Part shown: positions 1 to 51,558 of the stretch, piece by piece | Layout of the letters: the number at the start of each line of letters is the position of its first letter | How positions within the stretch are numbered: position 1 is the stretch's first letter | Source of the DNA: Kiritimatiellota bacterium | GTDB taxonomy: Bacteria; Verrucomicrobiota; Kiritimatiellia; RFP12; UBA1067 | Assembly: GCA_009777165.1 (NCBI GenBank) | Contig: WRML01000001.1 | Span: forward strand, 1-51,558 | Length of the DNA: 51,558 bases | Direction of reading: 5' to 3' | Notes under the pieces: model-generated | What the model was told of the DNA's origin: nothing | Seen by the model: only the letters and a program-made list of their open reading frames with translations | Databases searched by the model: none | Translations under genes and position numbers: made by a program

Positions 1-106
1 GGAGGCCCGGGCGGTAAACGCCCACAGGAGAGACATTACCCCCCCGCCTTGAAACGATTCGCATTGCGTCGGGGCGAATCAGGGCGAGCCGAATCGGCTG
101 GCACTC

Positions 107-1267
107 TCATTTGTTCCAGCCGTGACCGTCCGCGAAATCCAGGAACCGTTCCCAGTCGTAGAGAGTGAGGTCATGTTGGCCGGGGCGGATGTGGTAGCCG
201 ATGGAACCTTCCTGCAGGGGCGTCTCAAGCGCAGGGAATGTATCGCCCACAAGCCCCTTTTTGCCGTAAAGTACCCAGGCGGGCGACGCAAGCTTGCACG
301 ATTCGAACTCGCCCTCCGGCCCTGCCCACGGATCCCCCTCCGCCGACGCGACATACACGAGGCGCGGTGCCATCAACGCGAGAAGCTGGTGCTGGTCAAC
401 CGGCAACGCCTCCTCATTGTCAACGTATTTCTGGAAATTCCCGCAGAACCAATAATCGAAGTTCTTGACGATTTGCGCGATATGCTCCGACTTGGGCAAA
501 TCCATCCTGTTCAGCTTCGCGCCGCCGCACCCGGACTCGTTGGAGATCACGAGCGCGAAACGCCTATCGGTCGCGCCGCACCACAATGCCGTCTTCCCAC
601 CCCGCGAATGCCCGATTACCGCGACGCGCTTCGCGTCCAACAGGGGCTCGGTCTCGATCCAATCCATCACGCGGCTCGCGCCCCACGCCCATGCCGCGAG
701 CGTCCCCCAACTGTCTGGCTTACGCATTGCGAGGTCTGGGAGAAAGACGGTATGGACACCGCCATCAAAACTGGGTTTCTTGTCCGGCGCCACATCCTGC
801 GTGTAGAACGCGATTGCCGCATAGCCGCGCGAGACGATCTCCTCGACCGGCCAGAACGGCGATTTCAGCGTACGCTCGGCATCGAGGTTCTCCTCGGGCG
901 AACGGTTGCAGATCAGTACGAACGCCGGCGCCTTCCTCTCACTCGTGGGGATGAACGCGGTCACATCGAACTGCCCCTTCCCGCCCGGCCCCTCAAAGTG
1001 GAGGCGAACACGTTTGCGCACGGCCTTGCCGTCCAGCATCCCGGCGACCTCGCCGAGCTCCTCGAAGCGCAGCGCGTCCGGTCGCCCAACTGGGTTGCGC
1101 CCGTAGACGTGTTCCTGAAACAGGTTGAGGATCCCCGCCCGGCGCGCCTGTTCCCACTGCGCGACCGTCGTCCCCCCCTCCCCTGTTTTCAGCAACTCAG
1201 GGATTTCCGCCTGTGCCGCATTACTCACCATCAGCGACACCCCCGCCAGCACCATTGCACGTTTCAT
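107..1267 (-). CDS. secreted alpha/beta hydrolase, glucuronoyl esterase (CE15)-like
   Basis: ORF 107..1444 trimmed to ATG at 1267, giving the signal-like N-terminus MKRAMVLAGVSLMVSNAAQA. GHSRGGK nucleophile elbow and flanking blocks resemble CE15 esterases. Confidence 0.65.
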   Translation of the reverse strand: MKRAMVLAGVSLMVSNAAQAEIPELLKTGEGGTTVAQWEQARRAGILNLFQEHVYGRNPVGRPDALRFEELGEVAGMLDGKAVRKRVRLHFEGPGGKGQFDVTAFIPTSERKAPAFVLICNRSPEENLDAERTLKSPFWPVEEIVSRGYAAIAFYTQDVAPDKKPSFDGGVHTVFLPDLAMRKPDSWGTLAAWAWGASRVMDWIETEPLLDAKRVAVIGHSRGGKTALWCGATDRRFALVISNESGCGGAKLNRMDLPKSEHIAQIVKNFDYWFCGNFQKYVDNEEALPVDQHQLLALMAPRLVYVASAEGDPWAGPEGEFESCKLASPAWVLYGKKGLVGDTFPALETPLQEGSIGYHIRPGQHDLTLYDWERFLDFADGHGWNK

Positions 1268-1434
1268 TCGTACTCCTTTTCTAACCATTGTTAATAATGG
1301 TTGGTATCGTATCTTTTTCACTGGGTCTTCCGCAAGGAAAAACGTGTGGAAAAATTCTCCTACAAAAAAGTGTTTCCCTCGCGGCACGGAAAAGTCTATA
1401 CTATTTATCGTTACATGAAAGGAGCGAAAGCAAA

Positions 1435-1902
1435 ATGAAAACACGAGATTGGTTTCTCATCGGATTGGGTGGGAGTACGTTGTCGGTTCTAATCCTGACA
1501 GGCTGCGGGACTACGCAGAGCCTCATCGAGAGACGCATCCAGCACGAGTACGTATTCTTCGCGGAACTCCCCGAGGACACGCAGGCGCGGCTACGCAACG
1601 GGCAACTCCAGGTGGGCGACGCGCTCAGCGCCGCATGGATCGTCTATGGCGACCCAACCTACATCCACGAGCGTACCACGGAAACGTCAACCAACATGGT
1701 CTGGTCATACAGTACCATGGAGACGCAACCCATTGACCAGTTCAACCAAGTGTACTACCCCACTTCCGGCCGGCGCGGCATCACGTACATGGAGTCGGAC
1801 CTCCTCCTCCAGCGTTCGTACCTGCACAGCCGCAACGACTACCTGCGGATCGAGCTCAGCGAAGGCAAGGTCATCGCCATTGACCGCATGAAACAAGAAT
1901 AG
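1435..1902 (+). CDS. lipoprotein of unknown function
   Basis: ATG at 1435 preceded by AAAGGAG (1418..1424). N-terminus MKTRDWFLIGLGGSTLSVLILTGC has a lipobox (LTGC). Confidence 0.6.
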   Translation: MKTRDWFLIGLGGSTLSVLILTGCGTTQSLIERRIQHEYVFFAELPEDTQARLRNGQLQVGDALSAAWIVYGDPTYIHERTTETSTNMVWSYSTMETQPIDQFNQVYYPTSGRRGITYMESDLLLQRSYLHSRNDYLRIELSEGKVIAIDRMKQE

Positions 1903-1956
1903 CGATGACGTTTTAGTGTTTTAAAAACACCTTGAACCTGAATTCTACAAACTAAA

Positions 1957-2874
1957 ATGCCCTCCCCCGACATTCCCCTGCTCAACCGGCGTTTCGGATC
2001 TGCCGGACGCATCATGTTCCGTTCGGACGAGGCGGGGCTGCCTATCGTCTCGCTTGTGAACACGTATGCCGCCTGCGAAGTGTCGCTCTATGGCGGACAC
2101 GTCCTCGACTACCGCCCGGCCGGGCTGGGTCCCGTACTGTTCGTGAGCAAACGCGCCGTGTTCGAGCCTGGCAAGCCCATCCGCGGCGGTATCCCCATCT
2201 GTTGGCCGTGGTTCGGTAAGGCGGAGCAGACAGTCCTGCCTGCCGTACCTTTACCCCTGCATGGCTTCGCCCGCATCATGCAGTGGAATCTGTCCGAAAC
2301 CGAATACACGGCGAATACCACGGAACTTCGGCTGTCGCTCTCCGACTCGGAACTGACGCGCCAGATATGGGATTTTGCGTTCGCACTGAAACTGCGCATC
2401 CGGCTGGAGCAGCACCTCACCCTCGAACTCGTGACCGAGAACCGTGACACGCGCCCGTTCGATTTGTCGCAAGGTTTCCATCCCTATTTCCGCGTGAGCG
2501 ATATTTCGGCGGTGTCCGTCCACGGCCTCAACGGCGCGACCTTCACCAACCACCCCTCGCCTCAACGTGAGCAGCAGCACGGCACGTTGACCCTCCAAGG
2601 AGAGACGAACCGCATCTACACGCCAGAGAAAAACGAGATCGCCATCCGCGATGAGAAGCTCAAACGCGCCACGCTCATCACGTTCTCCGGCACACGCAAC
2701 GTCGTCGTCTGGAACCCATGGGCCGAGCGCATCAAAACGTTCGACGACCTCGCGCCCGACGACTACACGCGGATGCTCTGCGTCGAGCCCGCCAACCTCG
2801 GCGACACGTCCATCACGCTCGACCCTAACGAACGCCACACGCTGAGAATGGATATTCAGGCGAGACTGACGTGA
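1957..2874 (+). CDS. D-hexose-6-phosphate mutarotase (aldose 1-epimerase family, YeaD-like)
   Basis: 305-aa ORF with the GGIPICWPWFG block and the overall aldose-1-epimerase layout. Confidence 0.75.
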   Translation: MPSPDIPLLNRRFGSAGRIMFRSDEAGLPIVSLVNTYAACEVSLYGGHVLDYRPAGLGPVLFVSKRAVFEPGKPIRGGIPICWPWFGKAEQTVLPAVPLPLHGFARIMQWNLSETEYTANTTELRLSLSDSELTRQIWDFAFALKLRIRLEQHLTLELVTENRDTRPFDLSQGFHPYFRVSDISAVSVHGLNGATFTNHPSPQREQQHGTLTLQGETNRIYTPEKNEIAIRDEKLKRATLITFSGTRNVVVWNPWAERIKTFDDLAPDDYTRMLCVEPANLGDTSITLDPNERHTLRMDIQARLT

Positions 2875-2892
2875 TGGCGACGATTCGTCTCA

Positions 2893-2999
2893 CACCAAGG
2901 CATAAAGGACACAAAGGCAATGTTACTTTTTTTGGATAGGATGAACGGGATGGACAGGATTTTGCTCATCAAAACCATTGCGTCCTTTGTGTTTTTGTG
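2893..2999. repeat. host intergenic hairpin element (ACAAAGG-type arms)
   Basis: CACCAAGGCATAAAGGACACAAAGG faces CCTTTGTGTTTTTGTG. The loop holds GGATAGGATGAACGGGATGGACAGGAT units. Confidence 0.55.
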
Positions 3000-3031
3000 C
3001 GAGGAAAAAAAGAAACGGGGAATCCTCTGGC

Positions 3032-4135
3032 ATGGCCCATATCGTACAGATCCTGCCCGCGCTGGATGAGGGCGGTGTCGAGCGCGGCATCGTGGAGATC
3101 AGCCGAGAGCTTGTCAGGCGGGGACACCGTAGCACGGTCATTTCCCTGGGGGGGCGGTTCGCAGGGACGCTCGCCCTCCAAGGGGGGGGGCATCTCCAAA
3201 TGGATGTGAAATCGAAAAACCCGCTGACCGTCCCGTCGCGCGTGTCGCGTCTCGCCGCCATCCTCAAAGATATCAAGCCTGACATCGTCCACTACCGCAG
3301 CCGCGTCCCGGGGTGGCTGTTTAAATTCGCGAACCGCAACCTGCGTTTGCCATTCGTCTCAACCGTCCACGGCTTCAACAGCGTGAGTGCCTACAGCCGT
3401 ATCATGACCGAAGGCATGAGGGTCATCTGTCCCAGCACCGCCGTCATCACCTACATCCGCAAACACTACGGCACCCCCGAAGAAAAGATTCGCCTCATCC
3501 ATCGCGGCATTGATCCTGAACAGTTCAATCCCGCAACACTCGATGCCGCATTCATCCGCGACTTCCGAAGGCAATACATCCCCGGCAATCACTTTGTCGT
3601 GCTGGGCGTCGGGCGTATCACACCGGTCAAAGGTTTCGATGCGCTCATCCGCGCGACCGCCCTCGCGCGTAACGATGTGCCGAACATACGGACGCTGATT
3701 GTCGGTCATGCGGAAGCGAACCGCATGTCCCACTTGGAGACCCTCAAACGGCTCATCGCAGAACTCGGACTTGAGGACACCGTCCTCTTCACGGGCGGGC
3801 AGAAAAAGATTGCGGAGATTTATTCCTGTGGCAACGTGCTGGTCTCCTGCAACGCCGCCAAGCCTGAGGCGTTCGGACGTTCCATGGCAGAGGCACTGGC
3901 GATGAACTGCCCGGTCATCGCCACAGCACAGGGGGGGGCCTTGGACATCGTCCGTGACGGAAAAAATGGCTGGCTCCTCCCCCCGCATGACAGTGGCGCA
4001 CTGGCACATGGCCTTGTCCAGGCTTCATGTACCCCTCCCCCCCGTAACCTTCGCGAAGATGCGCTCACACGGTTCTCTCTCCAACAGATGGTTGACCAAA
4101 CAGAAGCGGTTTATCGCGAGGTACTTTCTGAATGA
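3032..4135 (+). CDS. glycosyltransferase family 4 (GT-B fold)
   Basis: ORF track start 2978 is TTG; the ATG at 3032 gives MAHIVQILPALDEGGVERG. C-terminal EAFGRSMAEALAMNCPVIAT block is typical of GT4 enzymes. Confidence 0.75.
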   Translation: MAHIVQILPALDEGGVERGIVEISRELVRRGHRSTVISLGGRFAGTLALQGGGHLQMDVKSKNPLTVPSRVSRLAAILKDIKPDIVHYRSRVPGWLFKFANRNLRLPFVSTVHGFNSVSAYSRIMTEGMRVICPSTAVITYIRKHYGTPEEKIRLIHRGIDPEQFNPATLDAAFIRDFRRQYIPGNHFVVLGVGRITPVKGFDALIRATALARNDVPNIRTLIVGHAEANRMSHLETLKRLIAELGLEDTVLFTGGQKKIAEIYSCGNVLVSCNAAKPEAFGRSMAEALAMNCPVIATAQGGALDIVRDGKNGWLLPPHDSGALAHGLVQASCTPPPRNLREDALTRFSLQQMVDQTEAVYREVLSE

Positions 4136-4170
4136 CGGTCGCCCTTTCGGGGCAAAATGGACACACGATT

Positions 4171-5898
4171 ATGGAAAACACGATATTAAACAGATGTGAA
4201 GCGCAACTGGCGCAATGGCTGCAATCCGCGTTTGAGATGGCGTGGGGGGGGGGGATCCCGCCCGTCCGCGTGCAACCCACGGCGGACAACCGTTTCGGGG
4301 ATTTCCAGTGCAACGACGCCATGCCGCTCGCCAAAGCCTTGAAGAAGCCCCCCCGCGTCATCGCGGAGGCTGTGGTCTCCGCCCTCCCCCCCCCCTCGAT
4401 GCTGGACAAGATCGAGATCGCGGGCCCGGGGTTCATCAACCTGACCGTCAACGCGTCCTGGCTCGCGGGGCAGGTCGCCGAGCTCTCCGCCACGCCCGCG
4501 TTCGGCATCCCGAATATGGGGCGGGGGAGGACGGTCGTCATTGACTACTCCAGCCCTAACGTCGCCAAGCCCATGCACATCGGGCACATCCGCTCGACCG
4601 TCATCGGCAACGCGCTCGACCGCCTCTATCGCGCGCTCGGCTACACCGTCGTCGCGGACAACCACCTCGGCGACTGGGGCACACAGTTCGGCATCCTGAT
4701 CCAGGGCTAACGCGCGTTCCTCACCGACGCCGAACGTGCGAGCCTCACCATCGAGACGCTGGAGCAGATTTATGTCCAGAGCTACAACCGTACCAAGGAG
4801 GACGAGGGCTGGCTCGCCGCCTGTAAAGCCGAGCTCGTCAAACTCCAGCAGGGCGACGCGGAGAACCGCGTCATCTGGGAACGCTTCATCGCCATCAGCC
4901 TGAGCGAGTTCGACCGCATCTACGAACGCCTCGGCGTCCGCTTCGACCTCTGCCGCGGCGAGAGCTTCTACAACCCCATCCTGTCCGAGACCATCCGGCT
5001 CCTGCAGGACAAGGGGCTTGCCGTGGAGAGCGAGGGCGCGCTCGTCGTCAACCTCGAAGCCGAGGGAATGCCCGTCTGCATCGTGCGCAAGAGCGACGGC
5101 GGCTTCAACTACGCCGCCACCGACATCGCCACCGTGCGCAACCGCGTGGCGGAGTTCAGCCCCGACCGCATCGTCTACGTCACCGACGAACGCCAGCAGC
5201 TCCACTTCCGGCAGTTCTTCTCCGTCTGCGCCAAGCTCGGCATCACCGCGCACCTCGAGCATGTCTGGTTCGGGCTTATGCGTTTACCCGAAGGCACGTT
5301 CTCCACGCGCCAAGGCAATGTCATCAAACTCGAGGCCCTGCTCGACGAAGCGGTGCGCCGCGCACTCGACATCATCCAGTCATCCAGCACCGACATGACC
5401 GAGGCCGAGCAACAGAAGCTCGCGGAAGAGATCGGCATCGGCGCGATCAAATACGCCGACCTCTCGCACGACCCCCAGACGCTCATCGTCTTCACGTGGG
5501 AAAAGGCGCTCGCACTCGAAGGCAACTCCGGCCCCTACCTGCAGTACGCCCATGCGCGCATCTGCAGCCTGCTCGACAAATATGCCGAGCGCCTCCCCGG
5601 CCGCGACCCCCTGCGGAACACGCTCACGCTCGACGCGCCCATCGAGAAAGAGCTTGCGCTCAAACTGCTCCAGTTCCCCGCCACCGTCGCGCGCGCGGCC
5701 GAAGCGTACAAGCCCAACGTGCTGGCCGACTACCTGTTTGGGCTTGCCCAGGCCTACAGCAGCTTCTACCAGCAATCGCCCGTGCTGAAATCCGAACCCG
5801 CCATCCGCGACAGCCGCATCTGCCTCTGCGCCATGGTCGCCCAAGTGCTGCAACAGGGATTGACGTTGCTGGGAATAGCCACACCGAGAACAATATAG
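4171..5898 (+). pseudogene. argS: arginine--tRNA ligase interrupted by a single in-frame TAA at 4708..4710 (real nonsense mutation or sequencing error)
   Basis: Fragments 4171..4710 (PMHIGHIRS HIGH motif, GDWGTQFGILIQG) and 4711..5898 are in the same frame. The sequence after the stop continues as ArgRS (ESFYNPIL, DGGFNYAATDIA, QQLHFRQ). Confidence 0.85.
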
Positions 5899-5921
5899 TG
5901 CGTTATCCCATATCGGATCCC

Positions 5922-7817
5922 TTACCGGTCAGTGACCTCAACAATCACAGGGGGCGTGAAGAGGCCAAAGGGGACCACGGAGTAACTGGAATCGTTGAGG
6001 ATATGTGGATTCGTCTGGTTGTAGCGCGTGTTCGCGAGTTCGATACGTACGGTGTTCCGCCCGGACCGCAGTGCCGTCGAAATATCAGTCTCCCAAGGAT
6101 GAGAGAGTAACGGGAAGAAGGTGCCGCCGTTGACGGTGACCTGCAGGACGGCTGCCTGAAACGAGGGGAACGTCAGCAGGTAACGCATTCCGCGAACGAT
6201 ATGCGGCAGGTCAACGGTGGCCTCCAACACGAATGTCCCCGCATAGAACGGATACCCTTGCGGAACGAGGTCGCCAAGGGAGGGGGTACGTTCCTTCACA
6301 ATCGAGGCGCGCGCAAAGGGGTAGGGTAATGGGGACGGTGCAGACGGAGGTGGGGGGTCTGTCGTAACGGCGAAATCGCCCGTGAGGTAGATGTTTTGGA
6401 TATGACCGGCACGAGTGGCGGTTTCACCATCAAGGACAAGCTCAATCTCGTTCTCGCCGGGTTTGAGGAACGCCGCCACATCACCCGTATGGAGCGTCTC
6501 GCACATGAAGCAGTCGTTGGTCGAAAACGTGACGGGTTGCCCGTTCATCGTAATCGAAGCGTACCTCTGTGTCTCGTGGACAGCTAGCCTGCAGACGACA
6601 GGAATGTCCGTAACCTGTGCGGCATAGCGGAGACGTACCATGCGATTGGCGTGTGAAGGCGACGAGAACTGTTTGAAGATGTCACGTACAGATTCGGGAG
6701 CACTCCACGTGATGCCGTCATCTTGCGAGCAGCGCGCACAATCGAGCGTGAGCGCATTCGGGTCGAGGCGCTTACCGCTCCATGCGCCTTCCAACGCCGC
6801 GATAGCCTGACGGGGATAGGGCACGGCATAGATACCGTCGAAAACAAAATTCCGGGTAAACTCGCCGAAACACACAACCCACATCTGAGCGTGTGTAAAT
6901 GCAAGGCGGTAGGAACCGTCCTCCTCTTGGCGGAGCACAAACGTTCTCCCGCTCACGGGATCCAGAAGCGCAGTCCGTACGGAGTAGTCCGCTAGGTGAA
7001 GCGCAATGATGTTCGGGGCAGGCACTGGGCCGCTGCTGAGCCATAACGTATGACCACCCTCCACCGAACGCAAGTGTGCGGTAATCGTTTCCGTGTTTTT
7101 GCCGTCCAGCATGAACAAGGGCGGCACGTCTGTTGTCAGTGCCTGTTTCCATGCGTCATCGTCTGCCATCAACGGCGCGACTTCAGTGAGCGCACTCACG
7201 GCTTGGGGGTTCGCCATGCCGTCAACACGTTGCGGGTATGCTCTGTCAACCAAGATGATGCCGCCCTGCTGAGCAAAGCGCAACAGCAATGCCAATGTGC
7301 TTGCGCGGATGGAATCCATCTGCGACAACACCACGGTGCGGTATGTCTCCCTGCCGATGGTGAGACATCCCCTCCGTAACGTACCCCCTCCCACGACCAC
7401 GTCCTCGTCATTTGGTTGGACGTTACGGTGGTTCGCAAGCAGTAATTCATACAATGTTTGCGCGGTACGGTTGGTGTTCCCTTCCCGTTGGAGGGGATCA
7501 TCGGTGCGCCGTGGGTCAGCCGAACGAATCAAGCAAATGTTCGCCTCAACCTGCCCGGCTGAACGGAGGTAGACAAGACGCGCCTCGATCTCCGCGAACA
7601 ACGTGCTGTACCGCCCATACGCCTCGTAGACCTGAGGATCAGTCAATCCTTCGGGCGGCGAACGAAAATGACACTGGAACGTACTCTGCACAAACGAATC
7701 GGCGTTTTTCCAAATCCTACAACCTACCACCGAAAGGAGGACGGCAATGACGAGACCGATTTTGAAAAATAGACGACGGACGACGGACGACGGATGACCG
7801 TGTGAATGCAACAACAT
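5922..7817 (-). CDS. membrane-anchored protein with glycoside-hydrolase-like beta-sandwich C-terminal domains
   Basis: ATG at 7817 avoids overlap with trxA and gives a TM anchor (FFKIGLVIAVLLSVVGC). The C-terminal PQGYPFYAGTFVLEATVDLP ... TVNGG ... GRNTVRIELAN pattern resembles jelly-roll sugar-binding domains. Confidence 0.5.
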   Translation of the reverse strand: MLLHSHGHPSSVVRRLFFKIGLVIAVLLSVVGCRIWKNADSFVQSTFQCHFRSPPEGLTDPQVYEAYGRYSTLFAEIEARLVYLRSAGQVEANICLIRSADPRRTDDPLQREGNTNRTAQTLYELLLANHRNVQPNDEDVVVGGGTLRRGCLTIGRETYRTVVLSQMDSIRASTLALLLRFAQQGGIILVDRAYPQRVDGMANPQAVSALTEVAPLMADDDAWKQALTTDVPPLFMLDGKNTETITAHLRSVEGGHTLWLSSGPVPAPNIIALHLADYSVRTALLDPVSGRTFVLRQEEDGSYRLAFTHAQMWVVCFGEFTRNFVFDGIYAVPYPRQAIAALEGAWSGKRLDPNALTLDCARCSQDDGITWSAPESVRDIFKQFSSPSHANRMVRLRYAAQVTDIPVVCRLAVHETQRYASITMNGQPVTFSTNDCFMCETLHTGDVAAFLKPGENEIELVLDGETATRAGHIQNIYLTGDFAVTTDPPPPSAPSPLPYPFARASIVKERTPSLGDLVPQGYPFYAGTFVLEATVDLPHIVRGMRYLLTFPSFQAAVLQVTVNGGTFFPLLSHPWETDISTALRSGRNTVRIELANTRYNQTNPHILNDSSYSVVPFGLFTPPVIVEVTDR

Positions 7818-7875
7818 CCCCCTGCGTACGCCTGGGCAGATACAGGCCCCCCCCCCTCCACCTGACCACGGACTG

Positions 7876-8208
7876 CTAACCATTAACCACGATTCCCTCC
7901 ACTGCCTTGACAAGCGTATCGGCAGATTGGAGCCCGGTCATCTGCTGCGCAAGCTGACCGTCCTTGAAGATCAGGATCGTCGGGATACTCTTGATCCCGA
8001 ACTTCACGGCAAGCTCGCGCGACTCGTCAATGTTGACCTTGCCGATCTTCGCGCGTCCCTCCACGGCGGGCGCGACATGATTTTCAAGGATCGGAGTCAG
8101 CATCTGGCAGGGTCCGCACCACGGCGCCCAGAAGTCCACGAGCGTGACGCCCTCCGCAATGGTGGCGTCGAAGTTTGAAGCATTCAGTGTGAGTAGGTTC
8201 TGTGACAT
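7876..8208 (-). CDS. trxA: thioredoxin
   Basis: 110 aa with the WAPWCGPCQ active site. Confidence 0.9.
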   Translation of the reverse strand: MSQNLLTLNASNFDATIAEGVTLVDFWAPWCGPCQMLTPILENHVAPAVEGRAKIGKVNIDESRELAVKFGIKSIPTILIFKDGQLAQQMTGLQSADTLVKAVEGIVVNG

Positions 8209-8226
8209 AACATTATTCCTTTCGTG

Positions 8227-9420
8227 TTAAACAAGATATGCGCCGGCGGCAGGTTTGATGACGCTGACATCGCACGGCGTGTTGAACGTTGCGGCGTAGG
8301 CGGAGGCGAGCGCGGCAGAGGCGGTCTCGACATCGCGCGAATGTACCAGCACCACGGCGGAACCGCCGAACCCGCCGCCCGACAGGCGCGCACCCAGCAC
8401 GCCCGGGATTTTCTTTGCGGCGTCAACGACAGCATCCAGCTCCGCGCACGAGTTGCCGAACAACACGCGCGAGCTTTCATGCGAGTCGAACATCACCGCG
8501 CCAAATCCGGCGAGATTTCCCTCGGACAGCAGTTTTGCGCCTTTCAGCACGCGCTCGTTTTCGCCGATGGGATGCGCGGCGTGGTTCGCCACGTCCTCGG
8601 GCAGACCGCGCTTGTAAATCGCCCACTCGGTCATGCTCACGTCGCGGATCGCGTTCACGGGATGCCGCAGCACACGGGCGAAGTGCGCCGCCGCCTGTTC
8701 GCACGATTCACGCAAGCGGTTGTATGCACCGTCGGCAAGCGCGTGTTTTGTGCGCGTGTCGCACAAGAGGAAACACGCCTCCGCCCCCATGTTGACCGTC
8801 TCGTAGGAAACAGAGCGGAAGTCCGTTTTGACAAGCCTGTTCTCCTGTCCCGCCAGACTCGAAATCTGATCCAACAGCCCGCACTTGCACCCGACGAATG
8901 TGTGTTCCGCGTTCTGCCCGATTTTCGCGAGCATCACGGCATCGGTCGCGATGTTGTACAGCTTCGCGAGCGCGATGCCCGTTGACATCTCCAACGCGGC
9001 GGAACTCGACAGACCACTCCCCAGGGGGACGTTGCCCAGAAACATCCCGTCGAACCCGTGCGCGGGCGGCTTGCGTTCGGCGAGTCCTGCGAACGTGCCC
9101 TTGACATAATTCTGCCACGTGTCAGAGCCCCCTTTTGAAAGGGGGTACCCGAAGGGCGGGGGTTTGACATCATCCGCGCTGAACGTGACCTCCCGCATCA
9201 GGTCGCCAGCCACGAGGCGGCAGCCCATGGACACGCTTTTCGCAACGGCAAAAAATGTGCCGAACTGGATGGCGGCGGAAAAGACAAACCCCTCATTGTA
9301 ATCCGTGTGGTTGCCCAGCACCTCGATGCGCCCCGGCGCATAGGCGACGACCTCCGGGTAACGCCCGAAGTGCGCGCGGAACTTGCCCTGCAACTCATCG
9401 TAAATCGGCTTGTTCGTCAT
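8227..9420 (-). CDS. galK: galactokinase
   Basis: GRIEVLGNHTDYNEG galactokinase signature and GHMP loop GNVPLGSGLSSSAA. Carries an in-frame PLSKGG hairpin insert at 9128..9145. Confidence 0.9.
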   Translation of the reverse strand: MTNKPIYDELQGKFRAHFGRYPEVVAYAPGRIEVLGNHTDYNEGFVFSAAIQFGTFFAVAKSVSMGCRLVAGDLMREVTFSADDVKPPPFGYPLSKGGSDTWQNYVKGTFAGLAERKPPAHGFDGMFLGNVPLGSGLSSSAALEMSTGIALAKLYNIATDAVMLAKIGQNAEHTFVGCKCGLLDQISSLAGQENRLVKTDFRSVSYETVNMGAEACFLLCDTRTKHALADGAYNRLRESCEQAAAHFARVLRHPVNAIRDVSMTEWAIYKRGLPEDVANHAAHPIGENERVLKGAKLLSEGNLAGFGAVMFDSHESSRVLFGNSCAELDAVVDAAKKIPGVLGARLSGGGFGGSAVVLVHSRDVETASAALASAYAATFNTPCDVSVIKPAAGAYLV

Positions 9421-9465
9421 GTCATCTCCACAAAATTAAACCTCAAATCGAATATGACGATCATG

Positions 9466-9657
9466 TCATCCATTGACGTAACCTGCCAAAGGCTTAAGGA
9501 TGATTCGTTGGATGTGATAGCCTTGCGTGTTCACGGCGGTAAACGCTTGCGTAACGCAATCATCAATGGCAGCGACAATTTCACGCTCAGTCGTTCTAAA
9601 AGTGAACGTAACGCCTTTACGTGAAGTTCTGCGAGTCTTTAATATGGTCTTTGTCAT
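9466..9657 (-). CDS. hypothetical small protein (63 aa) at the edge of the R-M island
   Basis: ORF only. Lower GC than galK. No recognisable motif. Confidence 0.3.
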   Translation of the reverse strand: MTKTILKTRRTSRKGVTFTFRTTEREIVAAIDDCVTQAFTAVNTQGYHIQRIILKPLAGYVNG

Positions 9658-9680
9658 CTCTTTCTTTTCCTTTCAATAGA

Positions 9681-9712
9681 GGGGGGGGGGGGTAGCCCCC
9701 CTGTTTTTTTTT
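9681..9712. terminator. G12-TAG-C6 hairpin followed by a T run
   Basis: GGGGGGGGGGGGTAGCCCCCCTGTTTTTTTTT lies immediately 3' of the endonuclease stop. The T run follows the stem only on the plus strand. Confidence 0.4.
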
Positions 9713-11081
9713 ACTTTTTCACACACACGAAAAACAAAAATAGGTTTTCTGTTTTCCGATTTTGCAAAAAAACAACGAATTTCGTGTTTTTCGTAGGAAC
9801 AAAACAGATGTCATTTTTGAACGCTTCCAACGTTCTAGCCAGCGAATTTTTTGTACCGTCATACTCAAACGCTTTTTCGATGACCTTTTCAAAATTCCAC
9901 TTGTCAGAAACAGCAAACAAAGGCGTAACGCCTTTTGGCAGGTCTTTGGGACATTTAGCAAATGCCCAATTTTCAGGGCTATGCCATGTGGGATTCACAG
10001 TATTTCCAAAACCACTCGCACGTGGCGGACGCAAACGTGAAATCTCATAATCCCACTGCTCCACAACCTTCGCGCAATTAGTACCCTTTGGCATCCCTTT
10101 GTACGCCCCCCCTCTGAACCCCTCGCTGGGGGCTTTCGTCTTACTACCTGTCATCTCTAGTTTCTCCAGTGCGTCAAGGACGTTAACGATTTCCACATTT
10201 CGGGGCGTAGCTAACGGCGAGGCCTGAACACGTTGCCGAAGCTTCGCGAGGGCGGAATGGATTTTCGCCTCTGTTGTGTCTTGCTGGAACACCTTGAAAA
10301 ACTCCAGCCAGTATTCGGCATTTATCCCGCAAATCGGTGTGTTCTTCAGGCGTGCCATGTAGCCGTCCATGATGCCTGTACGGGCAATCCGCCCGAAATT
10401 CCCACCTTTGTCAGAAACAGGCTTATCCGTACTGGCATCAGATTTCGACGGATACGGCGAAATGCCAGACGGGATGTTTATGCCCGTGTTGTCTTGCGTC
10501 TTTCGCAAATGTTGCCAGTGATCATTCCTGAATTCGGCCGCATACCTGGCGGATTCGACAAACGGCGAGTAAACCTTGGGACGCCCCGAAATGACATTGC
10601 CGAGAACCCATGGGACAACCACAATCATATCCGCCTCCGCACAAGCGTCCAGCGTTTGCGTGAAACGAAGGCTCGGCTCACCTTCTTTCGCAAGAAGATA
10701 CCATCCTTTGAGCTCAATGCCGAACAGCGGTTTGGACGTGCGTCCTGTCATGTCCTTGAACACGACATCAGGGAATGTCTGCGGCTGGCGGATGAATCCG
10801 AACGATTGGTAATTGCCCGCCGGGTCCCATGTGGCGCGGATTTGATTGAGGGTTTCAACGACCTGATTTTCAATCGTCGCCCCGAGCGCGGAGTTGAGCG
10901 TGAAGATGTCTGTCGCATGGATACCCTCAATGAACGTATCGCTTCGGAAATGAAGTGGCAGCGCGGCAAGCGTGTCGCGGACATTTTGCCAGAGGGAGAA
11001 GTGCTCCCAATTGGCAGAGGGGGGGGTACGTGTCGGATTAACAGGTGGCTGCATATTGGATTTTTCGTTTTTCGTGTTCAT
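9711..11081 (-). CDS. type II restriction endonuclease candidate (PD-(D/E)XK-like)
   Basis: 456-aa ORF overlapping the 3' end of the methyltransferase gene. PDVVF...GIELKGW resembles a PD-(D/E)XK core. Lower GC than flanks. Call rests mainly on linkage. Confidence 0.5.
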   Translation of the reverse strand: MNTKNEKSNMQPPVNPTRTPPSANWEHFSLWQNVRDTLAALPLHFRSDTFIEGIHATDIFTLNSALGATIENQVVETLNQIRATWDPAGNYQSFGFIRQPQTFPDVVFKDMTGRTSKPLFGIELKGWYLLAKEGEPSLRFTQTLDACAEADMIVVVPWVLGNVISGRPKVYSPFVESARYAAEFRNDHWQHLRKTQDNTGINIPSGISPYPSKSDASTDKPVSDKGGNFGRIARTGIMDGYMARLKNTPICGINAEYWLEFFKVFQQDTTEAKIHSALAKLRQRVQASPLATPRNVEIVNVLDALEKLEMTGSKTKAPSEGFRGGAYKGMPKGTNCAKVVEQWDYEISRLRPPRASGFGNTVNPTWHSPENWAFAKCPKDLPKGVTPLFAVSDKWNFEKVIEKAFEYDGTKNSLARTLEAFKNDICFVPTKNTKFVVFLQNRKTENLFLFFVCVKK

Positions 11082-12117
11082 GGGCTCGTCTCAAAAGCAG
11101 GTCTTTGTTTTCCTCGTCCAACAACCGGGCTACCGCATGAGCGTGATACTCCGTATTGACTTCAGCGGCGAATGCGATACGGTTGATCCGGACGGCCGCG
11201 AGCGTTGCGGAACAAAGCCCGCCGAAGGGCTCCCATACGATGTCGTCGGGGTCTGACGAGGCGGCGACGATGCGCTCCAACAGGCGGAGTGGCTTTTGGT
11301 TCATGTGAACGCACCCGCCTTTTTTCTTGACCCGTTCAATGCCGCGCACCGCAGGTTCGCGCCAGACATTGGACACGCCGATCTCGCACCTGAATTTCGC
11401 CCGCATCAGTGCCCATTCGCCACCCGTCATCGGGCGGATGCCGTCCGCCGAAAAGTAAGGCCGCCCCTCCGCCTTGCCGTACCTGTTCGCATAACCGCAC
11501 AACGCGGTGAACGCCTCCGGCGGTGGGAAATACCAAAGGTGATCGGCGGTGAAATATTTGCGTGTCGCGGCATTCTTCATCCCGCAGGCCTCGTTGGTCA
11601 GGGAGAACGGCAGACCGCTTCTGCGCCATTCCTGCCGAAGCCACTTGCGGAGCGGCATTTCCTTGCCCTCGGATTGAAGGGTGTTCTTGCGTGTGTACTG
11701 GACACAGACCTCCGAGACAACAGGATAACGCCGGATGGTCTTGGTGTTGCAGTTTCCGGCGATATGCGCGATTCCCTTGTCCCAGATATGGCAGTTCTTA
11801 AACTCCCAACCGCAGGCCTCCAGCATACGGTGACAGTTGGCCCAGCCCTGCTCGCTGTTCCAAAACCACAGCGTTGCCGACGGCAACGCGTGCGCGTACC
11901 AAAGTTTGGCGTGGGGCTCGTACCACTCGGCGAGGCTTTCTGGCGAAGCAGGGTCACCGGGGAAACCTGAAAGCCCATACGGTCCGTCCGCAACAATAAC
12001 CGTCGGCGACGGCCACTCCGCGCAACGCAACAACGCATCTCCAAGGCACACGGTCGCATACCCGTCGAAGAACGTCATGTCCGGCATATCGCGTTGGCAT
12101 TGGGCATTCACCATCAT
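11038..12117 (-). CDS. DNA methyltransferase (N4-C/N6-A, beta-class permutation)
   Basis: Motif IV-like VIVADGPYGL lies N-terminal and motif I-like VWEPFGGLCS lies C-terminal. ATG 12117 lies 4 nt after the mutase stop; the ORF track start 12141 would overlap it. Confidence 0.7.
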   Translation of the reverse strand: MMVNAQCQRDMPDMTFFDGYATVCLGDALLRCAEWPSPTVIVADGPYGLSGFPGDPASPESLAEWYEPHAKLWYAHALPSATLWFWNSEQGWANCHRMLEACGWEFKNCHIWDKGIAHIAGNCNTKTIRRYPVVSEVCVQYTRKNTLQSEGKEMPLRKWLRQEWRRSGLPFSLTNEACGMKNAATRKYFTADHLWYFPPPEAFTALCGYANRYGKAEGRPYFSADGIRPMTGGEWALMRAKFRCEIGVSNVWREPAVRGIERVKKKGGCVHMNQKPLRLLERIVAASSDPDDIVWEPFGGLCSATLAAVRINRIAFAAEVNTEYHAHAVARLLDEENKDLLLRRAHEHEKRKIQYAATC

Positions 12118-12121
12118 GTTG

Positions 12122-13477
12122 TTATCCCCGAATGATCGCAAGCACCTCGTCCCTCTTCTCCGTCATTAATGCCTTGCTCTTCGCCTCCAGGTTCAGGCGT
12201 ACGATCGGTTCCGTGTTGGAGCAACGGACGTTAAACCACCAGTTCTGAAATTCCACGCTCACGCCATCGAGAGTCGATACCTTTCCGCCCTTTTCTTTCG
12301 TGAGCACTTTGTCGAGAACGTTCTTGATGACATCTTGCGGGTCACCGTTGACGTGCGAATTGATTTCACCTGAGGGACAATATTTCCGTAGCGGCCTGAT
12401 GAGTTCGGAAAGCGGCTTGCCCTTTTTCTCAACGATGCTCGCAACGGTGAGGATGGCCATCGCCTGACTTTCGGCAACGTAATTGTCCCTGAAATAATAG
12501 TGCGCGCTCACCTCACCTGCGAAAACCGCATCTTCTTTGCGCATCGTCTGTTTGATCCCCGAATGCCCCACAGGACATGCGATCGCAGTTCCGCCAGCCT
12601 TTTCAATGGCTTCCTTCACCGCCCAACTGCTGCGGACATCATAGAGAATCTTTGCGCCCTTGTGTTTCTCCAACAGATCCTGCGCAATCAGTGCGGTAAT
12701 CAAATCACCGGGGATAATCCGGCCCTTCTCATCCAGAAAACCCGCACGATCCGCATCGCCGTCGAACGCCACGCCAAACGCATAGTGCCCTTTGCTGTCG
12801 CGGATTTTTGTCTGCACGTCCTTCAGCGTTGTATAGGTGAGCGGGTCTGCCGCATGATTCGGGAACCATCCGTCCGGCGTTCCATACAGCGCATCCCACG
12901 TCATCAGCCCCTTCAGCGCCTGGGCTTCCCAGATGCCCATGCCGTTCGCAAAATCAATCGCAATATGGAGCGGACGTTTCGGGCACGTGAACTTCGCGAC
13001 ATGTTTCGCATACGCCGCAAGGACATTCTTTCGGGTGAGTGTTCCAAGCTGGGTGGTGGGTGCAAACGCCTCTTGCTCGACAATCCGCTCGATGTCCTTG
13101 AGTCCTGTTTTCCCGCTAATCGGCTCTGCGCTTCGCCGGCAGAGTTTAAACCCGTTCCATTCGGCGGTGTTGTGCGACGCCGTGATCATGACGCTCGCAT
13201 CCACGTTGAGCGCGCCATTTGCGAAATACGACATGGGCGTAGAGACTTTCCCGATGTCCATCACGTTTGCGCCCTGTTCCCTAATCCCCTTGACGAGTGC
13301 CGCGAACAGCGGTTCCGTGTGCATACGGACATCACGCCCAACGACCACATTTCGGCATTGCCCTCCTTTGCGTCGGAGAAACGTCACGAGAGCCCGCCCG
13401 ATTTTGTACGCCATCGCTTGGGTCAACTCTTTGCCCACGATGCCGCGGATATCGTATGCCTTAAAAATACCAGCCAT
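12122..13477 (-). CDS. phosphoglucomutase/phosphomannomutase (alpha-D-phosphohexomutase)
   Basis: TASHNTAEWNGFK phosphoserine loop and FDGDADR metal site; 451 aa. Confidence 0.85.
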   Translation of the reverse strand: MAGIFKAYDIRGIVGKELTQAMAYKIGRALVTFLRRKGGQCRNVVVGRDVRMHTEPLFAALVKGIREQGANVMDIGKVSTPMSYFANGALNVDASVMITASHNTAEWNGFKLCRRSAEPISGKTGLKDIERIVEQEAFAPTTQLGTLTRKNVLAAYAKHVAKFTCPKRPLHIAIDFANGMGIWEAQALKGLMTWDALYGTPDGWFPNHAADPLTYTTLKDVQTKIRDSKGHYAFGVAFDGDADRAGFLDEKGRIIPGDLITALIAQDLLEKHKGAKILYDVRSSWAVKEAIEKAGGTAIACPVGHSGIKQTMRKEDAVFAGEVSAHYYFRDNYVAESQAMAILTVASIVEKKGKPLSELIRPLRKYCPSGEINSHVNGDPQDVIKNVLDKVLTKEKGGKVSTLDGVSVEFQNWWFNVRCSNTEPIVRLNLEAKSKALMTEKRDEVLAIIRG

Positions 13478-13609
13478 AACTTACCTCCTTCATTGAAAGA
13501 AAAAAAGTATAGTCATTAAAACGGGGAATGTACAGCGAGAACACGAAAACAGCCTAACTCTTTTTTCTCCAGGCAAACGTCAATTTGCAAACGGCAATTT
13601 TGTTTTCTC

Positions 13610-13638
13610 TTGCATTCCGCGTTGGGAACCACTATACT
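13610..13638 (+). promoter_or_regulatory. sigma70-like promoter for tRNA-Ser
   Basis: TTGCAT (13610..13615), 17-nt spacer, TATACT (13633..13638), about 18 nt upstream of the tRNA 5' end. Confidence 0.45.
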
Positions 13639-13655
13639 TCATTTCTTTTTGCGTT

Positions 13656-13745
13656 GGAGAGGTGACCGAGCGGTCGAAGGTGCAGCACTGGAAATGCTGT
13701 GTGCTCTTACGGGCACCGGGGGTTCGAATCCCTCCCTCTCCGCCA
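13656..13745 (+). tRNA. tRNA-Ser (anticodon GGA), CCA encoded
   Basis: Acceptor GGAGAGG/CCTCTCC, anticodon loop CTGGAAA, long variable arm GTGCTCTTACGGGCAC, T loop GGTTCGAATCC, 3' GCCA. Confidence 0.9.
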
Positions 13746-13748
13746 TTT

Positions 13749-13818
13749 TGAATATAGAGCGAAATCACGTTAAAAGCACACCGCGACAATATCCCGTTAG
13801 GGATGGTTCTTTCGAAGT
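13749..13818 (+). repeat. left terminal inverted repeat of the prophage
   Basis: TGAATATAGAGCGAAATCACGTTAAAAGCACACCGCGACAATATCCCGTTAGGGATGGTTCTTTCG aligns with the reverse complement of 45304..45373 (about 80 percent identity by eye, one 2-nt indel). Confidence 0.8.
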
Positions 13819-13871
13819 ATTACGGCTCGTGGTTTAATACAGAATGACTGATGTTTGATACAGACTTGGAA

Positions 13872-13910
13872 GAAAGGGGGGTTGCAAGGGCTTTGCAACC
13901 CCCTTTCTTT
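13872..13910. terminator. bidirectional hairpin terminator after the Dam gene
   Basis: GGGGGTTGCAA (13877..13887) pairs with TTGCAACCCCC (13893..13903), flanked by A-rich and T-rich runs. Confidence 0.55.
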
Positions 13911-14670
13911 ATGGCGTGATGATGATCTCGGCGAACCTCCTTCCCGTGCGGTCTTTGTTGGTCATGGCGGCGTGGGTGGAGACGGCCTTGAACCTGCACC
14001 CCTTGAACGCGGCGCGGTTGGGGGGGCTGTCGTTCAGGGTTACCACCCACGTGCCTTTGAGCCCGGCCAGCACGCCGCGCAGCCGCTCCACGTCGCCGCC
14101 CGTCCAGCCCTTGTAGGCGGCGAGGCCGTCTTCGGTCGTGTAGGGCGGGTCGATGAAGTGCAGGGCCTCGGGGCAGTCGTACAGGCGCACGCAGCGCTCC
14201 CAGTCGAGGCTCTCGACGGTGACGCGGTCGAGCCGCCTGTTGAACGCGGCGAGGCGGCGCAGCACCCCGGACGCGCTGTTCCTGCCGAGCCGTTTGACGC
14301 CGTAGCTGTGGGCGTCGGCGCCGAACGAGTACAGGTTGCGGTAGAGGTAGCCGGCCGCGCGCTGTATCTCGGTCCTGTGCGGGTGCCCCTTCGACTCGGC
14401 GAACAGCTGCCGGCTGTCCACGCTGAGGCGTGTCTCGCGGATGACGGCGGGGAGATGGTATTTGACCTGTTTGTACAGGTTTATCAGTTCCCCGTCCGTG
14501 TCGTTGAGCACCTCGTGGTAGCTCGGCCGTTTGGCGAGCAGCACGGCGGCGCCGCCGCAGCAAGGCTCGACGTAGACCTTGTGCGGGGTGCCGTCGATGA
14601 CGGGCAGGAGGTGCCTGAGCATCCTGCCCTTGCCGCCGGGGCGGCGTATGATGGGCGTCACTCTTCCCAT
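13909..14670 (-). CDS. N6-adenine DNA methyltransferase, D12 (Dam) class
   Basis: ATG at 14670 (MGRVTPIIRRPGGKGRML). VEPCCGGAAVLL motif I-like block and FIDPPYT motif IV. Confidence 0.8.
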   Translation of the reverse strand: MGRVTPIIRRPGGKGRMLRHLLPVIDGTPHKVYVEPCCGGAAVLLAKRPSYHEVLNDTDGELINLYKQVKYHLPAVIRETRLSVDSRQLFAESKGHPHRTEIQRAAGYLYRNLYSFGADAHSYGVKRLGRNSASGVLRRLAAFNRRLDRVTVESLDWERCVRLYDCPEALHFIDPPYTTEDGLAAYKGWTGGDVERLRGVLAGLKGTWVVTLNDSPPNRAAFKGCRFKAVSTHAAMTNKDRTGRRFAEIIITP

Positions 14671-14876
14671 GCCAGCTCCCCCCGGATGCACTTGTCTATG
14701 CGCTCGCACACGAAGCGGGCGCAGTTGACGGGCCATGAGTTGCCGAGCATGAACATCCGCGCGTAGTCGCCGAGCGGTCTGCCGTTGGCGCCGCTGACGG
14801 CCGTGTGGCCGTCGGGGAAGCCCATCAGGCGTTCGTACTCGTGTTCGTTTTTAGAATGGACTACGTGACGACAAGA
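14658..14876 (-). pseudogene. C-terminal remnant of a C5-cytosine DNA methyltransferase
   Basis: The open minus frame reads KNEHEYERLMGFPDGHTAVSG...MFMLGNSWPVNCARFVCERI, matching the ERLMGFP and GNS(V/W) C-terminal motifs of Dcm-type enzymes. No catalytic N-terminal part. Not in the ORF track (55 codons from the first ATG). Confidence 0.5.
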
Positions 14877-14918
14877 CTACGTGACTACGGTTCTGATTTC
14901 ATATTTCTGGCTTTTCGT

Positions 14919-16307
14919 TCAGTCCCCCGCCGCGTCGCAACTCCCGGCCGCGAGGCGCGACTTGAGTTTCTCGATCTCGCGCTTCCCGTCCCTTGCGAGC
15001 GCGGTGACGCCCTGCAGGTACTCCTTGTTCGCCGCCATGTACTGCGCCAGCTCGCGCTCCGCCGCCTGCCGCGCGCTGGCGGAATCCTTGTGCGCCTGCT
15101 CCAGCGGTGCGCGGGCGGCGTCGCGCTGCCTGGTGTTGGTGGTCCTGGCGTTGCGCTTGTCGAAATCCTCAAGGTTCAGCCGCGCCTCCTCTTCCGTCAG
15201 CCGCGACCGGCGGACGCGCTCCTGCTGCTCGGCGATCCGTTTCTCGATCCTCTCCTTCTCGGCGGCGGCCTCTCTCGCCGCCGCGCGGTCGCGCTCCGCC
15301 TTGGCGACGCCCTCGTCGGCGACCCGCACGTTGCGGGCGGAGACGATGCCCGACGCCTGATCGCTGATCTCTATTGACCTCTTGCCCCCCGCCTCAATAG
15401 AAGCCTTCTCCGTCAGTTGCTCAATGTTACGCCTACTGGCCTCGTTCTGCTTGTCAATCTCATCAATCTTGGCGTTGAGTGTCTGCTCCTTCTCCCTGTA
15501 ACCCCTCGATGCCTCCTGTGTCTCCTTCAGCGAGCCCCCGAAGAACAGGCCGAGGCTTCTCTTGTTATACTTTCGGTAAGTCTCTTCCACGCCTTCGGAA
15601 CCTTCGGCCATATAGCCATATACTCGCGCCTCATGTGAGAGGCCGGCGCGCTCGGCATCCCTCCGGTTGACAGCGTCCTGCTCTCTGGCAGCCTCCTCGA
15701 GGAGCCGCCTCTGGCGGTTGTCCGAATCCTCCATCGCCCTGAGGCCATCATTCCCCGCACGCTGCAGGGAATAGCGCTCGCGGATGGTTTTCTCCTTCAG
15801 GCCACGGTCGGGATCGTCGGCGGCGAGTGCCTCGACCTCCCTCTCCTCCGCTAGCTTCAACTGCGCGTCCTCCATCTTCCGGGCGGCATCAAGGCGCAAG
15901 TCTTCGATCTCGTTCAGCCTGTTCAGCTCGTTGGCCGTCTCCGTGATGATCGTCTTCACCTTCTCGTAGCCGGAGGCCATCTTCTCGAAATCGGCGGCTT
16001 CGGCGGCTTTCTTCGCCGCCTTGGCGTACTCGTCCGTGCCGGTGACCAGATCGTGTATCTTCCCTGCCATTTGGGCGATCTGGCTGATGAGCGCGATGAT
16101 TCCCAGCCCGCCCAGCACCGTGCGGAGCGCCCGCATCGCGGTGGTGACGCCGCGGGTGCTGTCGCGGAACCTGTCGAGCCCCGCCTTCCCCTTCGAGCCC
16201 GCGCCCTCGGCCTCCGCCTGGAGCTCCTTGAGCACAGCCTTCGCCTGGTCCGCGCCGAGCGAGTCGAGCACGGTCTTGATCTGTATCTTCACCTCGTCTT
16301 TGTCCAT
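14919..16307 (-). CDS. coiled-coil protein with one hydrophobic segment (tape-measure-like; function open)
   Basis: ATG at 16307 behind AAGGA (the ORF track start 16325 is GTG). VLGGLGIIALISQIAQMAG segment followed by long E/K/A/R-rich coiled coil. Confidence 0.5.
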   Translation of the reverse strand: MDKDEVKIQIKTVLDSLGADQAKAVLKELQAEAEGAGSKGKAGLDRFRDSTRGVTTAMRALRTVLGGLGIIALISQIAQMAGKIHDLVTGTDEYAKAAKKAAEAADFEKMASGYEKVKTIITETANELNRLNEIEDLRLDAARKMEDAQLKLAEEREVEALAADDPDRGLKEKTIRERYSLQRAGNDGLRAMEDSDNRQRRLLEEAAREQDAVNRRDAERAGLSHEARVYGYMAEGSEGVEETYRKYNKRSLGLFFGGSLKETQEASRGYREKEQTLNAKIDEIDKQNEASRRNIEQLTEKASIEAGGKRSIEISDQASGIVSARNVRVADEGVAKAERDRAAAREAAAEKERIEKRIAEQQERVRRSRLTEEEARLNLEDFDKRNARTTNTRQRDAARAPLEQAHKDSASARQAAERELAQYMAANKEYLQGVTALARDGKREIEKLKSRLAAGSCDAAGD

Positions 16308-16321
16308 GGGGGAATCCTTTC

Positions 16322-18547
16322 TCACTCATCCCGGTAGAGGAAGATATGCGCGGCGTCCCAGCCGCCGCCCTCCACGTTGAATGCCTCCGAGGCGCCGGGG
16401 AGCTCGATGTGCATGGGCATGACGATGAACCACAGATGCCCCGACACGGGCAGCGGCGAGACGGGCAGGAAGCGGCTGTTCACGAACCCGCCGTGCTCCA
16501 GATATTCGGAACCGACGAGTTGATAGCCCTGCGGCACCTTGCCGGCCCACACGTCTTTCCACCCGCTGAGCGTGGCGACCGGGTCGCGCGGCGGGTCGCC
16601 GCTGTCGAGCAGCACGATGACGCGGATGTAGCGCACGCGCCCGTCGTGGGCCGCGATCGCGGGAAGCGAGTAGTGGAGGCGGTTGGGGGGCGCGTCGGTA
16701 TGGCGGCGGTCGAACGCGAGGCAGGCGGCGGAGGCGGTGAGCCGCGTGACGCCGCCGGCCGTCTCCGCGCCGTACGCGCCCGAGGCGGCGGGCCACGAGG
16801 CCAGCGCGTTGGCCGCGGACGCGGCGGCGCGCACGAGCCGGTCGCGCGTCGCGTGCGGGTCCCAGAGCGTGAGCGCGGCCTCGGCCGGGGCGGACGCCTC
16901 GTGCGCCGTCCACGCCTGCGGCGCGGCACGCTCCGTCACGATGGCGAGGGCGGACGAGTCTGACACGTTCACGCCGCCGATACAGACCGCGCGGGGCATG
17001 GCGGCCGCGCCGAGACCAGCGCCGATCCCGTAAGGGTCGGAGCCGAACATCCCCACCGTCCCGTCGTTGCGGATGTAGATGCCCGAGAACATCCCGAAGC
17101 GCACGAGGCGCACGTCACGCGCGTCCTCGTGGCTGGTGTCACCCGTGTTGTTGTAGCCCCACCGGCACAGCGTCCCGTCGGTCCGGAGCCCGGCGAACGC
17201 GCGGTTGCCCCCGCTGGCGTCCGCGAGCCCGGACTGGGCGGCCGCGCCGGAGGCTTCCCCGTAACTGTCGTACTGCGCCCACCCGACTGCCGTCCCGTCC
17301 GTCTTGACGACGCACGCCGCGCCGACGGCGCACGCCGCCGCCGCCGCGTCCGGTATGGGCGCGTGCGCGAACCAGCCATCATTCAAGCCGTCACTCTCAA
17401 TGACGGTCGCCACGCCGTCCTCGCCGATGACGATGATGCCGTTCGGGCCCACGGCGAGCCTCTTCGCGCCGCTGACCCCCGCGACCGCGCCGAGGAACGC
17501 GCCGCCGCTGAAACCGTGGACGGTGACCGTCCCGTCCGCGAGCAGCGCCCCGACGGTGGGGCTCAAGACGACGCCGGAGATGGCGACCGCGCCGCTGACG
17601 CCCGCCGCCCATGCGGCGGCGCCGCTTGACACGGCGGCGGGGCCCCACGCGCGGAGCGTCCCGTCCGCGAGCAGCGCGACGGCGAAGCCGTCCACGAAGA
17701 AGACGTCAACCGCGTCCGGCACGTCCGGCGCGGGGAGCAGCGCGGCCGCGCCGTCGCCCCACACCCGCACGGCCGCGCGCTCCTGATAGACCGTCTGCAC
17801 GCGCGACGGCTCCTCGAAGTCCTCCGGCCCGGCGGGGAACTCGAACGTTCCGCCAGGCGCATCGTGCGTGATCCCGTTCGCGTCGAACGTCGCGGACATC
17901 GCGCCCGCGTTGAGGAACCCCGCGCCCTCGACCCAATACTCCCACTTGATCTCCGGCCAGTCCTCGATCTGCACGACCACCCACAGGTACTGCTGGCACG
18001 GCTGGCCGAGGCTGATCTCCGCGACCGCGTCCTTGTTGCGCGCGGCGGACGTGCCCGCCGCCGGGTCCGCGAGGAAGCCCTCCAGCCGCGCCGCGCCCGG
18101 CGCGTCCCCGCGCAGCACGTCCCAGCCGAACGCGTCCGGGTACGCCTCCGCGCTCATGAACGCCGCCACGCGCAGGCCGTGCGACAGGAACTTGCTGGCG
18201 TACGCCATGATGCCGACGGACTCCAGATTTGCGCCGGCGGCGATCGCGGACGCGGGTATGGTGAAGCGGTACGCCGCCATCCCGGCGAACGACGCCTGGC
18301 CGCCCGAGGCGGGCGGGCAGTCGCCGCTGAACTTGTACGCGTCGTACGCGTCGCTGCTCTCGGTCTGCGCCGGGTTGCTCGGCGGCATGGTGACGGACAG
18401 CCCGGGGCGGGCCTTGACCCACGGCGCGGCGCGCAGCCGCGCGAGCGACTGGTCCAGCGCCGCCTGCGTCGAGACGAGCGCGTAGCGCTCCGACCTCGCC
18501 TGGCGGATGAACCGCGCGTACGGAAGATTGCTGAGTGTGCTTGACAT
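16322..18547 (-). CDS. tail fibre / receptor-binding protein candidate with RCC1-like beta-propeller repeats
   Basis: True start is ATG 18547 behind AGGAG; the first 96 codons of ORF 16322..18835 read through junction repeats. Repeated DGT(V/L)xxWG-type blades. Confidence 0.55.
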   Translation of the reverse strand: MSSTLSNLPYARFIRQARSERYALVSTQAALDQSLARLRAAPWVKARPGLSVTMPPSNPAQTESSDAYDAYKFSGDCPPASGGQASFAGMAAYRFTIPASAIAAGANLESVGIMAYASKFLSHGLRVAAFMSAEAYPDAFGWDVLRGDAPGAARLEGFLADPAAGTSAARNKDAVAEISLGQPCQQYLWVVVQIEDWPEIKWEYWVEGAGFLNAGAMSATFDANGITHDAPGGTFEFPAGPEDFEEPSRVQTVYQERAAVRVWGDGAAALLPAPDVPDAVDVFFVDGFAVALLADGTLRAWGPAAVSSGAAAWAAGVSGAVAISGVVLSPTVGALLADGTVTVHGFSGGAFLGAVAGVSGAKRLAVGPNGIIVIGEDGVATVIESDGLNDGWFAHAPIPDAAAAACAVGAACVVKTDGTAVGWAQYDSYGEASGAAAQSGLADASGGNRAFAGLRTDGTLCRWGYNNTGDTSHEDARDVRLVRFGMFSGIYIRNDGTVGMFGSDPYGIGAGLGAAAMPRAVCIGGVNVSDSSALAIVTERAAPQAWTAHEASAPAEAALTLWDPHATRDRLVRAAASAANALASWPAASGAYGAETAGGVTRLTASAACLAFDRRHTDAPPNRLHYSLPAIAAHDGRVRYIRVIVLLDSGDPPRDPVATLSGWKDVWAGKVPQGYQLVGSEYLEHGGFVNSRFLPVSPLPVSGHLWFIVMPMHIELPGASEAFNVEGGGWDAAHIFLYRDE

Positions 18548-18570
18548 GATTTTCTCCTTTTCCTTTTGAG

Positions 18571-18675
18571 TTTCCAGTTTCCAGTTTCCAGTTGTCGATG
18601 GCCGTCGATGGCCGTCGAAATTCCTCACTCCTAATTCCTCACTCCTCACTCCTAACTCCTCACTCCTCACTCCTT
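18571..18675. repeat. junction low-complexity element
   Basis: (TTTCCAG)x3, then (GTCGATGGCC)x2, then CTCACTC/CTAATTC/CTAACTC heptamer run. Confidence 0.8.
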
Positions 18676-18680
18676 CCGGC

Positions 18681-20570
18681 CTACCAGCACGGCCCGGTCT
18701 TGCCCGGGTGCCCGCCCCCCTCATGGCCGCCGCCCGGCGTGTCCGCGCCCGGGTGGTCGCCGTCGTGCCCGCCGCCGTCGCCGTAGGGCGTGCCGTCCGG
18801 CGCGCCGTCGTGGGCGCACTCGCGATCCTGATCATCCGGGCCCGCCGCGTCCGCGTCCCTCGGCTCGTTGACGAGGAAATACGCCCTTCTTTTTACTGGG
18901 TTGCCGTCCGCATCCACGTCCGAGACGTACTCGACCTCCCGCAGCTCCGCCTTGTTGTTATCCTCCGGCAGCCTGGAGGGGTCAACGACCGCCGTCGCCG
19001 GGTCGTTCGTCTGCCCGGCCTGCTCCGCGCCGATCTTGGTTTTCTTGCCCGGCGAGAACTCGGTCGTCTTCACGGGCGCGACGGCGGTGTGGTCAACCTT
19101 GGCGTCGTCCTTCGGCTCGCCCGTGGCGCGGGCGTTCGAGGAGGTGGCGCGGCGCTGGTTGCGCCATCCGGTCATGAGCCCGGCGAGGTCCTGGGCGGAG
19201 AGCTGGGCGGGCGGCCCGAAAGTCACCTCCATCAGGTCGGCGGCGAGGTCATGGCCGACCTCCTGGCAGATGAGGCCGCCGCGCGTCTGCCCCGGCACGG
19301 GCCACGCGGTGAGCGGCGGCCGCGCGGTGACGCCGAGCGCCTCGCCGTCGTGCGCGTGCTGCGCGAGGATCGCCTCCGCGAGGCCGTCCGGCACCCACTC
19401 CCCGGAGGTCGCGGAGCTGCTCTCCACCCACGAGTACCTGCGCGTCTGCGCGCTGGTGGTGATGAAGTCCATGGTCAGCAGCACGTCCTCCTCCACGTCG
19501 ATCTCCTCGTTGTTTTTGCCGAGCGTGGGGATTTTCGCCTTGACGCGGAAGGTGTCCATCTCGGCGCGGAGCCCGGCAGCCCCGATGTCCTTCATCGGCA
19601 CGGAGGTGATGCGCGGCAGGTCGCCGGAGCGCGACGCGTCCTTCAGCTCCAGGTAATGCTCGTCCACGTTCTCGAGACGCGGGTGCTTCTCTTTCCACCA
19701 CGCCTTGTTCGTCTGCCAGTCCTGCGGGATGTCCTCCGTCTCCACCTTCAGGCTGGCGGAGGTGACGGAGCCGCCCGCGCCGCTCAGGTCGAGCGGGATG
19801 TAGAGAACCCTCTTGCCGTCGGCGGTGTCCCCCGCCGTCTGCACGTCCACCTTGCGGTAGGCGTTGCCGTTGAAATCCCCGGTCGTCTCGATCTCCAGCA
19901 CCACGCCGTCCGGCGGCGAGCCGCTGCGCGACTCGGAGAGCAGCGTCCGGCGCAGCCCCGGGTCGTCCATCCATGCCGCCTCCGCGCCCGCGCCGACGTT
20001 CAGGACGGGGACGGGGCCGGAGTAGTCGAACCACGTGGCGACGGCGGGGAACAGGCGCAGGCAGCGCATCAGCGCCTGGGCGAGCGTGACGCTGCGCTGC
20101 TCATCCGCCGGCAGACAGATTTCCGGCACGCTGACCGCGCCGACGGCGAGCGCGCCCGTCGCGGCCGCCGGCGCGAGGATGTCGAGGACCTGGTCCTTCA
20201 GCGTCATCGGCGAGCCGCTCTGCCCCTGGTTCAGGATGACCCGCGAGAAATACTGCGCCGCCGGCCCGGACGCGCCGAGCGCCATCCACTGCTGGCGGTA
20301 GATGAGGTCGTCGAGCGTCTGCCACGGACCGCGCGCGGTGTAGGGGCGGCTCACCGTTGTCCCGCGCGAGTCCTCGCGCTCCCGCGCATAGATTTTGCCG
20401 CTGAACACCAGCCGCCCGTTGTGGCGCACGTGGACGGGATCGCCCACCTCGAACGCGACGCCCGGGCACCCGAACGCGAACGTGTCCGCCGCCAGGTTGT
20501 TGAGCCTCAGGCTCCCCGCCGTCACGCTGAAAACACCGCTTGTTGATGACACTGCCCAGTCGCCCCTCAT
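18681..20570 (-). CDS. tail hub / baseplate-like structural protein
   Basis: 629 aa. ATG 20570 behind the A8-CGGAG-T8 motif. N-terminal FEVGDPVHVRHNGRLVFSGKIY is reminiscent of gpD/hub N-termini. His/Gly-rich C-terminus. Confidence 0.45.
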   Translation of the reverse strand: MRGDWAVSSTSGVFSVTAGSLRLNNLAADTFAFGCPGVAFEVGDPVHVRHNGRLVFSGKIYAREREDSRGTTVSRPYTARGPWQTLDDLIYRQQWMALGASGPAAQYFSRVILNQGQSGSPMTLKDQVLDILAPAAATGALAVGAVSVPEICLPADEQRSVTLAQALMRCLRLFPAVATWFDYSGPVPVLNVGAGAEAAWMDDPGLRRTLLSESRSGSPPDGVVLEIETTGDFNGNAYRKVDVQTAGDTADGKRVLYIPLDLSGAGGSVTSASLKVETEDIPQDWQTNKAWWKEKHPRLENVDEHYLELKDASRSGDLPRITSVPMKDIGAAGLRAEMDTFRVKAKIPTLGKNNEEIDVEEDVLLTMDFITTSAQTRRYSWVESSSATSGEWVPDGLAEAILAQHAHDGEALGVTARPPLTAWPVPGQTRGGLICQEVGHDLAADLMEVTFGPPAQLSAQDLAGLMTGWRNQRRATSSNARATGEPKDDAKVDHTAVAPVKTTEFSPGKKTKIGAEQAGQTNDPATAVVDPSRLPEDNNKAELREVEYVSDVDADGNPVKRRAYFLVNEPRDADAAGPDDQDRECAHDGAPDGTPYGDGGGHDGDHPGADTPGGGHEGGGHPGKTGPCW

Positions 20571-20694
20571 AAAAAAAACTCCGTTTTTTTTAGTTTTTAG
20601 TTTCGATTCGGCTCGACTCTTCCCGATTCAACTCGATCCGGATCGATAACTAAAAACTTCTTCCTACTTCTCAACTCCTCAACTTCTCAACTTC
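20571..20694. repeat. junction low-complexity hairpin element
   Basis: TAGTTTTTAGTTT arm, CGATTCGGCTCGAC...CGATCCGGATCGAT core, AACTAAAAACT arm, then CTTCTCAAC units. Confidence 0.75.
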
Positions 20695-21069
20695 TTAAAA
20701 CCCCTCCACGCTGTACCTCATGACCAGCGAGCAGCCGATCTGGCGGATGTCGAGATCGCGCAGGGTGGCCTTCGCGAGCAGCGCGGCGCCGTCTATCTCC
20801 AGCGCGCCCTGGCGCGGCGCGGCCGCCTTCATGCCGATGGCGACGGTTTGCGCCTGGGCGACGGTGCCGTAGGTGCGCGTCACGCCGAACGACACGGCGC
20901 AGCTGTCGCACCCCACGTGCTCCGCCTCGATGCCGTCCGCATTGAGGTACTCGTAATCCTCCGTGCCGGGCGTGAGGCGAATGTTGATCCCTTCCGGGCC
21001 GACCGGGTCGCCCTCCGCGCCGGCGGCGCCGCCGGCGCAGAGAATCGCCCCGTTGAGCTTGATCTGCAT
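20695..21069 (-). CDS. hypothetical virion protein
   Basis: ATG 21069 (MQIKLNG) avoids overlap with the upstream lipoprotein gene. Sits in the tail gene block. Confidence 0.4.
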   Translation of the reverse strand: MQIKLNGAILCAGGAAGAEGDPVGPEGINIRLTPGTEDYEYLNADGIEAEHVGCDSCAVSFGVTRTYGTVAQAQTVAIGMKAAAPRQGALEIDGAALLAKATLRDLDIRQIGCSLVMRYSVEGF

Positions 21070-21085
21070 CCCTAATTGTCCCCCC

Positions 21086-21478
21086 TCACTCGCAGTTCCC
21101 GTCAACGCAGTCCCTGATGGCCTGAGCCTCGCCGACGGTCAGCTTGCCGCCGCCGGTGAGCTTGTCCCAGGCGGCGAGCGCCGCCGCCGTCAGCCCGGCC
21201 GTGGGCCTCGCCCCGCCCGTGCCGGCGCTGGCGCCGCCCCACGCCGCAGCGACCTCGGGCTTCACGTCCGTGGTCTGCGTCGGCGTGTTGCGCTGCGAGT
21301 CGCCGCCGCCGTCCGCGCTGGCGTAGAGCCCGTCACCGACCTTCAGCGTCACGTTGCTTGAGTCCGACACATAGATGTCCCGGTACGCCGTCCTGTTCGA
21401 GCGGCTCGCCGGGTCCGCGCTCTGGCAGCCCGCCAAAGCCGCGGCCGCCAGCATCATCATTACCATTGCCTTTTTCAT
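21086..21478 (-). CDS. phage lipoprotein (spanin-like or exclusion protein candidate)
   Basis: MKKAMVMMMLAAAALAGC lipobox, AGGAG upstream, next to the holin-like gene. Confidence 0.55.
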   Translation of the reverse strand: MKKAMVMMMLAAAALAGCQSADPASRSNRTAYRDIYVSDSSNVTLKVGDGLYASADGGGDSQRNTPTQTTDVKPEVAAAWGGASAGTGGARPTAGLTAAALAAWDKLTGGGKLTVGEAQAIRDCVDGNCE

Positions 21479-21497
21479 TCCTGTTCTCCTTTCTTTT

Positions 21498-21538
21498 GAG
21501 TAGCTAGTAACTAGTTACTAGCTACTAGTTACTAGTCA
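21498..21538. repeat. junction palindromic heptamer element
   Basis: GAGTAGCTAGTAACTAGTTACTAGCTACTAGTTACTAGTCA is self-complementary. Confidence 0.75.
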
Positions 21539-21715
21539 CTTCCCCTTCAGTTTGTCACTGAGTTTATTCCGTTTTAGCGCGAGCTTAATCAGCTTAGGCC
21601 CGCACCTCTTCACATCCGCAATCCGCTTGCGGAAAGCCTTGCAGAACGGCACCGCGCCGTCCACTGCCAGATGTCCGCAGGGCCTTGCCCTGCCGTTGCA
21701 GAATTCAATCCTCAT
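21536..21715 (-). CDS. small basic Cys-containing protein (59 aa)
   Basis: Not in the ORF track (<60 aa). MRIEFCNGRARPCGHLAVDGAVPFCKAFRKRIADVKRCGPKLIK... The ATG overlaps the end of the holin-like ORF. Confidence 0.3.
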   Translation of the reverse strand: MRIEFCNGRARPCGHLAVDGAVPFCKAFRKRIADVKRCGPKLIKLALKRNKLSDKLKGK

Positions 21716-21905
21716 CGTTCACCTTCACGACCGTCCTGCTCACCGTATAGCCCATGACCGACAGTATGGTGATAACCTGCCCGACGACCTGCTCCAGCCC
21801 AGTCCCCGCCGGGATGGCCCCGGACATCGAAACCAGCCCTATGACCGCTGCCAGAAGCGACAGCCAAAATTCTGTCGTCTTCCATCCCGGTTTTCGCTCA
21901 TTCAT
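21705..21905 (-). CDS. holin-like two-TM protein
   Basis: 66 aa. KTTEFWLSLLAAVIGLVSM and VVGQVITILSVMGYTV hydrophobic segments with a charged C-terminus. Confidence 0.45.
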   Translation of the reverse strand: MNERKPGWKTTEFWLSLLAAVIGLVSMSGAIPAGTGLEQVVGQVITILSVMGYTVSRTVVKVNDED

Positions 21906-21942
21906 TCCCTGTCTCCTTCTTCATCTGTCCCTTCCTTTTGCC

Positions 21943-21998
21943 CGACTGCCATCGATCGCCATCGGATGCCATCGAGATTCCTAATTCCTAACTCCTCC
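21943..21998. repeat. junction low-complexity element
   Basis: (GCCATCGA-type)x4 core followed by TTCCTAATTCCTAACTCCTCC. Confidence 0.75.
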
Positions 21999-22003
21999 AG
22001 AAA

Positions 22004-22855
22004 TCATTTTCTCCAATTAAAGAGTTTAGCCACCTCTTCCTCTGTAAGAGCCTTCTTGAAAATCATCAAGTCGCACCAGTCGCGCCACGGATTTCTAAAA
22101 TACATTGGCACAATAGTAGGCACAAACGAATCACTGACAACACCTGCGTCAGATAACACGCCGTTGACATAAAGCTTGATGACTCTATCCGAACCGACAA
22201 CCTCGCCGACCGTCAACGCTTTATGTGTCCAAACGTTCACTTGGTCGTCCTTTGCGTAATTGGATAAAAAATTGGGCGAGGTTGTCTCCACGACCCCCGT
22301 GTTCCATCCGTACGCCCCGTTAGCCACCGATGAATTAGACGAATCAACAAATATTCCGTAACGAAGAGAAAGACCGCCAACAGGTGTAAGGCCTCCTCCG
22401 TATACTAACAGTTCGGCGTACGACCCGGCAACGCCAGATTCCCCTCTCCTCGACCACCAGCAAAAAGACGTTTCTCTTTCATCCGAATTGACAGTTTCGG
22501 CGAGCAAGTTCATGTGCGGGGCGGTTGTCACCATAATAGTGTTTGCATCTGCGCACTTGCCGTTCACGCCGTCGCTGGAGAATGTCGGCGTCCCCGCCTG
22601 CGTCAGGTGAAAACCATTACCGCTCCTGTCCGTCAGGTCCCCGTCAAACGCCCACCACGCGAGCGGGTCCAGGTCCAGCGGGTGGAAGGCGCCCGGCCAG
22701 ACCTCCTCCCCGCCGAGGCGCGCCGCTTTCGCGTCGCGCCCCCCCGCGATCATCCGCGCCACGCCCGGCATCCCGGCGGCGGCGGCCCCCGCCGCCGCGC
22801 ACGCCCCCCCGGCGATGAACGCCCTCCGCCGCATCCGGCGGCCATCGGCGGCCAT
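22004..22855 (-). CDS. LamG/concanavalin-like lectin domain protein with twin-arginine-like N-terminus
   Basis: ATG 22855 behind AGGAGT. RRMRRRAFIAGGACAAAGAAAAG N-terminus. LamG-like body (WAFDGDLTDRSGNGFH ... LYVNGV). The 3' half is clearly AT-richer than the 5' part. Confidence 0.55.
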   Translation of the reverse strand: MAADGRRMRRRAFIAGGACAAAGAAAAGMPGVARMIAGGRDAKAARLGGEEVWPGAFHPLDLDPLAWWAFDGDLTDRSGNGFHLTQAGTPTFSSDGVNGKCADANTIMVTTAPHMNLLAETVNSDERETSFCWWSRRGESGVAGSYAELLVYGGGLTPVGGLSLRYGIFVDSSNSSVANGAYGWNTGVVETTSPNFLSNYAKDDQVNVWTHKALTVGEVVGSDRVIKLYVNGVLSDAGVVSDSFVPTIVPMYFRNPWRDWCDLMIFKKALTEEEVAKLFNWRK

Positions 22856-22857
22856 CG

Positions 22858-22900
22858 AGACTCCTGACTCCTCACTCCTCACTCCTAACTCCTGATTCCT
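22858..22900. repeat. junction low-complexity element
   Basis: GACTCCTGACTCCTCACTCCTCACTCCTAACTCCTGATTCCT. Confidence 0.75.
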
Positions 22901-23859
22901 CACGGCCCGTCCTCCAAAATGATGTACAGCGTCTGCGGGTCCGGGACGGCGATCGCGTCGTACTCCCCCTGCGTGCCGGTCCAGATCGCGGCGACGGTCG
23001 CGCTGGAGACCTTGCCCGCGGCGGCGGCGGCGACGTGCCCCTCGGTCGCGAGCGTGCCGCCCGCGCCGTCCCGCGGCAGCGCGAACACCGCCTTGGGGGC
23101 CTCGCCCCACTGCAGGGCGAACGTCCCGTCCGGCGCGACGGTCAGCTCCGACATCACCGGCGCTTCCGGCGAATAGTCCGCCAGCACGACCGCGCCAGCC
23201 GCGCCGTCCAGCAGGACGGTCGTGCCCTTGGCCGCCTGCGCGTTGATCTCCTCGCCCACGAGGAAGCGGTGCCGTTTGTGTGTGAACCCGCGCCCCCAGA
23301 GCTCGAACGCGTCGCCGACGCCGTTGGCCTCGCCCTTCCGCACGGCGGCGGCCACCGCCCCTGCCACGTGCTCCTCGGTCGCATACCCCCCCAGCGCGCC
23401 CGGCAGGAGCCACGGCGCGTTGAGGCAGGGCGTCGCGAGGAAGTCCAGGTACGGGATCGGCGGCGTAAGGGTGTTCGGTTTCCGCCCCGGCGAGGGCAGT
23501 ACCCGCAGCACCCCGTTCGCCTGATAGTTATGCCCGTCCGCGCCGATGAAGAAGGTGTATTGCGGCGCCCCCGTGTAATACTCCGGCAGCCACTGGAAGG
23601 CGTTGCCGGCCGTGTTCGTGAACCAGACGGCACCCATGCCGTTCGTCTGCCAGTAGAGCGTGAACGTCATCCCGTTGGTCGCCAGCGGCGCGCCGTAGGC
23701 GAGCCACGCCGGCTCGAACGTGATCGCGTCCCCGTCGTAGCGCGTGAACTGCGCCGGCGCGGGCCGCGCCACGTCCGTCTCCCAGCGCAGCGGTATCTGC
23801 GCGGCGGCGGTGGCCGCCAAAAGTAATAGGTAACAGGTAATAAGTAATAGGTTTTTCAT
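22900..23859 (-). CDS. tail-fibre-like protein with hydrophobic N-terminus
   Basis: C-terminal IWTGTQGEYDAIAVPDPQTLYII matches a motif common in phage tail-fibre proteins. The N-terminal MKNLLLITCYLLLLAA is encoded by ATAGGTA-type heptamer repeats. Confidence 0.5.
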   Translation of the reverse strand: MKNLLLITCYLLLLAATAAAQIPLRWETDVARPAPAQFTRYDGDAITFEPAWLAYGAPLATNGMTFTLYWQTNGMGAVWFTNTAGNAFQWLPEYYTGAPQYTFFIGADGHNYQANGVLRVLPSPGRKPNTLTPPIPYLDFLATPCLNAPWLLPGALGGYATEEHVAGAVAAAVRKGEANGVGDAFELWGRGFTHKRHRFLVGEEINAQAAKGTTVLLDGAAGAVVLADYSPEAPVMSELTVAPDGTFALQWGEAPKAVFALPRDGAGGTLATEGHVAAAAAGKVSSATVAAIWTGTQGEYDAIAVPDPQTLYIILEDGP

Positions 23860-23870
23860 AAATTCCTTTT

Positions 23871-23981
23871 AGTTTCCAGTTTCCAGTTTCTAGTTTCCAG
23901 TTGTCGACTGCCATCGACAGCCATCGGCGGCTATCGATTGCCATCGAAATTCCTCACTCCTAATTACTAACTCCTAACTCC
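23871..23981. repeat. junction low-complexity element
   Basis: (AGTTTCC)x4, (GNCATCGA)x5 core, CTCACTCCTAATTACTAACTCCTAACTC. Confidence 0.8.
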
Positions 23982-24871
23982 ACCGAATACAGCCTCCCGT
24001 CGCTCACGCGCCGGTGCGCGACGAACCCGAGCTGGCCGAAGCGGAGCTGGGTGCTGCCCCACTGCAGCGGCCCGGTGACGAGCGCGGCGTTGTGGAGCGT
24101 GACCTCCAGCCCCCCGCCCTGGCCCGTGATCACGAGGTCGCCGCCCGTGCGCGTGGACGCGCCGCGCCCCTTCGACACGGGGAGCGCGGCGAGTATCTCG
24201 CCGAGCCCCTTGCCCAGCGGCGTGCAGGACGCGCGGACGGTCACGTCCGTCAGCAGCAGGTCCACGGTCCCGACGTCGTCGGCCGGGAGCGGCTCGAGGC
24301 CCAGCTCGAAGGTGACGGTCCAGCCGTCAACGGTGTCGGGCAGCGTCAGGCTGCCGAACGCGGCGGTGTACGCGGTGCCGGTGATGGCGTTGGGGTCGGG
24401 GTACCCGGCGGCATACGCCTCCTCCGCGACCTTGCAGAACGCGTCCGGCGCGTCCGGCCTCTTGTTGTCCGCGACGAGCGCGGTGAACTCCGCCTGCCCG
24501 AACGCGGTCTTGACCGCGCTCAGACGCAGGTCCGGGATTTTCGTGAGCGCGGCATTGAGCAGCGTCACCTTCTTGCCGTCCGTGCCGTGGACGGTCAGCG
24601 GCGTGTCGGCCGCGCCGCAGACGCGCGAGCCGATCGCCGGCGCCTGGTGCGGGTAGAGGATGTCCAGTATCGGCTGGCTGATGACGCCGCCCGGCGTGAG
24701 CGTCACGACGCCCCGCTGGTCGGTCTTGATGGTGTCGAGCTTGCCGCTCACGCTGGAGGGGATGTCCTGCGTGGCGCTGTCGATGTTGACGGTGATGCCG
24801 TCCGCGTCGTGGATCACCACGCCGCCGTAACTCAGGGCCCCCGGCCCTGTCAGGATGTTCTTCCGTTCCAT
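23960..24871 (-). CDS. major tail (tube) protein candidate
   Basis: ATG 24871 behind AGGAG; the upstream 51 codons of the ORF track are junction repeats. About 300 aa, placed after the head-tail joining genes. Confidence 0.45.
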   Translation of the reverse strand: MERKNILTGPGALSYGGVVIHDADGITVNIDSATQDIPSSVSGKLDTIKTDQRGVVTLTPGGVISQPILDILYPHQAPAIGSRVCGAADTPLTVHGTDGKKVTLLNAALTKIPDLRLSAVKTAFGQAEFTALVADNKRPDAPDAFCKVAEEAYAAGYPDPNAITGTAYTAAFGSLTLPDTVDGWTVTFELGLEPLPADDVGTVDLLLTDVTVRASCTPLGKGLGEILAALPVSKGRGASTRTGGDLVITGQGGGLEVTLHNAALVTGPLQWGSTQLRFGQLGFVAHRRVSDGRLYSVELGVSN

Positions 24872-24890
24872 TCGGTCTTCTCCTTTTTTT

Positions 24891-24968
24891 GAGTTTTTAG
24901 TTTCCGGTTTCTCCTTTCCAGCGCTCGACAGCCATCGACTGCATTCGACTGCCATCGAAAACTGGGAA
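24891..24968. repeat. junction low-complexity element
   Basis: GAGTTTTTAGTTTCCGGTTTC units, then CGACAGCCATCGACTGCATTCGACTGCCATCGAAA core. Confidence 0.75.
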
Positions 24969-25430
24969 CTAACCATTCTCCACTTTTTTCGGCGGCGGCG
25001 CGAAAAGCGTCGTGAGCGCCTCAAAGCTGATGTTGTAGATGAGCGCGCCTTTCTCCAGCACCGCGCTGGAGATGTCCTTGAACACGACGGTCTCGCCGTC
25101 CGGCAGACGGGCGAGGTTGAGCGCGACGGCGATGTGCCGCGCCGCCTCGCCGGCGGTGCGCATGTTCGCGCGCCCCCGGTTCATCAGCGGGCGCTCCGAA
25201 ACCTGCACGGCGATGTCCGCGCGCGCGGTGACGTTGCGGCTGTCGCTGCTCTCGGCCCGCGCGGACGGCACCGCCACGACCGCGACGATGCCCAGCCGCG
25301 CCAGGGCGCCCTTGACGGTGTCGTCGATGTCGCCCTTGTCCTCGCAGTGGATCTCCACGCCGGCGACGGCGAGGAACTCGTCCCTTGCAAGGATGTTGCA
25401 GACCTCCTGATGGATGGTTTCAAAAGCCAT
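24969..25430 (-). CDS. tail completion / head-tail joining protein candidate
   Basis: 153 aa. Starts 1 nt after the stop of the upstream gene. Called by position only. Confidence 0.4.
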   Translation of the reverse strand: MAFETIHQEVCNILARDEFLAVAGVEIHCEDKGDIDDTVKGALARLGIVAVVAVPSARAESSDSRNVTARADIAVQVSERPLMNRGRANMRTAGEAARHIAVALNLARLPDGETVVFKDISSAVLEKGALIYNISFEALTTLFAPPPKKVENG

Positions 25431-25431
25431 G

Positions 25432-26016
25432 TCAATCTCCTTTTTTCTCCAGTGCCCTCCGGATCACGCCGAGGATGCCCTCCTTCGCCGCGCCGCCCAT
25501 CGCCGCGTCGGTGGGCAGGAGGCTCCTGTCCTGCGGGATCAGCACCGACTTCGCGAGGATGTAGAGCGGCACCACCTGGCCCGGCCCCGGCGAGTAGGCG
25601 AGGTAGTCCGCGCCCTTCGGGCGGAAGATGACGCGCCCCTCAGCCCTGAGCTGGGCGACGCGCTTGCCGTATGAGATCGCGTGGACGGGGATCGTCAGCG
25701 CCTTGGCGATGACGGGGCGGACCGTGAACGCGCCGAACACGCGCCTGAACCCCGGCGAGCGGATCACCACGTGGGCGTCGAACCCCCGCGACCCGACGGC
25801 CACGGACTTCTCCGCCTCCCGCAGGTGCCCGGTCGGCTCCGCGCCGAGCCGCTGCGCGGTCTTGTGGTGCGTGCGCGCGGTCAGGCGCAGGTGCGCCGTG
25901 ACCAGCTTGCGCACGCCGTTCGCCGCGGCCCGGAAGAGCCGCGCCCGCGCGCTGCGGGACAGCACCGCCATCAGCGCGTCCAGGCGCGGGGTGCTCGGTG
26001 TCGTGTTAATCTGCAT
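25432..26016 (-). CDS. virion morphogenesis / head-tail adaptor candidate (Mu gpG / HK97 gp10-like)
   Basis: 194 aa, ATG behind the A7-TCGGAG-T7 motif. TGHLREAEKSVAVGSRGFDAHVVI pattern. Confidence 0.4.
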   Translation of the reverse strand: MQINTTPSTPRLDALMAVLSRSARARLFRAAANGVRKLVTAHLRLTARTHHKTAQRLGAEPTGHLREAEKSVAVGSRGFDAHVVIRSPGFRRVFGAFTVRPVIAKALTIPVHAISYGKRVAQLRAEGRVIFRPKGADYLAYSPGPGQVVPLYILAKSVLIPQDRSLLPTDAAMGGAAKEGILGVIRRALEKKGD

Positions 26017-26036
26017 AAAAAAACTCCGATTTTTTT

Positions 26037-26158
26037 GAGTTAGGAGTTAGGAAGTAGGAAGTAGGAGTTTCGACACCCCCCGACGGCAATCGACTGCCAT
26101 CGAAACCAATAACTCCTAACTCCTACTTCCTAACTCCTAACTCCTAATTCCTAACTCC
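26037..26158. repeat. junction hairpin element
   Basis: Arm GAGTTAGGAGTTAGGAAGTAGGAAGTAGGAG, core TTTCGACACCCCCCGACGGCAATCGACTGCCATCGAAA, inverted arm CTCCTAACTCCTACTTCCTAACTCCTAACTCC. Confidence 0.85.
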
Positions 26159-26907
26159 ATTAACAGGTTCTCGGTGAACTCCGGGCCGAAATCCCGGAGC
26201 GCCCGCGCGATCTCGTCCTCATCCGGCGAGAGCGACTGCTCCCCGGGCAGGGGCGTCCCGGTGATGCCGAGGTCCCCCGCCTCCTCGCGGTCAACGGGCA
26301 CCCACTCGAGGGTCGAGCCGAACGCGAACGGCGGGTAGGGGTTGCCGAGGGTGTCGCCGAACCCGCCGGCGCCGTCGCCGAGCGCCTGCCAGACGGGGGA
26401 GTCCTTCCGCGCCGCCATCTGCGCGCGCGACGCGCCCTCCCAGCCGCAGGCGTCGCCCGCCGCCGCCCAGCGCTCGGCCCAGTCCTGCCGCGGCGCCTTC
26501 GCGCTGCCGACGCGCACCAGCTCCCACGCGGGGTAGGCCTCGAGCGTCCCCGCCGTCTGCGCGTTGACGCTCGCGACCGACTCCGCCATGGTGCGCTGGG
26601 TGTCGAGGATGAGCTGGAGGCGCGTGCGGCTGCCGAGGTCGGTGAGCGAGCCGGGGCTCTCCGGCACGTACCCCGACGCGTCAAGCCACGCCCGGAGCCG
26701 GTCCCGCGCGGTCTCGTCGCTGATCCTCCCCGCCGCCGCGTCCGCGCACACGTCCCGCATCTCCTTCAGGTACGCCGCCTCCGCCGTCCGCGCGCTGAAG
26801 ATGGACGTGCGGCGGATGTCTGCGGAAATCCGCCCGCGCGCCTCCCGCGAGGAGAGGTGCGTGGGCAGGATGGCTTTGTCCATGATGATCTGTGCGGGTG
26901 ACTTCAT
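26137..26907 (-). CDS. head morphogenesis-like protein (function uncertain)
   Basis: 256 aa, ATG behind A8-CGGAG-T8. The C-terminal ELGIRS residues are read from the junction repeat. Confidence 0.4.
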   Translation of the reverse strand: MKSPAQIIMDKAILPTHLSSREARGRISADIRRTSIFSARTAEAAYLKEMRDVCADAAAGRISDETARDRLRAWLDASGYVPESPGSLTDLGSRTRLQLILDTQRTMAESVASVNAQTAGTLEAYPAWELVRVGSAKAPRQDWAERWAAAGDACGWEGASRAQMAARKDSPVWQALGDGAGGFGDTLGNPYPPFAFGSTLEWVPVDREEAGDLGITGTPLPGEQSLSPDEDEIARALRDFGPEFTENLLMELGIRS

Positions 26908-26930
26908 AAAAAAAACTCCGTTTTTTTTTA

Positions 26931-27055
26931 GTTAGGAGTGAGGAGTTAGGAAGTAGGAGTTTCGATGGCAATCGATAGCCGCCGATGGCAATCGATGGCT
27001 GTCGAAACTGGAAACCGGAAACTTCTCCTCATTCCTAACTCCTAACTCCTAATTA
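26931..27055. repeat. junction hairpin element
   Basis: AGGAGT/AGGAAGT arm, (CGATGGC-type)x4 core, CTGGAAAC units, inverted CTCATTCCTAACTCCTAACTCCTAATT arm. Confidence 0.85.
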
Positions 27056-27060
27056 TTTCT

Positions 27061-27486
27061 TCAGTCGAGTACCCTTGGCGGGACGGTGACCTGCGGCACG
27101 CCGATGTCCGGCGCGGGGTCCGGGAGAAACTCCTCGTCCGGCGGCTCGATCACCAGCCGGCCGAGGTTGTCGCGGACGTGGTTCGCCCGCCGCCACTCCT
27201 CCACGCGCAGCGCGTCGAGGAGGGACTCCATGCCCGGAAGCCGCGTGTAGGCGCGGTAGCGGAAGTCGGCGAGGACGTGGACCTCGATCTCCGAAGGCAG
27301 CGCGAGGGGGCGCACGTCCAGCGCGGCCACCCGCGCGAGCGCGCCGCGCCACTCCCCGGCGACGGCGGCGGCGATCTCCGCCAGCACGTCGCCCTGCGCG
27401 GCGGACGTCGCCGCGCGCGCCAGCGCCTCGTGCTCCGCCCCCGCCACGCGCTTCAGCAGGTCGTCAGGTGTCAGTTCCCGCCACAT
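27061..27486 (-). CDS. head-tail connector candidate (Mu gp36 / DUF1320-like)
   Basis: 141 aa immediately after the capsid gene. VLADFRYRAYTRLP pattern. Confidence 0.45.
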   Translation of the reverse strand: MWRELTPDDLLKRVAGAEHEALARAATSAAQGDVLAEIAAAVAGEWRGALARVAALDVRPLALPSEIEVHVLADFRYRAYTRLPGMESLLDALRVEEWRRANHVRDNLGRLVIEPPDEEFLPDPAPDIGVPQVTVPPRVLD

Positions 27487-27508
27487 GAAAAAAACTCCGT
27501 TTTTTTTA

Positions 27509-27624
27509 ATTAGGAATTAGGAATTAGAAATTAGGAATGAAAGAAGTTTCCAGTTTCCAGTTTCCAGTTGTCGATGGCTGTCGAAACCAGTAACTCCTAA
27601 CTCCTACTTCCTCATTCCTAACTC
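27509..27624. repeat. junction hairpin element
   Basis: (TTAGGAA)x4 arm, (GTTTCCA)x3, GTCGATGGCTGTCGAAA core, inverted CTCCTAACTCCTACTTCCTCATTCCTAACTCC arm. Confidence 0.85.
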
Positions 27625-28536
27625 CTACGGTTCCGGGGTTGCGGTCTCGACGAGGCGGACCAGCGTCTGCCGCCCGTCCTCGCCCGGGTCGCCGACGGCG
27701 ACGCCGAAGTTGCTCTCGACGGACATCGAGGTCTTGCCGGTCGCGATCTCCGTCGCGACGACGGTGTTGAACGCGAAGCCCGTCGAGCCGTCCTGGCTCG
27801 TCTCGAACACGTCGTAGATGTCCGTGCGCAGGGGCCGCAGGAGGCGGCTCGCGCCGGCCAGCGCGGACGGGTAGGCGATGAAGCCGGGGATCGTCAGGTT
27901 CGGCGCCTCCACGAAGTCGCGGAAGCCGAACAGCCCGGGCAGGTGCCCGCTGAGGATTGCCTCGCGCCCGCCGTACACGCTCGCGTCCAGGTCCACCAGC
28001 AGCGCGGTGAAGTACGCGGGGTTCAGCACCACCACGCAGTCGCCCGGCGCCATGCCGTTGCGCGTCACGAGCGCGCGCAGCGCCCCGACCTTCCCCTTGT
28101 TGAACGCCGCCAGCGTGACGACCTCCTCCTCCGGGAAGTTCGCCGCGGTGACCAGCCCGAACATCGCGTTGACGATCTTCAGGCCCACCGAGCGCGCGTT
28201 CAGCCGCGCCTTGCCCTCCCAGTACGTCGGCTGGAAGGTGGCGACCTGCACGGGGCTGACCGCGAAGCCCGCGATCGGCCGCTGGCTGATGGTCACCTTC
28301 GTGTCCTTCAGCGTCGCGACGGGGCGGATGTAGTTGTTGGCGGCGTCGTCCCACTCCTCCGCTTCGTCGGCCTTCACCAGCGGCACCACGACGGTCTCGC
28401 CGGAATGGTTGATGAATTCGCTGGAGAAGTCCAGCGAGAAGCTGCCGATGCGCTCGAGCTCCAGCTCGATGCACTCGATGAAGCGGCTGGTGTACACCTG
28501 CGCCGCCGTGTTCAGGTCTGTCTGCACAGTATTCAT
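27625..28536 (-). CDS. major capsid protein
   Basis: 303 aa directly downstream of the protease/scaffold gene, with AAGGA upstream. Called by size and position. Confidence 0.6.
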   Translation of the reverse strand: MNTVQTDLNTAAQVYTSRFIECIELELERIGSFSLDFSSEFINHSGETVVVPLVKADEAEEWDDAANNYIRPVATLKDTKVTISQRPIAGFAVSPVQVATFQPTYWEGKARLNARSVGLKIVNAMFGLVTAANFPEEEVVTLAAFNKGKVGALRALVTRNGMAPGDCVVVLNPAYFTALLVDLDASVYGGREAILSGHLPGLFGFRDFVEAPNLTIPGFIAYPSALAGASRLLRPLRTDIYDVFETSQDGSTGFAFNTVVATEIATGKTSMSVESNFGVAVGDPGEDGRQTLVRLVETATPEP

Positions 28537-28546
28537 AACGTTTCCT

Positions 28547-29446
28547 TTACTTTTTCTCCTCGGTGCGGATGCGGTTGATCTCCGCCGCGTGGTTCCTGAG
28601 GAACTCGCGTTTCGCCTTGCCCGGGGGCAGGGCGTCGTACTCCTGCGCGCGGTTCAGCACCGGCGCGGGCGCGGCGGCCGGCGCGGGCCGCCGGTTCCAG
28701 AACGGCGTCTGCTTCGGCGCGTCCAGGTCAAGCTGCGCCACGAGCGCCTTGGCGGCCTCGCGGTTCTTGACGTAGAGCGCCTTGAACGCCTCGCGGTTCT
28801 TGATCGCGCCGCCGGCGCGGTTGGCGATCTCCTCCGCCTCCCTCCCGGCGGCCTCGTCCTGCAGGGCCGCCATGCCTTCGGTGAGGCTGGCGATCGCGGC
28901 GAGGATGTCCTCCTCCGCCGCCGTCTCCGGCAGCCCCAGCGCAAGCGCTATCTTCGTGTAGTCCATAATTGGACCTCCATTTTGGCCCGGGGGCGTGGCC
29001 GCCCCCGGCGATCTGTTCAACACCGGGGCCACCGGCAGATTGGGCTTGTTGATGAGCGCGACGCTGACGAGGCGGTCGGGCCTCCCGTCCTTGTCGAGCG
29101 TCCACCCTGGCGAGACGAAGCGGTAGCCGCGCCCGTTCACCGCCGCCGCGCCCTCTGGCGTGAAGCGGAAGTCCCCGTAGAGCCCGCCCGCCTCGACCGC
29201 GAGGTTGCCGCACCATGCGGCCGCGCGCGTGCTGCCGCCCTCCTCGGCGGCGTGGTCGAAGTCCACCAGCACCTCCGCCGCCGAGTTGCGCGCGACGGCC
29301 TCGAACGCGGCGCGGTCGCACACCTGCACGACGTTCTCGGGCTTGCCGCCCGCGCCCTCGCGGACGTTCGGGTAGCGGCCGAACGGCGCGATCTGCACCC
29401 TCAGCACGCCGCTCTCCGGCACTCTCGTCATTTTCGTCTCGTTCAT
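28547..29446 (-). CDS. Mu gpI-like prohead protease / scaffold
   Basis: ATG 29446 behind GGAGGAAG. VDFDHAAEEGGSTRAAAWCGNLAVEAGGLYGDFRFTPEGAAAVNGRGYRFVSPGW matches the gpI family pattern. Coiled-coil C-terminal half. Confidence 0.7.
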   Translation of the reverse strand: MNETKMTRVPESGVLRVQIAPFGRYPNVREGAGGKPENVVQVCDRAAFEAVARNSAAEVLVDFDHAAEEGGSTRAAAWCGNLAVEAGGLYGDFRFTPEGAAAVNGRGYRFVSPGWTLDKDGRPDRLVSVALINKPNLPVAPVLNRSPGAATPPGQNGGPIMDYTKIALALGLPETAAEEDILAAIASLTEGMAALQDEAAGREAEEIANRAGGAIKNREAFKALYVKNREAAKALVAQLDLDAPKQTPFWNRRPAPAAAPAPVLNRAQEYDALPPGKAKREFLRNHAAEINRIRTEEKK

Positions 29447-29623
29447 GGTTGACTTCCTCCAACGGGTTGTGCTACTCTCAAAATCACTGGCGGGAAACCC
29501 CCTGCTCCTAACCAATACGTGTTGCGGGGATGTGTAGGTGGGAATCTGGACTGGCGAAAGCCGACGAGGGTCAGCCCCATCAACCTGCCTTTAGGCGCTC
29601 TGGAGTCTCTCCAAGGCGCCATT

Positions 29624-32308
29624 TTAGTTTTCACCACGCGCATGATACTTCCCTCCACTTTTGTACCGTTTAAACTCGCCCTCGGTGATAGACCCGTAAC
29701 TGGTAATCAGCAACCGCCCGTCACGTTTCTTGGTCAGGACCGCGGCCTTGTCGCCGTGAATCAGGTAGAGCTTGCCGCGGTCCTTGTCGTGTTTGTAGGC
29801 CTCGCCCTGCTGCAGGACGCCTGGCAGCCCGCGGACAGCGTCCTTGCCGTGCTTGGCTTGGATGTGGCTCAGCCCGTGGCCGCCTTTGTGTTCGTTTGCG
29901 GGGTTGCCTGGCGCGCCGTAGTCCATCCCGATCCATCCCGTGTCCCGGCGGTACATCGCCTTCGGCTCCGCGCCTTTCCCGGCGGAGAGGATGCCCGTCG
30001 CGACGGATGCCCCGCGCTTCTGGTTCAGCCCCGGGTCCGCCGCCAGCCTCCCCTCGTCCGCCGTGCCGTGGCCGTCGCTTGAGCCCTTGGTCTCATGCTC
30101 GCGCGGGCGCCCCCCCCCTGTCCGGTCGCCGCCGCCCTCGGCGAACGTCCCGTCCGCCTCGCGGTTCGGGTTCCCGTTCATCACGGGCGGCGTTTCCTCC
30201 GGCGCGGCCGCGCCGGCATACGCCCGCGCGGCATCCTCCTCAAAGACCTTCTCCAGCGCGGTCGGCTTCTTGGCGGCCGCCGTGATTGCGCCGTCCAGCT
30301 CCTCCGCCAAGGCGTTGAGAAGTTGAGAAGTTGAGGAATTGAGAAGTTGAGAAGTTCCAACTTCTAAACTTTTCAACTTCTCTACTTCTGTACTTTTCAA
30401 CTTCTCAACTTCTGTACTTTTCGACTTCTCAACTTCTGTACTTTTTAACTTCTCAACTTCCCTCATCTTTTCCATCAGCTCTTTCGCCTTCTCGCGCCAC
30501 GGGGCCATGTCCTCGCTTAAGGCGGCCATGGCGGCCTGTGCCGCGTCCGCGCCGCGGGGGGTGTCCTTGCCCGCCCCGCCCCCCTCCGGGCGTTTTGCAA
30601 CGGGTTCTCGCCGTTTTGCAACGGGGTCGCGGTTGAGAAGTCGAGAAGTTGAGGAATTGAGGAGTCGAGAAGTTGAGGAATTGAGAAGTTGAGAAGTTGA
30701 GGAATCTAAAAGTCGAGAAGTTGAGGAATCTAAAAGTCGAGAAGTTGAGGAATCTAAAAGTCGAGAAGTTGAGGAATTGAGAAGTTGAGAAGTTGAGGAA
30801 TCTAAAAGTCGAGAAGTTGAGGAATCTAAAAGTCGAGAAGTTGAGGAATCTAAAAGTCGAGAAGTTGAGGAATCTAAAAGTCGAGAAGTTGAGGAATCTA
30901 AAAGTTGAGAAGTTGAGGAATTGAGAAGTTGAGAAGTTCCAACTTCTAAACTTTTTAACTTCTCTACTTCTGTACTTTTCAACTTTTCAACTTCTGTGCT
31001 TCTCACCGTCCAGCCGCTGCGCTCGCTCACCTCGGCGGGGTCGACGGCCAGCCCGGCGGCGGCGGCCTTGCCGGCGGTGGCGAAGACCTCGTCGGCGGTG
31101 GGCTGGCTCTCGGTCTCGAAGTCGAACGCCGCGAGGTGGGGGCGGCCGGGGAACGCGGCGTCGAGCAGCCGGTCCGTGACCTGCCGGTTGATCGCCGAGG
31201 CGATGACGGCCGCGTCGCGGCGGACGATGCTCTTCCACGTGTCGGCGTGGACGCCGCTGGCGCCCTGCCCGATGCCCGTGGGCCCGGAGAGGCTGGTGAA
31301 CACCCCCCCCGTCGCCATCAGCACGACCAGCTCCTGCTGGTGCTGGATGAACTGCGCGAACGGGCTCTGGGCCCGCGCGGCGTCCGCGTACTTCACGTCC
31401 GACCCGGCGGGCAGCGCGCCGCTGCCGCCGTCCGCCACCTTCTCCGCCGCGGCCATCCACTCGCGCTGCCGGGACGGGTCCGTCTCCGGCGGCATGATGA
31501 TGATGACGGGCGGGATGCCGTAGCGCTCCACGAACATGCCCCACTTTTTCTCCCCCAGCGCCGCGCGCACGTAGATGCCCAGCGCGGGGTAGTTGACGTG
31601 CCTCGCGCGCACCAGCGAGCAGAGCTCGCCCGGCCCGACCGGCACCACGCGCCCCGTGGCGAACTGCGTCAGCACGCCGTCCGCCTCCGGGTTCCAGTAC
31701 CACTGCCCCGTGCGGGGGTCGCGCACGAAGTTCCAGCTGTCGAAAAGCTCGAAGCGGTCCACGCCGCGCCCGCCGTCGGCCCACACCGGCGCCGTGTGGG
31801 CGAAGCCCCGGAAGAACGCCGTCGCCAGCCGCTCGACCGCCTCCCAGAGGTTCGCGTCCTCGAGGTCCCCGAACACGCCCAGCAGGAAGTCCTCCTGCTC
31901 GCGCGCCAGCCCCTCCAGCCCGTTCAGCCGGGAGGCCTTGCCGGACTTCACGCGGACGGTCCAGTCCAGGTCCGCCATCGCCCCCCCGCGCCGCTCGGTG
32001 CAGATGAAGAGCGTGGGGTCCGCGGCCTCGATCTCGTTGTAGAGCCACTGGAGGCGCACGGTGTTGCCGAGGCGGGCGGCGTCGTAGATCGCCTGGGCCT
32101 CGCGCAGGGTCAGGTTGCGCAGCGGGTTCGTCGCCTCGATCCACGCGGCGGCGTTCCGGTAGGCGCGGCCGGGCCCGCGCTCGAGCGCGAACGGGGCGGC
32201 GCCGCCCCCTTTTGAAAGGGGGGGGCGGTATATGCGCCCCTCCGAAGGATGGGGAAATTCCGCCGGGGGTTTGTTCTTCCGGGGGTCCGGTCTCGGATGC
32301 TTGCTCAC
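29624..32308 (-). CDS. portal protein (DUF935 / Mu gp29-like) with two in-frame repeat blocks and a ~300-aa C-terminal extension
   Basis: GTG 32308 overlaps the terminase stop (GTGA). N-terminal ~445 aa are portal-like (NLTLREAQAIYDAARLGN...). Continuous 894-aa frame through 30314..30996. Confidence 0.7.
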   Translation of the reverse strand: MSKHPRPDPRKNKPPAEFPHPSEGRIYRPPLSKGGGAAPFALERGPGRAYRNAAAWIEATNPLRNLTLREAQAIYDAARLGNTVRLQWLYNEIEAADPTLFICTERRGGAMADLDWTVRVKSGKASRLNGLEGLAREQEDFLLGVFGDLEDANLWEAVERLATAFFRGFAHTAPVWADGGRGVDRFELFDSWNFVRDPRTGQWYWNPEADGVLTQFATGRVVPVGPGELCSLVRARHVNYPALGIYVRAALGEKKWGMFVERYGIPPVIIIMPPETDPSRQREWMAAAEKVADGGSGALPAGSDVKYADAARAQSPFAQFIQHQQELVVLMATGGVFTSLSGPTGIGQGASGVHADTWKSIVRRDAAVIASAINRQVTDRLLDAAFPGRPHLAAFDFETESQPTADEVFATAGKAAAAGLAVDPAEVSERSGWTVRSTEVEKLKSTEVEKLKSLEVGTSQLLNSSTSQLLDSSTSRLLDSSTSRLLDSSTSRLLDSSTSRLLDSSTSQLLNSSTSRLLDSSTSRLLDSSTSRLLDSSTSQLLNSSTSRLLNSSTSRLLNRDPVAKRREPVAKRPEGGGAGKDTPRGADAAQAAMAALSEDMAPWREKAKELMEKMREVEKLKSTEVEKSKSTEVEKLKSTEVEKLKSLEVGTSQLLNSSTSQLLNALAEELDGAITAAAKKPTALEKVFEEDAARAYAGAAAPEETPPVMNGNPNREADGTFAEGGGDRTGGGRPREHETKGSSDGHGTADEGRLAADPGLNQKRGASVATGILSAGKGAEPKAMYRRDTGWIGMDYGAPGNPANEHKGGHGLSHIQAKHGKDAVRGLPGVLQQGEAYKHDKDRGKLYLIHGDKAAVLTKKRDGRLLITSYGSITEGEFKRYKSGGKYHARGEN
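30314..30462. repeat. octamer-repeat hairpin block 1 inside the portal ORF
   Basis: GTTGAGAAGTTGAGAAGTTGAGGAATTGAGAAGTTGAGAAGT turns at TCC into AACTTCTAAACTTTTCAACTTCTC... (about 100 nt). Confidence 0.85.
30632..30996. repeat. 24-nt tandem repeat / hairpin block 2 inside the portal ORF
   Basis: About 12 units of GAGGAATCTAAAAGTCGAGAAGTT and variants. The same GAGAAGTTCCAACTTCTAAAC turn as block 1, then a short inverted arm. Confidence 0.9.
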
Positions 32309-33639
32309 AGGCTGCTCCTCCTCTCGAATGCCACGGGCTTGAACGCCGGGCCGCCGCCCGATCCGACAGCCCGCAATGCCAGCGCGAGCGCGGTGCAGCG
32401 GTCGCTGTGGCCTTCCTTCGTGCGGCGCGCCTCGTAGCTGTACTCGCCGTTCTTGACGATCTGCTGCATCTCGTGCAGGTCCTCGCGCACCTCGACGTCC
32501 ACGGGTACGCGCACCTTGACGGGTGCCTCGAACGCGCGGCGCAGCTTGGGGAAGATGTCGCGCTTGAATTGCGTGGTGAATGTGCAGAGCTCGGCCTTGC
32601 CGAACCGGTGTTTGGCGGGGTCATACGCGCCGACGGCCTTCTCGACGTGGTCGCCGAAGCCGATGCCGGGACCCGTATAGTCCAGGCACGCGCGCCGTGA
32701 GGCGCGGATACGCGGTATCAGCACCGCCTCCTGGTCAGGGGTGGGCATGTCGCGAAGTACCAGTACCTCGCGCGTCCAGTAAACGTCCCCGACCTTCTCC
32801 AGTGTCCAGCACACGGTCGGGTCGTTGCTGCGCCCGAAGTCAATGCCGAGGTAAAGCGCCGCGCACGACTCCGGGGCGAAGATCGCGGGGTCGGCGAACG
32901 TGCTCGCGGACGCGCTCTCCGCCAGCGCGATGATGTCGTAGGGCAGGAGGCAGTTGGACGAGTCCAGGAACTCGCACATGTACTCCTGCGCCCATGCGGT
33001 CTCGTCGTCAATCGCCTCGCGCAGCGCGTTGACGTTCGTGCCGAGCGCGGGCGCCGCGTCGAGGATTGTTGTCTTGTGGACACTCCAAGACTTGGCATCA
33101 TTGCACAGTTTGTAAAACCTCGCGCCGCGCCCGCCCTTGCCGTTGGCGGTCGAGGAGATGAACATCTCCTTCAGCCCCCGCAGCGGATTCGAGACGGACG
33201 GGAAGATCGCCCGCCACGTCGCGTCCGGGTCCTCGAAGAACGCGAACTCGTCCATCCACACGTGCGCCGAGAACCCGCGCACGGTGTCCGGATTGCTCGG
33301 CACGGCGATGATTCGGGACTTGTTCGCGAACACGATGGTGGCGGACCTCATCAGCGCGCCGGGCGCGTCGCGCTCGTCGAGCTGCTCGGCGATGGCGAAC
33401 GCGAACGCCTCGCACCAGTCGCGGCACTTCAGCACCGCCTCGTAGCTCTGCCGCTCGGAGGGCGACACGATCAGCACATCCGTCTTGGGCTGGATCATCG
33501 CTTTTCTGACGCACCTTGCCGCGCCCGTGAAGCTCTTGCCGATCTGGCGCGACGCCAGCCACACGGCGAACCGCGCGGGGTCGTCGTACACGTTCCGCTG
33601 AAACGGCAGCATCAGGTCTAACGGGCTAACCGCGCTCAT
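32305..33639 (-). CDS. terminase large subunit (Mu gp28-like)
   Basis: 444 aa. LASRQIGKSF Walker-A-like block. Placed upstream of the portal with overlapping stop/start. Confidence 0.75.
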   Translation of the reverse strand: MSAVSPLDLMLPFQRNVYDDPARFAVWLASRQIGKSFTGAARCVRKAMIQPKTDVLIVSPSERQSYEAVLKCRDWCEAFAFAIAEQLDERDAPGALMRSATIVFANKSRIIAVPSNPDTVRGFSAHVWMDEFAFFEDPDATWRAIFPSVSNPLRGLKEMFISSTANGKGGRGARFYKLCNDAKSWSVHKTTILDAAPALGTNVNALREAIDDETAWAQEYMCEFLDSSNCLLPYDIIALAESASASTFADPAIFAPESCAALYLGIDFGRSNDPTVCWTLEKVGDVYWTREVLVLRDMPTPDQEAVLIPRIRASRRACLDYTGPGIGFGDHVEKAVGAYDPAKHRFGKAELCTFTTQFKRDIFPKLRRAFEAPVKVRVPVDVEVREDLHEMQQIVKNGEYSYEARRTKEGHSDRCTALALALRAVGSGGGPAFKPVAFERRSSL

Positions 33640-33658
33640 GGCTTCCTCCCTTTTTCCT

Positions 33659-33727
33659 CACACGAAGGTACGAAGGACACGAAGGATTTTTTATATCCCC
33701 CTTTGTGTCCTTTGTGCCTTTGTGTGA
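33659..33727. repeat. junction hairpin element (CGAAGG-type arms)
   Basis: CACACGAAGGTACGAAGGACACGAAGG faces CCTTTGTGTCCTTTGTGCCTTTGTGTG; pairing needs G-T wobbles. Confidence 0.75.
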
Positions 33728-33742
33728 GCATTCCACTTCGCT

Positions 33743-34477
33743 TCATAGCCCGAAAATCTCCTTCATCTTCGCGGTGCGCTCCTCGTCGGTCAGCGTCTCG
33801 TTGGCGACGATCTGCTTGGCCTCGGCGAGCCTCCGCTCCGCGGCCTCGAACTTCTCGCGCGCCAGCTTCAGTTGCTCGTCTTTCGTCTCCTGGGCGCGGG
33901 CCTTGAGCTCCAGCTCTTTCGCCTTGGACTGCCCGGCGGCGATGTCCATCGCCATCTGCGTGTAGCGGACGGCGGTCCGGGCGTCGCCCTGGAGCGCGAG
34001 GTCGGCGGCGAGGGACTTGTACGCGTCGATCAGGAGCCGGTCGGTGGAGACGGTGGCGGCGAGCGTGCCGATCTCCTCCTTGGCGATGATGGCCTGCTCG
34101 ACCTTGTGCGCGGACTCCATGCCGCGCATCCGCCCCGCCCAGTTGTAGAGCGATGTCCGCGACGGCTGCGGGACCTTGTGCTCCTCCTCCACGAACTTGG
34201 CGACCGAATACCACGGCGACCGCCGGAACAGGTCGTACACCTGCCACCGCTGGGCGTCCGTCAGACGGGCGTCCCACGCGTCGCACCGCGCCTTCGCCCT
34301 TGACGGGGGCGGGGGGTTCGAGGGATTAGGGGTTAAGGGGTTAAGGGGTTCAGGGGTTAAGGGGTTAAGGGGATTAGGGGTTAAGGATTCGATTGCCGTC
34401 GAGGGCTGTCGATTGCCATCGAGGGCTGTCGAGCCTGAACCCCTGAACCCCTTAACCCCTAACCCTGAACCCCTCAT
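33743..34477 (-). CDS. DNA-binding / small-terminase-like protein (Mu gp27-like)
   Basis: The only in-frame start is ATG 34477 (ATGA overlap with the upstream stop), so ~60 N-terminal codons are read from the repeat hairpin 34311..34474. The body has an HTH-like RWQVYDLFRRSPWYSVAKFV segment and a coiled coil. Confidence 0.45.
   Translation of the reverse strand: MRGSGLGVKGFRGSGSTALDGNRQPSTAIESLTPNPLNPLTPEPLNPLTPNPSNPPPPSRAKARCDAWDARLTDAQRWQVYDLFRRSPWYSVAKFVEEEHKVPQPSRTSLYNWAGRMRGMESAHKVEQAIIAKEEIGTLAATVSTDRLLIDAYKSLAADLALQGDARTAVRYTQMAMDIAAGQSKAKELELKARAQETKDEQLKLAREKFEAAERRLAEAKQIVANETLTDEERTAKMKEIFGL
34311..34474. repeat. hairpin element with GGGGTTAA-type arms, read as coding
   Basis: (GGGGTTAA/GGGGTTCA/GGGGATTA)x8 arm, (TCGATTGCCNTCGAGGGCTG)x2 core, inverted CCTGAACCCCTGAACCCCTTAACCCCTAACCCTGAACCCC arm. 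Confidence 0.85.
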
Positions 34478-34743
34478 ATCGCCTCCATCGCGTCGCTCCC
34501 GTCGGGCGTGATGCCCCACGTCTCCATCCCGGTGTAGCTGTTGGTGCGCTTCATGACCCACCCGCGGTCGCGGAGGGTGAAGAAGACGCGCTCGCGCTCG
34601 GCGGTCGTCAGGGGCCGCCCGACCGCGCTCTGCGCGACGTCCATCAGCGAGTCCTTCGCCATGCCGTCGGGCGCGACCCGCGCCAGCGCGGCCAGCGCCT
34701 GCTTGCAGACGGCGGCCGTCTGCGGGTCCATGGGCTTGCTCAT
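34474..34743 (-). CDS. hypothetical phage protein (89 aa)
   Basis: ATG 34743 overlaps the upstream stop (ATGA). MSKPMDPQTAAVCKQALAAL... Confidence 0.5.
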   Translation of the reverse strand: MSKPMDPQTAAVCKQALAALARVAPDGMAKDSLMDVAQSAVGRPLTTAERERVFFTLRDRGWVMKRTNSYTGMETWGITPDGSDAMEAI

Positions 34744-35168
34744 CGTGCGCCCCCTTTCGTCATGATGATGTCCAGCTTCTTGTCCATGCTGTCCACCTGC
34801 TTGCCCATCGAGGTGATGAGCCCGCGCATCTCCGAGCCCTGGTCGCGGACGCCGTTGACCTTCTCGTAGATGTCCTTGATGCAGTCGTCCGCGGCCTTGC
34901 AGCGGATGGCGCACTCGCTGCGCTTGGCGCACAGCTCGATCTCCCGGGTGAGCCTCCCGTCCATCGCGTCGAGCTTCCTGGAGAGCCCGTCGATGTCCGC
35001 CTTTGTGGCCGCCTCCGGCGCGAGCGTGACGGAGACGGGCTGGCCCGCGATCGTCGCCTCCGTCTTCTGGTTGCGCGCCTTCACCCAGCCGACCGCCGCG
35101 TTGATGATCTGCGTCAGCATCGCGCCCGTCAGGAACATCCCGCCGTTTGTCATCAGGTCCGTGTCCAT
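34740..35168 (-). CDS. first late-operon gene: TM plus coiled-coil protein (Mu gp25 / DUF2730-like)
   Basis: 142 aa. GGMFLTGAMLTQIINAAVGWV hydrophobic segment followed by a coiled coil. Confidence 0.45.
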   Translation of the reverse strand: MDTDLMTNGGMFLTGAMLTQIINAAVGWVKARNQKTEATIAGQPVSVTLAPEAATKADIDGLSRKLDAMDGRLTREIELCAKRSECAIRCKAADDCIKDIYEKVNGVRDQGSEMRGLITSMGKQVDSMDKKLDIIMTKGGAR

Positions 35169-35305
35169 AACGCCTAACTCCTCATTTCTAATTCCTCATT
35201 CCTAATTAAAAAGGTCCCGGCGCACCCGCAGGAAGACGGGGGCGGATGTGGACGCGCGCGGGTGTGTGGTGTCCGCGCGGCCGGGCGTCCAATGCGGAGT
35301 GCGGA

Positions 35306-35430
35306 GGTAATAGGTGATAGGTAATAGGTGATAGGTGATAAGCGCCTAGCTTGCGAAGCACTGCACTTATTACCTATTACTTCTGACCTATTACTTCTGG
35401 CCTCTGACCTCTGACATCTGACATCTGACT
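35306..35430. repeat. hairpin element in the late control region
   Basis: GGTAATAGGTGATAGGTAATAGGTGATAGGTGATAAG faces CTTATTACCTATTACTTCTGACCTATTAC, followed by (CTGACNT)x4. Confidence 0.8.
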
Positions 35431-35638
35431 TATGCTTTGCCTTCATGCGCCGTATAGTAGCACGGCGGGGGCAAAGCGCAACCGCCCGGCGTGCCCGTTG
35501 TGCAATTCCGGCAATTCCCGCAAGTCCGGCTCGTTTTGCACGAACGGGAATTACCGCTCGTTTTGGCTTGACCCGCTGATTTTCAGGACGGCAGGATGGG
35601 GGTGCCCTCCCCGCCCCCGGCGGAGCCGGGGGCGGGGG

Positions 35639-35676
35639 CAATTGACAATTGACAATTGACAATTGAGAATTGAGAA
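35639..35676. repeat. CAATTGA heptamer array (3x TTGACA, 2x TTGAGA)
   Basis: CAATTGACAATTGACAATTGACAATTGAGAATTGAGAA. Confidence 0.85.
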
Positions 35677-35750
35677 CGCACTTTTGTTAGAGAGTCAACA
35701 AGAAGTTGCTAGGATTTTTATGAAAACGTTAGGGGAAAGACTGCGGATAG

Positions 35751-35790
35751 GAAACAAAAAAGCCCCCTGCAAGAGGCTTGCAAGGGGGGC
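35751..35790 (-). terminator. rho-independent terminator of the repressor operon
   Basis: The minus strand reads GCCCCCCTTGCAAG-CCT-CTTGCAGGGGGC followed by TTTTTTG. Confidence 0.6.
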
Positions 35791-35849
35791 AGAAAATCCT
35801 TCGTGTCCTTCGTGCCTTTGTGTGAGAAAGAGAGAACGCCTCACGAATA

Positions 35850-36299
35850 TCAAAATCTAACAGGATGTCCTGACAAATAATTTCTTGAAGTACTCAGACA
35901 CCAGCACAATGATAGCAACCTCTGCGACAGTTCCCGTGAATGGGACGCAAATATTACAGCAGACGTATCATCTGTATCATCTTCTTCAATCCTTGTATAA
36001 ATGAGCCTTTTTGCTTCAAATGATTTTAATACTGCTTCAGCTAAAGAATCCTTTTTCCAGCAGAAATTACGTTCATCACTTGGGATAACCATTTCCATGA
36101 TAAGATCGGTCAACTGGTTCTTAGGCGCAACTATACATATTACTGTCATCGACACATATTTTTCACCCTCTAACACAAGTGATTCATGGGCAAACCCGTT
36201 TGAATCCATCGCTTTTTGATAGAGCATCTGGAACGTATAATGCTTAAGCCATTCTGTATATGCGTTTATACATGGTGCAAGTGACATTTTTTCGTTCAT
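35850..36299 (-). CDS. hypothetical 149-aa protein co-transcribed with the repressor (AT-rich)
   Basis: ATG 36299 behind GGAGG. No recognisable motif. GC far below the prophage average. Confidence 0.5.
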   Translation of the reverse strand: MNEKMSLAPCINAYTEWLKHYTFQMLYQKAMDSNGFAHESLVLEGEKYVSMTVICIVAPKNQLTDLIMEMVIPSDERNFCWKKDSLAEAVLKSFEAKRLIYTRIEEDDTDDTSAVIFASHSRELSQRLLSLCWCLSTSRNYLSGHPVRF

Positions 36300-36318
36300 A
36301 ACACACCCTCCAACCTTC

Positions 36319-36522
36319 TTAAACTTCAGTAACCCTGTCAACATCAGCCAATTGCTTCCCGCACCACGGGCAATTTTTCTCTTTGAGACATTGAGTTAGA
36401 CCTCTTGTAACTCCGATAAAATTCTTACAAGAAAGGCATCTCATTTTACTAGGGATGGATGCACCTCTTTTTAGTCTATGAATCAAATCATTTGACCATT
36501 TCACAACAATGTCATCTTTCAT
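36319..36522 (-). CDS. zinc-ribbon protein (67 aa)
   Basis: ATG 36522 behind GAGGAGG. CLSCKNF ... CPWCGK pairs. Confidence 0.45.
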   Translation of the reverse strand: MKDDIVVKWSNDLIHRLKRGASIPSKMRCLSCKNFIGVTRGLTQCLKEKNCPWCGKQLADVDRVTEV

Positions 36523-36901
36523 TTCTTTCGCCTCCTCTATTGCCCTCAACGATTGCTTGAAGCTCATTAGTCCCCTTGAGGATGAAACCAAGAGCCTTAT
36601 TTACACGTGCGAGTTTCTGCTCTGCGCCTTGACACCGTTTCAACAAATCACCGTCATCACCTACTCTGTTTGGTGAATCACTTAATCCGAGTAGCCAATC
36701 TGTGGTTACTCCGCAATGAGTAGCAATCGCTAATAGAGCGTCTGCGTTAGGAGAGTGAACGTCTCTGACATATCTATCAACAGTCGCCTGACGAAGCCCG
36801 ACACGTCTAGCAAATGCACTAACTGACTCGTCTTTGATTAACTCATTAATTCGAGACGAAAAAATTGTTGAGACTTTTACTCTTTTTTGATTTGACACCA
36901 C
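36512..36901 (-). CDS. XRE-family (cI-like) repressor
   Basis: HTH SVSAFARRVGLRQATVDRYVRDVHSPNADALLAIATHCGVTTDWLLG. Divergent from the early operon. Confidence 0.7.
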   Translation of the reverse strand: MVSNQKRVKVSTIFSSRINELIKDESVSAFARRVGLRQATVDRYVRDVHSPNADALLAIATHCGVTTDWLLGLSDSPNRVGDDGDLLKRCQGAEQKLARVNKALGFILKGTNELQAIVEGNRGGERNER

Positions 36902-36987
36902 TACTCCTTTTTGTTTAATATGCTCCTCACGTTACGCGAAATGGTTTGATTGTAACACGAAACGGTTGAGGAATGAAAGGAGAAAGT
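36902..36987. promoter_or_regulatory. divergent early/repressor control region with repeated operator-like sites
   Basis: AT-rich 86 bp between divergent genes. Contains the similar direct repeats GTTACGCGAAATGG and GTAACACGAAACGG. Confidence 0.4.
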
Positions 36988-37173
36988 ATGAGTGCTGGAA
37001 AGGCGAAGGCGAAGAGGGGAAAAAGGAAGTGGAGGGCGGTGTACCGCGGGATCACGGCGCACGCGGCGGCGCTGGGGTGCACGCGGCCGCACCTGTGGAT
37101 GGTGCTGACGGGGCGCAGGCAGAGCAAGAGCCTGACGGCGCGGTACAACGCGCTGGTCAAGGCGCAGGGGTAG
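36988..37173 (+). CDS. Ner/Cro-like small DNA-binding protein
   Basis: ATG 36988 behind AAAGGAG. Basic N-terminus and HTH-like ITAHAAALGCTRPHLWMVLTGRR. Confidence 0.45.
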   Translation: MSAGKAKAKRGKRKWRAVYRGITAHAAALGCTRPHLWMVLTGRRQSKSLTARYNALVKAQG

Positions 37174-37243
37174 GAGGACGGATTTTAATCAGGAATTAGA
37201 AATTAGGAATTAGGAATTAGGAATTAGGAAAGGAAGACAGGAG

Positions 37244-37366
37244 ATGGAAAAATTCATGAATTGGGTTATTTGTTTGACTGCGTGCATGTTGTGTGTCTTT
37301 TTGTTCGTGGGCTTATTATTAATGATTGTGTTGATTGGCGAAGAGCTGGTCAAGGCGCTGGGGTAG
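37244..37366 (+). CDS. 40-aa single-TM peptide on an AT-rich cassette
   Basis: MEKFMNWVICLTACMLCVFLFVGLLLMIVLIGEELVKALG. Not in the ORF track. Bounded by ~90-nt direct repeats. Confidence 0.4.
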   Translation: MEKFMNWVICLTACMLCVFLFVGLLLMIVLIGEELVKALG

Positions 37367-37423
37367 GAGGACGGATTTACAGTCAGGAATTAGGAATTAG
37401 GAATTAGGAAAGGAAGACAGGAC

Positions 37424-37612
37424 ATGAAGGCATATAAAATCACATGGGAGCACGTCGAGGGCGACGGCATATTCACGCTGATGCAGGGAATGCCGAGCGG
37501 GACGCGCGGCGAGACCGTCTGGGCGGAAAGCGAGAAGGACGCGGTGGCGGCGTTCGAGGCCTGCCACCGCCACGGCAGCAGGCTGGTGAGCGTGAGGGAG
37601 GTGGCGCGATGA
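37424..37612 (+). CDS. hypothetical early protein (62 aa)
   Basis: ATG behind AGGAAAGGAAGACAGGAC. The stop overlaps the next start. Confidence 0.5.
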   Translation: MKAYKITWEHVEGDGIFTLMQGMPSGTRGETVWAESEKDAVAAFEACHRHGSRLVSVREVAR

Positions 37613-37992
37613 AGCGGGTCGGCGGGCGGGTGACATGGCTGTGCAGGCTCGACGGCGTTCTCGCGGAAAAGGTCAGGGAAGGGACGAAGCGCATGACGAT
37701 ATGCCGGGGCGGCCTCGTCGAGCCCGGGGACGTGCTGAGGCTGACCGTGGGCGACGACACGATCCAGCAGGTGACGGTGGTCGAGGCGCGGGACCTGTGG
37801 ATGATGGCACAGGTCAACGGCGAGTGCGTCGGCGTGGTCGCGAGGATCTGCGGGAACGGCATCGGGGCCGGTGAGCTCGGTGAGCTTGCGAGGATGAACG
37901 GGTTCGGGTCGGCCCCGGAGATGGTCCGGTTCCTGGACGGGAAGGGGTGTTTCCTTCACGGCATCTTCGACGGGCAAATCATCGGGTGGTGA
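37609..37992 (+). CDS. ASCH/PUA-like domain protein
   Basis: ATGA overlap with the upstream gene. GTKRMTICRGGLVEPGDVLRLTVGDD pattern. Confidence 0.4.
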   Translation: MKRVGGRVTWLCRLDGVLAEKVREGTKRMTICRGGLVEPGDVLRLTVGDDTIQQVTVVEARDLWMMAQVNGECVGVVARICGNGIGAGELGELARMNGFGSAPEMVRFLDGKGCFLHGIFDGQIIGW

Positions 37993-38004
37993 GGGGTACA
38001 GTGA

Positions 38005-38126
38005 GTAGCGGTTAGTGGTTAGTTTACAGTTTTTAGTTTTTAGTTTTTAGAGCAATGCCTCGAAGCGCATCAACTAAAAACTATAAACTAAAAACTCAAA
38101 ACTCAAAAAAAAACGGAGTTTTTTTT
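38005..38126 (+). repeat. 122-nt hairpin leader, copy 1
   Basis: GTAGCGGTTAGTGGTTAGTTTACAGTTTTTAGTTTTTAGTTTTTAG-AGCAATGCCTCGAAGCGCATCAA-CTAAAAAC... ending in A9-CGGAG-T8. The first 78 nt are identical to 40351..40428. Confidence 0.9.
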
Positions 38127-38408
38127 ATGGCACAGGCAGACATCTTCGCGCAGGGCGCAGGGCCGGGGTTCGCGGCGCTGGTGAGGAAACGGCTGGGGGC
38201 CGCGGAGTGGTTCGCGGTGCCGGACGTGGCGGGGGCGTTCAACGTGAGCGCGACGAGCGTCCACCAGTGGATCGAGGAGGGGCGGCTCGTGGCGGCGGAC
38301 ATCAACGCGGGCAGGGTGTCCGGCAAGGGGTCGCCGATGCGGCCGTACTGGCGCGTGACGCGCGCCTCGGCGGAGGCGCTGGCGGACAGGATCGAGCGGG
38401 GGTACTGA
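38127..38408 (+). CDS. excisionase-family HTH DNA-binding protein
   Basis: ATG 38127 directly after A9-CGGAG-T8. FAVPDVAGAFNVSATSVHQWIEEGRL. Confidence 0.5.
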   Translation: MAQADIFAQGAGPGFAALVRKRLGAAEWFAVPDVAGAFNVSATSVHQWIEEGRLVAADINAGRVSGKGSPMRPYWRVTRASAEALADRIERGY

Positions 38409-38410
38409 AG

Positions 38411-38833
38411 ATGAGTAGTCCGGGGGAGATGATGTTCGTGGCGAAGCCGGGCTACGGGCGGACGCGGGCGCGGCCGAACCCGATGGCGGCGGCGGTGCGC
38501 TCGGCGCGGGGATGCTGGCTGGCGTTCGCGACGGTCTGCTGGCTGCAGTTCGAGGCGGATGAGAACTGGCGGGTGCCGGAGAGCCTGCGCGTGAGGTCGC
38601 TGCCGGGCTCGTGCGCGGGGTGCGCGTTCGGGACGCGGGTGGCGTTTGATTCGCGCTGGCCGCTGTTCTGCGAGGCGGCGCACCGGATGATTCCGCGCCC
38701 GCCGTTCGACAGCGATACGCGGCGGGCGCCGTTCTGCCCGCTCGCCGAGGACGCGGGGGCAAGGCTGGAGCCGGGCAGGTGCCCGGCGGCGGAGAGGATG
38801 GCGGGGGAAGTTATACTTAGGAATGAGGAATGA
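38411..38833 (+). CDS. hypothetical Cys-rich early protein
   Basis: ATG 38411 lies 2 nt after the upstream stop. The C-terminal LRNEE residues are read from the junction repeat. Confidence 0.4.
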   Translation: MSSPGEMMFVAKPGYGRTRARPNPMAAAVRSARGCWLAFATVCWLQFEADENWRVPESLRVRSLPGSCAGCAFGTRVAFDSRWPLFCEAAHRMIPRPPFDSDTRRAPFCPLAEDAGARLEPGRCPAAERMAGEVILRNEE

Positions 38834-38891
38834 GGAATTAGGAATTTCGATGGCCGTCGATGGCGGTCGATGGCAGTCGAAATTCCTAATT
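38817..38891. repeat. junction hairpin element
   Basis: TTAGGAATGAGGAATGAGGAATTAGGAATT arm, (TCGATGGCNG)x3 core, AATTCCTAATT arm. Confidence 0.8.
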
Positions 38892-38912
38892 GAAAAAATC
38901 GGAGGCTTTTTT

Positions 38913-39152
38913 ATGACGGAAGGACAGAAGGACACAAGGACGGATGGACGGGTGGACTGCTGCACGGACACGGGCGGGTGCCCGGCGTGGCTGTTCGCCG
39001 TGGTGATGCTGGCGGCGCTCGTGATACTGGCGCTCACCGAGGGGGAGCCGGAGCCGTGCTACCCGGACCCGGTGTGCGAGATGTGCGGGCAGGTGCTGGA
39101 CGGGAGCCACACGCCGTGGTGTACGCCGGAATGGGAAGCGGAGGGGAAATGA
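38913..39152 (+). CDS. small membrane protein
   Basis: ATG 38913 behind A6-TCGGAGGC-T6. WLFAVVMLAALVILAL TM segment. Confidence 0.45.
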   Translation: MTEGQKDTRTDGRVDCCTDTGGCPAWLFAVVMLAALVILALTEGEPEPCYPDPVCEMCGQVLDGSHTPWCTPEWEAEGK

Positions 39153-40354
39153 GCATGGACTATCTGGAAAACGAGGCGTTCAGGCGGCTGTGCAATGAGC
39201 CGGACGTCAGGATTGACGATAACCACTACAGGGTTGACACGCACCAGCTCATGATCAAGCGCAGGCTTGAGGGCACGAGCGGCTGGAAGAGGCACCAGCG
39301 CTTCGACACGCACGAGGCGATGGAGCGGGCGTGGGCGGACATCAAGGGGATTGACGGGGCGGTGGCGGAGGATTATCTGTCATCGAACAAAACGAATGAA
39401 ACGAATAAAGGCATTCACGCGGATTCGTTGCATTCGATGACAGGGCTGTATGCGCCCTCCGCAGGAGGGAACACCCCCGGCCGGGATACCGGCCACCCCC
39501 TTTCAAAAGGGGGCTTGGGCGGCACCCCCTTTCAAAAGGGGGCGGTGGCGGCGCAGGGGCAGCTTTTCACGCGGCACGACGGCGCGCACACGGCGCAGGC
39601 GGTGTCGGAGCAGTACAGGCGGGCGGTGAGCGGGCTTCTGGAGGGTATCCGCTTCGGCGCGATGCTCCTGGACCTTCAGGACAGCTTGATAATTTGTCGC
39701 GACAAATTTTCAAGTTTCTTCGCCCACGGTGGGGACAGGAGGGGCGGGACTGGCGTCAAGGAGTGGCTTTCGGAGCATTGCCCGGAGGTTGACTACGGGT
39801 GGGCAATGAAGTTCAAGCGGCTTGCGGAGGGCGTGCTGGAGCATTGCAAGGTGCCTGCGGAAGTGCCGCTGGCGCTTGCCCTGCCGCAACCCTACGGCTT
39901 GGAACTGTATGCGCCCTCCGCAGGAGGGAACACCCCCGGCCGGGATACCGGTCTCCCCCTTTCAGAAGGGGGCTTGGGTGGCGCCCCCTTCGGGAAGGGG
40001 GCCGCGGAGGACGCGGAGGTTGCCGGGGACAAGAGGCTGGCGAAGGTCCGGCGGGAGGTCGCGCTGTTCCTTGAGGGGAAGAGCGCGCGGCAGCTGGAGT
40101 TCGAGTTCGGGCACAGGGAGCCGAAGCCGAGGGGGGGGGACAGGCGCAGCGGGATCAGGCTGACCGAGATCGAGAAGCATGAGTATGCGGTGGAGCGCGC
40201 GAGGCGGGACTGGACGAGGGCGCTGGCGGACATCAAGGCGCTGGTGGAGATGCAGACGCACCTGCTGCTGGACGAGGATATGCTGGCAAGGGGCGTGGAG
40301 GTCCTGGCGATCGCGAGGGACGGTCTCCGCGCGGCGCAGGGGAAGAGGAAGTAG
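39149..40354 (+). CDS. hypothetical early protein carrying two copies of a 97-nt multi-hairpin module
   Basis: ATGA overlap with the upstream gene; 401 aa. LYAPSAGGNTPGRDTG(H/L)PLS(K/E)GGLGG repeated at 39446..39542 and 39905..40001. Confidence 0.5.
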   Translation: MSMDYLENEAFRRLCNEPDVRIDDNHYRVDTHQLMIKRRLEGTSGWKRHQRFDTHEAMERAWADIKGIDGAVAEDYLSSNKTNETNKGIHADSLHSMTGLYAPSAGGNTPGRDTGHPLSKGGLGGTPFQKGAVAAQGQLFTRHDGAHTAQAVSEQYRRAVSGLLEGIRFGAMLLDLQDSLIICRDKFSSFFAHGGDRRGGTGVKEWLSEHCPEVDYGWAMKFKRLAEGVLEHCKVPAEVPLALALPQPYGLELYAPSAGGNTPGRDTGLPLSEGGLGGAPFGKGAAEDAEVAGDKRLAKVRREVALFLEGKSARQLEFEFGHREPKPRGGDRRSGIRLTEIEKHEYAVERARRDWTRALADIKALVEMQTHLLLDEDMLARGVEVLAIARDGLRAAQGKRK

Positions 40355-40472
40355 CGGTTAGTGGTTAGTTTACAGTTTTTAGTTTTTAGTTTTTAGAGCA
40401 ATGCCTCGAAGCGCATCAACTAAAAACTAAAAACTGTAAACTAAAAACTCAAAAAAAAACGGAGTTTTTCTT
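40351..40472 (+). repeat. 122-nt hairpin leader, copy 2 (upstream of the transposase)
   Basis: Near-identical to 38005..38126. Confidence 0.9.
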
Positions 40473-42521
40473 ATGATGGAGAAGATGGACGGGGGCACGG
40501 CGGCGGTGGCGTTGCCGTTGCTGGACGACACGGGGGCGCGGGCGCGGGCGGCGTGGCTGGAGGCGGCGTGCCGGGAGATACGGGGCGCGGGGCGCGGCAA
40601 GGTGGCGCGGATGCGGGCGATCGCGAGGGCGAACCCGCACAGGGTTGCGTTCGGGACGTTGAAGCGGCTCTACTACAGCTGGCTGGAGCATGGGGAGGAC
40701 GGGCTTGCGGATCTGCGCAAGGCGCGCAGGCCGGGGCGGGAGAACCCGTGGCTGGAGTGCTACAAGGCGTGGTGCGGGCGTCACAACAGGAGCAACCGGG
40801 GGGCGTGGCGGAAGATGCTCGAGGCGTTCCACTCCGGGGCGGAGATGGAGTGCGGGGTCGGGACGTGGCACGGGTGGTGGCGGGCGGAGCACGGCGCGCC
40901 CCCCCCGGCGCATTGCCCGGCGTCGTTCATCCCGAGGTGCGCGCGGTACGCGGGCCTGCAGCGGCTCTACAGGCGGGACCCGGCCTACGGGTTCAACCTC
41001 GCGGCGGAGCGGCTGGGGCGCAAGGCGGCGCACGCGCACATCCTGCCCGTGCTGCGGACGCGCGCGGGGCTGGCGTGCGGGCAGTACGTCGAGTGGGACG
41101 ACGTGCACCTGGACGTCGAGGTGGTGATGCCGGGGCAGGGCGTCATCGCGCGGCCGCAGGCGTTCGTAGGGTATGACGTGGCGAGCGGCATGATGGTGGG
41201 GCACACGCTGAGGCCGCAGTATCCGGAAGAAGTCAAAAAGCCAAGAAATGGAGAAGTCGAGAAGTCCAGGCGGAATAGTCTCAAGGAGCGTGAGTTCAGG
41301 TTTTTGCTGGCGCACTTCCACACGGACGTGGGCTTCCACCCGGGCGGCGTCGTCCACGTGGTGGAGCACGGGACGACGGCGGTGCGCGAGGGTCTGGAGC
41401 TGCGCTACAGGTCCATCCCGAGATACGGGGAGATGATACGCTTCGAGCGCTCGGGCTTCCTTTCGGAGGCAATCCACGCGGGGGTGTTCAAGGGGAACGG
41501 CGGCGGCAACCCCCGCCTGAAGGCGTACTGCGAGCAGGCCCACCGCAACCTGCATTCGGCGCTGGCGATGCTGCCGGGGCAGGTGGGGCAGGACGCGGAT
41601 CACCGTCCGGAGTCGCACGCCGCGCTGGTCAGATACGAGGCGGCGCTGCTGAGGGCCTGCGAGACGCTCCCCCCGGACGCGCTGGACCGCATTGTCCACA
41701 GGCTCATGGACTACGGCGCGTTTGCGCGGAACTTCGCCCTTTTGTGCGAGGCCCTGATGGACAGGGCCGACCACCGGATGGAAGGGTTCGGGGAGAAGCG
41801 CGTGACGCTGTTCCGCCTGGACGCGGCGCAGGAGTGGGTGCCGGTGTCGCGGCTTGACGACGAGCCTGAGGAGAGGCGCGCGGCGATCATCCAGTACCTG
41901 CGCAACAACCCCGAGTGCATCCTGAACAGGCAGATGTCGCGCCGCGAGGCGTGGGACGCGGGCAGGCGCGACCTGATCCGCGTCCCGATGCACGAGCTGC
42001 CGCTCATGCTCGACCCCTCCGACGCGCGGGAGGTCACGGTCAGGGACAACGGCACGTTCGAGTTCACGGACCAGTTCTACCACGGCCCGGACAAGGTCAT
42101 CTTTCATGCGCAGTGCAAGAGCCGCGCGGGGTTCATGCAAGCCCTTGTGCCGGGGTGCAGATATATGCTTTTCACCACGCCGTTCCACCATCAGGGCGTG
42201 ATCGTGGACAAGGCGAGCGGCAACGTCGTCGGCGTGTGCCAGCAGTACAGGCGCGCGCCGCGCTACGACCGCGACGCGATCGTGCGCGCGGCGGGGGCGC
42301 AGAACCATGACTTGGCGCAGAAGCTCCTGCCCATCCGTGGGCGGCGCCAGGCAGAGGCGGAGCAGCGGCTGGCGATGATCGGGCACAACGCGGACGTGCT
42401 GAGGGAGGCGAGGCAAACCCACGGCTTGGACACAAGCCACCCCCTTTCAAAAGGGGGCGATGAGAATTTCTGGGCCGAGGAGGATGAGGGCATCCCCGAG
42501 GCCGTCAGAGAGGCACACTAA
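40473..42521 (+). CDS. MuA-like DDE transposase
   Basis: 682 aa. N-terminal HTH-like TLKRLYYSWLEHGEDGLADL. YVEWDDVHLDVEVV and NPRLKAYCEQAHRNLH catalytic-type blocks. Followed by the MuB-like ATPase. Confidence 0.7.
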   Translation: MMEKMDGGTAAVALPLLDDTGARARAAWLEAACREIRGAGRGKVARMRAIARANPHRVAFGTLKRLYYSWLEHGEDGLADLRKARRPGRENPWLECYKAWCGRHNRSNRGAWRKMLEAFHSGAEMECGVGTWHGWWRAEHGAPPPAHCPASFIPRCARYAGLQRLYRRDPAYGFNLAAERLGRKAAHAHILPVLRTRAGLACGQYVEWDDVHLDVEVVMPGQGVIARPQAFVGYDVASGMMVGHTLRPQYPEEVKKPRNGEVEKSRRNSLKEREFRFLLAHFHTDVGFHPGGVVHVVEHGTTAVREGLELRYRSIPRYGEMIRFERSGFLSEAIHAGVFKGNGGGNPRLKAYCEQAHRNLHSALAMLPGQVGQDADHRPESHAALVRYEAALLRACETLPPDALDRIVHRLMDYGAFARNFALLCEALMDRADHRMEGFGEKRVTLFRLDAAQEWVPVSRLDDEPEERRAAIIQYLRNNPECILNRQMSRREAWDAGRRDLIRVPMHELPLMLDPSDAREVTVRDNGTFEFTDQFYHGPDKVIFHAQCKSRAGFMQALVPGCRYMLFTTPFHHQGVIVDKASGNVVGVCQQYRRAPRYDRDAIVRAAGAQNHDLAQKLLPIRGRRQAEAEQRLAMIGHNADVLREARQTHGLDTSHPLSKGGDENFWAEEDEGIPEAVREAH

Positions 42522-42537
42522 GAAAAGGAAGACAGAC

Positions 42538-43647
42538 ATGAATGAGCAAACCCCCGGCTTGGACACAAGCCACCCCCTTTCAAAAGGGGGCTGCGAAGAC
42601 GACATGATCCAGAACGCGAACAGGGCGCGCATCCCGATCCCCGGCGACACGGTGAAGATCGAGCTGGCGAAACTGCGCGAGGCGGGCAAGATAAGCGAGG
42701 CGGACGAGGCCGCCGTCTGGTGGTTCTACAGCTACGCGAAGGACCACAAGTGGTCGCTCGCCGAGGCGGGCGAGGCCATCGGCTACAACTCCTCGACCGT
42801 GCACCGCCTGTTCAACGGCACCTACGGCGCGAGCCCGGACAAGGTCATCGAGGCCGTCCTGCGCTTCCGCAAGGTCGCCGTCGAGCGGGCGAAGCGCAAG
42901 GACATCGGCTACATCGAGACGTCAACGTGGCGGAAGGTCAGCGCGATCTGCGACTCCGCCTTCTACGACGCCCTGCCCGCGTTCATCTACGGCGCCAGCC
43001 AGATCGGCAAGACCGAGGCCCTGGAGGAGTACACGCGGCGCAACAACCACGGCCAGACCCGCTACCTGCGGATGCCGGCGGCGCCGACGTTCACCTACTT
43101 CGTCAAGATACTCGCCGAGGCCTGCTACATCTCGCACCGCCAGCAGCACGACGTCATGCGCCAGCGCATCATGAACGTGCTCGACAAGCGGAACCTGCTC
43201 ATCGTGGACGAGGTCCACCTCGCCATCATCACCGCGACGGACATCACCGCCAAGAAGGTGATGGAGTTCCTGCGCGAGGTGTACGACCGCACCAAGTGCG
43301 GGATCGTCCTCTGCGGCACAGAGGTGTTCCGCGACGAGTTCGAGCGCGGCCGCCTGAACACGGTGTTCAAGCAGTTCCGCCTCAGGGGGATGCTGGAGCT
43401 GCAGCTGCCGGACGCGCCGCCGAAGTCGGACATCGCCAGGATCGCCGCGTCGTTCGACCTGCCCGCGCCGGACGAGGCGACGCTGGGCATCATCCAGGCG
43501 ATGCTCAAGGAGTCCGGGATCGGCAAGTACATCAAGTTCCTGCAGTACGCCCACGGCGTGAGCGTCTCGCGCAAGGAGAAGCTCGGCTGGGGGCATTTCG
43601 CGGACGCCTACGAGGGCGTGAGGCAGTTGTCGAGGGCAGGAAAGTAA
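42538..43647 (+). CDS. MuB-like AAA+ transposition ATPase
   Basis: ATG 42538 behind AAAGGAAGACAGAC. Walker A GASQIGKT and Walker B LLIVDEVH. Confidence 0.7.
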   Translation: MNEQTPGLDTSHPLSKGGCEDDMIQNANRARIPIPGDTVKIELAKLREAGKISEADEAAVWWFYSYAKDHKWSLAEAGEAIGYNSSTVHRLFNGTYGASPDKVIEAVLRFRKVAVERAKRKDIGYIETSTWRKVSAICDSAFYDALPAFIYGASQIGKTEALEEYTRRNNHGQTRYLRMPAAPTFTYFVKILAEACYISHRQQHDVMRQRIMNVLDKRNLLIVDEVHLAIITATDITAKKVMEFLREVYDRTKCGIVLCGTEVFRDEFERGRLNTVFKQFRLRGMLELQLPDAPPKSDIARIAASFDLPAPDEATLGIIQAMLKESGIGKYIKFLQYAHGVSVSRKEKLGWGHFADAYEGVRQLSRAGK

Positions 43648-43658
43648 GGAGGATGCAA

Positions 43659-44321
43659 ATGAGCAGGCAAGAGAAAACCATGAGGGACGCGCTCGGGCAG
43701 GATGTTCCGCTGGGCTACGTGAAGCCGTACGACAGGGTGCGGGATAAAATGGTGCGGCGTATCCACAAGCGCTGGGAGGCAGCAAGGGCGGTGCTGGAGA
43801 AAGTCCACGCCGAGACGCTGGCGGACATCGCGGCAATCGCGAAGGCGCGCGGCGACGCGGAGATGAACCCCTCCGAGAAAGGCAATATGCAGGTGTCCAG
43901 CTTCGACGGCAACATCTGCGTCAGCGTCAACCAGCGCTACGAGATCAGGCTCGACGACCGCGTGGTCCAGGCGCGCGAAAAGATGTACGTCTATGCGCGT
44001 GGGCTGGTCGAGAAGGTCGGCGGCGACGACGGCAGGGCGCTCTTCGAGATCATCAAGCAGGCGTTCGAGGTCACGCGGTCCGGGTCGCTCTCGATGGGGC
44101 GCGTCGCGAACCTGCTCAAGATGAACATCACGCACAAGGACTGGGCGGAGGCGAAGGCGCTCCTCGTCGAGTCCATGGCCCCCGAGAAAGGCAAGTGCTA
44201 CATCCGCGTCGAGCGGCGCGGGAGCCGCCAGCAGGACATGAAGGCGGTACGGCTCGACATCGCCGACTGCTGGGTGGAAAGCACACACGAAGGCACGGAG
44301 GTCACAAAGGAGGGGCAATGA
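43659..44321 (+). CDS. DUF3164-family Mu-like phage protein
   Basis: AAGGAGG upstream. KGNMQVSSFDGN ... YIRVERR pattern is typical of DUF3164. Confidence 0.65.
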   Translation: MSRQEKTMRDALGQDVPLGYVKPYDRVRDKMVRRIHKRWEAARAVLEKVHAETLADIAAIAKARGDAEMNPSEKGNMQVSSFDGNICVSVNQRYEIRLDDRVVQAREKMYVYARGLVEKVGGDDGRALFEIIKQAFEVTRSGSLSMGRVANLLKMNITHKDWAEAKALLVESMAPEKGKCYIRVERRGSRQQDMKAVRLDIADCWVESTHEGTEVTKEGQ

Positions 44322-44530
44322 AAGTTTATAAATGCCCCGCTTGCGGCAACGGGCCCGTTTTCGTTAAGGCCTCATGCTCCGTAAAGGGATACAGCGGAAA
44401 ATTAAGCAGGTGGTATTCGTACTGCTCGGGGACAGTCCGATCCCCCCATGAGAAACTTACGGCCGGCTACGGCAAGACCGGGGGCGAGGCCGCCGGGAAG
44501 TGGAATGATGCCGCGAAGGGAGGAGGCTGA
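44318..44530 (+). CDS. small zinc-ribbon-like protein
   Basis: ATGA overlap with the upstream gene. MKVYKCPACGNGP. Confidence 0.4.
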   Translation: MKVYKCPACGNGPVFVKASCSVKGYSGKLSRWYSYCSGTVRSPHEKLTAGYGKTGGEAAGKWNDAAKGGG

Positions 44531-44532
44531 CA

Positions 44533-44994
44533 ATGGCAACCAAAAACCAGCGCGTCGCGTTCTTCAAGCTGTGGGGCAAGGCGAAGCGCGAGATACGCGT
44601 CTTGGTTGGCGCGGCGGACGACGAGTCCGCCCGCCACGCCTGGATACGCCGGCACACCGGCTACACCGACAGCATCAACGCCGTCAAGCCCGGCGCGGAC
44701 TTCGGCAGGCTCATGCTCGAGACCGCCATCATCGCCGACGACTACGCCGCCGTCGCCAAATGGAGCATGGACGTGGCGAACAGGTGGCGGCACCTCATCG
44801 GCGAGCAGCTCCGCCGGATCGGCGAGATTACGGGCGAGGCGAAGCCGTGGGCATACGCGCGCGGTATATTCAAGCACCTCCGCCTGCCCGAGTCCTGGGA
44901 GGACATCCCCGAGGACCGGCTCGCCGACGTCTTCAAGATGCTCGACACCCACCGCCGCCGCCTGATCAGAAAGGCGGCGCAGGAGGCATCGTGA
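44533..44994 (+). CDS. GemA-like (Mu gp16 / DUF1018) regulatory protein
   Basis: 153 aa, the last early gene before the right end. Loose similarity to the GemA pattern. Confidence 0.4.
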   Translation: MATKNQRVAFFKLWGKAKREIRVLVGAADDESARHAWIRRHTGYTDSINAVKPGADFGRLMLETAIIADDYAAVAKWSMDVANRWRHLIGEQLRRIGEITGEAKPWAYARGIFKHLRLPESWEDIPEDRLADVFKMLDTHRRRLIRKAAQEAS

Positions 44995-45050
44995 CGAGAG
45001 CGCGGCAATGCGCCGGACCCTTTAGGCGGGCCCGCGTTTGCAGAAACAAA

Positions 45051-45130
45051 GAAACCGTCCTGCATGATACTTGCGGGGCGGTTTTTTTTCTCAACTGTTT
45101 GATATACCGCGCCTTCAGGCGGTCTTTTTT
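45051..45130 (+). terminator. two tandem rho-independent terminators ending the early arm
   Basis: ACCGTCC...GGGGCGGT followed by T8, then ACCGCGCCTTCAGGCGGT followed by CTTTTTT. Confidence 0.5.
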
Positions 45131-45303
45131 CTCAGGTACGGAAATCCGCCCTTTGTCACCATAAGTCCCTAATATTCAAACGTTTTCCGCCCTTTTCCCA
45201 CTTTTTCACTTCGAATCGTTCAGGACACAGGTGCGACCGATGGGGCACGGGATGCACCTAAAAGAGGCATCCCGATGGGATGCCATGATTTTTTTGCGTT
45301 CTC

Positions 45304-45373
45304 TTCTACCGAAAGAAACATCCCTAACGGGATGTTGTTACGGTATGCTTTAAAAGTGATTTCACTATATGCA
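45304..45373 (-). repeat. right terminal inverted repeat of the prophage
   Basis: CGAAAGAAACATCCCTAACGGGATGTTGTTACGGTATGCTTTAAAAGTGATTTCACTATATGCA ends in CA. It is the inverted partner of 13749..13818. Confidence 0.8.
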
Positions 45374-45738
45374 TGCTCTGTGCGACTCTGCGGTCCTCCG
45401 TGTACCTCTGTGTAACTTTAACTGCATACCCATCTTGTCCCGATGATGACGAGACCCTTCCTAACATCACAACCGTAAAAAGATCCGCCAACCAGATGGC
45501 GGCAGGAGGACAAAAAACTACAATAGAGAAGTAGCCCGGCTTATTGGATGTTCGGCCGGCCTCCTGCCAAGTGTTCCGCTTCCGCTTCGACAGGGCCCGA
45601 ATTAGGGTTTTTACTCCCCTTACTTTCCGTACAGGCCGACAACCTTTTTACCGGGCTAAAACGGAAGCCCCGCGCCCCCGTTTAAGCGCCCCCGTTTAAG
45701 CGGCGTTTCGCGAGCGGCGTTTCGGGGCGTTTCGGGGC

Positions 45739-45767
45739 TTGCCTTCCGGCGGCGGGTGTGGTATGAT
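45739..45767 (+). promoter_or_regulatory. candidate promoter of the CRISPR array
   Basis: TTGCCT (45739..45744), 17-nt spacer, extended -10 TGgTATGAT (45759..45767), 4 nt upstream of the first (truncated) repeat. Confidence 0.45.
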
Positions 45768-45770
45768 GAT

Positions 45771-46328
45771 GTTTTACAGCTGAAAAGCGGTTGAGTCACA
45801 CCCGCATCAAGGGGGTTCAGGACATCCGTTCAGGGTGTAAGTACAGCCGAAAGGCGGTTGAGTCACACTCGGGTCGCGGAGCAGGACGCGGCGGGCGTAG
45901 GTGTAAGTACAGCCGAAAGGCGGTTGAGTCACACTGGTCCGCCTCATGGATCGCCGCCATTTCGTGGTGTAAGCACAGCCGAAAGGCGGTTGAGTCACAC
46001 CCAACCACGCGTTCGGGATTCCTCGGATGTCGGTGTAAGCACAGCCGAAAGGCGGTTGAGTCACACCCGGAGACCGTCACTTTGAACCAGCGGAAGGGTG
46101 TAAGCACAGCCGAAAGGCGGTTGAGTTACAGCCGCCCGTATGCGTATAACCTACGCCTGACAGGTGTAAGCACAGCCGAAAGGCGGTTGAGTTACAGCGC
46201 CCCCTTACTTTTTGACACAAACAAAAAAGGTGTAAGCACAGCCGAAAGGCGGTTGAGTTACAGCTGGGGTTTTATTGGGTTACCGTCTTGTCGAGGGCAC
46301 GGGCACAGCCGGAAGGCGGTTGACGCGC
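45771..46328 (+). CRISPR. orphan CRISPR array with 8 spacers
   Basis: Seven well-conserved 35-nt repeats GGTGTAAG(T/C)ACAGCCGAAAGGCGGTTGAGT(C/T)ACA(C/G) start at 45834, 45900, 45966, 46032, 46097, 46163 and 46228. Degenerate terminal repeats lie at 45771..45801 and 46295..46328. Unique spacers are 30-32 nt and the period is 65-67 nt. Confidence 0.85.
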
Positions 46329-46508
46329 GTTTTGAAGGACAACAGCCATAACCGCTGACCCATACAAGCCAACGGCAACGCCATTGACCCGTACGCCGCA
46401 TACAATACCACCCCCCCCCGGCATGGTTTTGAAAGCGCGAAAAAGGTTTCGCTCGACTTTCACTGCCGTTCGTGATATGGTTCTTTTTTTAAAATCGGGA
46501 GTTATCAG

Positions 46509-47441
46509 ATGATGAAGATGTTTGACTTAAGCGGCAAGAAGGCGCTCGTCACGGGCGCGGCGGTCGGGATCGGGCGGGGTTACGCCGTCGCGCTCGCAAA
46601 GGCAGGGGCGGATGTCGCGATCGTTGACGTGGATGACAAGACGGGGCCAACGACCGCCAAGGAAATTCAGTCCTACGGCAGGGATGCGTTGTTCGTCCGT
46701 TGCGATGTGACGAAAAAGGAAGAGGTCGAGGCGATGGTCGAGGCTGTCGCCCAAAAATTCGGGCGGCTCGACATCGGTGTCAACAACGCCGGGATCGGTA
46801 TCCTGGGCGGTGACGTGGATTTTTCGCTCCAGGACTGGAACAAGGTCATCGGCGTCAACCTGACCGGGATGTATCTGTGCGCGCAGGCTGAGGCGAAGCA
46901 GTTCCTGAAGCAGTCGCCGGTGCAAGGGAAGATTATCAATACGGCCTCCATGTCCGCGCGGATCTGCAACTGCAACGCGTCGTACAACGCATCCAAGGGG
47001 GGGGTGGTCGAGATGACGCGGATGCTCGCTGCGGAATGGGGGACGTACAACATCAACGTCAACTGCATCAGCCCGAGCTACATCCTGTCGCCGATGCATG
47101 CCTCGACACCGCTGGAGGTCCGTGCGCGTATCCGTGAGTTGACGCCGCTCGGGTATGTTCAACGTCCCGAGGATGTGTATGGCCCAGTCGTGTTCCTCGC
47201 GTCGGATGCGGCGAATTACGTCACGGGGCTTGACCTGCTCGTGGACGGCGGTCACACGTTGAATGCGTGGCTCACGCCGCTGGGACGCGCCGTGCCGCCG
47301 CGCGTGTCGCCGGCGGAGGAGACCGTCCAGCTCAAACACGATCTCGCCGCAATGGGATTGCCGTTCGACGACAACGGCATCAACGAGTCCCTGCATCCTG
47401 AAATCGCCGGCGCGTTCAAAGCGGCCTTCGGAATCGGGTAG
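46509..47441 (+). CDS. short-chain dehydrogenase/reductase (SDR)
   Basis: TGAAVGIGRG Rossmann motif and YNASK catalytic motif. Confidence 0.8.
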   Translation: MMKMFDLSGKKALVTGAAVGIGRGYAVALAKAGADVAIVDVDDKTGPTTAKEIQSYGRDALFVRCDVTKKEEVEAMVEAVAQKFGRLDIGVNNAGIGILGGDVDFSLQDWNKVIGVNLTGMYLCAQAEAKQFLKQSPVQGKIINTASMSARICNCNASYNASKGGVVEMTRMLAAEWGTYNINVNCISPSYILSPMHASTPLEVRARIRELTPLGYVQRPEDVYGPVVFLASDAANYVTGLDLLVDGGHTLNAWLTPLGRAVPPRVSPAEETVQLKHDLAAMGLPFDDNGINESLHPEIAGAFKAAFGIG

Positions 47442-47478
47442 CCCCAGATGAATCCTCGGCGTGCGGAAAAAAGGGCGT

Positions 47479-48168
47479 ATGCAAATGGACCTCCATCAGC
47501 TTGTTGCCATGATTGACCTCAGTGCGGTTCGTGCGGATTCCGGTTGGGACGATGTGCAGTCCGTCGCCGCACTGGCGAGGGAGTATTCCTGTGCCGCAGC
47601 GTTTGCGCTGCCGGCGTTCACGCGGGAACTCGTCGGGTTACTGCACGGGACTTCGGTTGTCGCCGGGGGGACGGTCGGGTTCCCGAGCGGTGGCGAGACG
47701 ACCGCCATGAAAGTCGCCCAGGCCAAGGAACTCCTCGCGCTCGGCTGCGGCGAGATTGATATGGTTCAGAACATCGGTGCCTTGCTGTCGGGACGGCTCG
47801 GACAGGTCGAGGCGGACATTGCGGCCGTCAAGCAAGCGGTTGCCCCTGTGCCGCTCAAAGTCATTCTCGAATGCGCGTATCTGCCGCCCGACCTGATTGC
47901 GGCGGCATCGGAGATTGCGGTTCGCGCGGGCGCGTCCTGGGTCAAGACCGGCACCGGCTGGGCATCGCTAGGGACGACGGTGGAGCACGTCCGGCTCATC
48001 AAGCAGACGGTCGGCAACGCCGCGCGTGTCAAAGCCGCGGGCGGTGTCCGCGACCTCGACACCCTGCTCGAGATGAACCGCCTCGGCGCGGAACGCTTCG
48101 GCATCGGCCATAAAACCGCCAGGGCGATTTTCAGCGAATGCCAAAGGAGACAACGATGCAACGCTTGA
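47479..48168 (+). CDS. deoC: deoxyribose-phosphate aldolase-like class I aldolase
   Basis: ATG 47479 (the ORF track start 47461 is GTG). SWVKTGTG Schiff-base lysine context and VKAAGGVR. Confidence 0.65.
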   Translation: MQMDLHQLVAMIDLSAVRADSGWDDVQSVAALAREYSCAAAFALPAFTRELVGLLHGTSVVAGGTVGFPSGGETTAMKVAQAKELLALGCGEIDMVQNIGALLSGRLGQVEADIAAVKQAVAPVPLKVILECAYLPPDLIAAASEIAVRAGASWVKTGTGWASLGTTVEHVRLIKQTVGNAARVKAAGGVRDLDTLLEMNRLGAERFGIGHKTARAIFSECQRRQRCNA

Positions 48169-49676
48169 TTCTTGCCCATGACCTGGGTACCGGTGGCAAC
48201 AAAGCGTCGCTGTTCGACAGCGACGGCGTGCGGCTGGCTTCCGTGTTCGAGCCTTACGAGACGCTCTATCCCGGACCGGGGATGCACGAGCAGCGACCCG
48301 CCGACTGGTGGGACGCCATCGTGCGCAGTACACGGCGACTGCTGGAGGCGGTGGCGGCACACGGCATCACAGGGCACGACATCGGTTCCCTCGCGATTTC
48401 CGGCCACAGTCTCGGCTGTGTGCCGCTTGATGCCGACGGCAACCTGCTGCGAGCAACCACGCCCATCTGGTCCGACAGCCGCGCGGGGCACGAGGCCGCG
48501 GCGTTTTTCCGTCACGTGGACCCGACCGACTGGTATCTGCGCACCGGCAACGGTTTCCCTGCGGCACACTACACGCTGTTCAAAATGCTGTGGCACAAAA
48601 ACAACGAGCCCGAACGCTTCAGCCGCCTCGCCACGGTGCTCGGCACAAAAGATTACATCAACTACCGCCTCACGGGCATACAGGCGACCGACTACAGTTA
48701 CGCCTCCGGCTGCGGCGGCTACGATTTGACCGGATGGGACTATGACGGCGAACTGATTGCGCGCGCCGGGCTTTCGCCGTCGCTGTTCCCCAGGCTGGTC
48801 CCCGCGACAGCGATTTTAGGCCCCCTCACGCCCCAAGCCGCCGATGAGCTCGGGCTTCCGCCCACGCTCCTTGTCGCGGCGGGAGGCGTGGACAATTCCT
48901 GCATGGCGCTCGGCGCCGGATGTTTTCAGGAGGGACGTTCCTACGCCTCGCTCGGCTCCTCGTCGTGGATTGCCGTCTCCGACTCGAAACCGCTCCTCGA
49001 CAGCCGGACGAAACCGTACGTCTTTGCGCACGTCGTCCCCGGGATGTTCACTTCGGCGCTCGCCATTTTCTCCAGCGGCACCACGTTCCGCTGGTTGCGC
49101 GACCAGCTCTGCCGCGACCTCACCGAACGCGCGTCAGCGGAAAACCGCACGGTCTATGCGCTGATGGATGCCGAAGCCCAGCACTCGCCGCCTGGCGCGC
49201 GAGGGCTCCTGCACAACCCAAGCCTTGCGGGGGGGTCATCGCTCGACCCCAGCCCGTCCATCCGCGGCGCATTCTTGGGGCTCGATCTCACGCACACCCG
49301 CGCCGACGTGATTCGCGCCGTGATGGAAGGCATTGCCCTGAACCTGCGGCTGGTGCTGGACGCCTTCCGTTCGCTCGCGGCGATACGCTCCGAAATGATT
49401 GCCGTCGGCGGCGGCGCCAACAGCGGCGTGTGGCGGCAGATTTACGCCGACGTGTTGCGCGTCACGATGACGACGACGACCATCGGCCAAGACGCCGCCG
49501 CCCTGGGTGCCGCCGCGATTGCCGCCGTCGGCACCGGGCAATGGAGCGGATTTGAGAAGATTGGCTCGATCCTGCGCGTCGAAGACCGTCTCCTTCCCAT
49601 TGACGCCAACGCCAACATCTACGATAACATCCTGCCTCGCTTCCAGAACGACATCCGCTTTTTATCGGCGCGATAA
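48156..49676 (+). CDS. FGGY-family carbohydrate kinase (xylulokinase-like)
   Basis: ATG 48156 behind AAAGGAGA. LAHDLGTGGNKASL phosphate-1 motif; ~506 aa. Confidence 0.75.
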   Translation: MQRLILAHDLGTGGNKASLFDSDGVRLASVFEPYETLYPGPGMHEQRPADWWDAIVRSTRRLLEAVAAHGITGHDIGSLAISGHSLGCVPLDADGNLLRATTPIWSDSRAGHEAAAFFRHVDPTDWYLRTGNGFPAAHYTLFKMLWHKNNEPERFSRLATVLGTKDYINYRLTGIQATDYSYASGCGGYDLTGWDYDGELIARAGLSPSLFPRLVPATAILGPLTPQAADELGLPPTLLVAAGGVDNSCMALGAGCFQEGRSYASLGSSSWIAVSDSKPLLDSRTKPYVFAHVVPGMFTSALAIFSSGTTFRWLRDQLCRDLTERASAENRTVYALMDAEAQHSPPGARGLLHNPSLAGGSSLDPSPSIRGAFLGLDLTHTRADVIRAVMEGIALNLRLVLDAFRSLAAIRSEMIAVGGGANSGVWRQIYADVLRVTMTTTTIGQDAAALGAAAIAAVGTGQWSGFEKIGSILRVEDRLLPIDANANIYDNILPRFQNDIRFLSAR

Positions 49677-49740
49677 CTGAAAACAGTCAGGCTCAATAAT
49701 CTGTTTTCCCGGTTTTTTCATGTTCTTATAAACGCCCGTT

Positions 49741-51213
49741 TCATAGATTCGCAAGTTTCTCCGACACGAGCTTGCCGACGATCTGGGGGTCGGCCTTGCC
49801 TTGGCTGAGCTTCATCACTTGCCCGACGATAAACCCGGCCGCCGCGGTCTTGCCGGCCTTGTAGCTTTCGACGGATTTCGGGTTCTCCGCGATCACCTTG
49901 TCCACGAACGCCTCCAGCGTCGCGGTGTCGCTGACCTGCCCGAGCCCGCGCGCCTCGACCAGCGCACCCGGCATCCCGCCCTTCTCGAAAATCTCCGCCA
50001 CAAGCTCCTTTGCGGTCGTGCCGTTGATGACGCGCCCGCCCACGAGCGTCACCAGCTCCGCCAGTGCCTCGGGCGTGAACGCGCATTCGGAGATCGCCTT
50101 GCCCGTCTCGGACAGCAGGCGCATGATCTCCGTCATAAACCAGTTCGACACCGCCTTGCCCTGGCCGCACAGCCGCGCCGCCGCCTCGAAGAAATCCGCA
50201 TTCGCCTTCTCGTCCGCCAGCACCCCCGCGTCGTACTCCGGGATGCCGTACTCCCTGACCATGCGCTCGCGCCGCGCGGACGGCAGCTCGGGCAGCGCCG
50301 CGCGCCATGTCTCGATCTGCTCCTCGCTCAGCACGACCGGCACGAGGTCCGGGTCCGGGAAGTAGCGGTAGTCATGCGCGTTCTCCTTAGTGCGCATGGA
50401 CTGCGTCTCTCCGGCGTCCGGGTCCCACCGCCGTGTCTCCTGCACGAGCCTGCCGCCGTGCGTCAGCGCATGGATCTGCCGCGCGATCTCATACTCCAGC
50501 GCCGCGTCAATCCCCTTGAACGTGTTCATGTTCTTGATCTCGACGCGCGTGCCGAGTTTCTCCTGACCCTCCGGGCGGATGCTCACGTTCACGTCCGAGC
50601 GCATCTGGCCCTTCTCCATGTCGCAATCGCTCACGCCCGCATAAATCAAAATCTGCCGCAACGTGTGCAGGTACGCCATCACCTCCTCGCGCGACGACAT
50701 ATCCGGCTCCGTCACGATCTCGATCATCGGCATGCACCCCCGGTTGAAGTCCACGCCGCTGAACCGCGCGTAATGGTTGATCTTCGCCGCGTCCTCCTCC
50801 AGGTGGATGTGGTGGATACGGATGCGTTTCACGCTATGATTCCTAACGCCTAACGCCTCATTCCTAATTCCTAATTCCTCATTCCTAATTTCAACCCCCC
50901 CCCCCACGCAGAACGGGCGCAGGCTCTGGGTGATCTGGTAATTCTTCGGGATGTCCGGGTAGAAATAGCTCTTCCGGTCGAACGTGCTGTAGCGGCTGAT
51001 CTCGCACCCCAGCATCATCCCCCCCGTGACCGCCAGCCGCACCGCCTCGCGGTTCACCACCGGCAGCGTCCCCGGGAACCCGAGGCACCCCGGGCAAGTG
51101 TTCGCGTTCGCCTCCGCCCCGAACGCCGTGCTGCACCCGCACCACAGCTTGCTCTTCACCTTCAGGTGGACATGCGTCTCCAGCCCGACGGTCACCAAAT
51201 ACTTGCTCATCAC
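49741..51213 (-). CDS. gatB: Asp/Glu-tRNA(Asn/Gln) amidotransferase subunit B, with an in-frame repeat insert
   Basis: VTVGLETHVHL, HLEEDAAK and YRYFPDPDL motifs. Extra IRNEELGIRNEALGVRN segment encoded by 50839..50891. Confidence 0.9.
   Translation of the reverse strand: MMSKYLVTVGLETHVHLKVKSKLWCGCSTAFGAEANANTCPGCLGFPGTLPVVNREAVRLAVTGGMMLGCEISRYSTFDRKSYFYPDIPKNYQITQSLRPFCVGGGVEIRNEELGIRNEALGVRNHSVKRIRIHHIHLEEDAAKINHYARFSGVDFNRGCMPMIEIVTEPDMSSREEVMAYLHTLRQILIYAGVSDCDMEKGQMRSDVNVSIRPEGQEKLGTRVEIKNMNTFKGIDAALEYEIARQIHALTHGGRLVQETRRWDPDAGETQSMRTKENAHDYRYFPDPDLVPVVLSEEQIETWRAALPELPSARRERMVREYGIPEYDAGVLADEKANADFFEAAARLCGQGKAVSNWFMTEIMRLLSETGKAISECAFTPEALAELVTLVGGRVINGTTAKELVAEIFEKGGMPGALVEARGLGQVSDTATLEAFVDKVIAENPKSVESYKAGKTAAAGFIVGQVMKLSQGKADPQIVGKLVSEKLANL
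50839..50891. repeat. heptamer repeat insert inside gatB
   Basis: ATTCCTAACGCCTAACGCCTCATTCCTAATTCCTAATTCCTCATTCCTAATT, the same unit family as the prophage junction arms. Followed by C11 (50895..50905). Confidence 0.85.
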
Positions 51214-51558
51214 CGTACCTCCTCATACGCGGCCGCAGCCCGCAAAACCAAATCCTCCCGAAACGCCGGCGCAACGATCGTCACGTCACCCATCGACAAC
51301 GCGCAGAGACCCGCAAGCTCGGCGGACAAGGCAAACCACACCCCCGTCCCGCCGTCCGCCGCCACCACGTCGCACACCTTGAACGCCTCCTCGAAATCCC
51401 TCCTGATGAGCGTGCGGATCTTCTGCGCCCGCAGGAAATACTCCTCATAACACCCCTGGCCCACCACATACGTCCCGAGGAGGACCTGCCGTTTCTGCTC
51501 CATGCTGAAGCCCCCCCCCCCCCCCCCCCAGCACACACCCACCCCCCGCCCCCCCGCC
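51210..51558 (-). CDS. gatA: amidotransferase subunit A, C-terminal part (partial; runs off the window)
   Basis: LLGTYVV...YEEYFLRAQKIRTLIRRDFEEAF matches the GatA C-terminal region. The stop overlaps the gatB start by 4 nt. The frame passes through a C20 tract (51511..51530). Confidence 0.65.
   Translation of the reverse strand, partial: AGGRGVGVCWGGGGGGFSMEQKRQVLLGTYVVGQGCYEEYFLRAQKIRTLIRRDFEEAFKVCDVVAADGGTGVWFALSAELAGLCALSMGDVTIVAPAFREDLVLRAAAAYEEVR

Follow-up and report, generated by a model that had tools for sequence, protein, structure and literature searches.

An earlier reading of a contig from a Kiritimatiellota bacterium (GCA_009777165.1 WRML01000001.1:1-51558; this whole stretch of 51,558 nucleotides is called the window below) had delineated a Mu-like prophage that is bounded by inverted repeats of about 70 bp and lacks the 5-bp target duplication typical of Mu transposition. 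The locus therefore raises the question where the phage really ends and how its two junctions arose. The letters at the proposed ends were found as described, with TG at 13749-50 and CA at 45372-3, flanked by CATTT and TGCTC. A host gene for tRNA-Ser (anticodon GGA; 13656-13745, plus strand, ARAGORN) indeed lies beside the left end, finishing at 13745. The inverted repeat also exceeded shuffled controls, with a local score of 43 as compared to 8.5 ± 1.5 (maximum 15) in 500 shuffles; positions 13753-13814 and the reverse complement of 45310-45370 are about 85% identical.

The element was confirmed as a Mu-like transposable prophage by its MuA/TnsB-type transposase fold, a MuB-like ATPase, a DUF3164 protein, a Portal_Mu protein and the presence of the same phage end on different flanks. 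Early genes read outward to the right and late genes leftward from a repressor region, as the initial annotation had stated; this divergent BcepMu-type layout matches that of AY539836. The central control region is AT-rich (GC 0.41 at 36-37 kb) and contains an XRE/cI-type repressor gene (36512-36901, minus strand; PF01381 HTH_3), divergent from the early operon. The head module (27625-33639, minus strand; phrog_328, phrog_113, phrog_2 and PF06074) comprises the terminase large subunit (32305-33639, phrog_2), a Mu-type portal with a long extension (29624-32308; PF06074 Portal_Mu, E = 2.7e-35), a head protease (28547-29515, phrog_328) and a 303-aa ORF. Tail and other late genes occupy 14919-27486 on the minus strand and were recognized by their codon-position GC pattern; PHROG and Pfam scans of these genes remained mostly empty. 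A 770-bp stretch of this region (21952-22718) showed 88% identity to contig C5. The last gene on the late strand encodes a Dam-type DNA adenine methyltransferase (13909-14670, minus strand; phrog_56), homologues of which carry PF02086.

The transposase gene (40473-42521, plus strand, 682 aa) matched phrog_310 with E = 2.6e-13. A Pfam scan of the protein and 55 homologues yielded no match, neither rve nor any other, a tblastn search against 50,697 phage records returned nothing, and similarity to Mu lay below the detection limit of the Pfam and PDB sequence searches. An AlphaFold2 model was built from a 32-sequence alignment (pLDDT 76.9), and its top PDB matches in Foldseek were the Mu transpososome 4fcy (E = 1e-13), the MuA core 1bcm/1bco and TnsB. 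According to this model, the transposase has the DDE-type fold of MuA/TnsB (RNase H fold). The adjoining gene codes for a MuB-like AAA+ transposition ATPase (42538-43647, plus strand; phrog_296 'DNA transposition protein', E = 1.6e-25; PF13401 and PF05621 TniB), with the 369-aa gene call taken from contig L028. The last early genes (43659-44994, plus strand; gene calls on L028-L031) encode the DUF3164 protein (43659-44321; PF11363, E = 3.8e-28), a 70-aa ORF and, at 44533-44994, a 153-aa protein.

The supposed terminal repeats were then sought elsewhere in the 2.45-Mb MAG. The right-end repeat stretch of the window gave 135 BLAST HSPs across the genome, and 157 arms and 30 paired copies were counted. 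Hence, the ~62-bp inverted repeats and palindromes once assigned to the phage ends are arms of a dispersed, Correia-like host MITE. The element is short, non-coding and multicopy and has long terminal inverted repeats with arms of about 66 bp; paired copies fall into two size classes of 218-222 bp ("220") and 252-258 bp ("255"). The boundaries of the family are firmly established as TATAG...CTATA, on unrelated flanks without 5-bp repeats. Concerning a TA duplication, every copy reads TATAG...CTATA, and the single candidate pair of filled and empty sites was not a simple insertion. The family accounts for roughly 1-2% of the genome; 85 contig ends fall within 300 bp of a MITE arm, and the fragmentation of the MAG is attributed to this family. 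The three GGGATG/CATCCC palindromes lie at the described positions, but they are a feature of the host MITE rather than phage or transposase sites: ATCCC-N3-4-GGGAT palindromes occur 258 times genome-wide and just 3 times in the window. Neither MITE arms nor palindromes were found inside the phage.

At the right, positions 45228-45369 (plus strand) represent the right 142 bp of a 255-bp MITE, i.e., interior and right arm, with 95-100% identity to about 90 copies. The BLAST boundaries are 45228 and 45369/70, CTATA is located at 45369, and palindromes are present at 45269-45281 and 45320-45333; full MITE copies extend leftward with ...GGGGCCCCCGTCGGCG, which is absent from the window. At the left, a solo arm of inverted 'right-arm type' (13753-13814, minus strand) is internally truncated and shows 85-91% identity to arms on dozens of contigs. 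It opens at the TATAG of the family (13753), holds the palindrome ATCCCGTTAGGGAT at 13791-13804, and its homology to the consensus ends after TTTCG at 13814. The termini 13749 and 45373 thus had to be abandoned; phage-specific sequence runs from 13815/13816 to 45227.

The right terminus at 45227, about 146 bp inside the end assigned before, was established by comparison of the phage right end (45100-45227, plus strand) with contigs L028, L029, L030, L031 and L037. The independent metagenome contig L028 is 100% identical over 3695 bp and departs from the window exactly after 45227 (...CGTTCAGGACA); it then enters the interior of another dispersed repeat, intact copies of which read ...ctccgttc/GTTTCCAG. 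Contig L029 stops at 45227, and L030 follows the window. In the variant lineages L031 and L037 the flanks begin 14 nt after CACTTCG and the ends are again CA; the 14-nt terminal modules differ, with the same spacing from CACTTCG, and both contigs then continue into the interior of a 220-bp MITE, with entry points that differ by 8 nt. An identical (100%) right end was thus found on two different flanks and variant ends on two more. The terminus reads ...AATCGTTCAGGACA-3', with CA at 45226-45227 (5'-TGTCCTGAACGATTCGAAGTG... when read inward), and is preceded by the motifs CCGCCCTTT at 45146 and 45187 and TCACTTCG at 45206. It lies within the central segment of the 255-bp MITE, as would follow from transposition of the phage into this MITE.

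The left boundary was placed at 13815/13816, where MITE homology stops (13814) and the related phage contig L039 diverges (13816). The tRNA-Ser in this flank is 99% identical to that of the congeneric genome G001, in which the downstream genes differ. Contig L032, from a different sample, repeats the left junction of the window through tRNA-Ser and the PGM gene. The adjacent left-end module (13816-13908) is non-canonical: it opens with AGTATTACGG (AGT, not TG), is unique within the MAG, shows about 82-85% identity to L039 and contains, downstream of the methylase gene, a bidirectional terminator hairpin (~13873-13908). Inverted copies of the right-end motifs were sought at the left end of the window, and none were found.

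A different left end was observed on other contigs. All 18 differences between the window and the sibling contig L033 are located within 13912-14137, and the two are identical from 14138 inward; as judged from these sequences, a recombination boundary lies near 14137 and a module has been swapped. Beyond the differing stretch, L033 carries another left module of 128 bp, which is common to the remnant C52, and L033 and C52 part directly after ...CAGATACA. Furthermore, nt 1-39 of contig C28 from the same MAG equal the L033 junction. This canonical left end of L033 and C28 reads TGTATCTGTGCGACC... (TGT...) and contains the motifs CGAAGTGA and AAAGGGCG; in the L033-type left end, the right-end motifs have their inverted partners. 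On C28, the left half of a 255-bp MITE adjoins the canonical left end.

With these corrected ends, the flanks are ...TTTCGA at the left and CAGGT... at the right, and the absence of a 5-bp duplication still holds. No 5-bp match was found between the left flanks CCCGT, TGCTA and TTCGA and the right flanks CAGGT, GTTTC, ATCCC and TTAGG, which represent all recovered junctions, none of them a proven single-event pair. Contigs spanning both junctions were limited to the contig of the window itself (C1). We consider it probable that a Mu-like prophage with its true right end in a MITE bears a swapped, truncated left end beside a MITE arm. The phage would have transposed into a 255-bp MITE, giving the right junction at 45227, and a left-end module from a different phage lineage would have been fused to an older, inverted and internally truncated MITE arm beside tRNA-Ser; a deletion, or recombination with a remnant already in place, would have produced this exchange. 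As the two junctions would then not be products of one transposition event, a 5-bp duplication is not expected. A rearrangement after insertion had been proposed before; this proposal is consistent with the exchange of the left ~370 bp and with a left junction that is non-canonical, but the ends on which it rested were mistaken. In MITE coordinates, the canonical left junction and the right junction of the window are 5 nt apart, and those 5 nt are missing, which counts against our explanation.

The left module would have lost about 7-12 terminal nucleotides. Because L039 stops 29 nt past the divergence and leaves its terminus undefined, we infer this truncation from the missing TG and motifs, and the copy as assembled presumably cannot transpose. 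Conceivably, the window might possess a functional hybrid end instead, since the 8-mer TTCGAAGT is common to its left boundary and its right end and an AAAGGG motif is located about 70 nt from a TG at 13804.

The left ~370 bp are probably a swapped, truncated end; otherwise, the contig threads two coexisting insertions. According to this second explanation, which we regard as unlikely, near-identical phage copies or strain variants coexist, C1 enters by one and leaves by the other, and its two flanks never belonged together. One copy would be a simple insertion in a 255-bp MITE (C28 left junction and right junction of the window), the other would lie beside tRNA-Ser (left junction of the window and an L028-like right junction). 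The MAG does contain two left-junction types (C1 and C28), two right-junction types occur on 100% identical phage sequence, and L029 ends exactly at the terminus, as at an assembly branch. Additionally, sample ERZ27257348 contains L032 with the window-type left junction together with the L028 right junction, and JGI 3300002469 contains L033 with the canonical left junction together with L030 with the window-type right junction. From 14138 inward the variants do not differ, so that an assembler would be unable to phase them. However, sharing a sample is not linkage, the L028-type junction was not found in the MAG, and the pair proposed for the first copy gives the 5-nt gap rather than a duplication.

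Far less probable is the reading that the ~70-bp repeats are the phage termini at 13749 and 45373, that the dispersed copies are mini-phage MITEs mobilised by the phage transposase, and that an otherwise intact element lost its duplication by rearrangement. MITE arms do flank the phage in inverted orientation, and the interior of the 255-bp MITE shares an 11-mer and the GGAAAAGGG motif with the phage ends. Against this reading, identical phage sequence departs from the window at 45227 and not at 45373, L039 departs at 13816, and variant lineages with the same end spacing meet MITEs elsewhere and in the opposite orientation. Furthermore, MITE copies end in TATAG/CTATA without 5-bp repeats, the left arm has diverged from the family by 9-15% as compared to 0-5% for the right copy, and G001 holds related MITE copies, while no transposase homologue was found in it. 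An island integrated site-specifically in the 3' end of tRNA-Ser, with att-related repeats, can practically be dismissed. The left boundary does lie close to the tRNA, 7-70 nt from its 3' end, but the 3' 25-mer of the tRNA (≤3 mismatches) was not found a second time in the window, and the scanned ORFs of the element and its surroundings revealed no integrase. The element encodes a MuA-fold transposase together with a MuB-like ATPase, and the same phage occupies other sites.

Of the four independent right junctions, three fall in the central ~45 nt of the MITE, as does the canonical left junction. Moreover, the 255-bp subclass is defined by a 43-nt segment with sequence resembling the phage ends, namely GGAAAAGGG and the 11-mer GTGCGACCGAT; the latter is found again at nt 8-18 of the canonical left end. 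A further observation of this kind is the gap of exactly 5 missing nt between the canonical left junction and the right junction of the window. We tentatively raise the possibility, itself rather doubtful, that this phage lineage prefers the MITE centre as a landing pad. Taken together, these observations would point to a relationship between phage and MITE, which could be target capture by end mimicry or the origin of MITE subclasses from phage insertion followed by deletion; if true, it would exceed the BIME-adjacent hotspots known for phage Ab30; landing in the MITE centre, if borne out, would extend the REP/BIME-associated hotspots of transposable phages.

Where a genome is rich in repeats, inverted arms of a MITE can mimic the termini of transposons or prophages, and a "missing duplication" may then be over-read. 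Here, base-pair termini were obtained without reads, from independent contigs with the same phage on other flanks. The prophage adds a transposable phage of BcepMu layout and a MuA-fold transposase family that has no Pfam model and comprises about 55 homologues, each roughly 680 aa long.

Correia elements of Neisseria have the termini TATAG(C/T)GGATTA... and a TA duplication. Like these MITEs, the host element is abundant, 220-255 bp long, bounded by long inverted repeats TATAG...CTATA and often nested or adjacent; it differs in host and interior and has three CATCCC-N3-4-GGGATG palindromes. Burkholderia phage BcepMu (Bcepmuvirus; AY539836) follows the same plan as our prophage, with a transposase-bearing early operon reading outward to the nearer end, a divergent cro/cI-type repressor, and lysis/late head and tail genes on the repressor strand to the far end. 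Both have Mu-type portal and head genes. In contrast, the BcepMu transposase is annotated as Tn552/IS1604 rve type, whereas that of the window is MuA/TnsB-like without Pfam match, and most late proteins of the window lack a PHROG match. With phage Mu and the saltoviruses it shares the MuA-like fold, the adjoining MuB-like ATPase, DUF3164, Portal_Mu, a 5'-TG...CA-3' right terminus with repeated subterminal motifs, and one phage end on varied host sequences. However, its early region has the opposite orientation to that of Mu, and no junction pair displayed a 5-bp duplication. The Mu-like Pseudomonas phage Ab30 has hotspots next to BIME/REP interspersed palindromic repeats, where 42 sites receive 5% of insertions, a bias of >300-fold (PMC5977238). 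Millions of sites were mapped for Ab30, as compared to a handful of lysogen and remnant junctions in metagenome contigs for the phage described here; Ab30 inserts 55-61 bp beside the repeat, whereas our phage is found inside it, in its central ~45 nt.

The initial annotation had delimited a Mu-like prophage by TG (13749-50) and CA (45372-3), flanked by CATTT and TGCTC, with ends aligning as inverted repeats. All these letters are present. The segment 13753-13814 aligns with the reverse complement of 45310-45370 at ~85% identity, and the local score of 43 lies far above that of 500 shuffles (8.5 ± 1.5, maximum 15); therefore, this is a genuine inverted repeat. It is found outside the prophage as well. 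Both 200-bp ends were compared by BLAST with the assembly that contains the window (389 contigs, 2.45 Mb, 72% complete), and hits fell on well over 100 contigs; along the right-end query, coverage climbed from 1 to about 90-120 precisely between 45228 and 45369/70.

The repeat is a host MITE family with 157 arms and 30 paired copies in the assembly, the pairs measuring 218-222 bp or 252-258 bp, plus a few mini copies of ~87 bp. The consensus of each class starts with TATAG, ends with CTATA and has ~66-bp arms with CATCCCGTTAGGGATG; additional CATCCC...GGGATG palindromes occupy the interior. By its termini, which we take to resemble those of Neisseria Correia elements, the family is Correia-like. 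What sets the 255-bp class apart from the 220-bp class is an extra 43-nt interior segment, GGAAAAGGGGCCCCCGTCGGCGCAGG(C/T)GCGACCGATGGGGCAC, present in 45 of 45 copies examined. The flanks of the copies are unrelated to one another and no 5-bp repeats were seen around them; the filled/empty pair examined for a TA duplication was rearranged. Contig ends lie within 300 bp of a MITE arm in 85 cases, which explains the fragmentation of the assembly. A congeneric genome (G001) contained 22 matches related to the MITE (76-91% identity), and a search of it for a homologue of the phage transposase found none; eleven other relatives searched contained no related MITE. A model of the MITEs as mini-phage derivatives was rejected. 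The supposed terminal inverted repeats are thus MITE arms and not phage features. The GGGATG/CATCCC palindromes, proposed as transposase sites, fared no better: ATCCC-N3-4-GGGAT occurs 258 times in the genome, and the window holds only the three noted initially, none of them within the phage.

Look-ups with the last early protein yielded four independent metagenome contigs. Contig L028 (ERZ27257348) shares 3695 bp with the window at 100% identity, as far as 45227 (...CACTTCGAATCGTTCAGGACA), and continues with different DNA. Its flank is the interior of another dispersed repeat, intact copies of which read ...ctccgttc/GTTTCCAG... in the MAG (slashes mark junctions); L028 therefore represents an insertion elsewhere. 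Contig L029 ends precisely at 45227, and L030 continues like the window into the MITE. The variant lineages L031 (GACGCTCTCGTTCA) and L037 (ACCGCGGCGGTTCA) carry differing 14-nt terminal modules 3' of a conserved CACTTCG, both finishing in CA, and then run into 220-bp MITE interiors in opposite orientation at sites 8 nt apart; the terminal module of the window, AATCGTTCAGGACA, is also 14 nt long. Since three lineages and four flanks agree, the right terminus is 45227 and not 45373. The adjoining 45228-45369 belongs to a 255-bp MITE; it makes up the right 142 bp of this MITE, in the centre of which the phage inserted. L037 (ERZ27257302), located by mraZ/rsmH, is a solo right-end remnant in another strain or species: the last early gene and the terminus, which share 97% identity with the window, have a 220-bp MITE on one side and cell-division genes of the host on the other.

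At the left end, homology to the MITE-arm consensus spans TATAG (13753) to TTTCG (13814) and ends there; this inverted arm of the right-arm type is truncated internally and has diverged by 9-15% from the family. L039, a related phage with 82% identity, has the left module in common with the window down to 13816 and differs beyond, reading inward ...CTCTGTCACT/AGTATTACGG. Thus, phage-specific sequence starts at 13815/13816 and not at 13749. It begins with AGT, not TG, and inverted partners of the right-end motifs (CCGCCCTTT, present twice, and TCACTTCG) were found nowhere in the window. The 8-mer TTCGAAGT was considered as a shared terminal site and not used, because ~0.15 such matches are expected by chance between two regions of this size. 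Exact-pattern scans of viral and metagenome contigs gave no matches. A contig from another sample (L032) reproduces the left junction through the tRNA-Ser(GGA) gene of the left flank (13656-13745) and the PGM gene, and the junction is therefore real and not a local misassembly.

A different left end was found on L033 (JGI 3300002469), which matches the window perfectly over 14138-16828, shows 18 clustered differences in 13912-14137 and carries beyond them a different 128-bp left module. This module also occurs on contig C52 of the MAG, and the two sequences diverge right after ...CAGATACA, which defines the canonical terminus TGTATCTGTGCGACCGATCTGAG.... Like the right end, the canonical left end contains CGAAGTGA, CGTTTGAA and AAAGGGCG; in L033 it abuts the left half of a 255-bp MITE. 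Exactly this junction makes up nt 1-39 of contig C28, which comes from the same MAG. The C52 sequence (8938-9320) is a decayed left-end remnant of a related prophage, holding the TGTATC terminus, the last 34 methylase codons and a fragment of an 837-aa tail protein. No second intact prophage copy was found in the MAG, only this remnant and the 39-nt junction.

The missing target-site duplication was noted correctly. In the window, the prophage is flanked on either side by the right half of a MITE, in inverted arrangement: an old half that breaks off at 62 nt and a young one that breaks off at 142 nt. A simple insertion could not produce this structure. At the left, ~370 bp are exchanged for a module of another lineage without a proper terminus. 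Recombination of the prophage with a remnant resident next to tRNA-Ser, or a deletion, may have left a copy with one good end. This broadly matches the recombination between two copies proposed initially, at ends other than those assigned then. Alternatively, the contig could thread through two insertions that coexist and have identical interiors, for which the sample-wise co-occurrence of the junction types is a hint. Both scenarios explain the missing duplication without unusual transposition chemistry. An integrase/att model was rejected, as the ORFs scanned yielded no integrase and the tRNA 3' end was found just once in the window.

The congeneric genome G001 was discarded as an empty site: the left-flank gene, tRNA-Ser and the gene of the right flank are each on a separate contig there, with other neighbours. 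The features of 12100-13748 and 45374-47500 are found on its contigs C12, C75 and C11; tRNA-Ser synteny is not kept in the genus, which fits frequent rearrangement in repeat-rich genomes. The window flank at 45.2-46.5 kb is made wholly of repeats, with further dispersed repeats right of the MITE (45456-45660 and 46338-46426; 76-84% identity with copies on C331, C2 and C190). A second dispersed repeat (repeat B, ~160-300 bp) occurs on L028 (3696-3860) and on C77, C143, C126, C50, C227, C196 and C258 of the MAG. It is repeatedly nested with the MITE and encodes a short HTH-like N-terminal fragment (MKSKQIYLATDERNELERFAKTGVRN...); on C77 it meets the MITE after GGGAT, at the insertion site of the L031 phage variant. 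It was rejected as an intact IS because it is no more than a fragment of ~300 bp that carries a short HTH-like ORF and is nested with MITEs.

Prophage genes were delimited by codon-position GC. The minus strand encodes a Dam methylase (13909-14670; phrog_56), followed by a series of tail and other late ORFs that match no family, a head protease (28547-29515; phrog_328), an 894-aa Mu-type portal (29624-32308; PF06074, E 2.7e-35) and the terminase large subunit (32305-33639). An XRE-type repressor (36512-36901) lies in the AT-rich centre. On the plus strand, the last genes of the early operon encode a 682-aa transposase (40473-42521; phrog_310 'transposase', E 2.6e-13), a MuB-like ATPase (42538-43647; phrog_296, TniB/AAA_22), DUF3164 and two small ORFs. 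Within the portal ORF, low-GC short repeats at 30300-31000 are in frame, and their translation matches many other contigs (C24, C171, C211, C6, C214); its C-terminal extension weakly matches the PBECR1 nuclease (E 0.0027). In the tail region, 770 bp (21952-22718) are 88% identical to C5:12656-13429 and could be a shared receptor-binding module or a host-phage exchange; the overlapping ORF 22004-22900 has a weak LamG/ConA-like match.

The transposase family (~680 aa) comprises 55 homologues of 27-55% identity in a large protein collection. No Pfam domain was found in the 682-aa protein or these homologues, and for the 682-aa protein neither PDB sequences nor tblastn against 50,697 phage records gave a match; the scan of genome contigs returned only one short MAG contig. 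Modelled with AlphaFold2 from 32 homologues (pLDDT 77), the protein matches the structure of the Mu transpososome (4fcy, E 1e-13) and those of the MuA core and TnsB, and the family is recognisable as MuA/TnsB-like only via this predicted structure. A distant relative in a complete 6.1-Mb genome (G022, C1:3774000-3806000; L044-L046) has a transposase 32-34% identical and repeated GT(A/T)CCA(A/C)ACC motifs at its right end. Its BcepMu-type layout is conserved; inspected for termini and duplication length, its ends were not resolvable.

The prophage map is the mirror image of the annotated BcepMu map: in both, the early genes, transposase included, point outward to the nearer end, and the repressor and late genes occupy the opposite strand. 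The BcepMu-type gene order had therefore been recognised correctly, and it is an already known plan. The initial annotation is thus partly confirmed: the sequence is there with another meaning, the Mu-like nature, layout and missing duplication stand, and the ends, inverted repeats and palindromes do not. The prophage is a new, divergent phage of a known kind amid Correia-like MITE fragments.

Placed on the MITE, the canonical left junction (...CCCCCGT/) lies exactly 5 nt from the right junction of the window (/CAGGTGCG...), and these 5 nt (CGGCG) are absent, not duplicated. The segment specific to the 255-bp MITE and the phage ends have GGAAAAGGG and the 11-mer GTGCGACCGAT in common, the latter lying in MITEs in 23 of its 24 genomic copies. 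Furthermore, the central ~45 nt of MITE copies contain three right junctions out of four, together with one canonical left junction. From this small sample of junctions, a preference of the phage for MITE centres may be suggested as a lead, and it is the part of the finding worth following. Pseudomonas phage Ab30 has hotspots beside BIME/REP units, 42 sites accounting for 5% of insertions, and provides a precedent for a transposable phage preferring interspersed palindromic repeats (PMC5977238).

Follow-up and report, generated by a model that had tools for sequence, protein, structure and literature searches.

Here we describe a Mu-like prophage most of whose gene junctions carry composite simple-sequence-repeat cassettes, in which nested inverted arrays of 7–8-nt units surround an array of TCGAnnnnnn units. 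The prophage is 31 kb long and lies at ~13.9–45.2 kb of the window (the whole 51,558-nt stretch of DNA analysed) in a Kiritimatiellaeota genome. Both this composite structure and membership in a widespread class of intergenic tandem-heptamer repeats are well supported. For their role we propose, from sequence and with a probability of roughly one half, a looped-out intercistronic RNA hairpin followed by a standard ribosome-binding site, formed by self-propagating repeats that are tolerated and probably partly co-opted.

Short-period tandem arrays are concentrated in the prophage, which holds 40 of them after merging (1,982 nt in total) against 0–2 in each of 20 dinucleotide shuffles. In the host DNA on either side (20.2 kb) there are five small arrays, just one of which shares a prophage unit type; array density is ~1.3 per kb in the prophage and 0–0.17 per kb in host DNA of the same organism and its relatives. 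A preliminary description of this DNA had listed 16 repeat-bearing sites. All 16 hold the repeats described, as checked in the sequence and by Tandem Repeats Finder, which returned period-7 or period-8 arrays at every one and period-10, TCGA-phased arrays at 18594, 20603, 21947, 22836, 23904, 24925, 26081, 26962, 34398 and 38847. Arrays at 23823–23852, 30314–31005, 34313–34474, 37187–37230, 37385–37410, 38915–38968 and 50839–50890 had been missed. Elements had also been placed at almost every junction. They are present, between stop and start codons, at ~13 of the ~20 late-operon junctions and at five early ones, but not at tightly coupled or overlapping late junctions (21070–21085, 25431, 28537–28546 and 32305–32308), nor at a late junction of 177 nt (29447–29623).

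The elements share a nested plan, with outer 7–8-nt tandem arms around a self-complementary core of 10-nt TCGAnnnnnn units; many end at the 3′ side in a conserved ribosome-binding module (A-run, CGGAG, T-run) followed by ATG. The arm–core–arm plan proposed earlier applies to most elements. It does not extend to J1, J4 and J5, where the AGGAG-type arm is followed by a core but has no complementary partner (sense z > 0), or to J3, J14, J16, P3 and P5, which have no TCGA core. Unit type does vary from junction to junction, and AGGAG words do lie on the coding strand, as had been reported. Sub-modules such as (AGTTTCC)n-core are found in both orientations relative to transcription.

All late elements are on the minus strand. 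The full plan is seen at J8 (26017–26160), where (AGGAGTT/AGGAAGT)x7, a core and (ACTCCTA/ACTTCCT)x4.7 precede A7-TCGGAG-T7 and ATG; it folds at −71.6 kcal/mol (z = −9.0, relative to dinucleotide shuffles) with the upstream gene's stop codon within the stem. J9 (26908–27060; −61 kcal/mol, z = −7.9) comprises an AGGAGTT arm, (AGTTTCC)x2, a core of about four TCGA-phased units, an ACTCCTA arm and A9-CGGAG-T8, and J10 (27487–27624; −47.2 kcal/mol, z = −5.4) an AGGAGTT arm, a short core, (CTGGAAA)x3, an ATTCCTA arm and A8-CGGAG-T7. At J15 (34304–34475), (GGGGTTAA/GGGGTTCA)x5 and (TTAACCCC)x7 flank about four TCGA-phased units, folding at −89.1 kcal/mol (34330–34475; z = −10.9); its G-rich arm could form a G-quadruplex. 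J2 (20571–20694; z = −2.7 sense, −6.7 antisense) consists of (GAAGTTGA)x3.8, a AGTTTTTAGTT/AACTAAAAACT stem around five TCGA-phased units, and an A8-CGGAG-T8 ribosome-binding mini-hairpin. J6 (23860–23985; z = −3.3) has an AGGAGTT-type arm, which encodes the final codons (ELGVSN) and stop of the upstream gene, then about 4–5 TCGA-phased units and (CTGGAAA)x4. In J7 (24872–24968; z = −2.3), about 3–4 such units with CCAG/CTGG flanks are followed by degenerate CTGGAAA/CTAAAAA units and an AAGGAG ribosome-binding site.

Among the coreless late elements, J3 (21479–21545; z = −3.6) is a self-complementary (ACTAGTA/ACTAGTT)x6 array ahead of an AAGGAG ribosome-binding site. J14 (33640–33742), between a small-terminase-like gene and the terminase gene, is (CACAAAGG)x3, an A/T loop and (CCTTCGTG)x3; every repeat unit carries an identical G.T mismatch, and z is −4.8 on the sense and −11.0 on the antisense strand. 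The J16 hairpin (35300–35440; z = −3.5 sense, −6.2 antisense) pairs GTCAGAN/AGGTAAT arms with TATCACC/TATTACC arms, and the same region (35169–35440) contains an (AGGAATN)x5 array at 35173–35207, directly upstream of the first late gene. J1 (18548–18680) reads, in sense, (GGAGTGA/GGAGTTA)x8, a (TCGACGGCCA)x2.5 core, (CTGGAAA)x3 and an AAGGAG ribosome-binding site; its outer arm is unpartnered (sense z = +0.27), and a small hairpin forms from the core alone. J4 (21906–22003; z = +0.48) is (AGGAGTT/AGGAATT)x3 followed by a (TCGATGGCA)x3 core, and J5 (22832–22899; z = +1.2) is (AGGAGTN)x6 followed by a (CGATGGCCGC)x2.2 core that overlaps candidate ATG starts of the downstream protein (N-terminus RRRAFIAGGA).

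The early elements are on the plus strand. P1 (37183–37232) and P2 (37377–37412), of repeat families D4 and D9, are (AGGAATT)x4–6 arrays, each immediately preceding the start codon of a small early gene; they bracket the first of the two genes and lack a complementary arm. P3 (37992–38129; z = −4.0) is a stop-to-start cassette of (AGTTTTT)x4, a central spacer, (AACTAAA)x5, A9-CGGAG-T8 and ATG. P5 (40338–40475; z = −5.8) is a second copy of it, with 93% identity over the whole stop-to-start span, the upstream gene's stop inside the shared sequence and the likeness ending at the flanking codons. P4 (38811–38893; −39.3 kcal/mol, z = −7.7) runs from (AGGAATG/AGGAATT)x4 through a (TCGATGGCNG)x3.4 core to AATTCCTAATT, GAAAAAATCGGAGGCTTTTTT and ATG.

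Because several arrays lie in frame within coding sequence, including that of a host gene, the elements are neither purely junctional nor purely those of the prophage. On the minus strand at 30314–31005, two inverted 8-nt GTTGAGAA/CAACTTCT arrays lie on either side of a 24-nt unit repeated 12.5 times; the reading frame of the Portal_Mu ORF runs without a stop through all of these giant arrays, giving ...TEVEKLKS.../...SSTSRLLD... At 23823–23852 (minus strand), (CCTATTA/CTTATTA)x4, of the same unit family as a J16 arm, encodes the hydrophobic N-terminus LLLITCYLLLL, a signal peptide, of a tail-tip-domain protein. Within host gatB (50839–50890, minus strand), (TAGGAAT/GAGGAAT/TAGGCGT)x7.4 is of the prophage unit type and encodes the insert RNEELGIRNEALGVRNHS, which relatives lack.

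The family extends beyond this genome. Independent assemblies of three other samples (L001, L002 and L083) carry the same junction elements, J8 being near-identical in all three and the window, so an assembly artefact is unlikely. The SD-bearing A/T mini-hairpin is kept beside the ATG at six junctions and in L001, L002, L085 and L086. In L001 and L002 the genes corresponding to 24969–29446 are 99.5–100% identical to those of the window (~7 substitutions in ~4.5 kb), and within this stretch J9 and J10 are swapped or mosaic; just outside it, L001 has a different element in place of J6. J9 of L001 is mosaic, joining an arm of the J16 type to a J2-type core (94% to the J2 core). J10 of L001 and L002 has a J8-like core and 3′ arm (93% between L001 J10 and window J8), with exactly one 7-nt unit distinguishing the L001 and L002 versions. 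One viral contig, IMGVR_UViG_3300006226_000076, has the same units in the same grammar, and no protein shared between it and the prophage was detected. It is well supported that the elements change length by whole units and are copied or exchanged between junctions and with this contig, and hence that their turnover greatly outpaces that of the genes on either side. Homologous prophages have zero or few arrays, and in L049 and L050 the junction homologous to J14 is only 0–8 nt long. Heptamer hairpins of a simpler kind are common across viral and environmental metagenomes, and the TCGA core is missing from most array-rich viral contigs. In another array-rich viral contig, L030, it is the C-rich strand that forms the unpaired excess arm beside start codons, so the AGGAG polarity does not hold everywhere.

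Most elements pair beyond what their composition would give. Compared with dinucleotide shuffles, 13 of the 16 fold better by three or more standard deviations (z ≤ −3) on one strand or both, and in a cross-pairing test J8 and the elements whose unit types are unique (J3, J14, J15 and J16) paired best with their own partner arms; the complementarity claimed earlier is therefore real. Folding both strands against shuffles revealed no asymmetry such as selection on sense RNA should leave: J6, J7, J8, J10 and P4 fold better as sense, J9, J14, J15 and J16 as antisense. None of the elements looks like an intrinsic terminator, and no Rfam family matched them. At J8, J9, J10, J14, P3 and P5, the stop codon is inside the stem or at most 12 nt from its base, and the stem ends 15–29 nt ahead of the ATG.

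We infer that each cassette would fold into a long stem-loop within the polycistronic transcript. With the stem base at or within ~12 nt of the upstream stop, 70–120 nt of repeat would be looped out, leaving the stop and the downstream ribosome-binding site adjacent, so that an insertion would be nearly neutral for translational coupling. The resulting 25–50 bp of double-stranded RNA might block exonucleases or serve as an RNase III substrate, which would set mRNA stability and expression segment by segment, and slippage in unit number could offer a fast route for retuning them. Since related phages do without them, the elements are dispensable; together with their in-frame persistence in permissive protein loops, this argues for tolerated self-propagating repeats, probably partly co-opted by the phage, and not for an essential phage device. 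Among the four roles suggested in the preliminary description, mRNA structure or processing is the best backed, by indirect support; ribosome standby and phased protein binding are possible. Counting against the RNA hairpin are the missing strand asymmetry, the unpartnered J1, J4 and J5, the poor folding of the L001 variants of J9 and J6 (z = −1.05 and −1.55) and the reversed polarity in L030.

Much of this evidence also suits growth of purely selfish or neutral, functionless repeats, which we consider somewhat unlikely. Replication slippage, together with template switching between quasi-palindromic arms, would expand small inverted repeats into hairpins of tandem arrays, recombination between low-complexity arrays would shuffle them, and selection would purge just the gene-damaging versions, leaving a pile-up at junctions and in permissive protein loops. 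Turnover is extreme beside near-invariant genes, some variants have lost the hairpin, folding has no strand bias, related phages lack the elements, and arrays sit in frame in gatB, the portal ORF and a signal peptide. Each arm is also homogenised separately, all J14 units carrying one common mismatch, and polymerase slippage has been proposed in the literature to explain heptamer abundance. Against such growth stand the recurrence of specific units, ordered grammar and ribosome-binding module in a viral contig with no detected protein in common, the precise siting between stop codon and ribosome-binding site, and the excess over host density, which would not be expected from a generic mutational process of the host.

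Action at the DNA level seems a good deal less probable. Here the TCGA decamer core would be a phased array for a putative DNA-binding protein of phage or host (a stoperator-type repressor, nucleoid protein or methyltransferase), or the arrays would be homologous linkers for module exchange between co-infecting phages. In favour are a palindromic TCGA every 10 nt, about one helical turn per unit, strand-symmetric folding energies, and sub-modules in both orientations, which befit a duplex-DNA site, and a D12-class adenine methyltransferase is encoded at 13909–14736; the usual targets of this class, however, are GATC-like sites, not TCGA. Absent from so many elements and contigs, the phased core cannot account for the whole class. 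As to linkers, a role proposed in the preliminary description, the elements themselves clearly recombine, and window–L001 divergence jumps from ~0.1% to 3% exactly across J7; exchange of flanking genes rests on this one breakpoint, a second, near 29.5 kb, falling in an array-free junction, and direct repeats of identical units at a dozen junctions would also favour deletions. Very unlikely, in our assessment, is a use of unpaired AGGAG/AGGAA arrays as RNA landing pads or sponges, whether as ribosome standby sites supplying the start codon downstream or as multi-site decoys for a regulator that binds GGA, for example CsrA. The unpartnered AGGA-type arms (J1, J4, J5, J6, P1, P2 and 35173–35207) do place AGGAG/AGGAA on the sense strand in at least 7 of 7 cases, which are not independent since arrays copy one another. 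P1, P2 and 35173–35207 adjoin start codons, and CsrA, S1 and cold-shock proteins have been suggested as binders of the TAACTGA heptamers upstream of Beggiatoaceae start codons. Against this, most AGGAG arms are taken up in pairing with a complementary arm, many arms (CTAAAAA, ACTAGTT and CACAAAGG, for example) have no GGA motif or SD-like word, and L030 has the opposite polarity.

The earlier statement that no such architecture had been described was too strong. Intergenic tandem heptamers are reported to be the commonest periodic intergenic repeat in prokaryotes, and heptamer hairpins have precedents in Xanthomonas and Haemophilus influenzae. The Xanthomonas GGGAATC repeats differ among close relatives and often form convergent pairs, capable of stem-loops, that lie close to the upstream ORF's 3′ end; the (ATCTTTC)n hairpin in the H. 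influenzae hmw 5′-UTR is a target of RNase III, whose processing controls expression and repeat-number change. The prophage cassettes are an extreme composite form of these common, functionally unexplained repeats. Genuinely unusual are the composite plan of arms, TCGA decamer core and ribosome-binding module, the saturation of a phage operon, the copying of cassettes from stop to start codon, and the modules held in common with a viral contig with which no shared protein was detected.

The prophage is Mu-like and transposable, spans approximately 13.9–45.2 kb of the window and lies in a metagenome-assembled Kiritimatiellaeota genome. Pfam domains identified in it are Portal_Mu, Mu-like_Pro, Terminase_6N, Terminase_6C, a TniB/AAA_22 MuB-like ATPase, a phage tail-tip domain and a D12-class methyltransferase. 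The late genes are encoded on the minus strand, from 35.2 to 16.3 kb, and the early genes on the plus strand, from 37 to 45 kb. The left host flank includes galactokinase, phosphoglucomutase and a tRNA; the right flank includes a CRISPR-like array, sugar-metabolism genes and gatB. The tRNA gene (13656–13742) is directly left of the first prophage gene, which encodes the D12 methyltransferase (13909–14736), a position unexpected under Mu-type random integration, and the prophage ends are taken here as approximate. The CRISPR-like array (45786–46264), just right of the prophage end, contains ~8 copies of a ~35-nt repeat (GGTGTAAGCACAGCCGAAAGGCGGTTGAGTCACAC) separated by spacers of ~30 nt, giving a period of 66 nt. 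The last bases of the contig (51511–51558) are a long stretch rich in C, or in G when read on the minus strand, and may be an artefact of the assembly end.

Tandem Repeats Finder identified 40 merged arrays of 7–10-nt units in the prophage (1,982 nt in total), compared with 0–2 arrays per dinucleotide shuffle of the same sequence (n = 20). The 20.2 kb of host flanks contained five small arrays, only one of which is of a prophage unit type. Array density is ~1.3 per kb in the prophage, versus 0–2 arrays per 12–21 kb in the host DNA of relatives. Most arrays lie between a stop and a start codon, and at least five are in frame within ORFs. All of the ranges in which a preliminary description had reported hairpin-forming elements at gene junctions contain tandem arrays of 7–8-nt units, and most also contain a 10-nt TCGA-phased array. 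Elements at late-gene junctions are referred to as J1–J16 and their early-gene equivalents as P1–P5; the whole element, from stop codon to start codon, is termed a cassette.

On the sense strand, an element follows the order upstream stop codon, arm X, optional inner arm Y, core, Y′, X′, ribosome-binding module and ATG. Arm X is usually composed of (T/G)AGGA(G/A)(T/G)-type heptamers and X′ of (ACTCCTA)n, whereas Y is (AGTTTCC)n and its complement Y′ is (GGAAACT)n. The core consists of 2–5 TCGAnnnnnn units bounded by TTTCGA...TCGAAA, and the ribosome-binding module is A7–9/CGGAG/T7–8, followed by ATG. Further arm families are GTTGAGAA, AGTTTTT/AACTAAA, ACTAGTA, CACAAAGG/CCTTCGTG, GGGGTTAA/TTAACCCC and GTCAGAA+AGGTAAT/TATCACC. 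Many elements are incomplete, one partner being absent: J1, J4 and J5 lack X′, J6 has only X, core and Y′, and J9 has X, Y, core and X′.

When folded as RNA, 13 of the 16 elements exceeded dinucleotide shuffles in stability by at least 3 s.d. on one or both strands; J1, J4 and J5 folded no better than the shuffles. Predicted energies were −71.6 kcal/mol for J8 (z −9.0), −61 kcal/mol for J9 (z −7.9), −89.1 kcal/mol for J15 (z −10.9) and −39.3 kcal/mol for P4 (z −7.7). Because shuffling destroys repeats, we added a cross-pairing test in which each 5′ half was paired with each 3′ half. The own partner arm was the best pairing for J3, J14, J15 and J16, which have unique unit types, and for J8; elements of the AGGAGTT family paired with one another's arms, as expected since their units are shared. 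Folding and cross-pairing thus bear out, for most elements, the inverted arms of the preliminary description, with complementarity beyond that of shuffled repeats. The stems predicted for J8, J9, J10, J14, P3 and P5 comprise 25–45 pairs, and those of P4 and J15 are also long; J15 (GGGGTTAA) is in addition prone to form a G-quadruplex, as are known intergenic heptanucleotide repeats. In the first six, whose minimum-free-energy stem includes both arms, the stop codon is within the stem or no more than 12 nt from its base, and the stem ends 15–29 nt before the start codon, the interval being occupied by the ribosome-binding module alone.

The same junction architecture recurs in three contigs of this phage assembled independently from other samples (L001, L002 and L083), and the elements are therefore probably not assembly artefacts, a worry raised in the preliminary description. 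Exact-protein look-ups returned only these three as further contigs of the phage, and no DNA match to GenBank phages was found. J8 is almost identical across the window and all three contigs, and genes at 24969–29446 are 99.5–100% identical between the window and L001 or L002 (~7 substitutions in ~4.5 kb). J10 of L001 and L002 has another core and 3′ arm and is 93% identical to J8 of the window; J9 of L001 combines, as a mosaic, a J16-type arm with a core 94% identical to that of J2; and J6 of L001 is a different, shorter element. Exactly one 7-nt unit separates J10 of L001 from that of L002. Within the window, P3 (37992–38129) and P5 (40338–40475) are 93% identical from stop codon to ATG and their similarity stops at the flanking codons, indicating that a whole intercistronic cassette was copied between two junctions. 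MITEs are defined units with terminal inverted repeats and target-site duplications; the P3/P5 duplicated unit is 138 nt long and aligns without any such flanking duplication. Apart from P3 and P5, the elements are not copies but mosaics. Divergence between the window and L001 rises from ~0.1% to 3% exactly across J7 (24872–24968) and exceeds 20% beyond ~29.52 kb, so that mosaic breakpoints coincide with one array-bearing junction (J7) and one array-free junction (~29.52 kb). As judged by sequence comparison, these shifts indicate recent recombination with breakpoints at gene junctions. We conclude with high confidence that the cassettes are slippage-prone, recombining, composite repeats.

Relatives identified by their terminase (50–75% identity) come from genomes of Kiritimatiellae, Verrucomicrobia and Lentisphaerae and carry zero or few 7–8-nt arrays, built from other units and mostly located just upstream of start codons, which rules out a conserved feature of the phage lineage. 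In two homologous prophages (L049 and L050), the junction equivalent to J14, 103 nt in the window, is 0–8 nt long. Since relatives largely lack arrays and manage with such short spacers, the elements are dispensable additions.

The same grammar and units are found in one viral contig, IMGVR_UViG_3300006226_000076 (L085/L086), which includes the composite (AGGAATT)n-(AGTTTCC)n-core-(AATTCCT)n-A8CGGAGT7-ATG, as well as GTCGATGGCCGTCGATGGCC modules, GTCAGAT/AGTAATA/TATTACC modules and GAGAAGT octamers. A tblastn comparison of ~30 window proteins with the fetched stretches of nine array-rich viral contigs gave no shared protein, at E ≤ 1e-5, that would explain the shared cassettes. Beyond L085/L086, the TCGA-core subfamily was found in one short metagenome contig (L090). 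In IMG/VR, a strict three-unit TCGA pattern had no matches, and a two-unit pattern had 16, of which L085 alone was genuine. Heptamer hairpins of a simpler kind are common. The 19-mer TAGGAGTTAGGAGTTAGGA matched 46 IMG/VR contigs, some of which (L030 and L018) carry (AGGAGNT)n-loop-(ANCTCCT)n at many junctions. The 19-mer AGTTTCCAGTTTCCAGTTG matched at least 119 JGI metagenome stretches, whose G+C content ranges from 0.35 up to 0.71; very often it takes the intergenic form (AGTTNCC)n-loop-(GGNAACT)n. Inverted heptamer pairs thus occur in L018, L030 and many metagenome contigs. The capsid protein had no relatives in JGI metagenome contigs or IMG/VR. Related contigs were 1–7 kb long and some ended inside repeats; if confirmed, this would mean that arrays of this kind break up metagenome assemblies.

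Arrays are also tolerated within coding sequence. The host gatB gene (49741–51213) contains an in-frame array at 50839–50890; where relatives read GGGVTIQTPxGxKRIRI, the window GatB reads GGGVEI-RNEELGIRNEALGVRNHS-VKRIRI. At this site, a relative with a 90% identical GatB (L210, 363–1880) carries a palindromic in-frame insert of another sequence (AGTAGCGGCGACATCC...GGATGCCGCCGCTACT). Both inserts follow a G10–11 run, in a loop after GGGV(T/E)I; gatB is essential and, judged from these two sequences, the loop seems to be a hotspot for insertions. In the prophage, a 692-nt array block (30314–31005) is open in the portal frame, and a TATTACC-type array encodes the hydrophobic N terminus of the tail-tip-domain protein. 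If confirmed, the in-frame arrays in gatB and the portal gene would show that the array-making process is a source of new peptide segments as well. In a related Kiritimatiellaeota genome (L226; GCA_009778475.1), host operon DNA contains (AGTTTTT/AGTTTCT)x5.7 directly upstream of a start codon (5183–5222) and, nearby, (AACTAGA)x4.6 (6132–6163); host chromosomes of the clade therefore carry low-density arrays of similar units.

The feature is real and belongs to the known class of tandem heptamers. Its units, 5–11 nt long in the definition of the class, are arranged head to tail beyond chance length, lie mainly between genes and near gene ends, are polymorphic in copy number and sequence between close relatives (the unit step in J10 and the replacement of elements) and form convergent pairs with stem-loop potential, as in Xanthomonas. 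In most genomes examined, no long simple-sequence repeat is more abundant than the heptanucleotide type, and tandem heptamers are reported to be the commonest periodic repeat between prokaryotic genes, with "no clear clue" to what they do. In Xanthomonas, 89–93% of GGGAATC repeats are intergenic; they are found close to the 3′ end of the ORF that precedes them, differ even among close relatives and form convergent pairs in 70–75 cases. The phage elements resemble these, the Nostoc GGGGA(C/T)T repeats and the cyanobacterial STRRs in having 7-nt tandem units that are overwhelmingly intergenic, near the upstream ORF 3′ end and mostly between co-oriented genes. They differ in having many unit types within one 31-kb genome, in the nesting of outer arm, inner arm and 10-nt TCGA core with a conserved ribosome-binding module, in saturating a phage operon while few occur in host DNA, and in forming duplicated stop-to-start cassettes whose modules are common to a viral contig with no detected shared protein. 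In the TAACTGA heptamers of marine Beggiatoaceae, cyanobacteria and Bacteroidetes, direct repeats lie a few nucleotides upstream of start codons; the unit is common to distant lineages and phyla, which suggests horizontal spread, and a post-transcriptional role has been proposed. Arrays near phage start codons are similar in being heptamers just upstream, with units common to a viral contig that has no detected shared protein, but TAACTGA repeats are chromosomal, have a single unit type and are inverted in only 1 of 170 sets.

According to the abstract that describes them, Borg repeats are pervasive tandem repeats, virtually absent from the host, fast-evolving and both intergenic and in frame, encoding low-complexity peptides. 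As far as that abstract goes, they resemble the prophage arrays as rapidly evolving repeats of a mobile element found both between and within ORFs, and differ in being archaeal, direct and A-enriched, with no arm-core-arm plan or ribosome-binding module; inverted arms are not mentioned in the abstract. Rickettsia palindromic elements can sit in frame inside protein-coding genes that survive the insertion, and the gatB heptamer array, the L210 gatB insert and the portal-ORF arrays are likewise tolerated in-frame inserts. Rickettsia palindromic elements, however, are copies of defined 100–150-nt elements and not short-unit tandem arrays. What appears new is the composite of nested arms, TCGA-decamer core and ribosome-binding module, its saturation of a phage genome, the stop-to-start duplication of cassettes and a module repertoire common to a viral contig without a detected shared protein. 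Within the limited literature searched, we found no description of composite cassettes and nothing on Kiritimatiellae prophage repeats.

Several other identities were excluded. Rfam at gathering thresholds matched only a tRNA. A terminator scan of 18–36 kb gave 7 hits versus 15.6 expected; the sole hit within any array (30924–30947) is antisense, in the in-ORF arrays, and the big stems continue as an A run, CGGAG and then a U run, not as a direct U run. Enterobacterial REP/BIME elements are mosaic palindromes at operon 3′ ends and intercistronic sites that stabilise upstream mRNA segments and whose presence is strain-dependent; REPs are copies of a conserved ~35-nt palindrome mobilised by RAYT transposases. 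The phage elements are similarly mosaic, modular, palindromic and intercistronic, but their arms are 7–8-nt units of many types without a common palindrome consensus or an Rfam match, and REP/BIMEs have no arrays of 7–10-nt tandem units. No RAYT (IS200/IS605-type) transposase was found among the ~30 proteins scanned with Pfam. Mycobacteriophage-type stoperators are asymmetric ~13-bp repressor sites that recur at many junctions, always oriented the same way with respect to transcription; here the TCGA core occurs in both orientations on one strand among co-oriented genes (GTCGATGGCC at 18594 versus TGCCATCGA at 21947) and is missing from several elements. CRISPR arrays have 24–48-nt repeats with unique spacers of similar length, whereas the junction units are 7–10 nt and contiguous, the true CRISPR-like array being at 45.8–46.3 kb. 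A three-frame stop barrier was rejected, stops in all three sense frames being present in only some elements. Super-periods of 21 and 24 nt were rejected as evidence of coding origin or helical phasing, 14-nt super-periods being equally common, and are read as hierarchical duplication.

For the functional role of the cassettes, our leading reading is a looped-out RNA hairpin, to which we give a probability of roughly one in three to one in two on the basis of modelled folds and analogy. A self-complementary insert of any length would loop out and leave the stop codon and the ribosome-binding site adjacent, a geometry that would explain both the tolerance of arrays at junctions and why complementarity is usually kept. 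If transcribed, the predicted stems would form at least ~20 bp of largely continuous intercistronic double-stranded RNA, the structure expected of RNase III hairpins; stems of 25–45 bp are of the size that RNase III cuts. In Haemophilus influenzae, RNase III processes the (ATCTTTC)n hairpin in the hmw1A 5′-UTR; this processing sets expression, and changes in repeat number depend on the RNA hairpin. This system offers the best mechanistic precedent for a possible role of the cassettes, since there too one arm of a long RNA hairpin, upstream of a gene, is a heptamer array. It differs in being a single phase-variable virulence locus, in a 5′-UTR rather than between cistrons, with a G-rich non-repeat right arm unlike the phage arms. 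The intercistronic RNase III sites of phage T7 are hairpins at many junctions of long transcripts, and processing leaves stabilising 3′ stem-loops; the phage elements share the placement of hairpins at many gene junctions, but each T7 site is a unique and conserved structure of ~20 bp that contains internal loops, and none is repetitive or hypervariable.

Against selection on the sense RNA, neither strand was a consistent winner in folding energy, so that the signature sought in G·U versus A·C asymmetry was rejected; the outer stem is lost in some variants; and the purine/pyrimidine polarity next to start codons in L030 is the opposite. The main rival to the looped-out hairpin is purely selfish or neutral repeat growth, followed by DNA-level roles as phased protein-binding sites or recombination linkers. 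A more ambitious proposal is that the cassettes are portable stop-to-start modules, which a dedicated mechanism would carry from one junction to another and from phage to unrelated phage within the host group, in which the self-complementary TCGA-phased core, as a DNA or RNA hairpin, would be recognised by a specific nuclease, recombinase or RNase, and which would standardise cistron expression and serve as preferred breakpoints for module exchange; taken jointly, we regard these claims as improbable. Near-identical genes with differing cassettes offer a compact natural experiment on whether the elements work as hairpins in RNA (for processing, stability or coupling), as sites in DNA or not at all, and with ~40 arrays in one transcription-dense 31 kb, the natural variants permit turnover rates to be measured. 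If confirmed, the sharing of cassettes between phages with no detected common protein, together with breakpoints at cassettes, would revive the old "linker" idea of phage modular evolution.

Other features of the prophage were observed alongside the arrays. An island of low G+C content (35850–36930; 0.40 versus ~0.66) contains three minus-strand ORFs with a GC3 of 0.31–0.39, one of them repressor-like by eye; this module of the regulatory region was probably acquired recently. A 46-nt element with the hairpin CCCCCTTTCAAAAGGGGG occurs four times (39469–39514, 39928–39973, 42413–42458 and 42546–42591), within or beside the large early genes at 38978–40354, 40473–42521 and 42460–43647. The copies are 76–98% identical to the reference copy, two of them lie inside 106-nt repeats that are 89% identical to each other, and the elements might be binding sites for transposition proteins. 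Downstream of the portal domain, two copies of a conserved direct repeat of ~21 nt (ACCCCGTTGCAAAACG) are present at 30585–30630, and the repeat is found at the equivalent position in two distantly related prophages (L054, 12732–12772; L055, 12689–12728).

Follow-up and report, generated by a model that had tools for sequence, protein, structure and literature searches.

Composite repeats such as pneumococcal BOX (A-Bn-C), enterobacterial BIME/REP, Neisseria Correia and mycobacterial MIRU elements are built from fixed module sequences tens of bases long, and roles in mRNA stability, processing or translational coupling have been proposed for them. Rickettsia palindromic elements (RPEs), in the account of the Ogata et al. 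2000/2002 work given in PMC10969869, are discrete elements of ~100-150 bp with family consensus sequences and many dispersed copies in Rickettsia. Heptameric simple sequence repeat (SSR) arrays, represented by GGGAATC in Xanthomonas and GGGGAYT in Nostoc/Anabaena (Rehm et al. 2015, PMC4692102), are G-tract repeats, studied as quadruplex formers, that are host-chromosomal and have one dominant unit per genome. STRR sequences are described as being tolerated inside a functional RNase P RNA gene (Vioque 1997 as cited in PMC2858038). Borg tandem repeats are direct, have no inverted partner and were described as being under strong amino-acid-level selection (Schoelmerich et al. 2023, PMC9879509).

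The window analyzed here (51,558 nt of a Kiritimatiellota contig, WRML01000001.1) contains a 30-kb Mu-like prophage in which two repeat-hairpin blocks lie in frame within the portal gene (Table 1). The encoded protein is 100% identical to the NCBI entry 'DUF935 family protein [Kiritimatiellaeota bacterium]'. It matches Pfam Portal_Mu (DUF935, PF06074) over residues 88-432 (model positions 2-335/336; E 2.7e-35, 122.8 bits), and the best Foldseek matches of its portal fold are the JBD30 portal (E 1.3e-12) and the Mu portal; the solved structures of these two have ~370-405 of their 512-526 residues present in the matched chains. Its gene has Terminase_6N/6C directly upstream and Mu-like_Pro downstream, so that the full-length model match, the portal fold and the adjacent terminase together identify a genuine Mu-type portal.

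A C-terminal match to PBECR1 (PF18809; residues 784-842) is weak (18.6 bits vs a Pfam gathering cut-off of 27.6), and a precomputed PF18809 match is recorded for many homologues whose C-termini can be aligned; Portal_Mu followed by a PBECR1-like domain is the typical architecture of this portal's family. PBECR and toxin cargo domains (Pfam PF18809/PF18810) occur at the C-terminus of phage head proteins and are mainly known as MuF fusions. The present protein is similar in being a Mu-like head-interior protein with a swappable nuclease-like C-terminal domain behind a variable linker (relatives carry differing C-terminal domains after the same junction), and differs in that the carrier is the portal itself, a comparison that concerns the host gene and not the repeat blocks.

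Table 1. Features of the portal gene and of the junction elements, in window positions.
Feature	Position	Strand	Residues	Description
Portal-PBECR1-like fusion ORF	29624..32308	-	894 aa	GTG start overlaps terminase stop (ORF list)
Portal core	30998..32308	-	1-437	GC3 0.97; alignments A1/A2; AF2 helices and strands at aa 48-431
Block 2	30632..31004	-	~438-559	mRNA order: short GAGAAGUU-type arm, turn, long AACUUCUC-type arm
Block 2 short arm	30940-31004	-		'STEVEKLK', GAGAAGUU-type; TRF 8-mers x7 at 30940-30995
Block 2 long arm	30632-30938	-		'STSRLLDS', AACUUCUC-type; TRF 24-nt unit x12.5, 93% identity, 30638-30938 (score 483)
Unique portal segment	30463..30631	-	560-615	Linker with duplicated PVAKR hairpin motif, then first C-terminal helix (AMAALSEDMAPWREKAKELMEKM)
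Block 1	30314..30462	-	~616-665	mRNA order: GAGAAGUU-type arm, turn, short AACUUCUC-type arm
Block 1 GAGAAGUU-type arm	30358-30460	-		TRF 8-mers x12.9; also 24-nt period x4.3
Block 1 short arm	30314-30356	-		AACUUCUC-type; TRF 8-mers x5.4
Second C-terminal helix, linker and folded PBECR1-like domain	29624..30313	-	666-894	GC3 0.85
103-nt core, copy 1	30320..30422	.		Turn at 30349-30369 inside (local alignment)
103-nt core, copy 2	30902..31004	.		Turn at 30931-30951 inside
Example junction element	26925..27056	-		TAGGAGT-type 7-mers, GGAAACT inner arm, TCGA 10-mer core, CTCCTAA-type 7-mers, then A-tract-CGGAG-T-tract-ATG
Similar junction element	18565-18678			TRF, RNA folding
Similar junction element	20583-20700			TRF, RNA folding
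Similar junction element	23866-23985			TRF, RNA folding
Similar junction element	26032-26162			TRF, RNA folding
Similar junction element	27503-27630			TRF, RNA folding
Similar junction element	34313-34474			TRF, RNA folding
Similar junction element	35300-35398			TRF, RNA folding
Similar junction element	38015-38112			TRF, RNA folding
Similar junction element	40361-40458			TRF, RNA folding
Only intergenic array with portal octamer	20666..20695	.		ACTTCTCA x3.8 (TRF); pattern match 20674-20688

Both blocks were found where the original prediction had placed them, except that the core shared by the two reaches 31004, and block 2 therefore extends ~8 nt beyond the end first assigned to it (30996). 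The two cores form a direct repeat (99/103 identical positions), and the turn GAGAAGTTCCAACTTCTAAAC, predicted to be identical in both blocks, occurs exactly twice, at 30349 and 30931. A search with the 15-mer GAGAAGTTGAGGAAT (<=2 mismatches) returned 19 matches vs 0.04 expected, 18 of them in the blocks and one in the intergenic array of Table 1. Different arms have been expanded in the two blocks, in steps of 24 nt (three octamers, eight codons), and the predicted count of about 12 copies of the 24-nt unit agrees with the TRF result for block 2; the units show a higher-order variant pattern rather than a collapsed perfect repeat. Both blocks are AT-rich, and together they add ~172 low-complexity residues (~122 in block 2, ~50 in block 1).

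The portal frame is free of stops across either block, encoding (STSRLLDS)n and (STEVEKLK)n as had been read from the sequence, and the other two sense frames contain 12 and 1 stops in block 2 and 5 and 3 in block 1. As all three antisense frames are closed too, one of the six frames is open through both blocks, namely that of the portal, in the same phase for both copies. In the orientation that carries TGA, the sequence is changed at every third octamer junction, precisely where an in-frame stop would otherwise arise: the junction falling in frame 0 is GTA|CAG in place of GTT|GAG. Codon usage is foreign to the gene, with GC3 at 0.19 in block 2 and 0.32 in block 1 vs 0.97 in the portal core, and the codons that dominate the blocks (ACT, TCT and CGA) occur at 0.5 per 1000 in six late genes. 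On the best reading of these data, only the openness of the frame is selected in the blocks, and their sequence is determined at the DNA level.

Homologues of the portal are mostly ~690-790 aa long vs 894 aa here, and in alignments A1 and A2 the blocks fall on gaps or hypervariable linkers of other DUF935-type portals, which marks both as insertions. Block 2 is inserted directly after the portal core (site A) and block 1 between two C-terminal helices (site B); the sequences on either side are homologous to other portals, as the original prediction held, and the segment between the blocks (GC 0.70; AF2 helix at 586-630) corresponds to LQGLAEALQADCAPLAEALQSLL of relatives. Beyond the blocks, the frame rejoins a conserved and confidently folded C-terminal domain (pLDDT ~87-92 for residues 745-890), in which residues 666-894 are conserved with homologues up to the final residue (...GGxYHxKGEN). 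Portals without this domain do not stop short of the position of 30996 but keep both helices that flank block 1, ending only after them. In the AF2 model (overall pTM 0.40), block 2 is predicted as disordered coil (pLDDT 26-32) and block 1 as a helix (pLDDT 50-78) that extends, and is continuous with, the flanking C-terminal helical hairpin, so that both blocks are predicted to sit in a tolerant part of the portal, outside the core.

We consider it probable that the blocks are repeat hairpins set at the DNA level, which grew by slippage and are tolerated within the frame, and that they represent a coding version of the junction elements of the prophage described below. They would be two copies of one fold-back element, in which forward 8-base units turn directly into their reverse complement, possibly mirrored by template switching. 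A first copy may have originated in the variable C-terminal region of the portal, or been copied there, and then been duplicated to a second tolerant site, after which replication slippage would have lengthened each copy in 24-base steps, and selection would have removed variants with a stop in the portal frame. Because growth proceeds in 24-base steps, length changes would never break the frame. On this view the blocks would be close to neutral. If translated, block 2 would form a ~122-residue disordered, Ser/Thr/Leu-rich tether from the portal core to the C-terminal helices, and block 1 a ~50-residue Glu/Lys-rich extension of the helical hairpin. The blocks are short-tandem-repeat arrays that probably grew locally, not palindromes of fixed length.

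The contig derives from a single metagenome assembly, and block copy number may therefore be wrong. A stronger version of this concern, namely that short-read assembly created or mis-sized the blocks, or that the prophage is defective and its pseudogene portal open by an accident of periodicity, we regard as highly improbable. The portal protein is known from one assembly and one contig, 300-nt arrays are hard to assemble from short reads, and the 24-nt unit makes openness over 12 copies effectively one event and not twelve. Against this, two separate blocks, each containing both orientations, are open in the frame of the gene only; the units vary in a higher-order pattern; conservation and high GC3 extend over the 229 aa downstream; the late genes of the prophage all look intact; and the same kind of in-frame array is found in related portals from independent ENA, JGI and NCBI assemblies.

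These related portals show that the same kind of element recurs at the same sites. The collections searched contained no close relative of the portal (best match ~58% identical). The L002, L004 and L071 portals carry in-frame elements of the form [7/8-mer x~4][GC hairpins][inverted 7/8-mer x~4] at the N-terminus and at sites A, B and C, with presence/absence differences between otherwise very similar portals. At the positions of the blocks, relatives have no element, half an element or quite different elements, which use other unit sequences and encode unrelated peptides at the same portal site. The GTTGCAAAAC hairpin is read as PVAKR here and in portal P0030, but as PLQN in P0028 and P0029. 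Related portals keep the central hairpin GGGGCGTGGGGCARAGCCCCACCC at the same site but differ entirely in its arms, which are GGAGGCTT/CCAAACTT in one relative and GAATCGY/ACGATTC in a second.

It is quite unlikely, in our assessment, that the repeats are retained for a role in the protein, as adaptive low-complexity tethers of the kind proposed for Borg tandem repeats, which might lengthen the link between portal ring, C-terminal helices and nuclease cargo in the capsid or supply Ser/Thr-rich modification or cleavage sites. Such a role would fit a unit length that is a multiple of three, near-perfect amino-acid repeats, the predicted disorder of block 2 and helix-compatible continuity of block 1, and linkers whose length is hypervariable at these positions across the family; it would also fit a roughly tenfold array density in the prophage over the host DNA that flanks it on this contig, with a similar enrichment at L003 and L004, as for Borgs (PMC9879509). 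The codon usage of the blocks, however, is extreme and unadapted, portals differ in the frame in which they read the same DNA motifs, elements at the same site yield unrelated peptides, and the inverted-arm architecture is meaningless at the protein level.

Elements of the form [7/8-mer array][core][inverted array] fill most late-gene junctions of the prophage, and the portal blocks are part of this wider class. The junction elements have 25-40-bp stems throughout the prophage; they begin at or within the upstream stop codon and their arms pair; the example in Table 1 folds into an RNA hairpin of -58 kcal/mol (z -8.1). Their outer-arm units mostly contain a stop codon, which the 7- or 8-nt period places in all three frames, and a conserved A-tract-CGGAG-T-tract-ATG initiation region follows them directly (6 copies vs 0 expected). 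Arrays of 7/8-mers account for ~38 TRF rows in the 30-kb prophage vs 3 in 21 kb of host DNA; the 7-kb host flank of L003/L004 has no 7/8-mer arrays, and several repeat arrays occur in the host DNA around L071. The predicted presence of related hairpin repeats at intergenic junctions is thus borne out by sequence and RNA folding. Their supposedly common unit vocabulary holds in part: the elements are related and the ACTTCTCA octamer recurs in one intergenic array, but the portal blocks are made of 8-mers in a 24-nt superunit and the junction elements mostly of 7-mers.

The RNA of the block region is also strongly structured. The 711 nt from 30300 to 31010 fold at -256 kcal/mol (z -9.45), with the long arm of block 2 paired to that of block 1 across the segment of the first C-terminal helix, and block 1 forms a hairpin of its own (z -5.4). 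This fold and the 172 rare codons should hinder translation, which makes neutrality of the blocks doubtful, and selection for a function at the RNA or DNA level could also explain why the repeats, and likewise the two cores, are nearly identical. The blocks might accordingly be functional cis-elements whose hairpins and rare codons throttle or split portal expression. Ribosomes might stall, RNase might cut the ~40-100-bp duplexes, or a +1 shift at nine CUU UUA G sites in block 2 might run into UAG, and the ratio between full-length, nuclease-bearing portal and shorter forms could be set in this way. We judge this unlikely. The very stable fold with its paired long arms agrees with it, as do the repeat (93%) and core (96%) identities, the rare UUA and CGA codons, the +1 frame of block 2, where each of the 12 stops directly follows CUU U, and the same architecture just upstream of the A-tract-CGGAG-T-tract-ATG regions, a placement that suggests a role in expression. 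On the other side, the absence of a frame-0 stop and the conserved downstream domain with high GC3 mean that read-through is required, relatives cope with none, half or quite different elements at these sites, and Rfam returned no family match. The CUU UUA G sites are proposed as shift sites for their resemblance to the prfB site, and they lack the upstream Shine-Dalgarno stimulator.

A broader reading, to which we give little credence for now, is that the blocks are the visible edge of an undescribed, lineage-wide system of junction elements in Kiritimatiellota and their Mu-like phages, whose short tandem-repeat arms are actively generated and rewritten around small conserved hairpins at gene and domain boundaries. 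If so, the arms would act as two-way translational insulators and as mRNA hairpins just upstream of a fixed initiation region, a dedicated mechanism for writing or mirroring arms (template switching, gene conversion or a templated polymerase) would be implied, and the copies inside ORFs would be frame-tamed derivatives.

Like BOX, BIME/REP, Correia and MIRU, the elements described here are composite, lie at gene junctions inside operons and combine complementary outer modules with variable internal tandem modules. To our knowledge, none of those families has arms of 7/8-nt tandem units, and none has been described inside a structural protein of a virion as an in-frame insertion of 172 residues.

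The RPE-like behavior originally proposed for the blocks stands insofar as they are palindromic, in-frame insertions relative to homologues that leave the ORF open at a position predicted by AF2 to be fold-tolerant. From what PMC10969869 conveys of RPEs, the likeness includes palindromic repeats both between genes and in frame within them, an open host ORF, a fixed frame per copy, insertion at fold-compatible positions and an affected housekeeping gene (gatB in the present case). Membership in the RPE family was rejected: the blocks come from a Kiritimatiellota MAG, that is, another phylum, their arms are variable-length arrays of 7/8-nt units, the exact element has two copies, both in the portal gene, and no sequence similarity to RPEs is apparent. 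In viral, genome and metagenome collections, the exact element was not found outside its two portal copies, the 17-mer of the turn gave chance matches only and the 24-mers gave none; the block peptides were found in no other protein except the product of a single short ORF, probably spurious, that overlies an intergenic array. Inspection revealed no target-site duplication flanking the blocks or the in-gene elements of relatives. With just the two portal copies and no visible duplication, selfish transposition is an analogy. A MITE-type non-autonomous transposon is likewise not supported, the arms being inverted but accompanied neither by a target-site duplication on inspection nor by dispersed identical copies in the window or the collections searched.

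Heptameric SSR arrays also have ~4 or more 7-nt units, lie mostly between genes near the end of the upstream ORF with an intragenic minority, often form convergent inverted pairs able to fold into stem-loops, and vary in length between close relatives while keeping their position (PMC4692102). The junction elements share the intergenic position at the upstream ORF end and the inverted pairing, the portal blocks being the intragenic minority, and 7-nt units (~4-7 copies) are found in the intergenic elements here and in those of relatives, whereas the portal blocks, up to 365 nt long, use 8-mers in 24-nt in-frame superunits. The prophage differs further in its many unit types, mostly AT-rich and Shine-Dalgarno-like (AGGAGTT), its nested inner arms and TCGA 10-mer core, and its roughly tenfold density over flanking host DNA. 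Units such as GAGAAGTT, GAGGAATT and AGGAGTT have no G runs, and G4 tracts occur only in the array at 34328-34386 (GGGGTTAA).

Borg repeats are pervasive, fast-evolving and enriched in mobile elements relative to the host, occur between genes and within ORFs, and inside ORFs have units divisible by three that encode low-complexity, mostly disordered segments (PMC9879509). The 24-nt units of the blocks, x12.5 for (STSRLLDS)n and x4.3 for (STEVEKLK)n, are of this type, but the blocks differ in their two-orientation fold-back, their foreign codon usage and DNA motifs whose reading frame changes between relatives. Enrichment over the host may be a further likeness, given the higher array density in the prophage, although host arrays occur in gatB and around L071.

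If the blocks are translated, a portal, among the most constrained of virion proteins, bears ~172 residues dictated purely by DNA-level repeat dynamics, and the structurally free parts of Mu-type portals are marked by them. Selection on a selfish or structural DNA repeat would be directly visible here, in that only the unit giving an in-frame stop is changed and growth is confined to 24-nt steps. The nested short-repeat hairpin elements point to an unstudied class at most late-gene junctions of a phage group, with possible effects on how mRNA is processed, translation insulated or modules exchanged; for annotation, such blocks carry the risk of being mistaken for gene ends, frameshifts or assembly errors. 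Outside the prophage, the host gatB gene contains an in-frame heptamer array of 12-13 aa with the same period-3 stop-avoiding substitution as the portal blocks.

The region 30314-31004 of the window holds two AT-rich repeat blocks within a gene that is otherwise ~70% G+C, the 894-aa portal ORF (29624..32308, minus strand) of a Mu-like prophage. Both blocks and the turn between their arms were borne out as originally described, by TRF (see the table) and by the turn sequence GAGAAGTTCCAACTTCTAAAC, of which there are just two occurrences, at 30349 and 30931; a repeat 15-mer (up to 2 mismatches) occurs 19 times, compared with 0.04 expected. The location assigned to the blocks was also right, except that the repeat of block 2 extends to ~31004, past the end first given. 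The blocks have in common a 103-nt core (30320-30422 vs 30902-31004; 99/103 identical), in which a run of GAGAAGTT-type units passes via CC into one of AACTTCTC-type units. In the mRNA reading, the enlarged arm is GAGAAGUU in block 1 (~103 nt) and AACUUCUC in block 2 (~307 nt). The 24-nt growth unit consists of three octamers, GAGAAGTT, GAGGAATC and TAAAAGTC, and because the blocks grow in such units, their length changes never shift the portal frame.

The ORF is continuous through both blocks, which are read as the expected peptides (STSRLLDS)n and (STEVEKLK)n, and of the six frames the portal frame alone is stop-free in either block. In the GAGAAGUU orientation, every octamer junction (GTT/GA) creates a TGA; since 8 is not divisible by 3, these junctions fall in all three frames successively, and every third one, the frame-0 junction, reads GTA/CAG in the portal instead of the TGA-creating sequence. 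The two element copies share one reading phase. Their third codon positions are AT-rich, block 2 having a GC3 of 0.19 and block 1 one of 0.32, as compared with 0.97 in the portal core and 0.85 at its C-terminus, and the commonest block codons (ACT, TCT and CGA) have a frequency of 0.5 per 1000 across six late genes. This foreign composition, together with the stop-avoiding units, indicates that the block sequence is dictated at the nucleotide level, the open frame being the only protein-level constraint visible in the sequence. Borg repeats, which are enriched in a mobile element and create disordered protein segments (PMC9879509), may be alike in both respects, and the blocks could represent an adaptive protein linker of this type; we consider this quite unlikely, given the codon usage of the blocks, the frame independence of their motifs and their inverted architecture.

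The ORF that carries the blocks does encode a Mu-type portal: aa 88-432 match Pfam Portal_Mu (E 2.7e-35), sequence matches reach the JBD30 and Mu portal structures, and these two portals are also the best structural matches of the AlphaFold2 model. The window is an entire 51.6-kb contig from a Kiritimatiellota MAG. The Mu-like transposable prophage spans about 14.6-45 kb of the window, with the large terminase, portal, Mu-like protease I and capsid among the late genes on the minus strand and a MuA-like transposase and a MuB/TniB-like ATPase on the plus strand, and is flanked by host genes (tRNA, SDR, DeoC, FGGY kinase and GatB). The stretch separating the end of the prophage from the host genes contains a CRISPR-like array (45759-46330) of nine ~35-nt repeats (GGTGTAAGCACAGCCGAAAGGCGGTTGAGTCACAC) at 65-67-nt spacing, with no cas genes on the window contig. 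A low-GC island (0.37-0.44; 35700-37200) separates the divergent late and early modules and is flanked by different 7-mer arrays (AGGTGAT, TCTGACC, CAATTGA and AATTAGG).

The C-terminal 150 residues of the portal are modeled as a confidently folded domain (pLDDT about 87-92) with a weak Pfam match to PBECR1. Most of the top 120 portal homologues are about 690-790 aa long and many contain PF18809 or PF18810, and by this comparison a portal-plus-nuclease architecture is normal for the family; shorter homologues (510-540 aa) end just after two C-terminal helices. A separate gene downstream of the blocks was ruled out, there being no stop and no conserved start, and fusion being typical of the family.

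Relative to aligned homologues the blocks are insertions, as had been predicted, at two positions in the C-terminal region that we denote sites A and B. Block 2 (aa about 438-559) occupies site A, directly after the last conserved core motif (ERSGWTVR here, ERTGYALEPA in relatives), where the linker in relatives is hypervariable and 20-90 aa long; block 1 (aa about 616-665) occupies site B, between the two C-terminal helices, where most relatives have ADPSPE only. The window portal is longer than its relatives by about 110-200 aa, and the two blocks amount to about 172 aa. In the AlphaFold2 model, which was built from 36 sequences and has low overall confidence (pTM 0.40), block 2 is predicted to be coil (pLDDT 26-32) and block 1 to lie within and between helices 586-630 and 640-697 (pLDDT 50-78). 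Of the 512-526 residues of the Mu and JBD30 portals, the matched chains of the solved structures include only about 370-405, so the part of a Mu-type portal beyond the core is not well ordered.

Coordinates of repeat arrays, initiation motifs and related loci
Feature	Sequence	Positions	Strand	Detail
8-mer array	window	30314-30356		block 1; x5.4; TRF
8-mer array	window	30358-30460		block 1; x12.9, also 24-nt period x4.3; TRF
24-nt unit array	window	30638-30938		block 2; x12.5, 93% identity, score 483; TRF
8-mer array	window	30940-30995		block 2; x7; TRF
A-tract-CGGAG-T-tract initiation motif	window	20573-20590	-	
A-tract-CGGAG-T-tract initiation motif	window	26018-26035	-	
A-tract-CGGAG-T-tract initiation motif	window	26910-26927	-	
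A-tract-CGGAG-T-tract initiation motif	window	27489-27506	-	
A-tract-CGGAG-T-tract initiation motif	window	38107-38124	+	
A-tract-CGGAG-T-tract initiation motif	window	40453-40470	+	
Site A element	L071	11225-11368		
Site A element	L004	11250-11364		
Site A element	L002	11300-11420		
Terminase-portal cluster	L071	7584-12124		
Terminase-portal cluster	L003/L004	7581-12256		
Terminase-portal cluster	L002	7404-12325		

Elements of the same kind, made of other unit sequences (e.g., GAATCGY, ACCATTT, GGAGGCTT and CCAAGCCT), occur in the portal DNA of three related loci (L002, L003/L004 and L071), where a 7/8-mer array (x~4.3) is followed by small GC hairpins with a spacer of 57-440 nt and by an inverted 7/8-mer array (x~4.3). 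The L004 portal contains two complete in-frame elements (hairpin z -7.4 and -6.8). Across 59 portal homologues, element-encoded peptides (for example, HLPFTNYHLP, GLEDWRLGGLA and ANGESRIANR...DSRFTIYDSP) come and go among portals that differ little in other respects; they are found in four places, namely the N-terminus, site A, site B and a site C just before the C-terminal domain. At site A, the central hairpin GGGGCGTGGGGCARAGCCCCACCC is common to the relatives and the arms are completely different, with GGAGGCTT/CCAAACTT 8-mers vs unrelated GAATCGY/ACGATTC 7-mers; the arms read as exchangeable modules around a conserved core. In addition, a duplicated small hairpin motif, GTTGCAAAAC (CCGTTGCAAAACGG-like), adjoins block 2 (30575-30631; portal aa ~562-575). 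It encodes PVAKR in the window portal and in homologue P0030, and PLQN in homologues P0028 and P0029; this use of different frames indicates conservation at the DNA level without conservation at the protein level.

At site C of the homologues P0002-P0060, the heptamer arms ANGESRIANR / DSRFTIYDSP lie exactly where differing C-terminal nuclease-like domains attach, with full, left-only, right-only and empty variants, and may connect repeat arms with the swapping of cargo domains. The terminase, the portal and three small upstream genes of the relatives form a short cluster with no obvious capsid or tail genes nearby, adjoining host genes or CRISPR-Cas loci (type I-E CRISPR-Cas in L071; a Cas9-type locus with a ~87-repeat array in L002); these clusters may be remnants or satellite-like islands.

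The presence of relatives that lack the blocks, or have different elements, bears on the possibility that the blocks are a functional RNA or DNA element modulating portal expression. In favor of such a role, the 711-nt region folds at -256 kcal/mol (z -9.45), with the long arms of the two blocks pairing across the helix-1 segment; the blocks are rich in rare codons; and block 2 contains nine CUU UUA G sites, at which a +1 slip would meet UAG. Given these relatives, and a second portal product being putative, we regard an expression element as unlikely. It is highly improbable that the blocks are a misassembly, with copy number taken as assembled, or that the portal is a pseudogene, because the unit variants form a higher-order pattern, the downstream domain is conserved and the same phenomenon recurs in independent assemblies.

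The modular design at operon junctions known from BOX, BIME and MIRU is also that of the intergenic junction elements, the hairpin repeats between late genes of the prophage. On the mRNA strand, most late-gene junctions run in the order stop codon, TAGGAGT- or TAGGAAT-type 7-mers (x4-7), GGAAACT-type inner arm, TCGA-centred 10-mer core, inverted inner arm, CTCCTAA-type 7-mers and A-tract-CGGAG-T-tract-ATG. The last of these, an initiation motif placed immediately 3' of the junction elements, has 6 copies vs 0 expected, and its A and T tracts, if paired, could present the Shine-Dalgarno sequence within a loop. Most elements tested form hairpins with 25-40-bp stems (z -5.7 to -10.9); exceptions among the ten window elements tested were two that fold modestly (z -3.4 and -3.6), and one tested element with non-complementary arms does not fold (z 0.08). 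The proposal that portal and junctions share a unit vocabulary holds approximately, in that the portal octamers are junction heptamers plus one base (AGGAATT to GAGGAATT) and one intergenic array (20666-20695) has the same octamer as the portal blocks. In the early region, a near-identical pair of TTAGTTT/AACTAAA hairpins lies 2.3 kb apart (38015-38112 and 40361-40458, plus strand), each with the A-tract-CGGAG motif after it.

Sense-strand units contain a stop codon in 21 of the 31 arrays between 18.5 and 40.5 kb of the window, vs 13.6 +/- 2.1 for letter-shuffled units, a lead only, as the arrays are not independent. Stop-bearing units at a 7- or 8-nt period place stops in all three frames, and several ORFs terminate a few codons into an array (ending ...ELGIRS and ...ELGVSN). 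A stop in every array unit was rejected as a general rule on the same count and on the GGAAACT inner arms, which are without any.

The explanation we favor for the portal blocks, and hold to be moderately probable, is that they are two fold-back repeat copies, expanded by slippage, filtered for stops and translated at permissive portal sites. They would be copies of one element of the junction-element class, situated at the two most permissive positions of the C-terminal region, nearly neutral there, and lengthened by replication slippage in 24-nt steps that leave the frame intact. A selection filter would have left only stop-free variants, and translation would produce a disordered tether and a helical extension. 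Intrastrand template switching, or quasipalindrome correction, would mirror one arm onto the other, which would explain both the inverted-copy arms and the locus-to-locus arm differences around a conserved center. Directly seen are blocks inserted with the frame kept open, a core common to both, growth by 24 nt, units fitted to the frame, codons foreign to the gene, the location given by the model and the return of such elements in relatives; slippage, mirroring, near-neutrality and translation are inferred.

Arrays are read in frame in other genes as well. A whole junction element (34313-34474), comprising a GGGGTTAA-type 8-mer arm, a TCGA 10-mer core and an inverted arm, is open in frame in ORF 33743..34477 (minus strand), downstream of an ATG at 34477 that has a GGAGG Shine-Dalgarno site; the next in-frame start is 79 codons on. 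Open in frame after such a start, the element is seemingly translated, and it seems to form the N-terminal ~55 residues (MRGSGLGVKGF...LNPLTPEPLNPL...) of its gene. The MuA-like transposase ORF (40473..42521, plus strand) contains an in-frame 8-mer array (AAGAAGTC x5; 41227-41266) just past aa 37-245, the region that matches phage transposases, and perhaps at a domain boundary. In the host housekeeping gene gatB (49741..51213, minus strand), an in-frame heptamer array (ATTCCTA x7.4; 50839-50890) lengthens a loop by 12-13 residues (EELGIRNEALGV) compared with the GatB structures 3h0l_B and 3al0_B, and TGAGGAA takes the place of TTAGGAA at precisely those units that would otherwise bring a TAG into frame. 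On this contig, array density in the prophage is roughly ten times that in host DNA; the host flank of L003/L004 has no arrays, and in L071 they are present near host genes.

Pattern scans for the turn 17-mer gave 12 matches in viral contigs and 54 in genome contigs, about the number expected for a 17-mer in 596 Gb; each was a lone chance match in an unrelated taxon, without GAGAAGTT arrays in its vicinity. The block-derived 24-mer GAGAAGTTGAGGAATTGAGAAGTT had zero matches in viral contigs, and metagenome contigs had none for the main 24-nt repeat unit; a search of both collections with the portal core returned nothing closer than about 50-53% identity. The sole protein match to the block peptides was a 90-aa ORF over an intergenic 7-mer/8-mer array on an unrelated contig. 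This array (L078, 740-915) consists of GATGGAA (x~8) and then CTCCTCGA/CTTCTCGA (x~14), adjoins a UDP-glucose dehydrogenase gene and is called as an ORF with STSRLLDS-like repeats; similar 7-mer-plus-8-mer arrays thus exist in other bacteria. A search with AGGAGTT-array peptides matched 14 tiny ORFs (43-83 aa), probably mis-called intergenic arrays, which suggests that the database has few real proteins with large in-frame arrays. At its gathering thresholds, Rfam reported a tRNA only, and in the literature library searched we found no description of such elements in Kiritimatiellota or in phage portal genes.

The original prediction had likened the blocks to Rickettsia palindromic elements, in which in-frame palindromes are tolerated in proteins (PMC10969869). 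The behavior matches, and membership in that family fails on sequence, taxon and copy number, so that the comparison is largely right as an analogy. The blocks are a real finding, a variation on kinds of element already known, and constitute no new category; as a lead, the wider junction-element system is of greater interest. The closest match at the DNA level is found in the heptameric arrays of Xanthomonas and Nostoc, which have four or more units and are 68-93% intergenic, with about 70 convergent inverted array pairs per genome in Xanthomonas and 7-11% of xanthomonad arrays intragenic (PMC4692102); those arrays differ in being G-quadruplex repeats of a single unit type. The heptamer G[C/T]GAATC, used throughout L004, is one base off the Xanthomonas GGGAATC (PMC4692102) and has the same typical array length (~4 units, 26-30 nt), a likeness that may reflect coincidence or a common cause.

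Follow-up and report, generated by a model that had tools for sequence, protein, structure and literature searches.

A probably selfish, REP/RPE-like palindromic repeat carried in frame in Mu-like prophage genes and a host galK gene of a Kiritimatiellota bacterium

Why should the same small hairpin be found in frame in several genes of one bacterium and its prophage? The window analysed here, meaning the whole stretch of 51,558 nt from Kiritimatiellota contig WRML01000001.1, contains repeated copies of a G5/C5 clamp hairpin, and the original prediction held that these copies represent a selected nucleic-acid structure that also has to be translatable. The clamp pattern CCCCCTTNNNNNAGGGGG matches eight sites in the window, compared with 0.00 matches in dinucleotide-preserving shuffles, that is, none expected by chance. 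All eight lie where they had been predicted, and only the range given for the portal copy (32205-32226) is slightly long, as the 18-mer ends at 32222. The clamps are as follows:

9128-9145, minus strand, clamp in the host galK gene
32205-32222, minus strand, clamp in the Mu-type portal gene
39496-39513, plus strand, first clamp of module M1 in the early gene
39525-39542, plus strand, second clamp of module M1
39955-39972, plus strand, first clamp of module M2 in the early gene
39984-40001, plus strand, second clamp of module M2
42440-42457, plus strand, clamp in the tail of the Mu A-like transposase gene
42573-42590, plus strand, clamp in the head of the Mu B-like gene

All eight clamps in this 51.6-kb window are intragenic and lie on the sense strand of long intact ORFs. 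Seven belong to the prophage and one to the ~20 kb of host DNA. PLSKGG or PLSEGG is encoded at six of the sites, including the portal copy (RPPLSKGGG), and the second clamp of each module encodes PFQKGA or PFGKGA. The reading frames predicted for the individual copies are thus right, and the accompanying claim that the hairpin is always read as PLSKGG is an overstatement, because of these second module clamps. The clamp variant CCCCCTTCGGGAAGGGGG preserves the palindrome, with its four changes at the hairpin tip, and both TTTCAAAA and TTTTGAAA are found as loops within the same flanks. The clamps are not terminators, because a T-tail is absent: the bases that follow them are CTTGGG, CGGTGG, CCGCGG, CGATGA, CTGCGA, CTCTGA and CGGCGC, with no T-run, and none of the clamps in 37000-45500 was called as a Rho-independent terminator. 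Many copies in other genomes have CTTTT after them.

The clamp is just the 3' half of a unit of 40-46 nt. The order of the unit is CAAACCCCCG, a covarying variable hairpin (hairpin 1), A, the clamp CCCCCTTTCAAAAGGGGG (hairpin 2), and C. The leader CAAACCCCCG is C-rich, only the pairing is conserved in hairpin 1, and hairpin 2 is almost invariant. The two hairpins are 16 and 18 nt long with stems of 6 and 7 bp, and are short GC-rich palindromes of the kind that defines REPs. The window copies have CCCCCG or CCCACG before hairpin 1, and A, TA or CC after it. The 46-nt family has four copies with 76-100% identity to the reference. Profile searches with nhmmer, using both the unit and the module, found no further copies in the window; one weak match at 9669-9699 was rejected as merely a poly-G/poly-C run. 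An Rfam cmscan of 36000-45500 with E values up to 10 gave no match on any unit; at this permissive threshold its matches in the early region were confined to AT-rich operator repeats. A literature search with the exact DNA and peptide strings returned no relevant paper.

Hairpin 1 covaries. The stems GGCCGG/CCGGCC and GGCTTG/CAAGCC differ at two pairs, each altered on both sides, so that the compensatory changes claimed for this family are confirmed for the hairpin that precedes the clamp. In hairpin 1, 98.5% of cells are paired, compared with 34-69% when the partners are slid. Across genomes, a perfect stem of at least 5 bp occurs in 61% of 36 distinct spacers, compared with 3.7% of shuffles. 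Because this hairpin stays paired while its sequence and the encoded peptide change, the repeated entity is a nucleic acid rather than a peptide.

The copies lie in five genes, and their units and modules are listed below, with conceptual translations:

8227-9420, minus strand, galK ORF with Pfam GalKase and GHMP domains
9127-9166, minus strand, galK two-hairpin unit (CAAACCCCCG, CCCTTCGGG, TA, clamp, C), translated KPPPFGYPLSKGG
29624-32308, minus strand, Portal_Mu ORF
32204-32272, minus strand, portal unit with a nested hairpin, at the N-terminus of the Mu-type portal ORF, translated KPPAEFPHPSEGRIYRPPLSKGG
32232-32258, plus strand, nested hairpin of TATGCGCCCCTCCGAAGGATGGGG type, inside the portal unit and antisense to the gene
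39149-40354, plus strand, early ORF of 401 aa
39446-39542, plus strand, module M1 in the early gene (hairpins 39455-39469 and 39479-39494, then its two clamps), translated LYAPSAGGNTPGRDTGHPLSKGGLGGTPFQKG
39886-39903, plus strand, 5' half of an A/B-type unit (CAACCCTACGGCTTGGA), truncated in the hairpin-1 loop exactly at the start of M2
39905-40001, plus strand, module M2, the second four-hairpin copy, translated LYAPSAGGNTPGRDTGLPLSEGGLGGAPFGKG
40473-42521, plus strand, Mu A-like transposase ORF (phrog_310)
42414-42458, plus strand, A-tail unit in the C-terminal tail of the transposase, translated QTHGLDTSHPLSKGG, with the stop 21 residues later
42535-43647, plus strand, Mu B-like protein ORF (phrog_296)
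42547-42591, plus strand, B-head unit in codons 4-18, translated QTPGLDTSHPLSKGG

Comparison with orthologues indicates that the element was added to existing genes. The galK unit is a net insertion of 27 nt (9 aa) that is absent in the 59 closest orthologues and is also missing from the DNA of two of them. In the AlphaFold model of GalK, residues 91-98, which by our indexing fall within the insert, are the sole stretch with pLDDT below 50. They belong to a loop that connects strand 76-81 with helix 102-116, and this loop is variable compared with human GALK1. The model thus suggests that the insert occupies a tolerated position. No duplication is visible at the junction, and since even the nearest empty sites share only about 80% identity, neither a target-site duplication nor an exact insertion boundary can be defined there.

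The prophage copies also occupy tolerant segments. The B-head, portal-head and early-protein linker copies fall at homologue gaps. Homologous B proteins start with M-EDAQ or MKQ-ETE, at residues directly after the B-head unit, and homologous portals have shorter, unrelated N-termini ahead of a W-x-E-x-x-NPLR motif. A search of IMG/VR found no close relatives of the B protein. M1 lies in the N-terminal region of the early protein, where most homologues are unaligned (the alignment begins at about residue 147), and M2 corresponds to a gap or a short variable linker in homologues from six loci (L126, L129, L128, L131, L161 and L137). The A-tail unit was found in none of 55 homologues, whose tails vary in sequence and length; we infer an insertion here, since the tail of the window's protein is unique in sequence yet not longer than theirs.

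These comparisons bear on the idea that PLSKGG and its flanks are a functional peptide (a linker, tag or recognition site) recruited repeatedly, with the hairpin as a by-product of the codons. P-L-S-K/E-G-G is encoded by six copies, and these lie at termini or linkers, where short linear motifs are frequent. The orthologues of all five proteins, however, lack PLSKGG. The second module clamp is read in another frame, the residues upstream vary freely while the DNA pairing is maintained, and the model of GalK shows the insert as a disordered loop. A full HMMER search of 1.84 billion representative proteins with the 40-aa module peptide found no true match apart from the module protein itself; a match to a eukaryotic granulin-repeat protein was compositional and spurious, and a protein-word search with the same peptide gave no candidate. 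Since copies are up to 98% identical in DNA, nearly identical at synonymous sites, and absent as PLSKGG from orthologues, the DNA again appears to be what is repeated. M1 and M2 give the same indication, because non-synonymous codon changes between them are as many as synonymous ones (four of each within the module). We consider a recruited peptide very improbable and already close to refuted.

It is worth noting that the independent copies in the window, six of six, share one orientation and one phase relative to their genes. The unit is stop-free in all three sense frames and in two of the three antisense frames. We therefore rejected stop codons as the cause of this bias: with five of six frames open, survival of an open frame cannot account for the shared orientation and phase. 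If the five open options were equiprobable, the agreement would arise by chance in roughly 1 in 600 to 3000 cases, by our own estimate. Targeting by replication direction is also unlikely, as the absolute orientation flips with gene direction between the two prophage arms and galK, judging by two minus-strand copies. The predicted rule of frame and orientation thus holds within the window, where it describes only 5-6 independent events, but does not hold for the family elsewhere. A rough census of 52 units elsewhere counts 31 in the sense and 21 in the antisense direction with respect to the nearest ORF, and outside the window the family occurs in several frames and in intergenic DNA as well. 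For the family at large, this comes close to the even distribution over frames, orientations and intergenic DNA under which the original prediction would fail. The uniformity here may reflect selection for the least disruptive peptide rather than a function; perhaps transcription-linked insertion also contributes.

The same bias could point to cis-acting structures of the phage, either RNA stem-loops (acting in ribosome pausing, mRNA protection or the A:B ratio) or protein-bound DNA palindromes, constrained to remain translatable. Such a role would fit six independent copies that are all sense and in one phase despite five open frames. It would also fit the A-tail and B-head copies, which are 98% identical and lie 133 nt apart on either side of the A stop and B start codons. 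Compared with shuffles, the units fold more stably (z of about -2.9 to -3.6), one stem pair of M2 is retained as G-U on the sense strand, and the prophage has other palindromic cassettes upstream of its genes. However, the clamp is absent from all 80 related Mu-like prophage loci (636 kb), and no homologue of A, B, the portal or the early protein carries the hairpins. One copy lies in host galK, whose orthologues lack it; other phages carry the unit at non-equivalent positions, in other frames and antisense; and in other bacteria it is intergenic. The missing T-tail excludes terminators, and no Rfam family matches. We regard a cis-acting phage function as unlikely. What stands of the original prediction is that the repeat is a nucleic-acid element, as its pairing is kept while the peptide varies and its copies are up to 98% identical in DNA; a selected role in these genes is not supported, given the 80 prophage loci and 59 galK orthologues without it and the copy in a host gene.

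The two-hairpin architecture is spread over unrelated genomes and phages. It was found in Burkholderiales, other Proteobacteria and Bacillota MAGs with termite-style isolate names, in Oscillospiraceae and Pseudoflavonifractor, and in IMG/VR phage contigs. Phage contig L002 carries the unit in a portal gene and in an ORF that immediately precedes the large terminase. Elsewhere it occurs in a head protease gene (L009), in the gene of a phrog_706 protein (L001), and antisense in a Mu-type portal gene (L010). In a termite-gut Proteobacteria MAG (L043), units form non-coding mosaics beside GTAG-tagged REP-like hairpins. In these and other phages and bacteria, the unit or clamp is read in genes as PFQKGA, is antisense as PLLKGG or PPFERG, or is intergenic, and the clamp was also seen in UvrD-, AddB- and MmeI-type genes. 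Some Firmicutes copies read CCCCCGTC, which is not conserved. No Kiritimatiellota record was among the matches listed in the genome-collection scan, the window's own hairpin subtypes were not found in IMG/VR, and blastn of the A-tail unit and module M1 against 50,697 deposited phage genomes gave no match. Two hairpin-1 subtypes are common to the prophage and the unrelated contig L002.

Within the early gene, the predicted duplication of a 97-nt module at about 90 percent identity was found. The two modules differ at 9 positions in 97 nt (about 91% identity, by our count from the aligned strings), identity is 89% across the longer 106-nt ranges 39446-39551 and 39905-40010, and M1 and M2 match without a difference in their first 47 nt. 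Each copy also contains, besides its clamps, the hairpins CCCTCCGCAGGAGGG and GGCCGGGATACCGGCC. A local duplication or gene conversion, instead of two insertions, could account for the identical 47 nt.

More generally, copies might spread without transposition, through ectopic gene conversion, local duplication or quasi-palindrome template switching, the last of which perfects stems without selection. The proximity of M1 and M2 in one gene and of the A and B copies is in keeping with this, the four adjacent differences of the clamp-2 variant resemble a templated event, and the TTTCAAAA and TTTTGAAA loops in the same flanks resemble a loop inversion. No transposase of the expected kind is present in the window, where no Y1 transposase was found among the ORFs scanned with Pfam and PHROGs, and neither a target-site duplication nor an exact boundary of an insertion was found. 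Against such an origin, the unit, with differing hairpins 1, occurs in genes that are not linked (galK, portal, A and B), and numerous unrelated genomes and phage contigs carry it as well. Conversion would require a homologous sequence already in place, and the empty sites of the orthologues provide none; the two subtypes shared with L002 also argue against it. Spread by these routes alone seems improbable to us.

Nesting, which is typical of mobile repeats, is seen twice. The portal unit aligns with an L002 unit (GGCGGAATACCGCC plus clamp) save for a 27-nt insertion in its hairpin-1 loop; the nested hairpin at 32232-32258, in its plus-strand reading, can be aligned to the first hairpin of M1 and M2. 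In the early gene, the half unit before M2 is interrupted in the same loop. With two such nested or abutting cases, there is a hint that insertion prefers exposed hairpin loops.

We favour the interpretation, with a probability of about 0.7, that the element is a selfish miniature palindromic repeat, REP/RPE-like, inserted in frame in five host and prophage genes and tolerated as peptide; this reading excludes both a conserved peptide and a phage device. The repeat would have been added to pre-existing genes, namely host galK and the prophage genes for the portal, the early protein (twice), transposase A and B. Mosaics such as the 97-nt module may arise when units combine with further small hairpins. 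Copies would survive just where they are harmless, with a whole number of codons, stop-free, and in a terminus, an inter-domain linker or a surface loop, and would presumably be translated there as a Gly/Pro/Ser-rich coil. The likeliest route of mobility would be an enzyme acting in trans that recognises folded single-stranded hairpins, comparable to REPs and RAYT tyrosine transposases.

Translation in frame has precedents in RPEs and intragenic REPs (PMC2229807, PMC3733652). RPEs (Ogata et al. 2000, reviewed in PMC2229807) are palindromic repeats of 105-146 bp with a single long stem-loop, restricted to Rickettsia, found in frame in conserved protein genes and in intergenic DNA; they are translated, seemingly neutral or mildly harmful, and recognisable by their absence in orthologues. 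RPE-1 ends in CGTC (PMC3733652). The units here resemble RPEs in their in-frame insertion in conserved genes, empty sites in orthologues and intact, presumably translated ORFs, but they differ in size and host range, being 40-46 nt long, with two separate short hairpins, and occurring in several phyla and in a prophage. REPs are GC-rich hairpins of 20-40 bp with conserved structure and variable stems, arranged as singles, dimers and mosaics; some are genic, notably in DNA repair and helicase genes, and REPs are presumed to move as folded single strands (PMC3733652). The clamp copies in UvrD-, AddB- and MmeI-type genes resemble them in this choice of genes. The window copies, in contrast, lack the GTAG or CGTC tag and are flanked by 5' CCCCCG and 3' (C)A. 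All eight are intragenic whereas REPs are mostly extragenic, and the window contains no RAYT gene. In other genomes the unit is often intergenic. We know of no counterpart in described REPs of the invariant second hairpin.

MITEs with ORFs include the 107-bp form of Correia/NEMIS, ERIC and YPAL (PMC2229807). They are likewise small, non-autonomous repeats, but they are 100-200 bp or longer, with IS-matching terminal inverted repeats and target-site duplications that are often TA. The ends of the unit (C5...G5) are complementary, though they belong to internal hairpins. Mitochondrial GC clusters, Magnusiomyces 'byps' and the T4 gene 60 insert are further hairpin inserts (PMC5009743, bioRxiv 10.1101/2022.08.31.505936), and similarly are short mobile hairpins in coding sequence that are retained in mRNA. 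Ribosomes pass over byps and the gene 60 insert without translating them. The units here contain no stop, comprise whole codons (27 nt in galK) and do not require bypass, and no matched take-off and landing codons were found at them by eye.

A bolder possibility, which we hold only tentatively, is an undescribed and widespread family of micro-transposons, perhaps phage-carried across phyla that share habitats such as the termite gut, in which the invariant C5-TTTCAAAA-G5 hairpin would serve as the handle of a dedicated enzyme and insertion would occur in hairpin loops or transcribed single strands. Insertion into such exposed loops or transcribed strands would explain both the nesting in hairpin 1 and the strict sense orientation.

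What is new under the favoured interpretation is an additional member of the known REP/RPE-type repeats. Its near-invariant clamp across several phyla makes a recognition partner worth seeking, and the subtypes shared by the prophage and contig L002 suggest that the units are usable as markers of a shared host. Perfect palindromes are reported to trigger some defence systems (PMC11707656), so a palindrome load in a phage genome may be costly. These observations suggest that REP/RPE-like selfish hairpins can invade the transposition and packaging genes of Mu-like phages (portal, A and B) and be carried there as extra peptide, and such inserts are to be expected in phage proteins by annotators and structure predictors.

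The window, an entire 51,558-nt contig from a Kiritimatiellota MAG, contains a Mu-like prophage (~14 to 45 kb) with an elevated G+C content and with host genes on both sides: glucuronyl esterase, aldose epimerase, galK, and phosphoglucomutase on the left, and SDR, FGGY kinase, and GatB on the right. The main prophage genes are:

28547-29515, minus strand, head protease (late gene)
29624-32308, minus strand, Portal_Mu ORF of 894 aa (late gene)
32305-33639, minus strand, large terminase (late gene)
36512-36901, minus strand, HTH_3 repressor gene
ATG at 38127, plus strand, wHTH gene, ner-like (early operon)
39149-40354, plus strand, 401-aa protein with no family match (early operon)
40473-42521, plus strand, Mu A-like transposase, phrog_310 (early operon)
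42535-43647, plus strand, Mu B-like AAA/TniB protein, phrog_296 (early operon)
plus strand, DUF3164 protein (early operon)

The layout is divergent, with late genes on the minus strand, the early operon on the plus strand, and the repressor gene in between, an arrangement like that of BcepMu rather than Mu. The transposase family has no Pfam match and only a weak PHROG match, and a Dam-like methylase gene (13909-14736) is located at the left prophage edge.

The 18-nt G5/C5 hairpin CCCCCTTNNNNNAGGGGG, here called the clamp, is found at eight sites in the window, in agreement with the original prediction, and is absent from shuffled sequence. The proposed duplication of a 97-nt four-hairpin module within the 401-aa early gene is also borne out: module 1 (39446-39542) and module 2 (39905-40001) share 89% identity over 106 nt in a repeat search, and by hand count they differ at 9 of 97 positions and match throughout the first 47. 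All eight clamps lie in the sense orientation inside intact ORFs, as had been claimed, but the claim that they are always read as PLSKGG holds only in part. Six of the eight read PLSKGG or PLSEGG, whereas the second clamp of either module, at a constant 29 nt past the first, reads PFQKGA or PFGKGA.

The clamp belongs to a larger unit, found as a 46-nt family by repeat search, whose copies were then aligned. The unit contains, in order, a leader CAAACCCCCG (AACACCCCCG inside the modules), hairpin 1, 1-2 bases that are usually A, the clamp CCCCCTTTCAAAAGGGGG, and C. Hairpin 1 has a stem of 5-6 bp and a loop of 4 nt, and its sequence varies among copies while pairing is kept: 98.5% of alignment cells are paired, versus 34-69% when the partners are slid by 1-3 columns. 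Between GGCCGG/CCGGCC and GGCTTG/CAAGCC, two pairs are altered on both sides, so the compensatory stem changes anticipated earlier are indeed seen in hairpin 1. The 97-nt module is a mosaic of a separate hairpin TATGCGCCCTCCGCAGGAGGG, a full unit, an 11-nt spacer, and a second clamp. The separate hairpin is also found within the hairpin-1 loop of the portal copy, on the same DNA strand and so antisense to the portal gene, and a half-unit (39886-39903) ends in its own hairpin-1 loop, exactly at the start of module 2. Such nesting and abutting of hairpin elements is the behavior of mobile repeats.

The PLSKGG-type sequence is not a peptide motif. The unit copies in transposase A and in B are 98% identical in DNA, and non-synonymous codon changes between the two modules are as many as synonymous ones. 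When the 40-aa module peptide was searched with full HMMER against 1.84 billion representative proteins, the only matches were the early protein itself and a granulin-repeat protein, the latter of which we judged spurious.

Sequence comparisons indicate that every copy in the window is an addition to a gene that was already there. In galK, the 59 closest orthologues (identity at most 84%) read DDVAP-SKSDTW, while the window reads DDVKPPPFGYPLSKGGSDTW, with 27 extra nucleotides. The AlphaFold model of galK, built with 36 sequences, has high overall confidence (mean pLDDT 87.6) with the exception of residues 91-98, which by our indexing lie inside the insert, in a strand-helix loop that is also variable in comparison with human GALK1. 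Homologues of the B protein start with M-EDAQ or MKQ-ETE, and the window protein with MNE-QTPGLDTSHPLSKGG-C-EDD. Portal homologues have 13-47 unrelated residues ahead of the conserved W-x-E-x-x-NPLR; the window portal has 55, and the unit accounts for 23 of them. Inspection by eye showed no other start codon from the unit to W-x-E-x-x-NPLR, and the unit is therefore translated if the portal is made. In six related loci, homologues of the early protein begin to align at about residue 147 and have a gap or a short unrelated linker at the position of module 2; module 1 is within the N-terminal part, which is mostly unaligned. For transposase A, the reading draws on the absence of the motif from all 55 homologues and on a C-terminal tail that varies among them in sequence and length. 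The clamp is also absent from 80 related prophage loci (636 kb in total) retrieved with a transposase profile.

The rule of one frame and orientation fails for the family at large, where copies are sense and antisense and have other readings. A rough count over 52 units from outside the window gave 31 in sense and 21 in antisense, with the nearest or enclosing long ORF as the reference. Units were located in recognizable genes of other phage contigs:

L002, ORF directly upstream of the large terminase, N-terminus, sense, MPDENKPPAEYRHPLSKGGC
L002, portal, internal, sense, a decayed A/B-subtype copy, QTHGLNTSHPLLKVG
L001, phrog_706 protein, internal, sense, PFQKGA
L009, head protease, C-terminal tail, sense, PFQKGA
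L010/L012, Mu-type portal, at about residue 405, antisense

Clamps also lie within or beside Pfam-matched parts of long cellular ORFs (UvrD-, AddB-, MmeI-, and Type ISP-type proteins and a DEAD-type helicase), reading PFQKG or, in antisense, PLLKGG or PPFERG. Intragenic copies of REPs, a known class of small bacterial palindromic repeats, are likewise often found in replication and repair genes (PMC3733652).

The unit is free of stop codons in three of three sense frames and two of three antisense frames. Despite these five open options, the 5-6 independent events in the window all have the same orientation and phase, for which we calculate a chance of ~1 in 600 to 1 in 3000 if the options are equally likely. 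The phase in use is the only one whose peptide (QTPGLDTSHPLSKGG) lacks Trp, Cys, Phe, or a cluster of basic residues, so a plausible cause is selection for the product that most resembles a linker. The absolute orientation of the copies tracks gene direction on both strands, which speaks against targeting linked to the chromosomal replication fork, albeit with only two minus-strand copies. The pattern is compatible with product selection or with insertion into transcribed DNA. We do not take the bias as evidence of function because the events are so few.

The exact 18-mer clamp is present in 12 IMG/VR contigs and in more than 110 stretches among the matches listed from a one-genome-per-species collection. 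Many of these have the full architecture of leader, variable hairpin, (C)A, and clamp, including MAGs of Burkholderiales, Beta- and other Proteobacteria, and Bacillota, whose isolate names (Cu122, Th196, Lab288, Nt197, Nct323, and Pcu381) suggest to us termite-gut projects. The architecture is also present, as a CAATCCCCCG variant, in Oscillospiraceae, Pseudoflavonifractor sp. 60, and a Eubacteriales MAG. Of 36 distinct spacers, 61% have a perfect stem of 5 bp or longer, versus 3.7% of shuffled spacers, and loops of TTC and TTCG types are common. CTTTT, which is terminator-like, follows many copies outside the window and none within it. In L043, a locus from a termite-gut Proteobacteria MAG, the unit is found in non-coding mosaics, with tandem repeats and REP-like hairpins carrying a GTAG tag next to it; at 2250-3500, GTAG-tagged hairpins GTAGGGGCGCGATTTATCGCGCCC, a CCCTCTCCCGCAAGCGGGAGAGGG hairpin, the clamp unit, and (CGCAAAGAA)n tandem repeats recur every few hundred bases. 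The AT-rich phage contig L001 (IMG/VR, 43% G+C) has several GC-rich hairpin inserts, within ORFs (e.g., the C-terminus of ORF 559-1734, and ORF 7322-8464) and as an apparently intergenic cluster (~2137-2490).

The unit behaves like RPEs, intragenic REPs, and ORF-bearing MITEs (PMC2229807, PMC3733652), but it lacks the GTAG or CGTC tag of REPs and the size and single long stem of RPEs, and neither the terminal repeats nor the target duplication of MITEs can be demonstrated. Rfam and deposited phage genomes gave no match to the unit, and a literature search for its sequence found nothing. We therefore class it as a fresh example of a known repeat type, apparently a miniature palindromic repeat whose copies inside genes are tolerated and translated. 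Its most likely route of movement would be a trans-supplied enzyme recognizing folded single strands; the sole positional clue is the two insertions at hairpin-1 loops.

Other repeats were observed in the prophage. Within the portal ORF, tandem repeats of 8 and 24 nt form AT-rich arrays (30314-30460 and 30638-31005, minus strand) between the Portal_Mu domain and a C-terminal domain. In these arrays (GAGAAGTT)n and (AACTTCTC)n meet to give long inverted repeats, and the in-frame reading is STEVEKLK... followed by SSTSQLLN/SSTSRLLD.... The arrays are a second type of palindromic DNA translated within a prophage gene here; L002 has a similar cassette between genes. Another palindrome family, AATTAGGAATTTCGATGGCCGTCGA / TCGATGGCAGTCGAAATTCCTAATT, lies apparently between genes (18565-18617, 23867-23937, 26047-26103, and 38836-38891) and is also present in L002 (5199-5286). 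A 126-nt direct repeat of 96% identity (38004-38129 and 40350-40475) precedes the wHTH gene (ATG 38127) and the transposase gene (ATG 40473), and each copy contains a ~30-nt inverted repeat of AGTTTTTAG-type words, with AAAAAAACGGAGTTTTTTTTATG at the end. It looks like a duplicated cassette of operator, promoter, and translation start. The motif A7-CGGAG-T8-ATG, whose A-run and T-run can pair around GGAG, occurs six times versus none expected by chance, each time on the strand of the gene and with a start codon as its last three bases (minus strand: 20568-20590, 26905-26927, and 27484-27506; plus strand: 38107-38129, 38893-38915, and 40453-40475). It also follows a palindromic cassette in the unrelated L002 (11640-11665), and may be a translation-initiation or regulatory signal common to phages of this host group.

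The units in the transposase A tail (42413-42458) and the B head (42546-42591) lie 133 nt apart as direct repeats that share a reading phase. If they recombined, the stop codon of A and the start codon of B would be lost, giving an in-frame A-B fusion protein.
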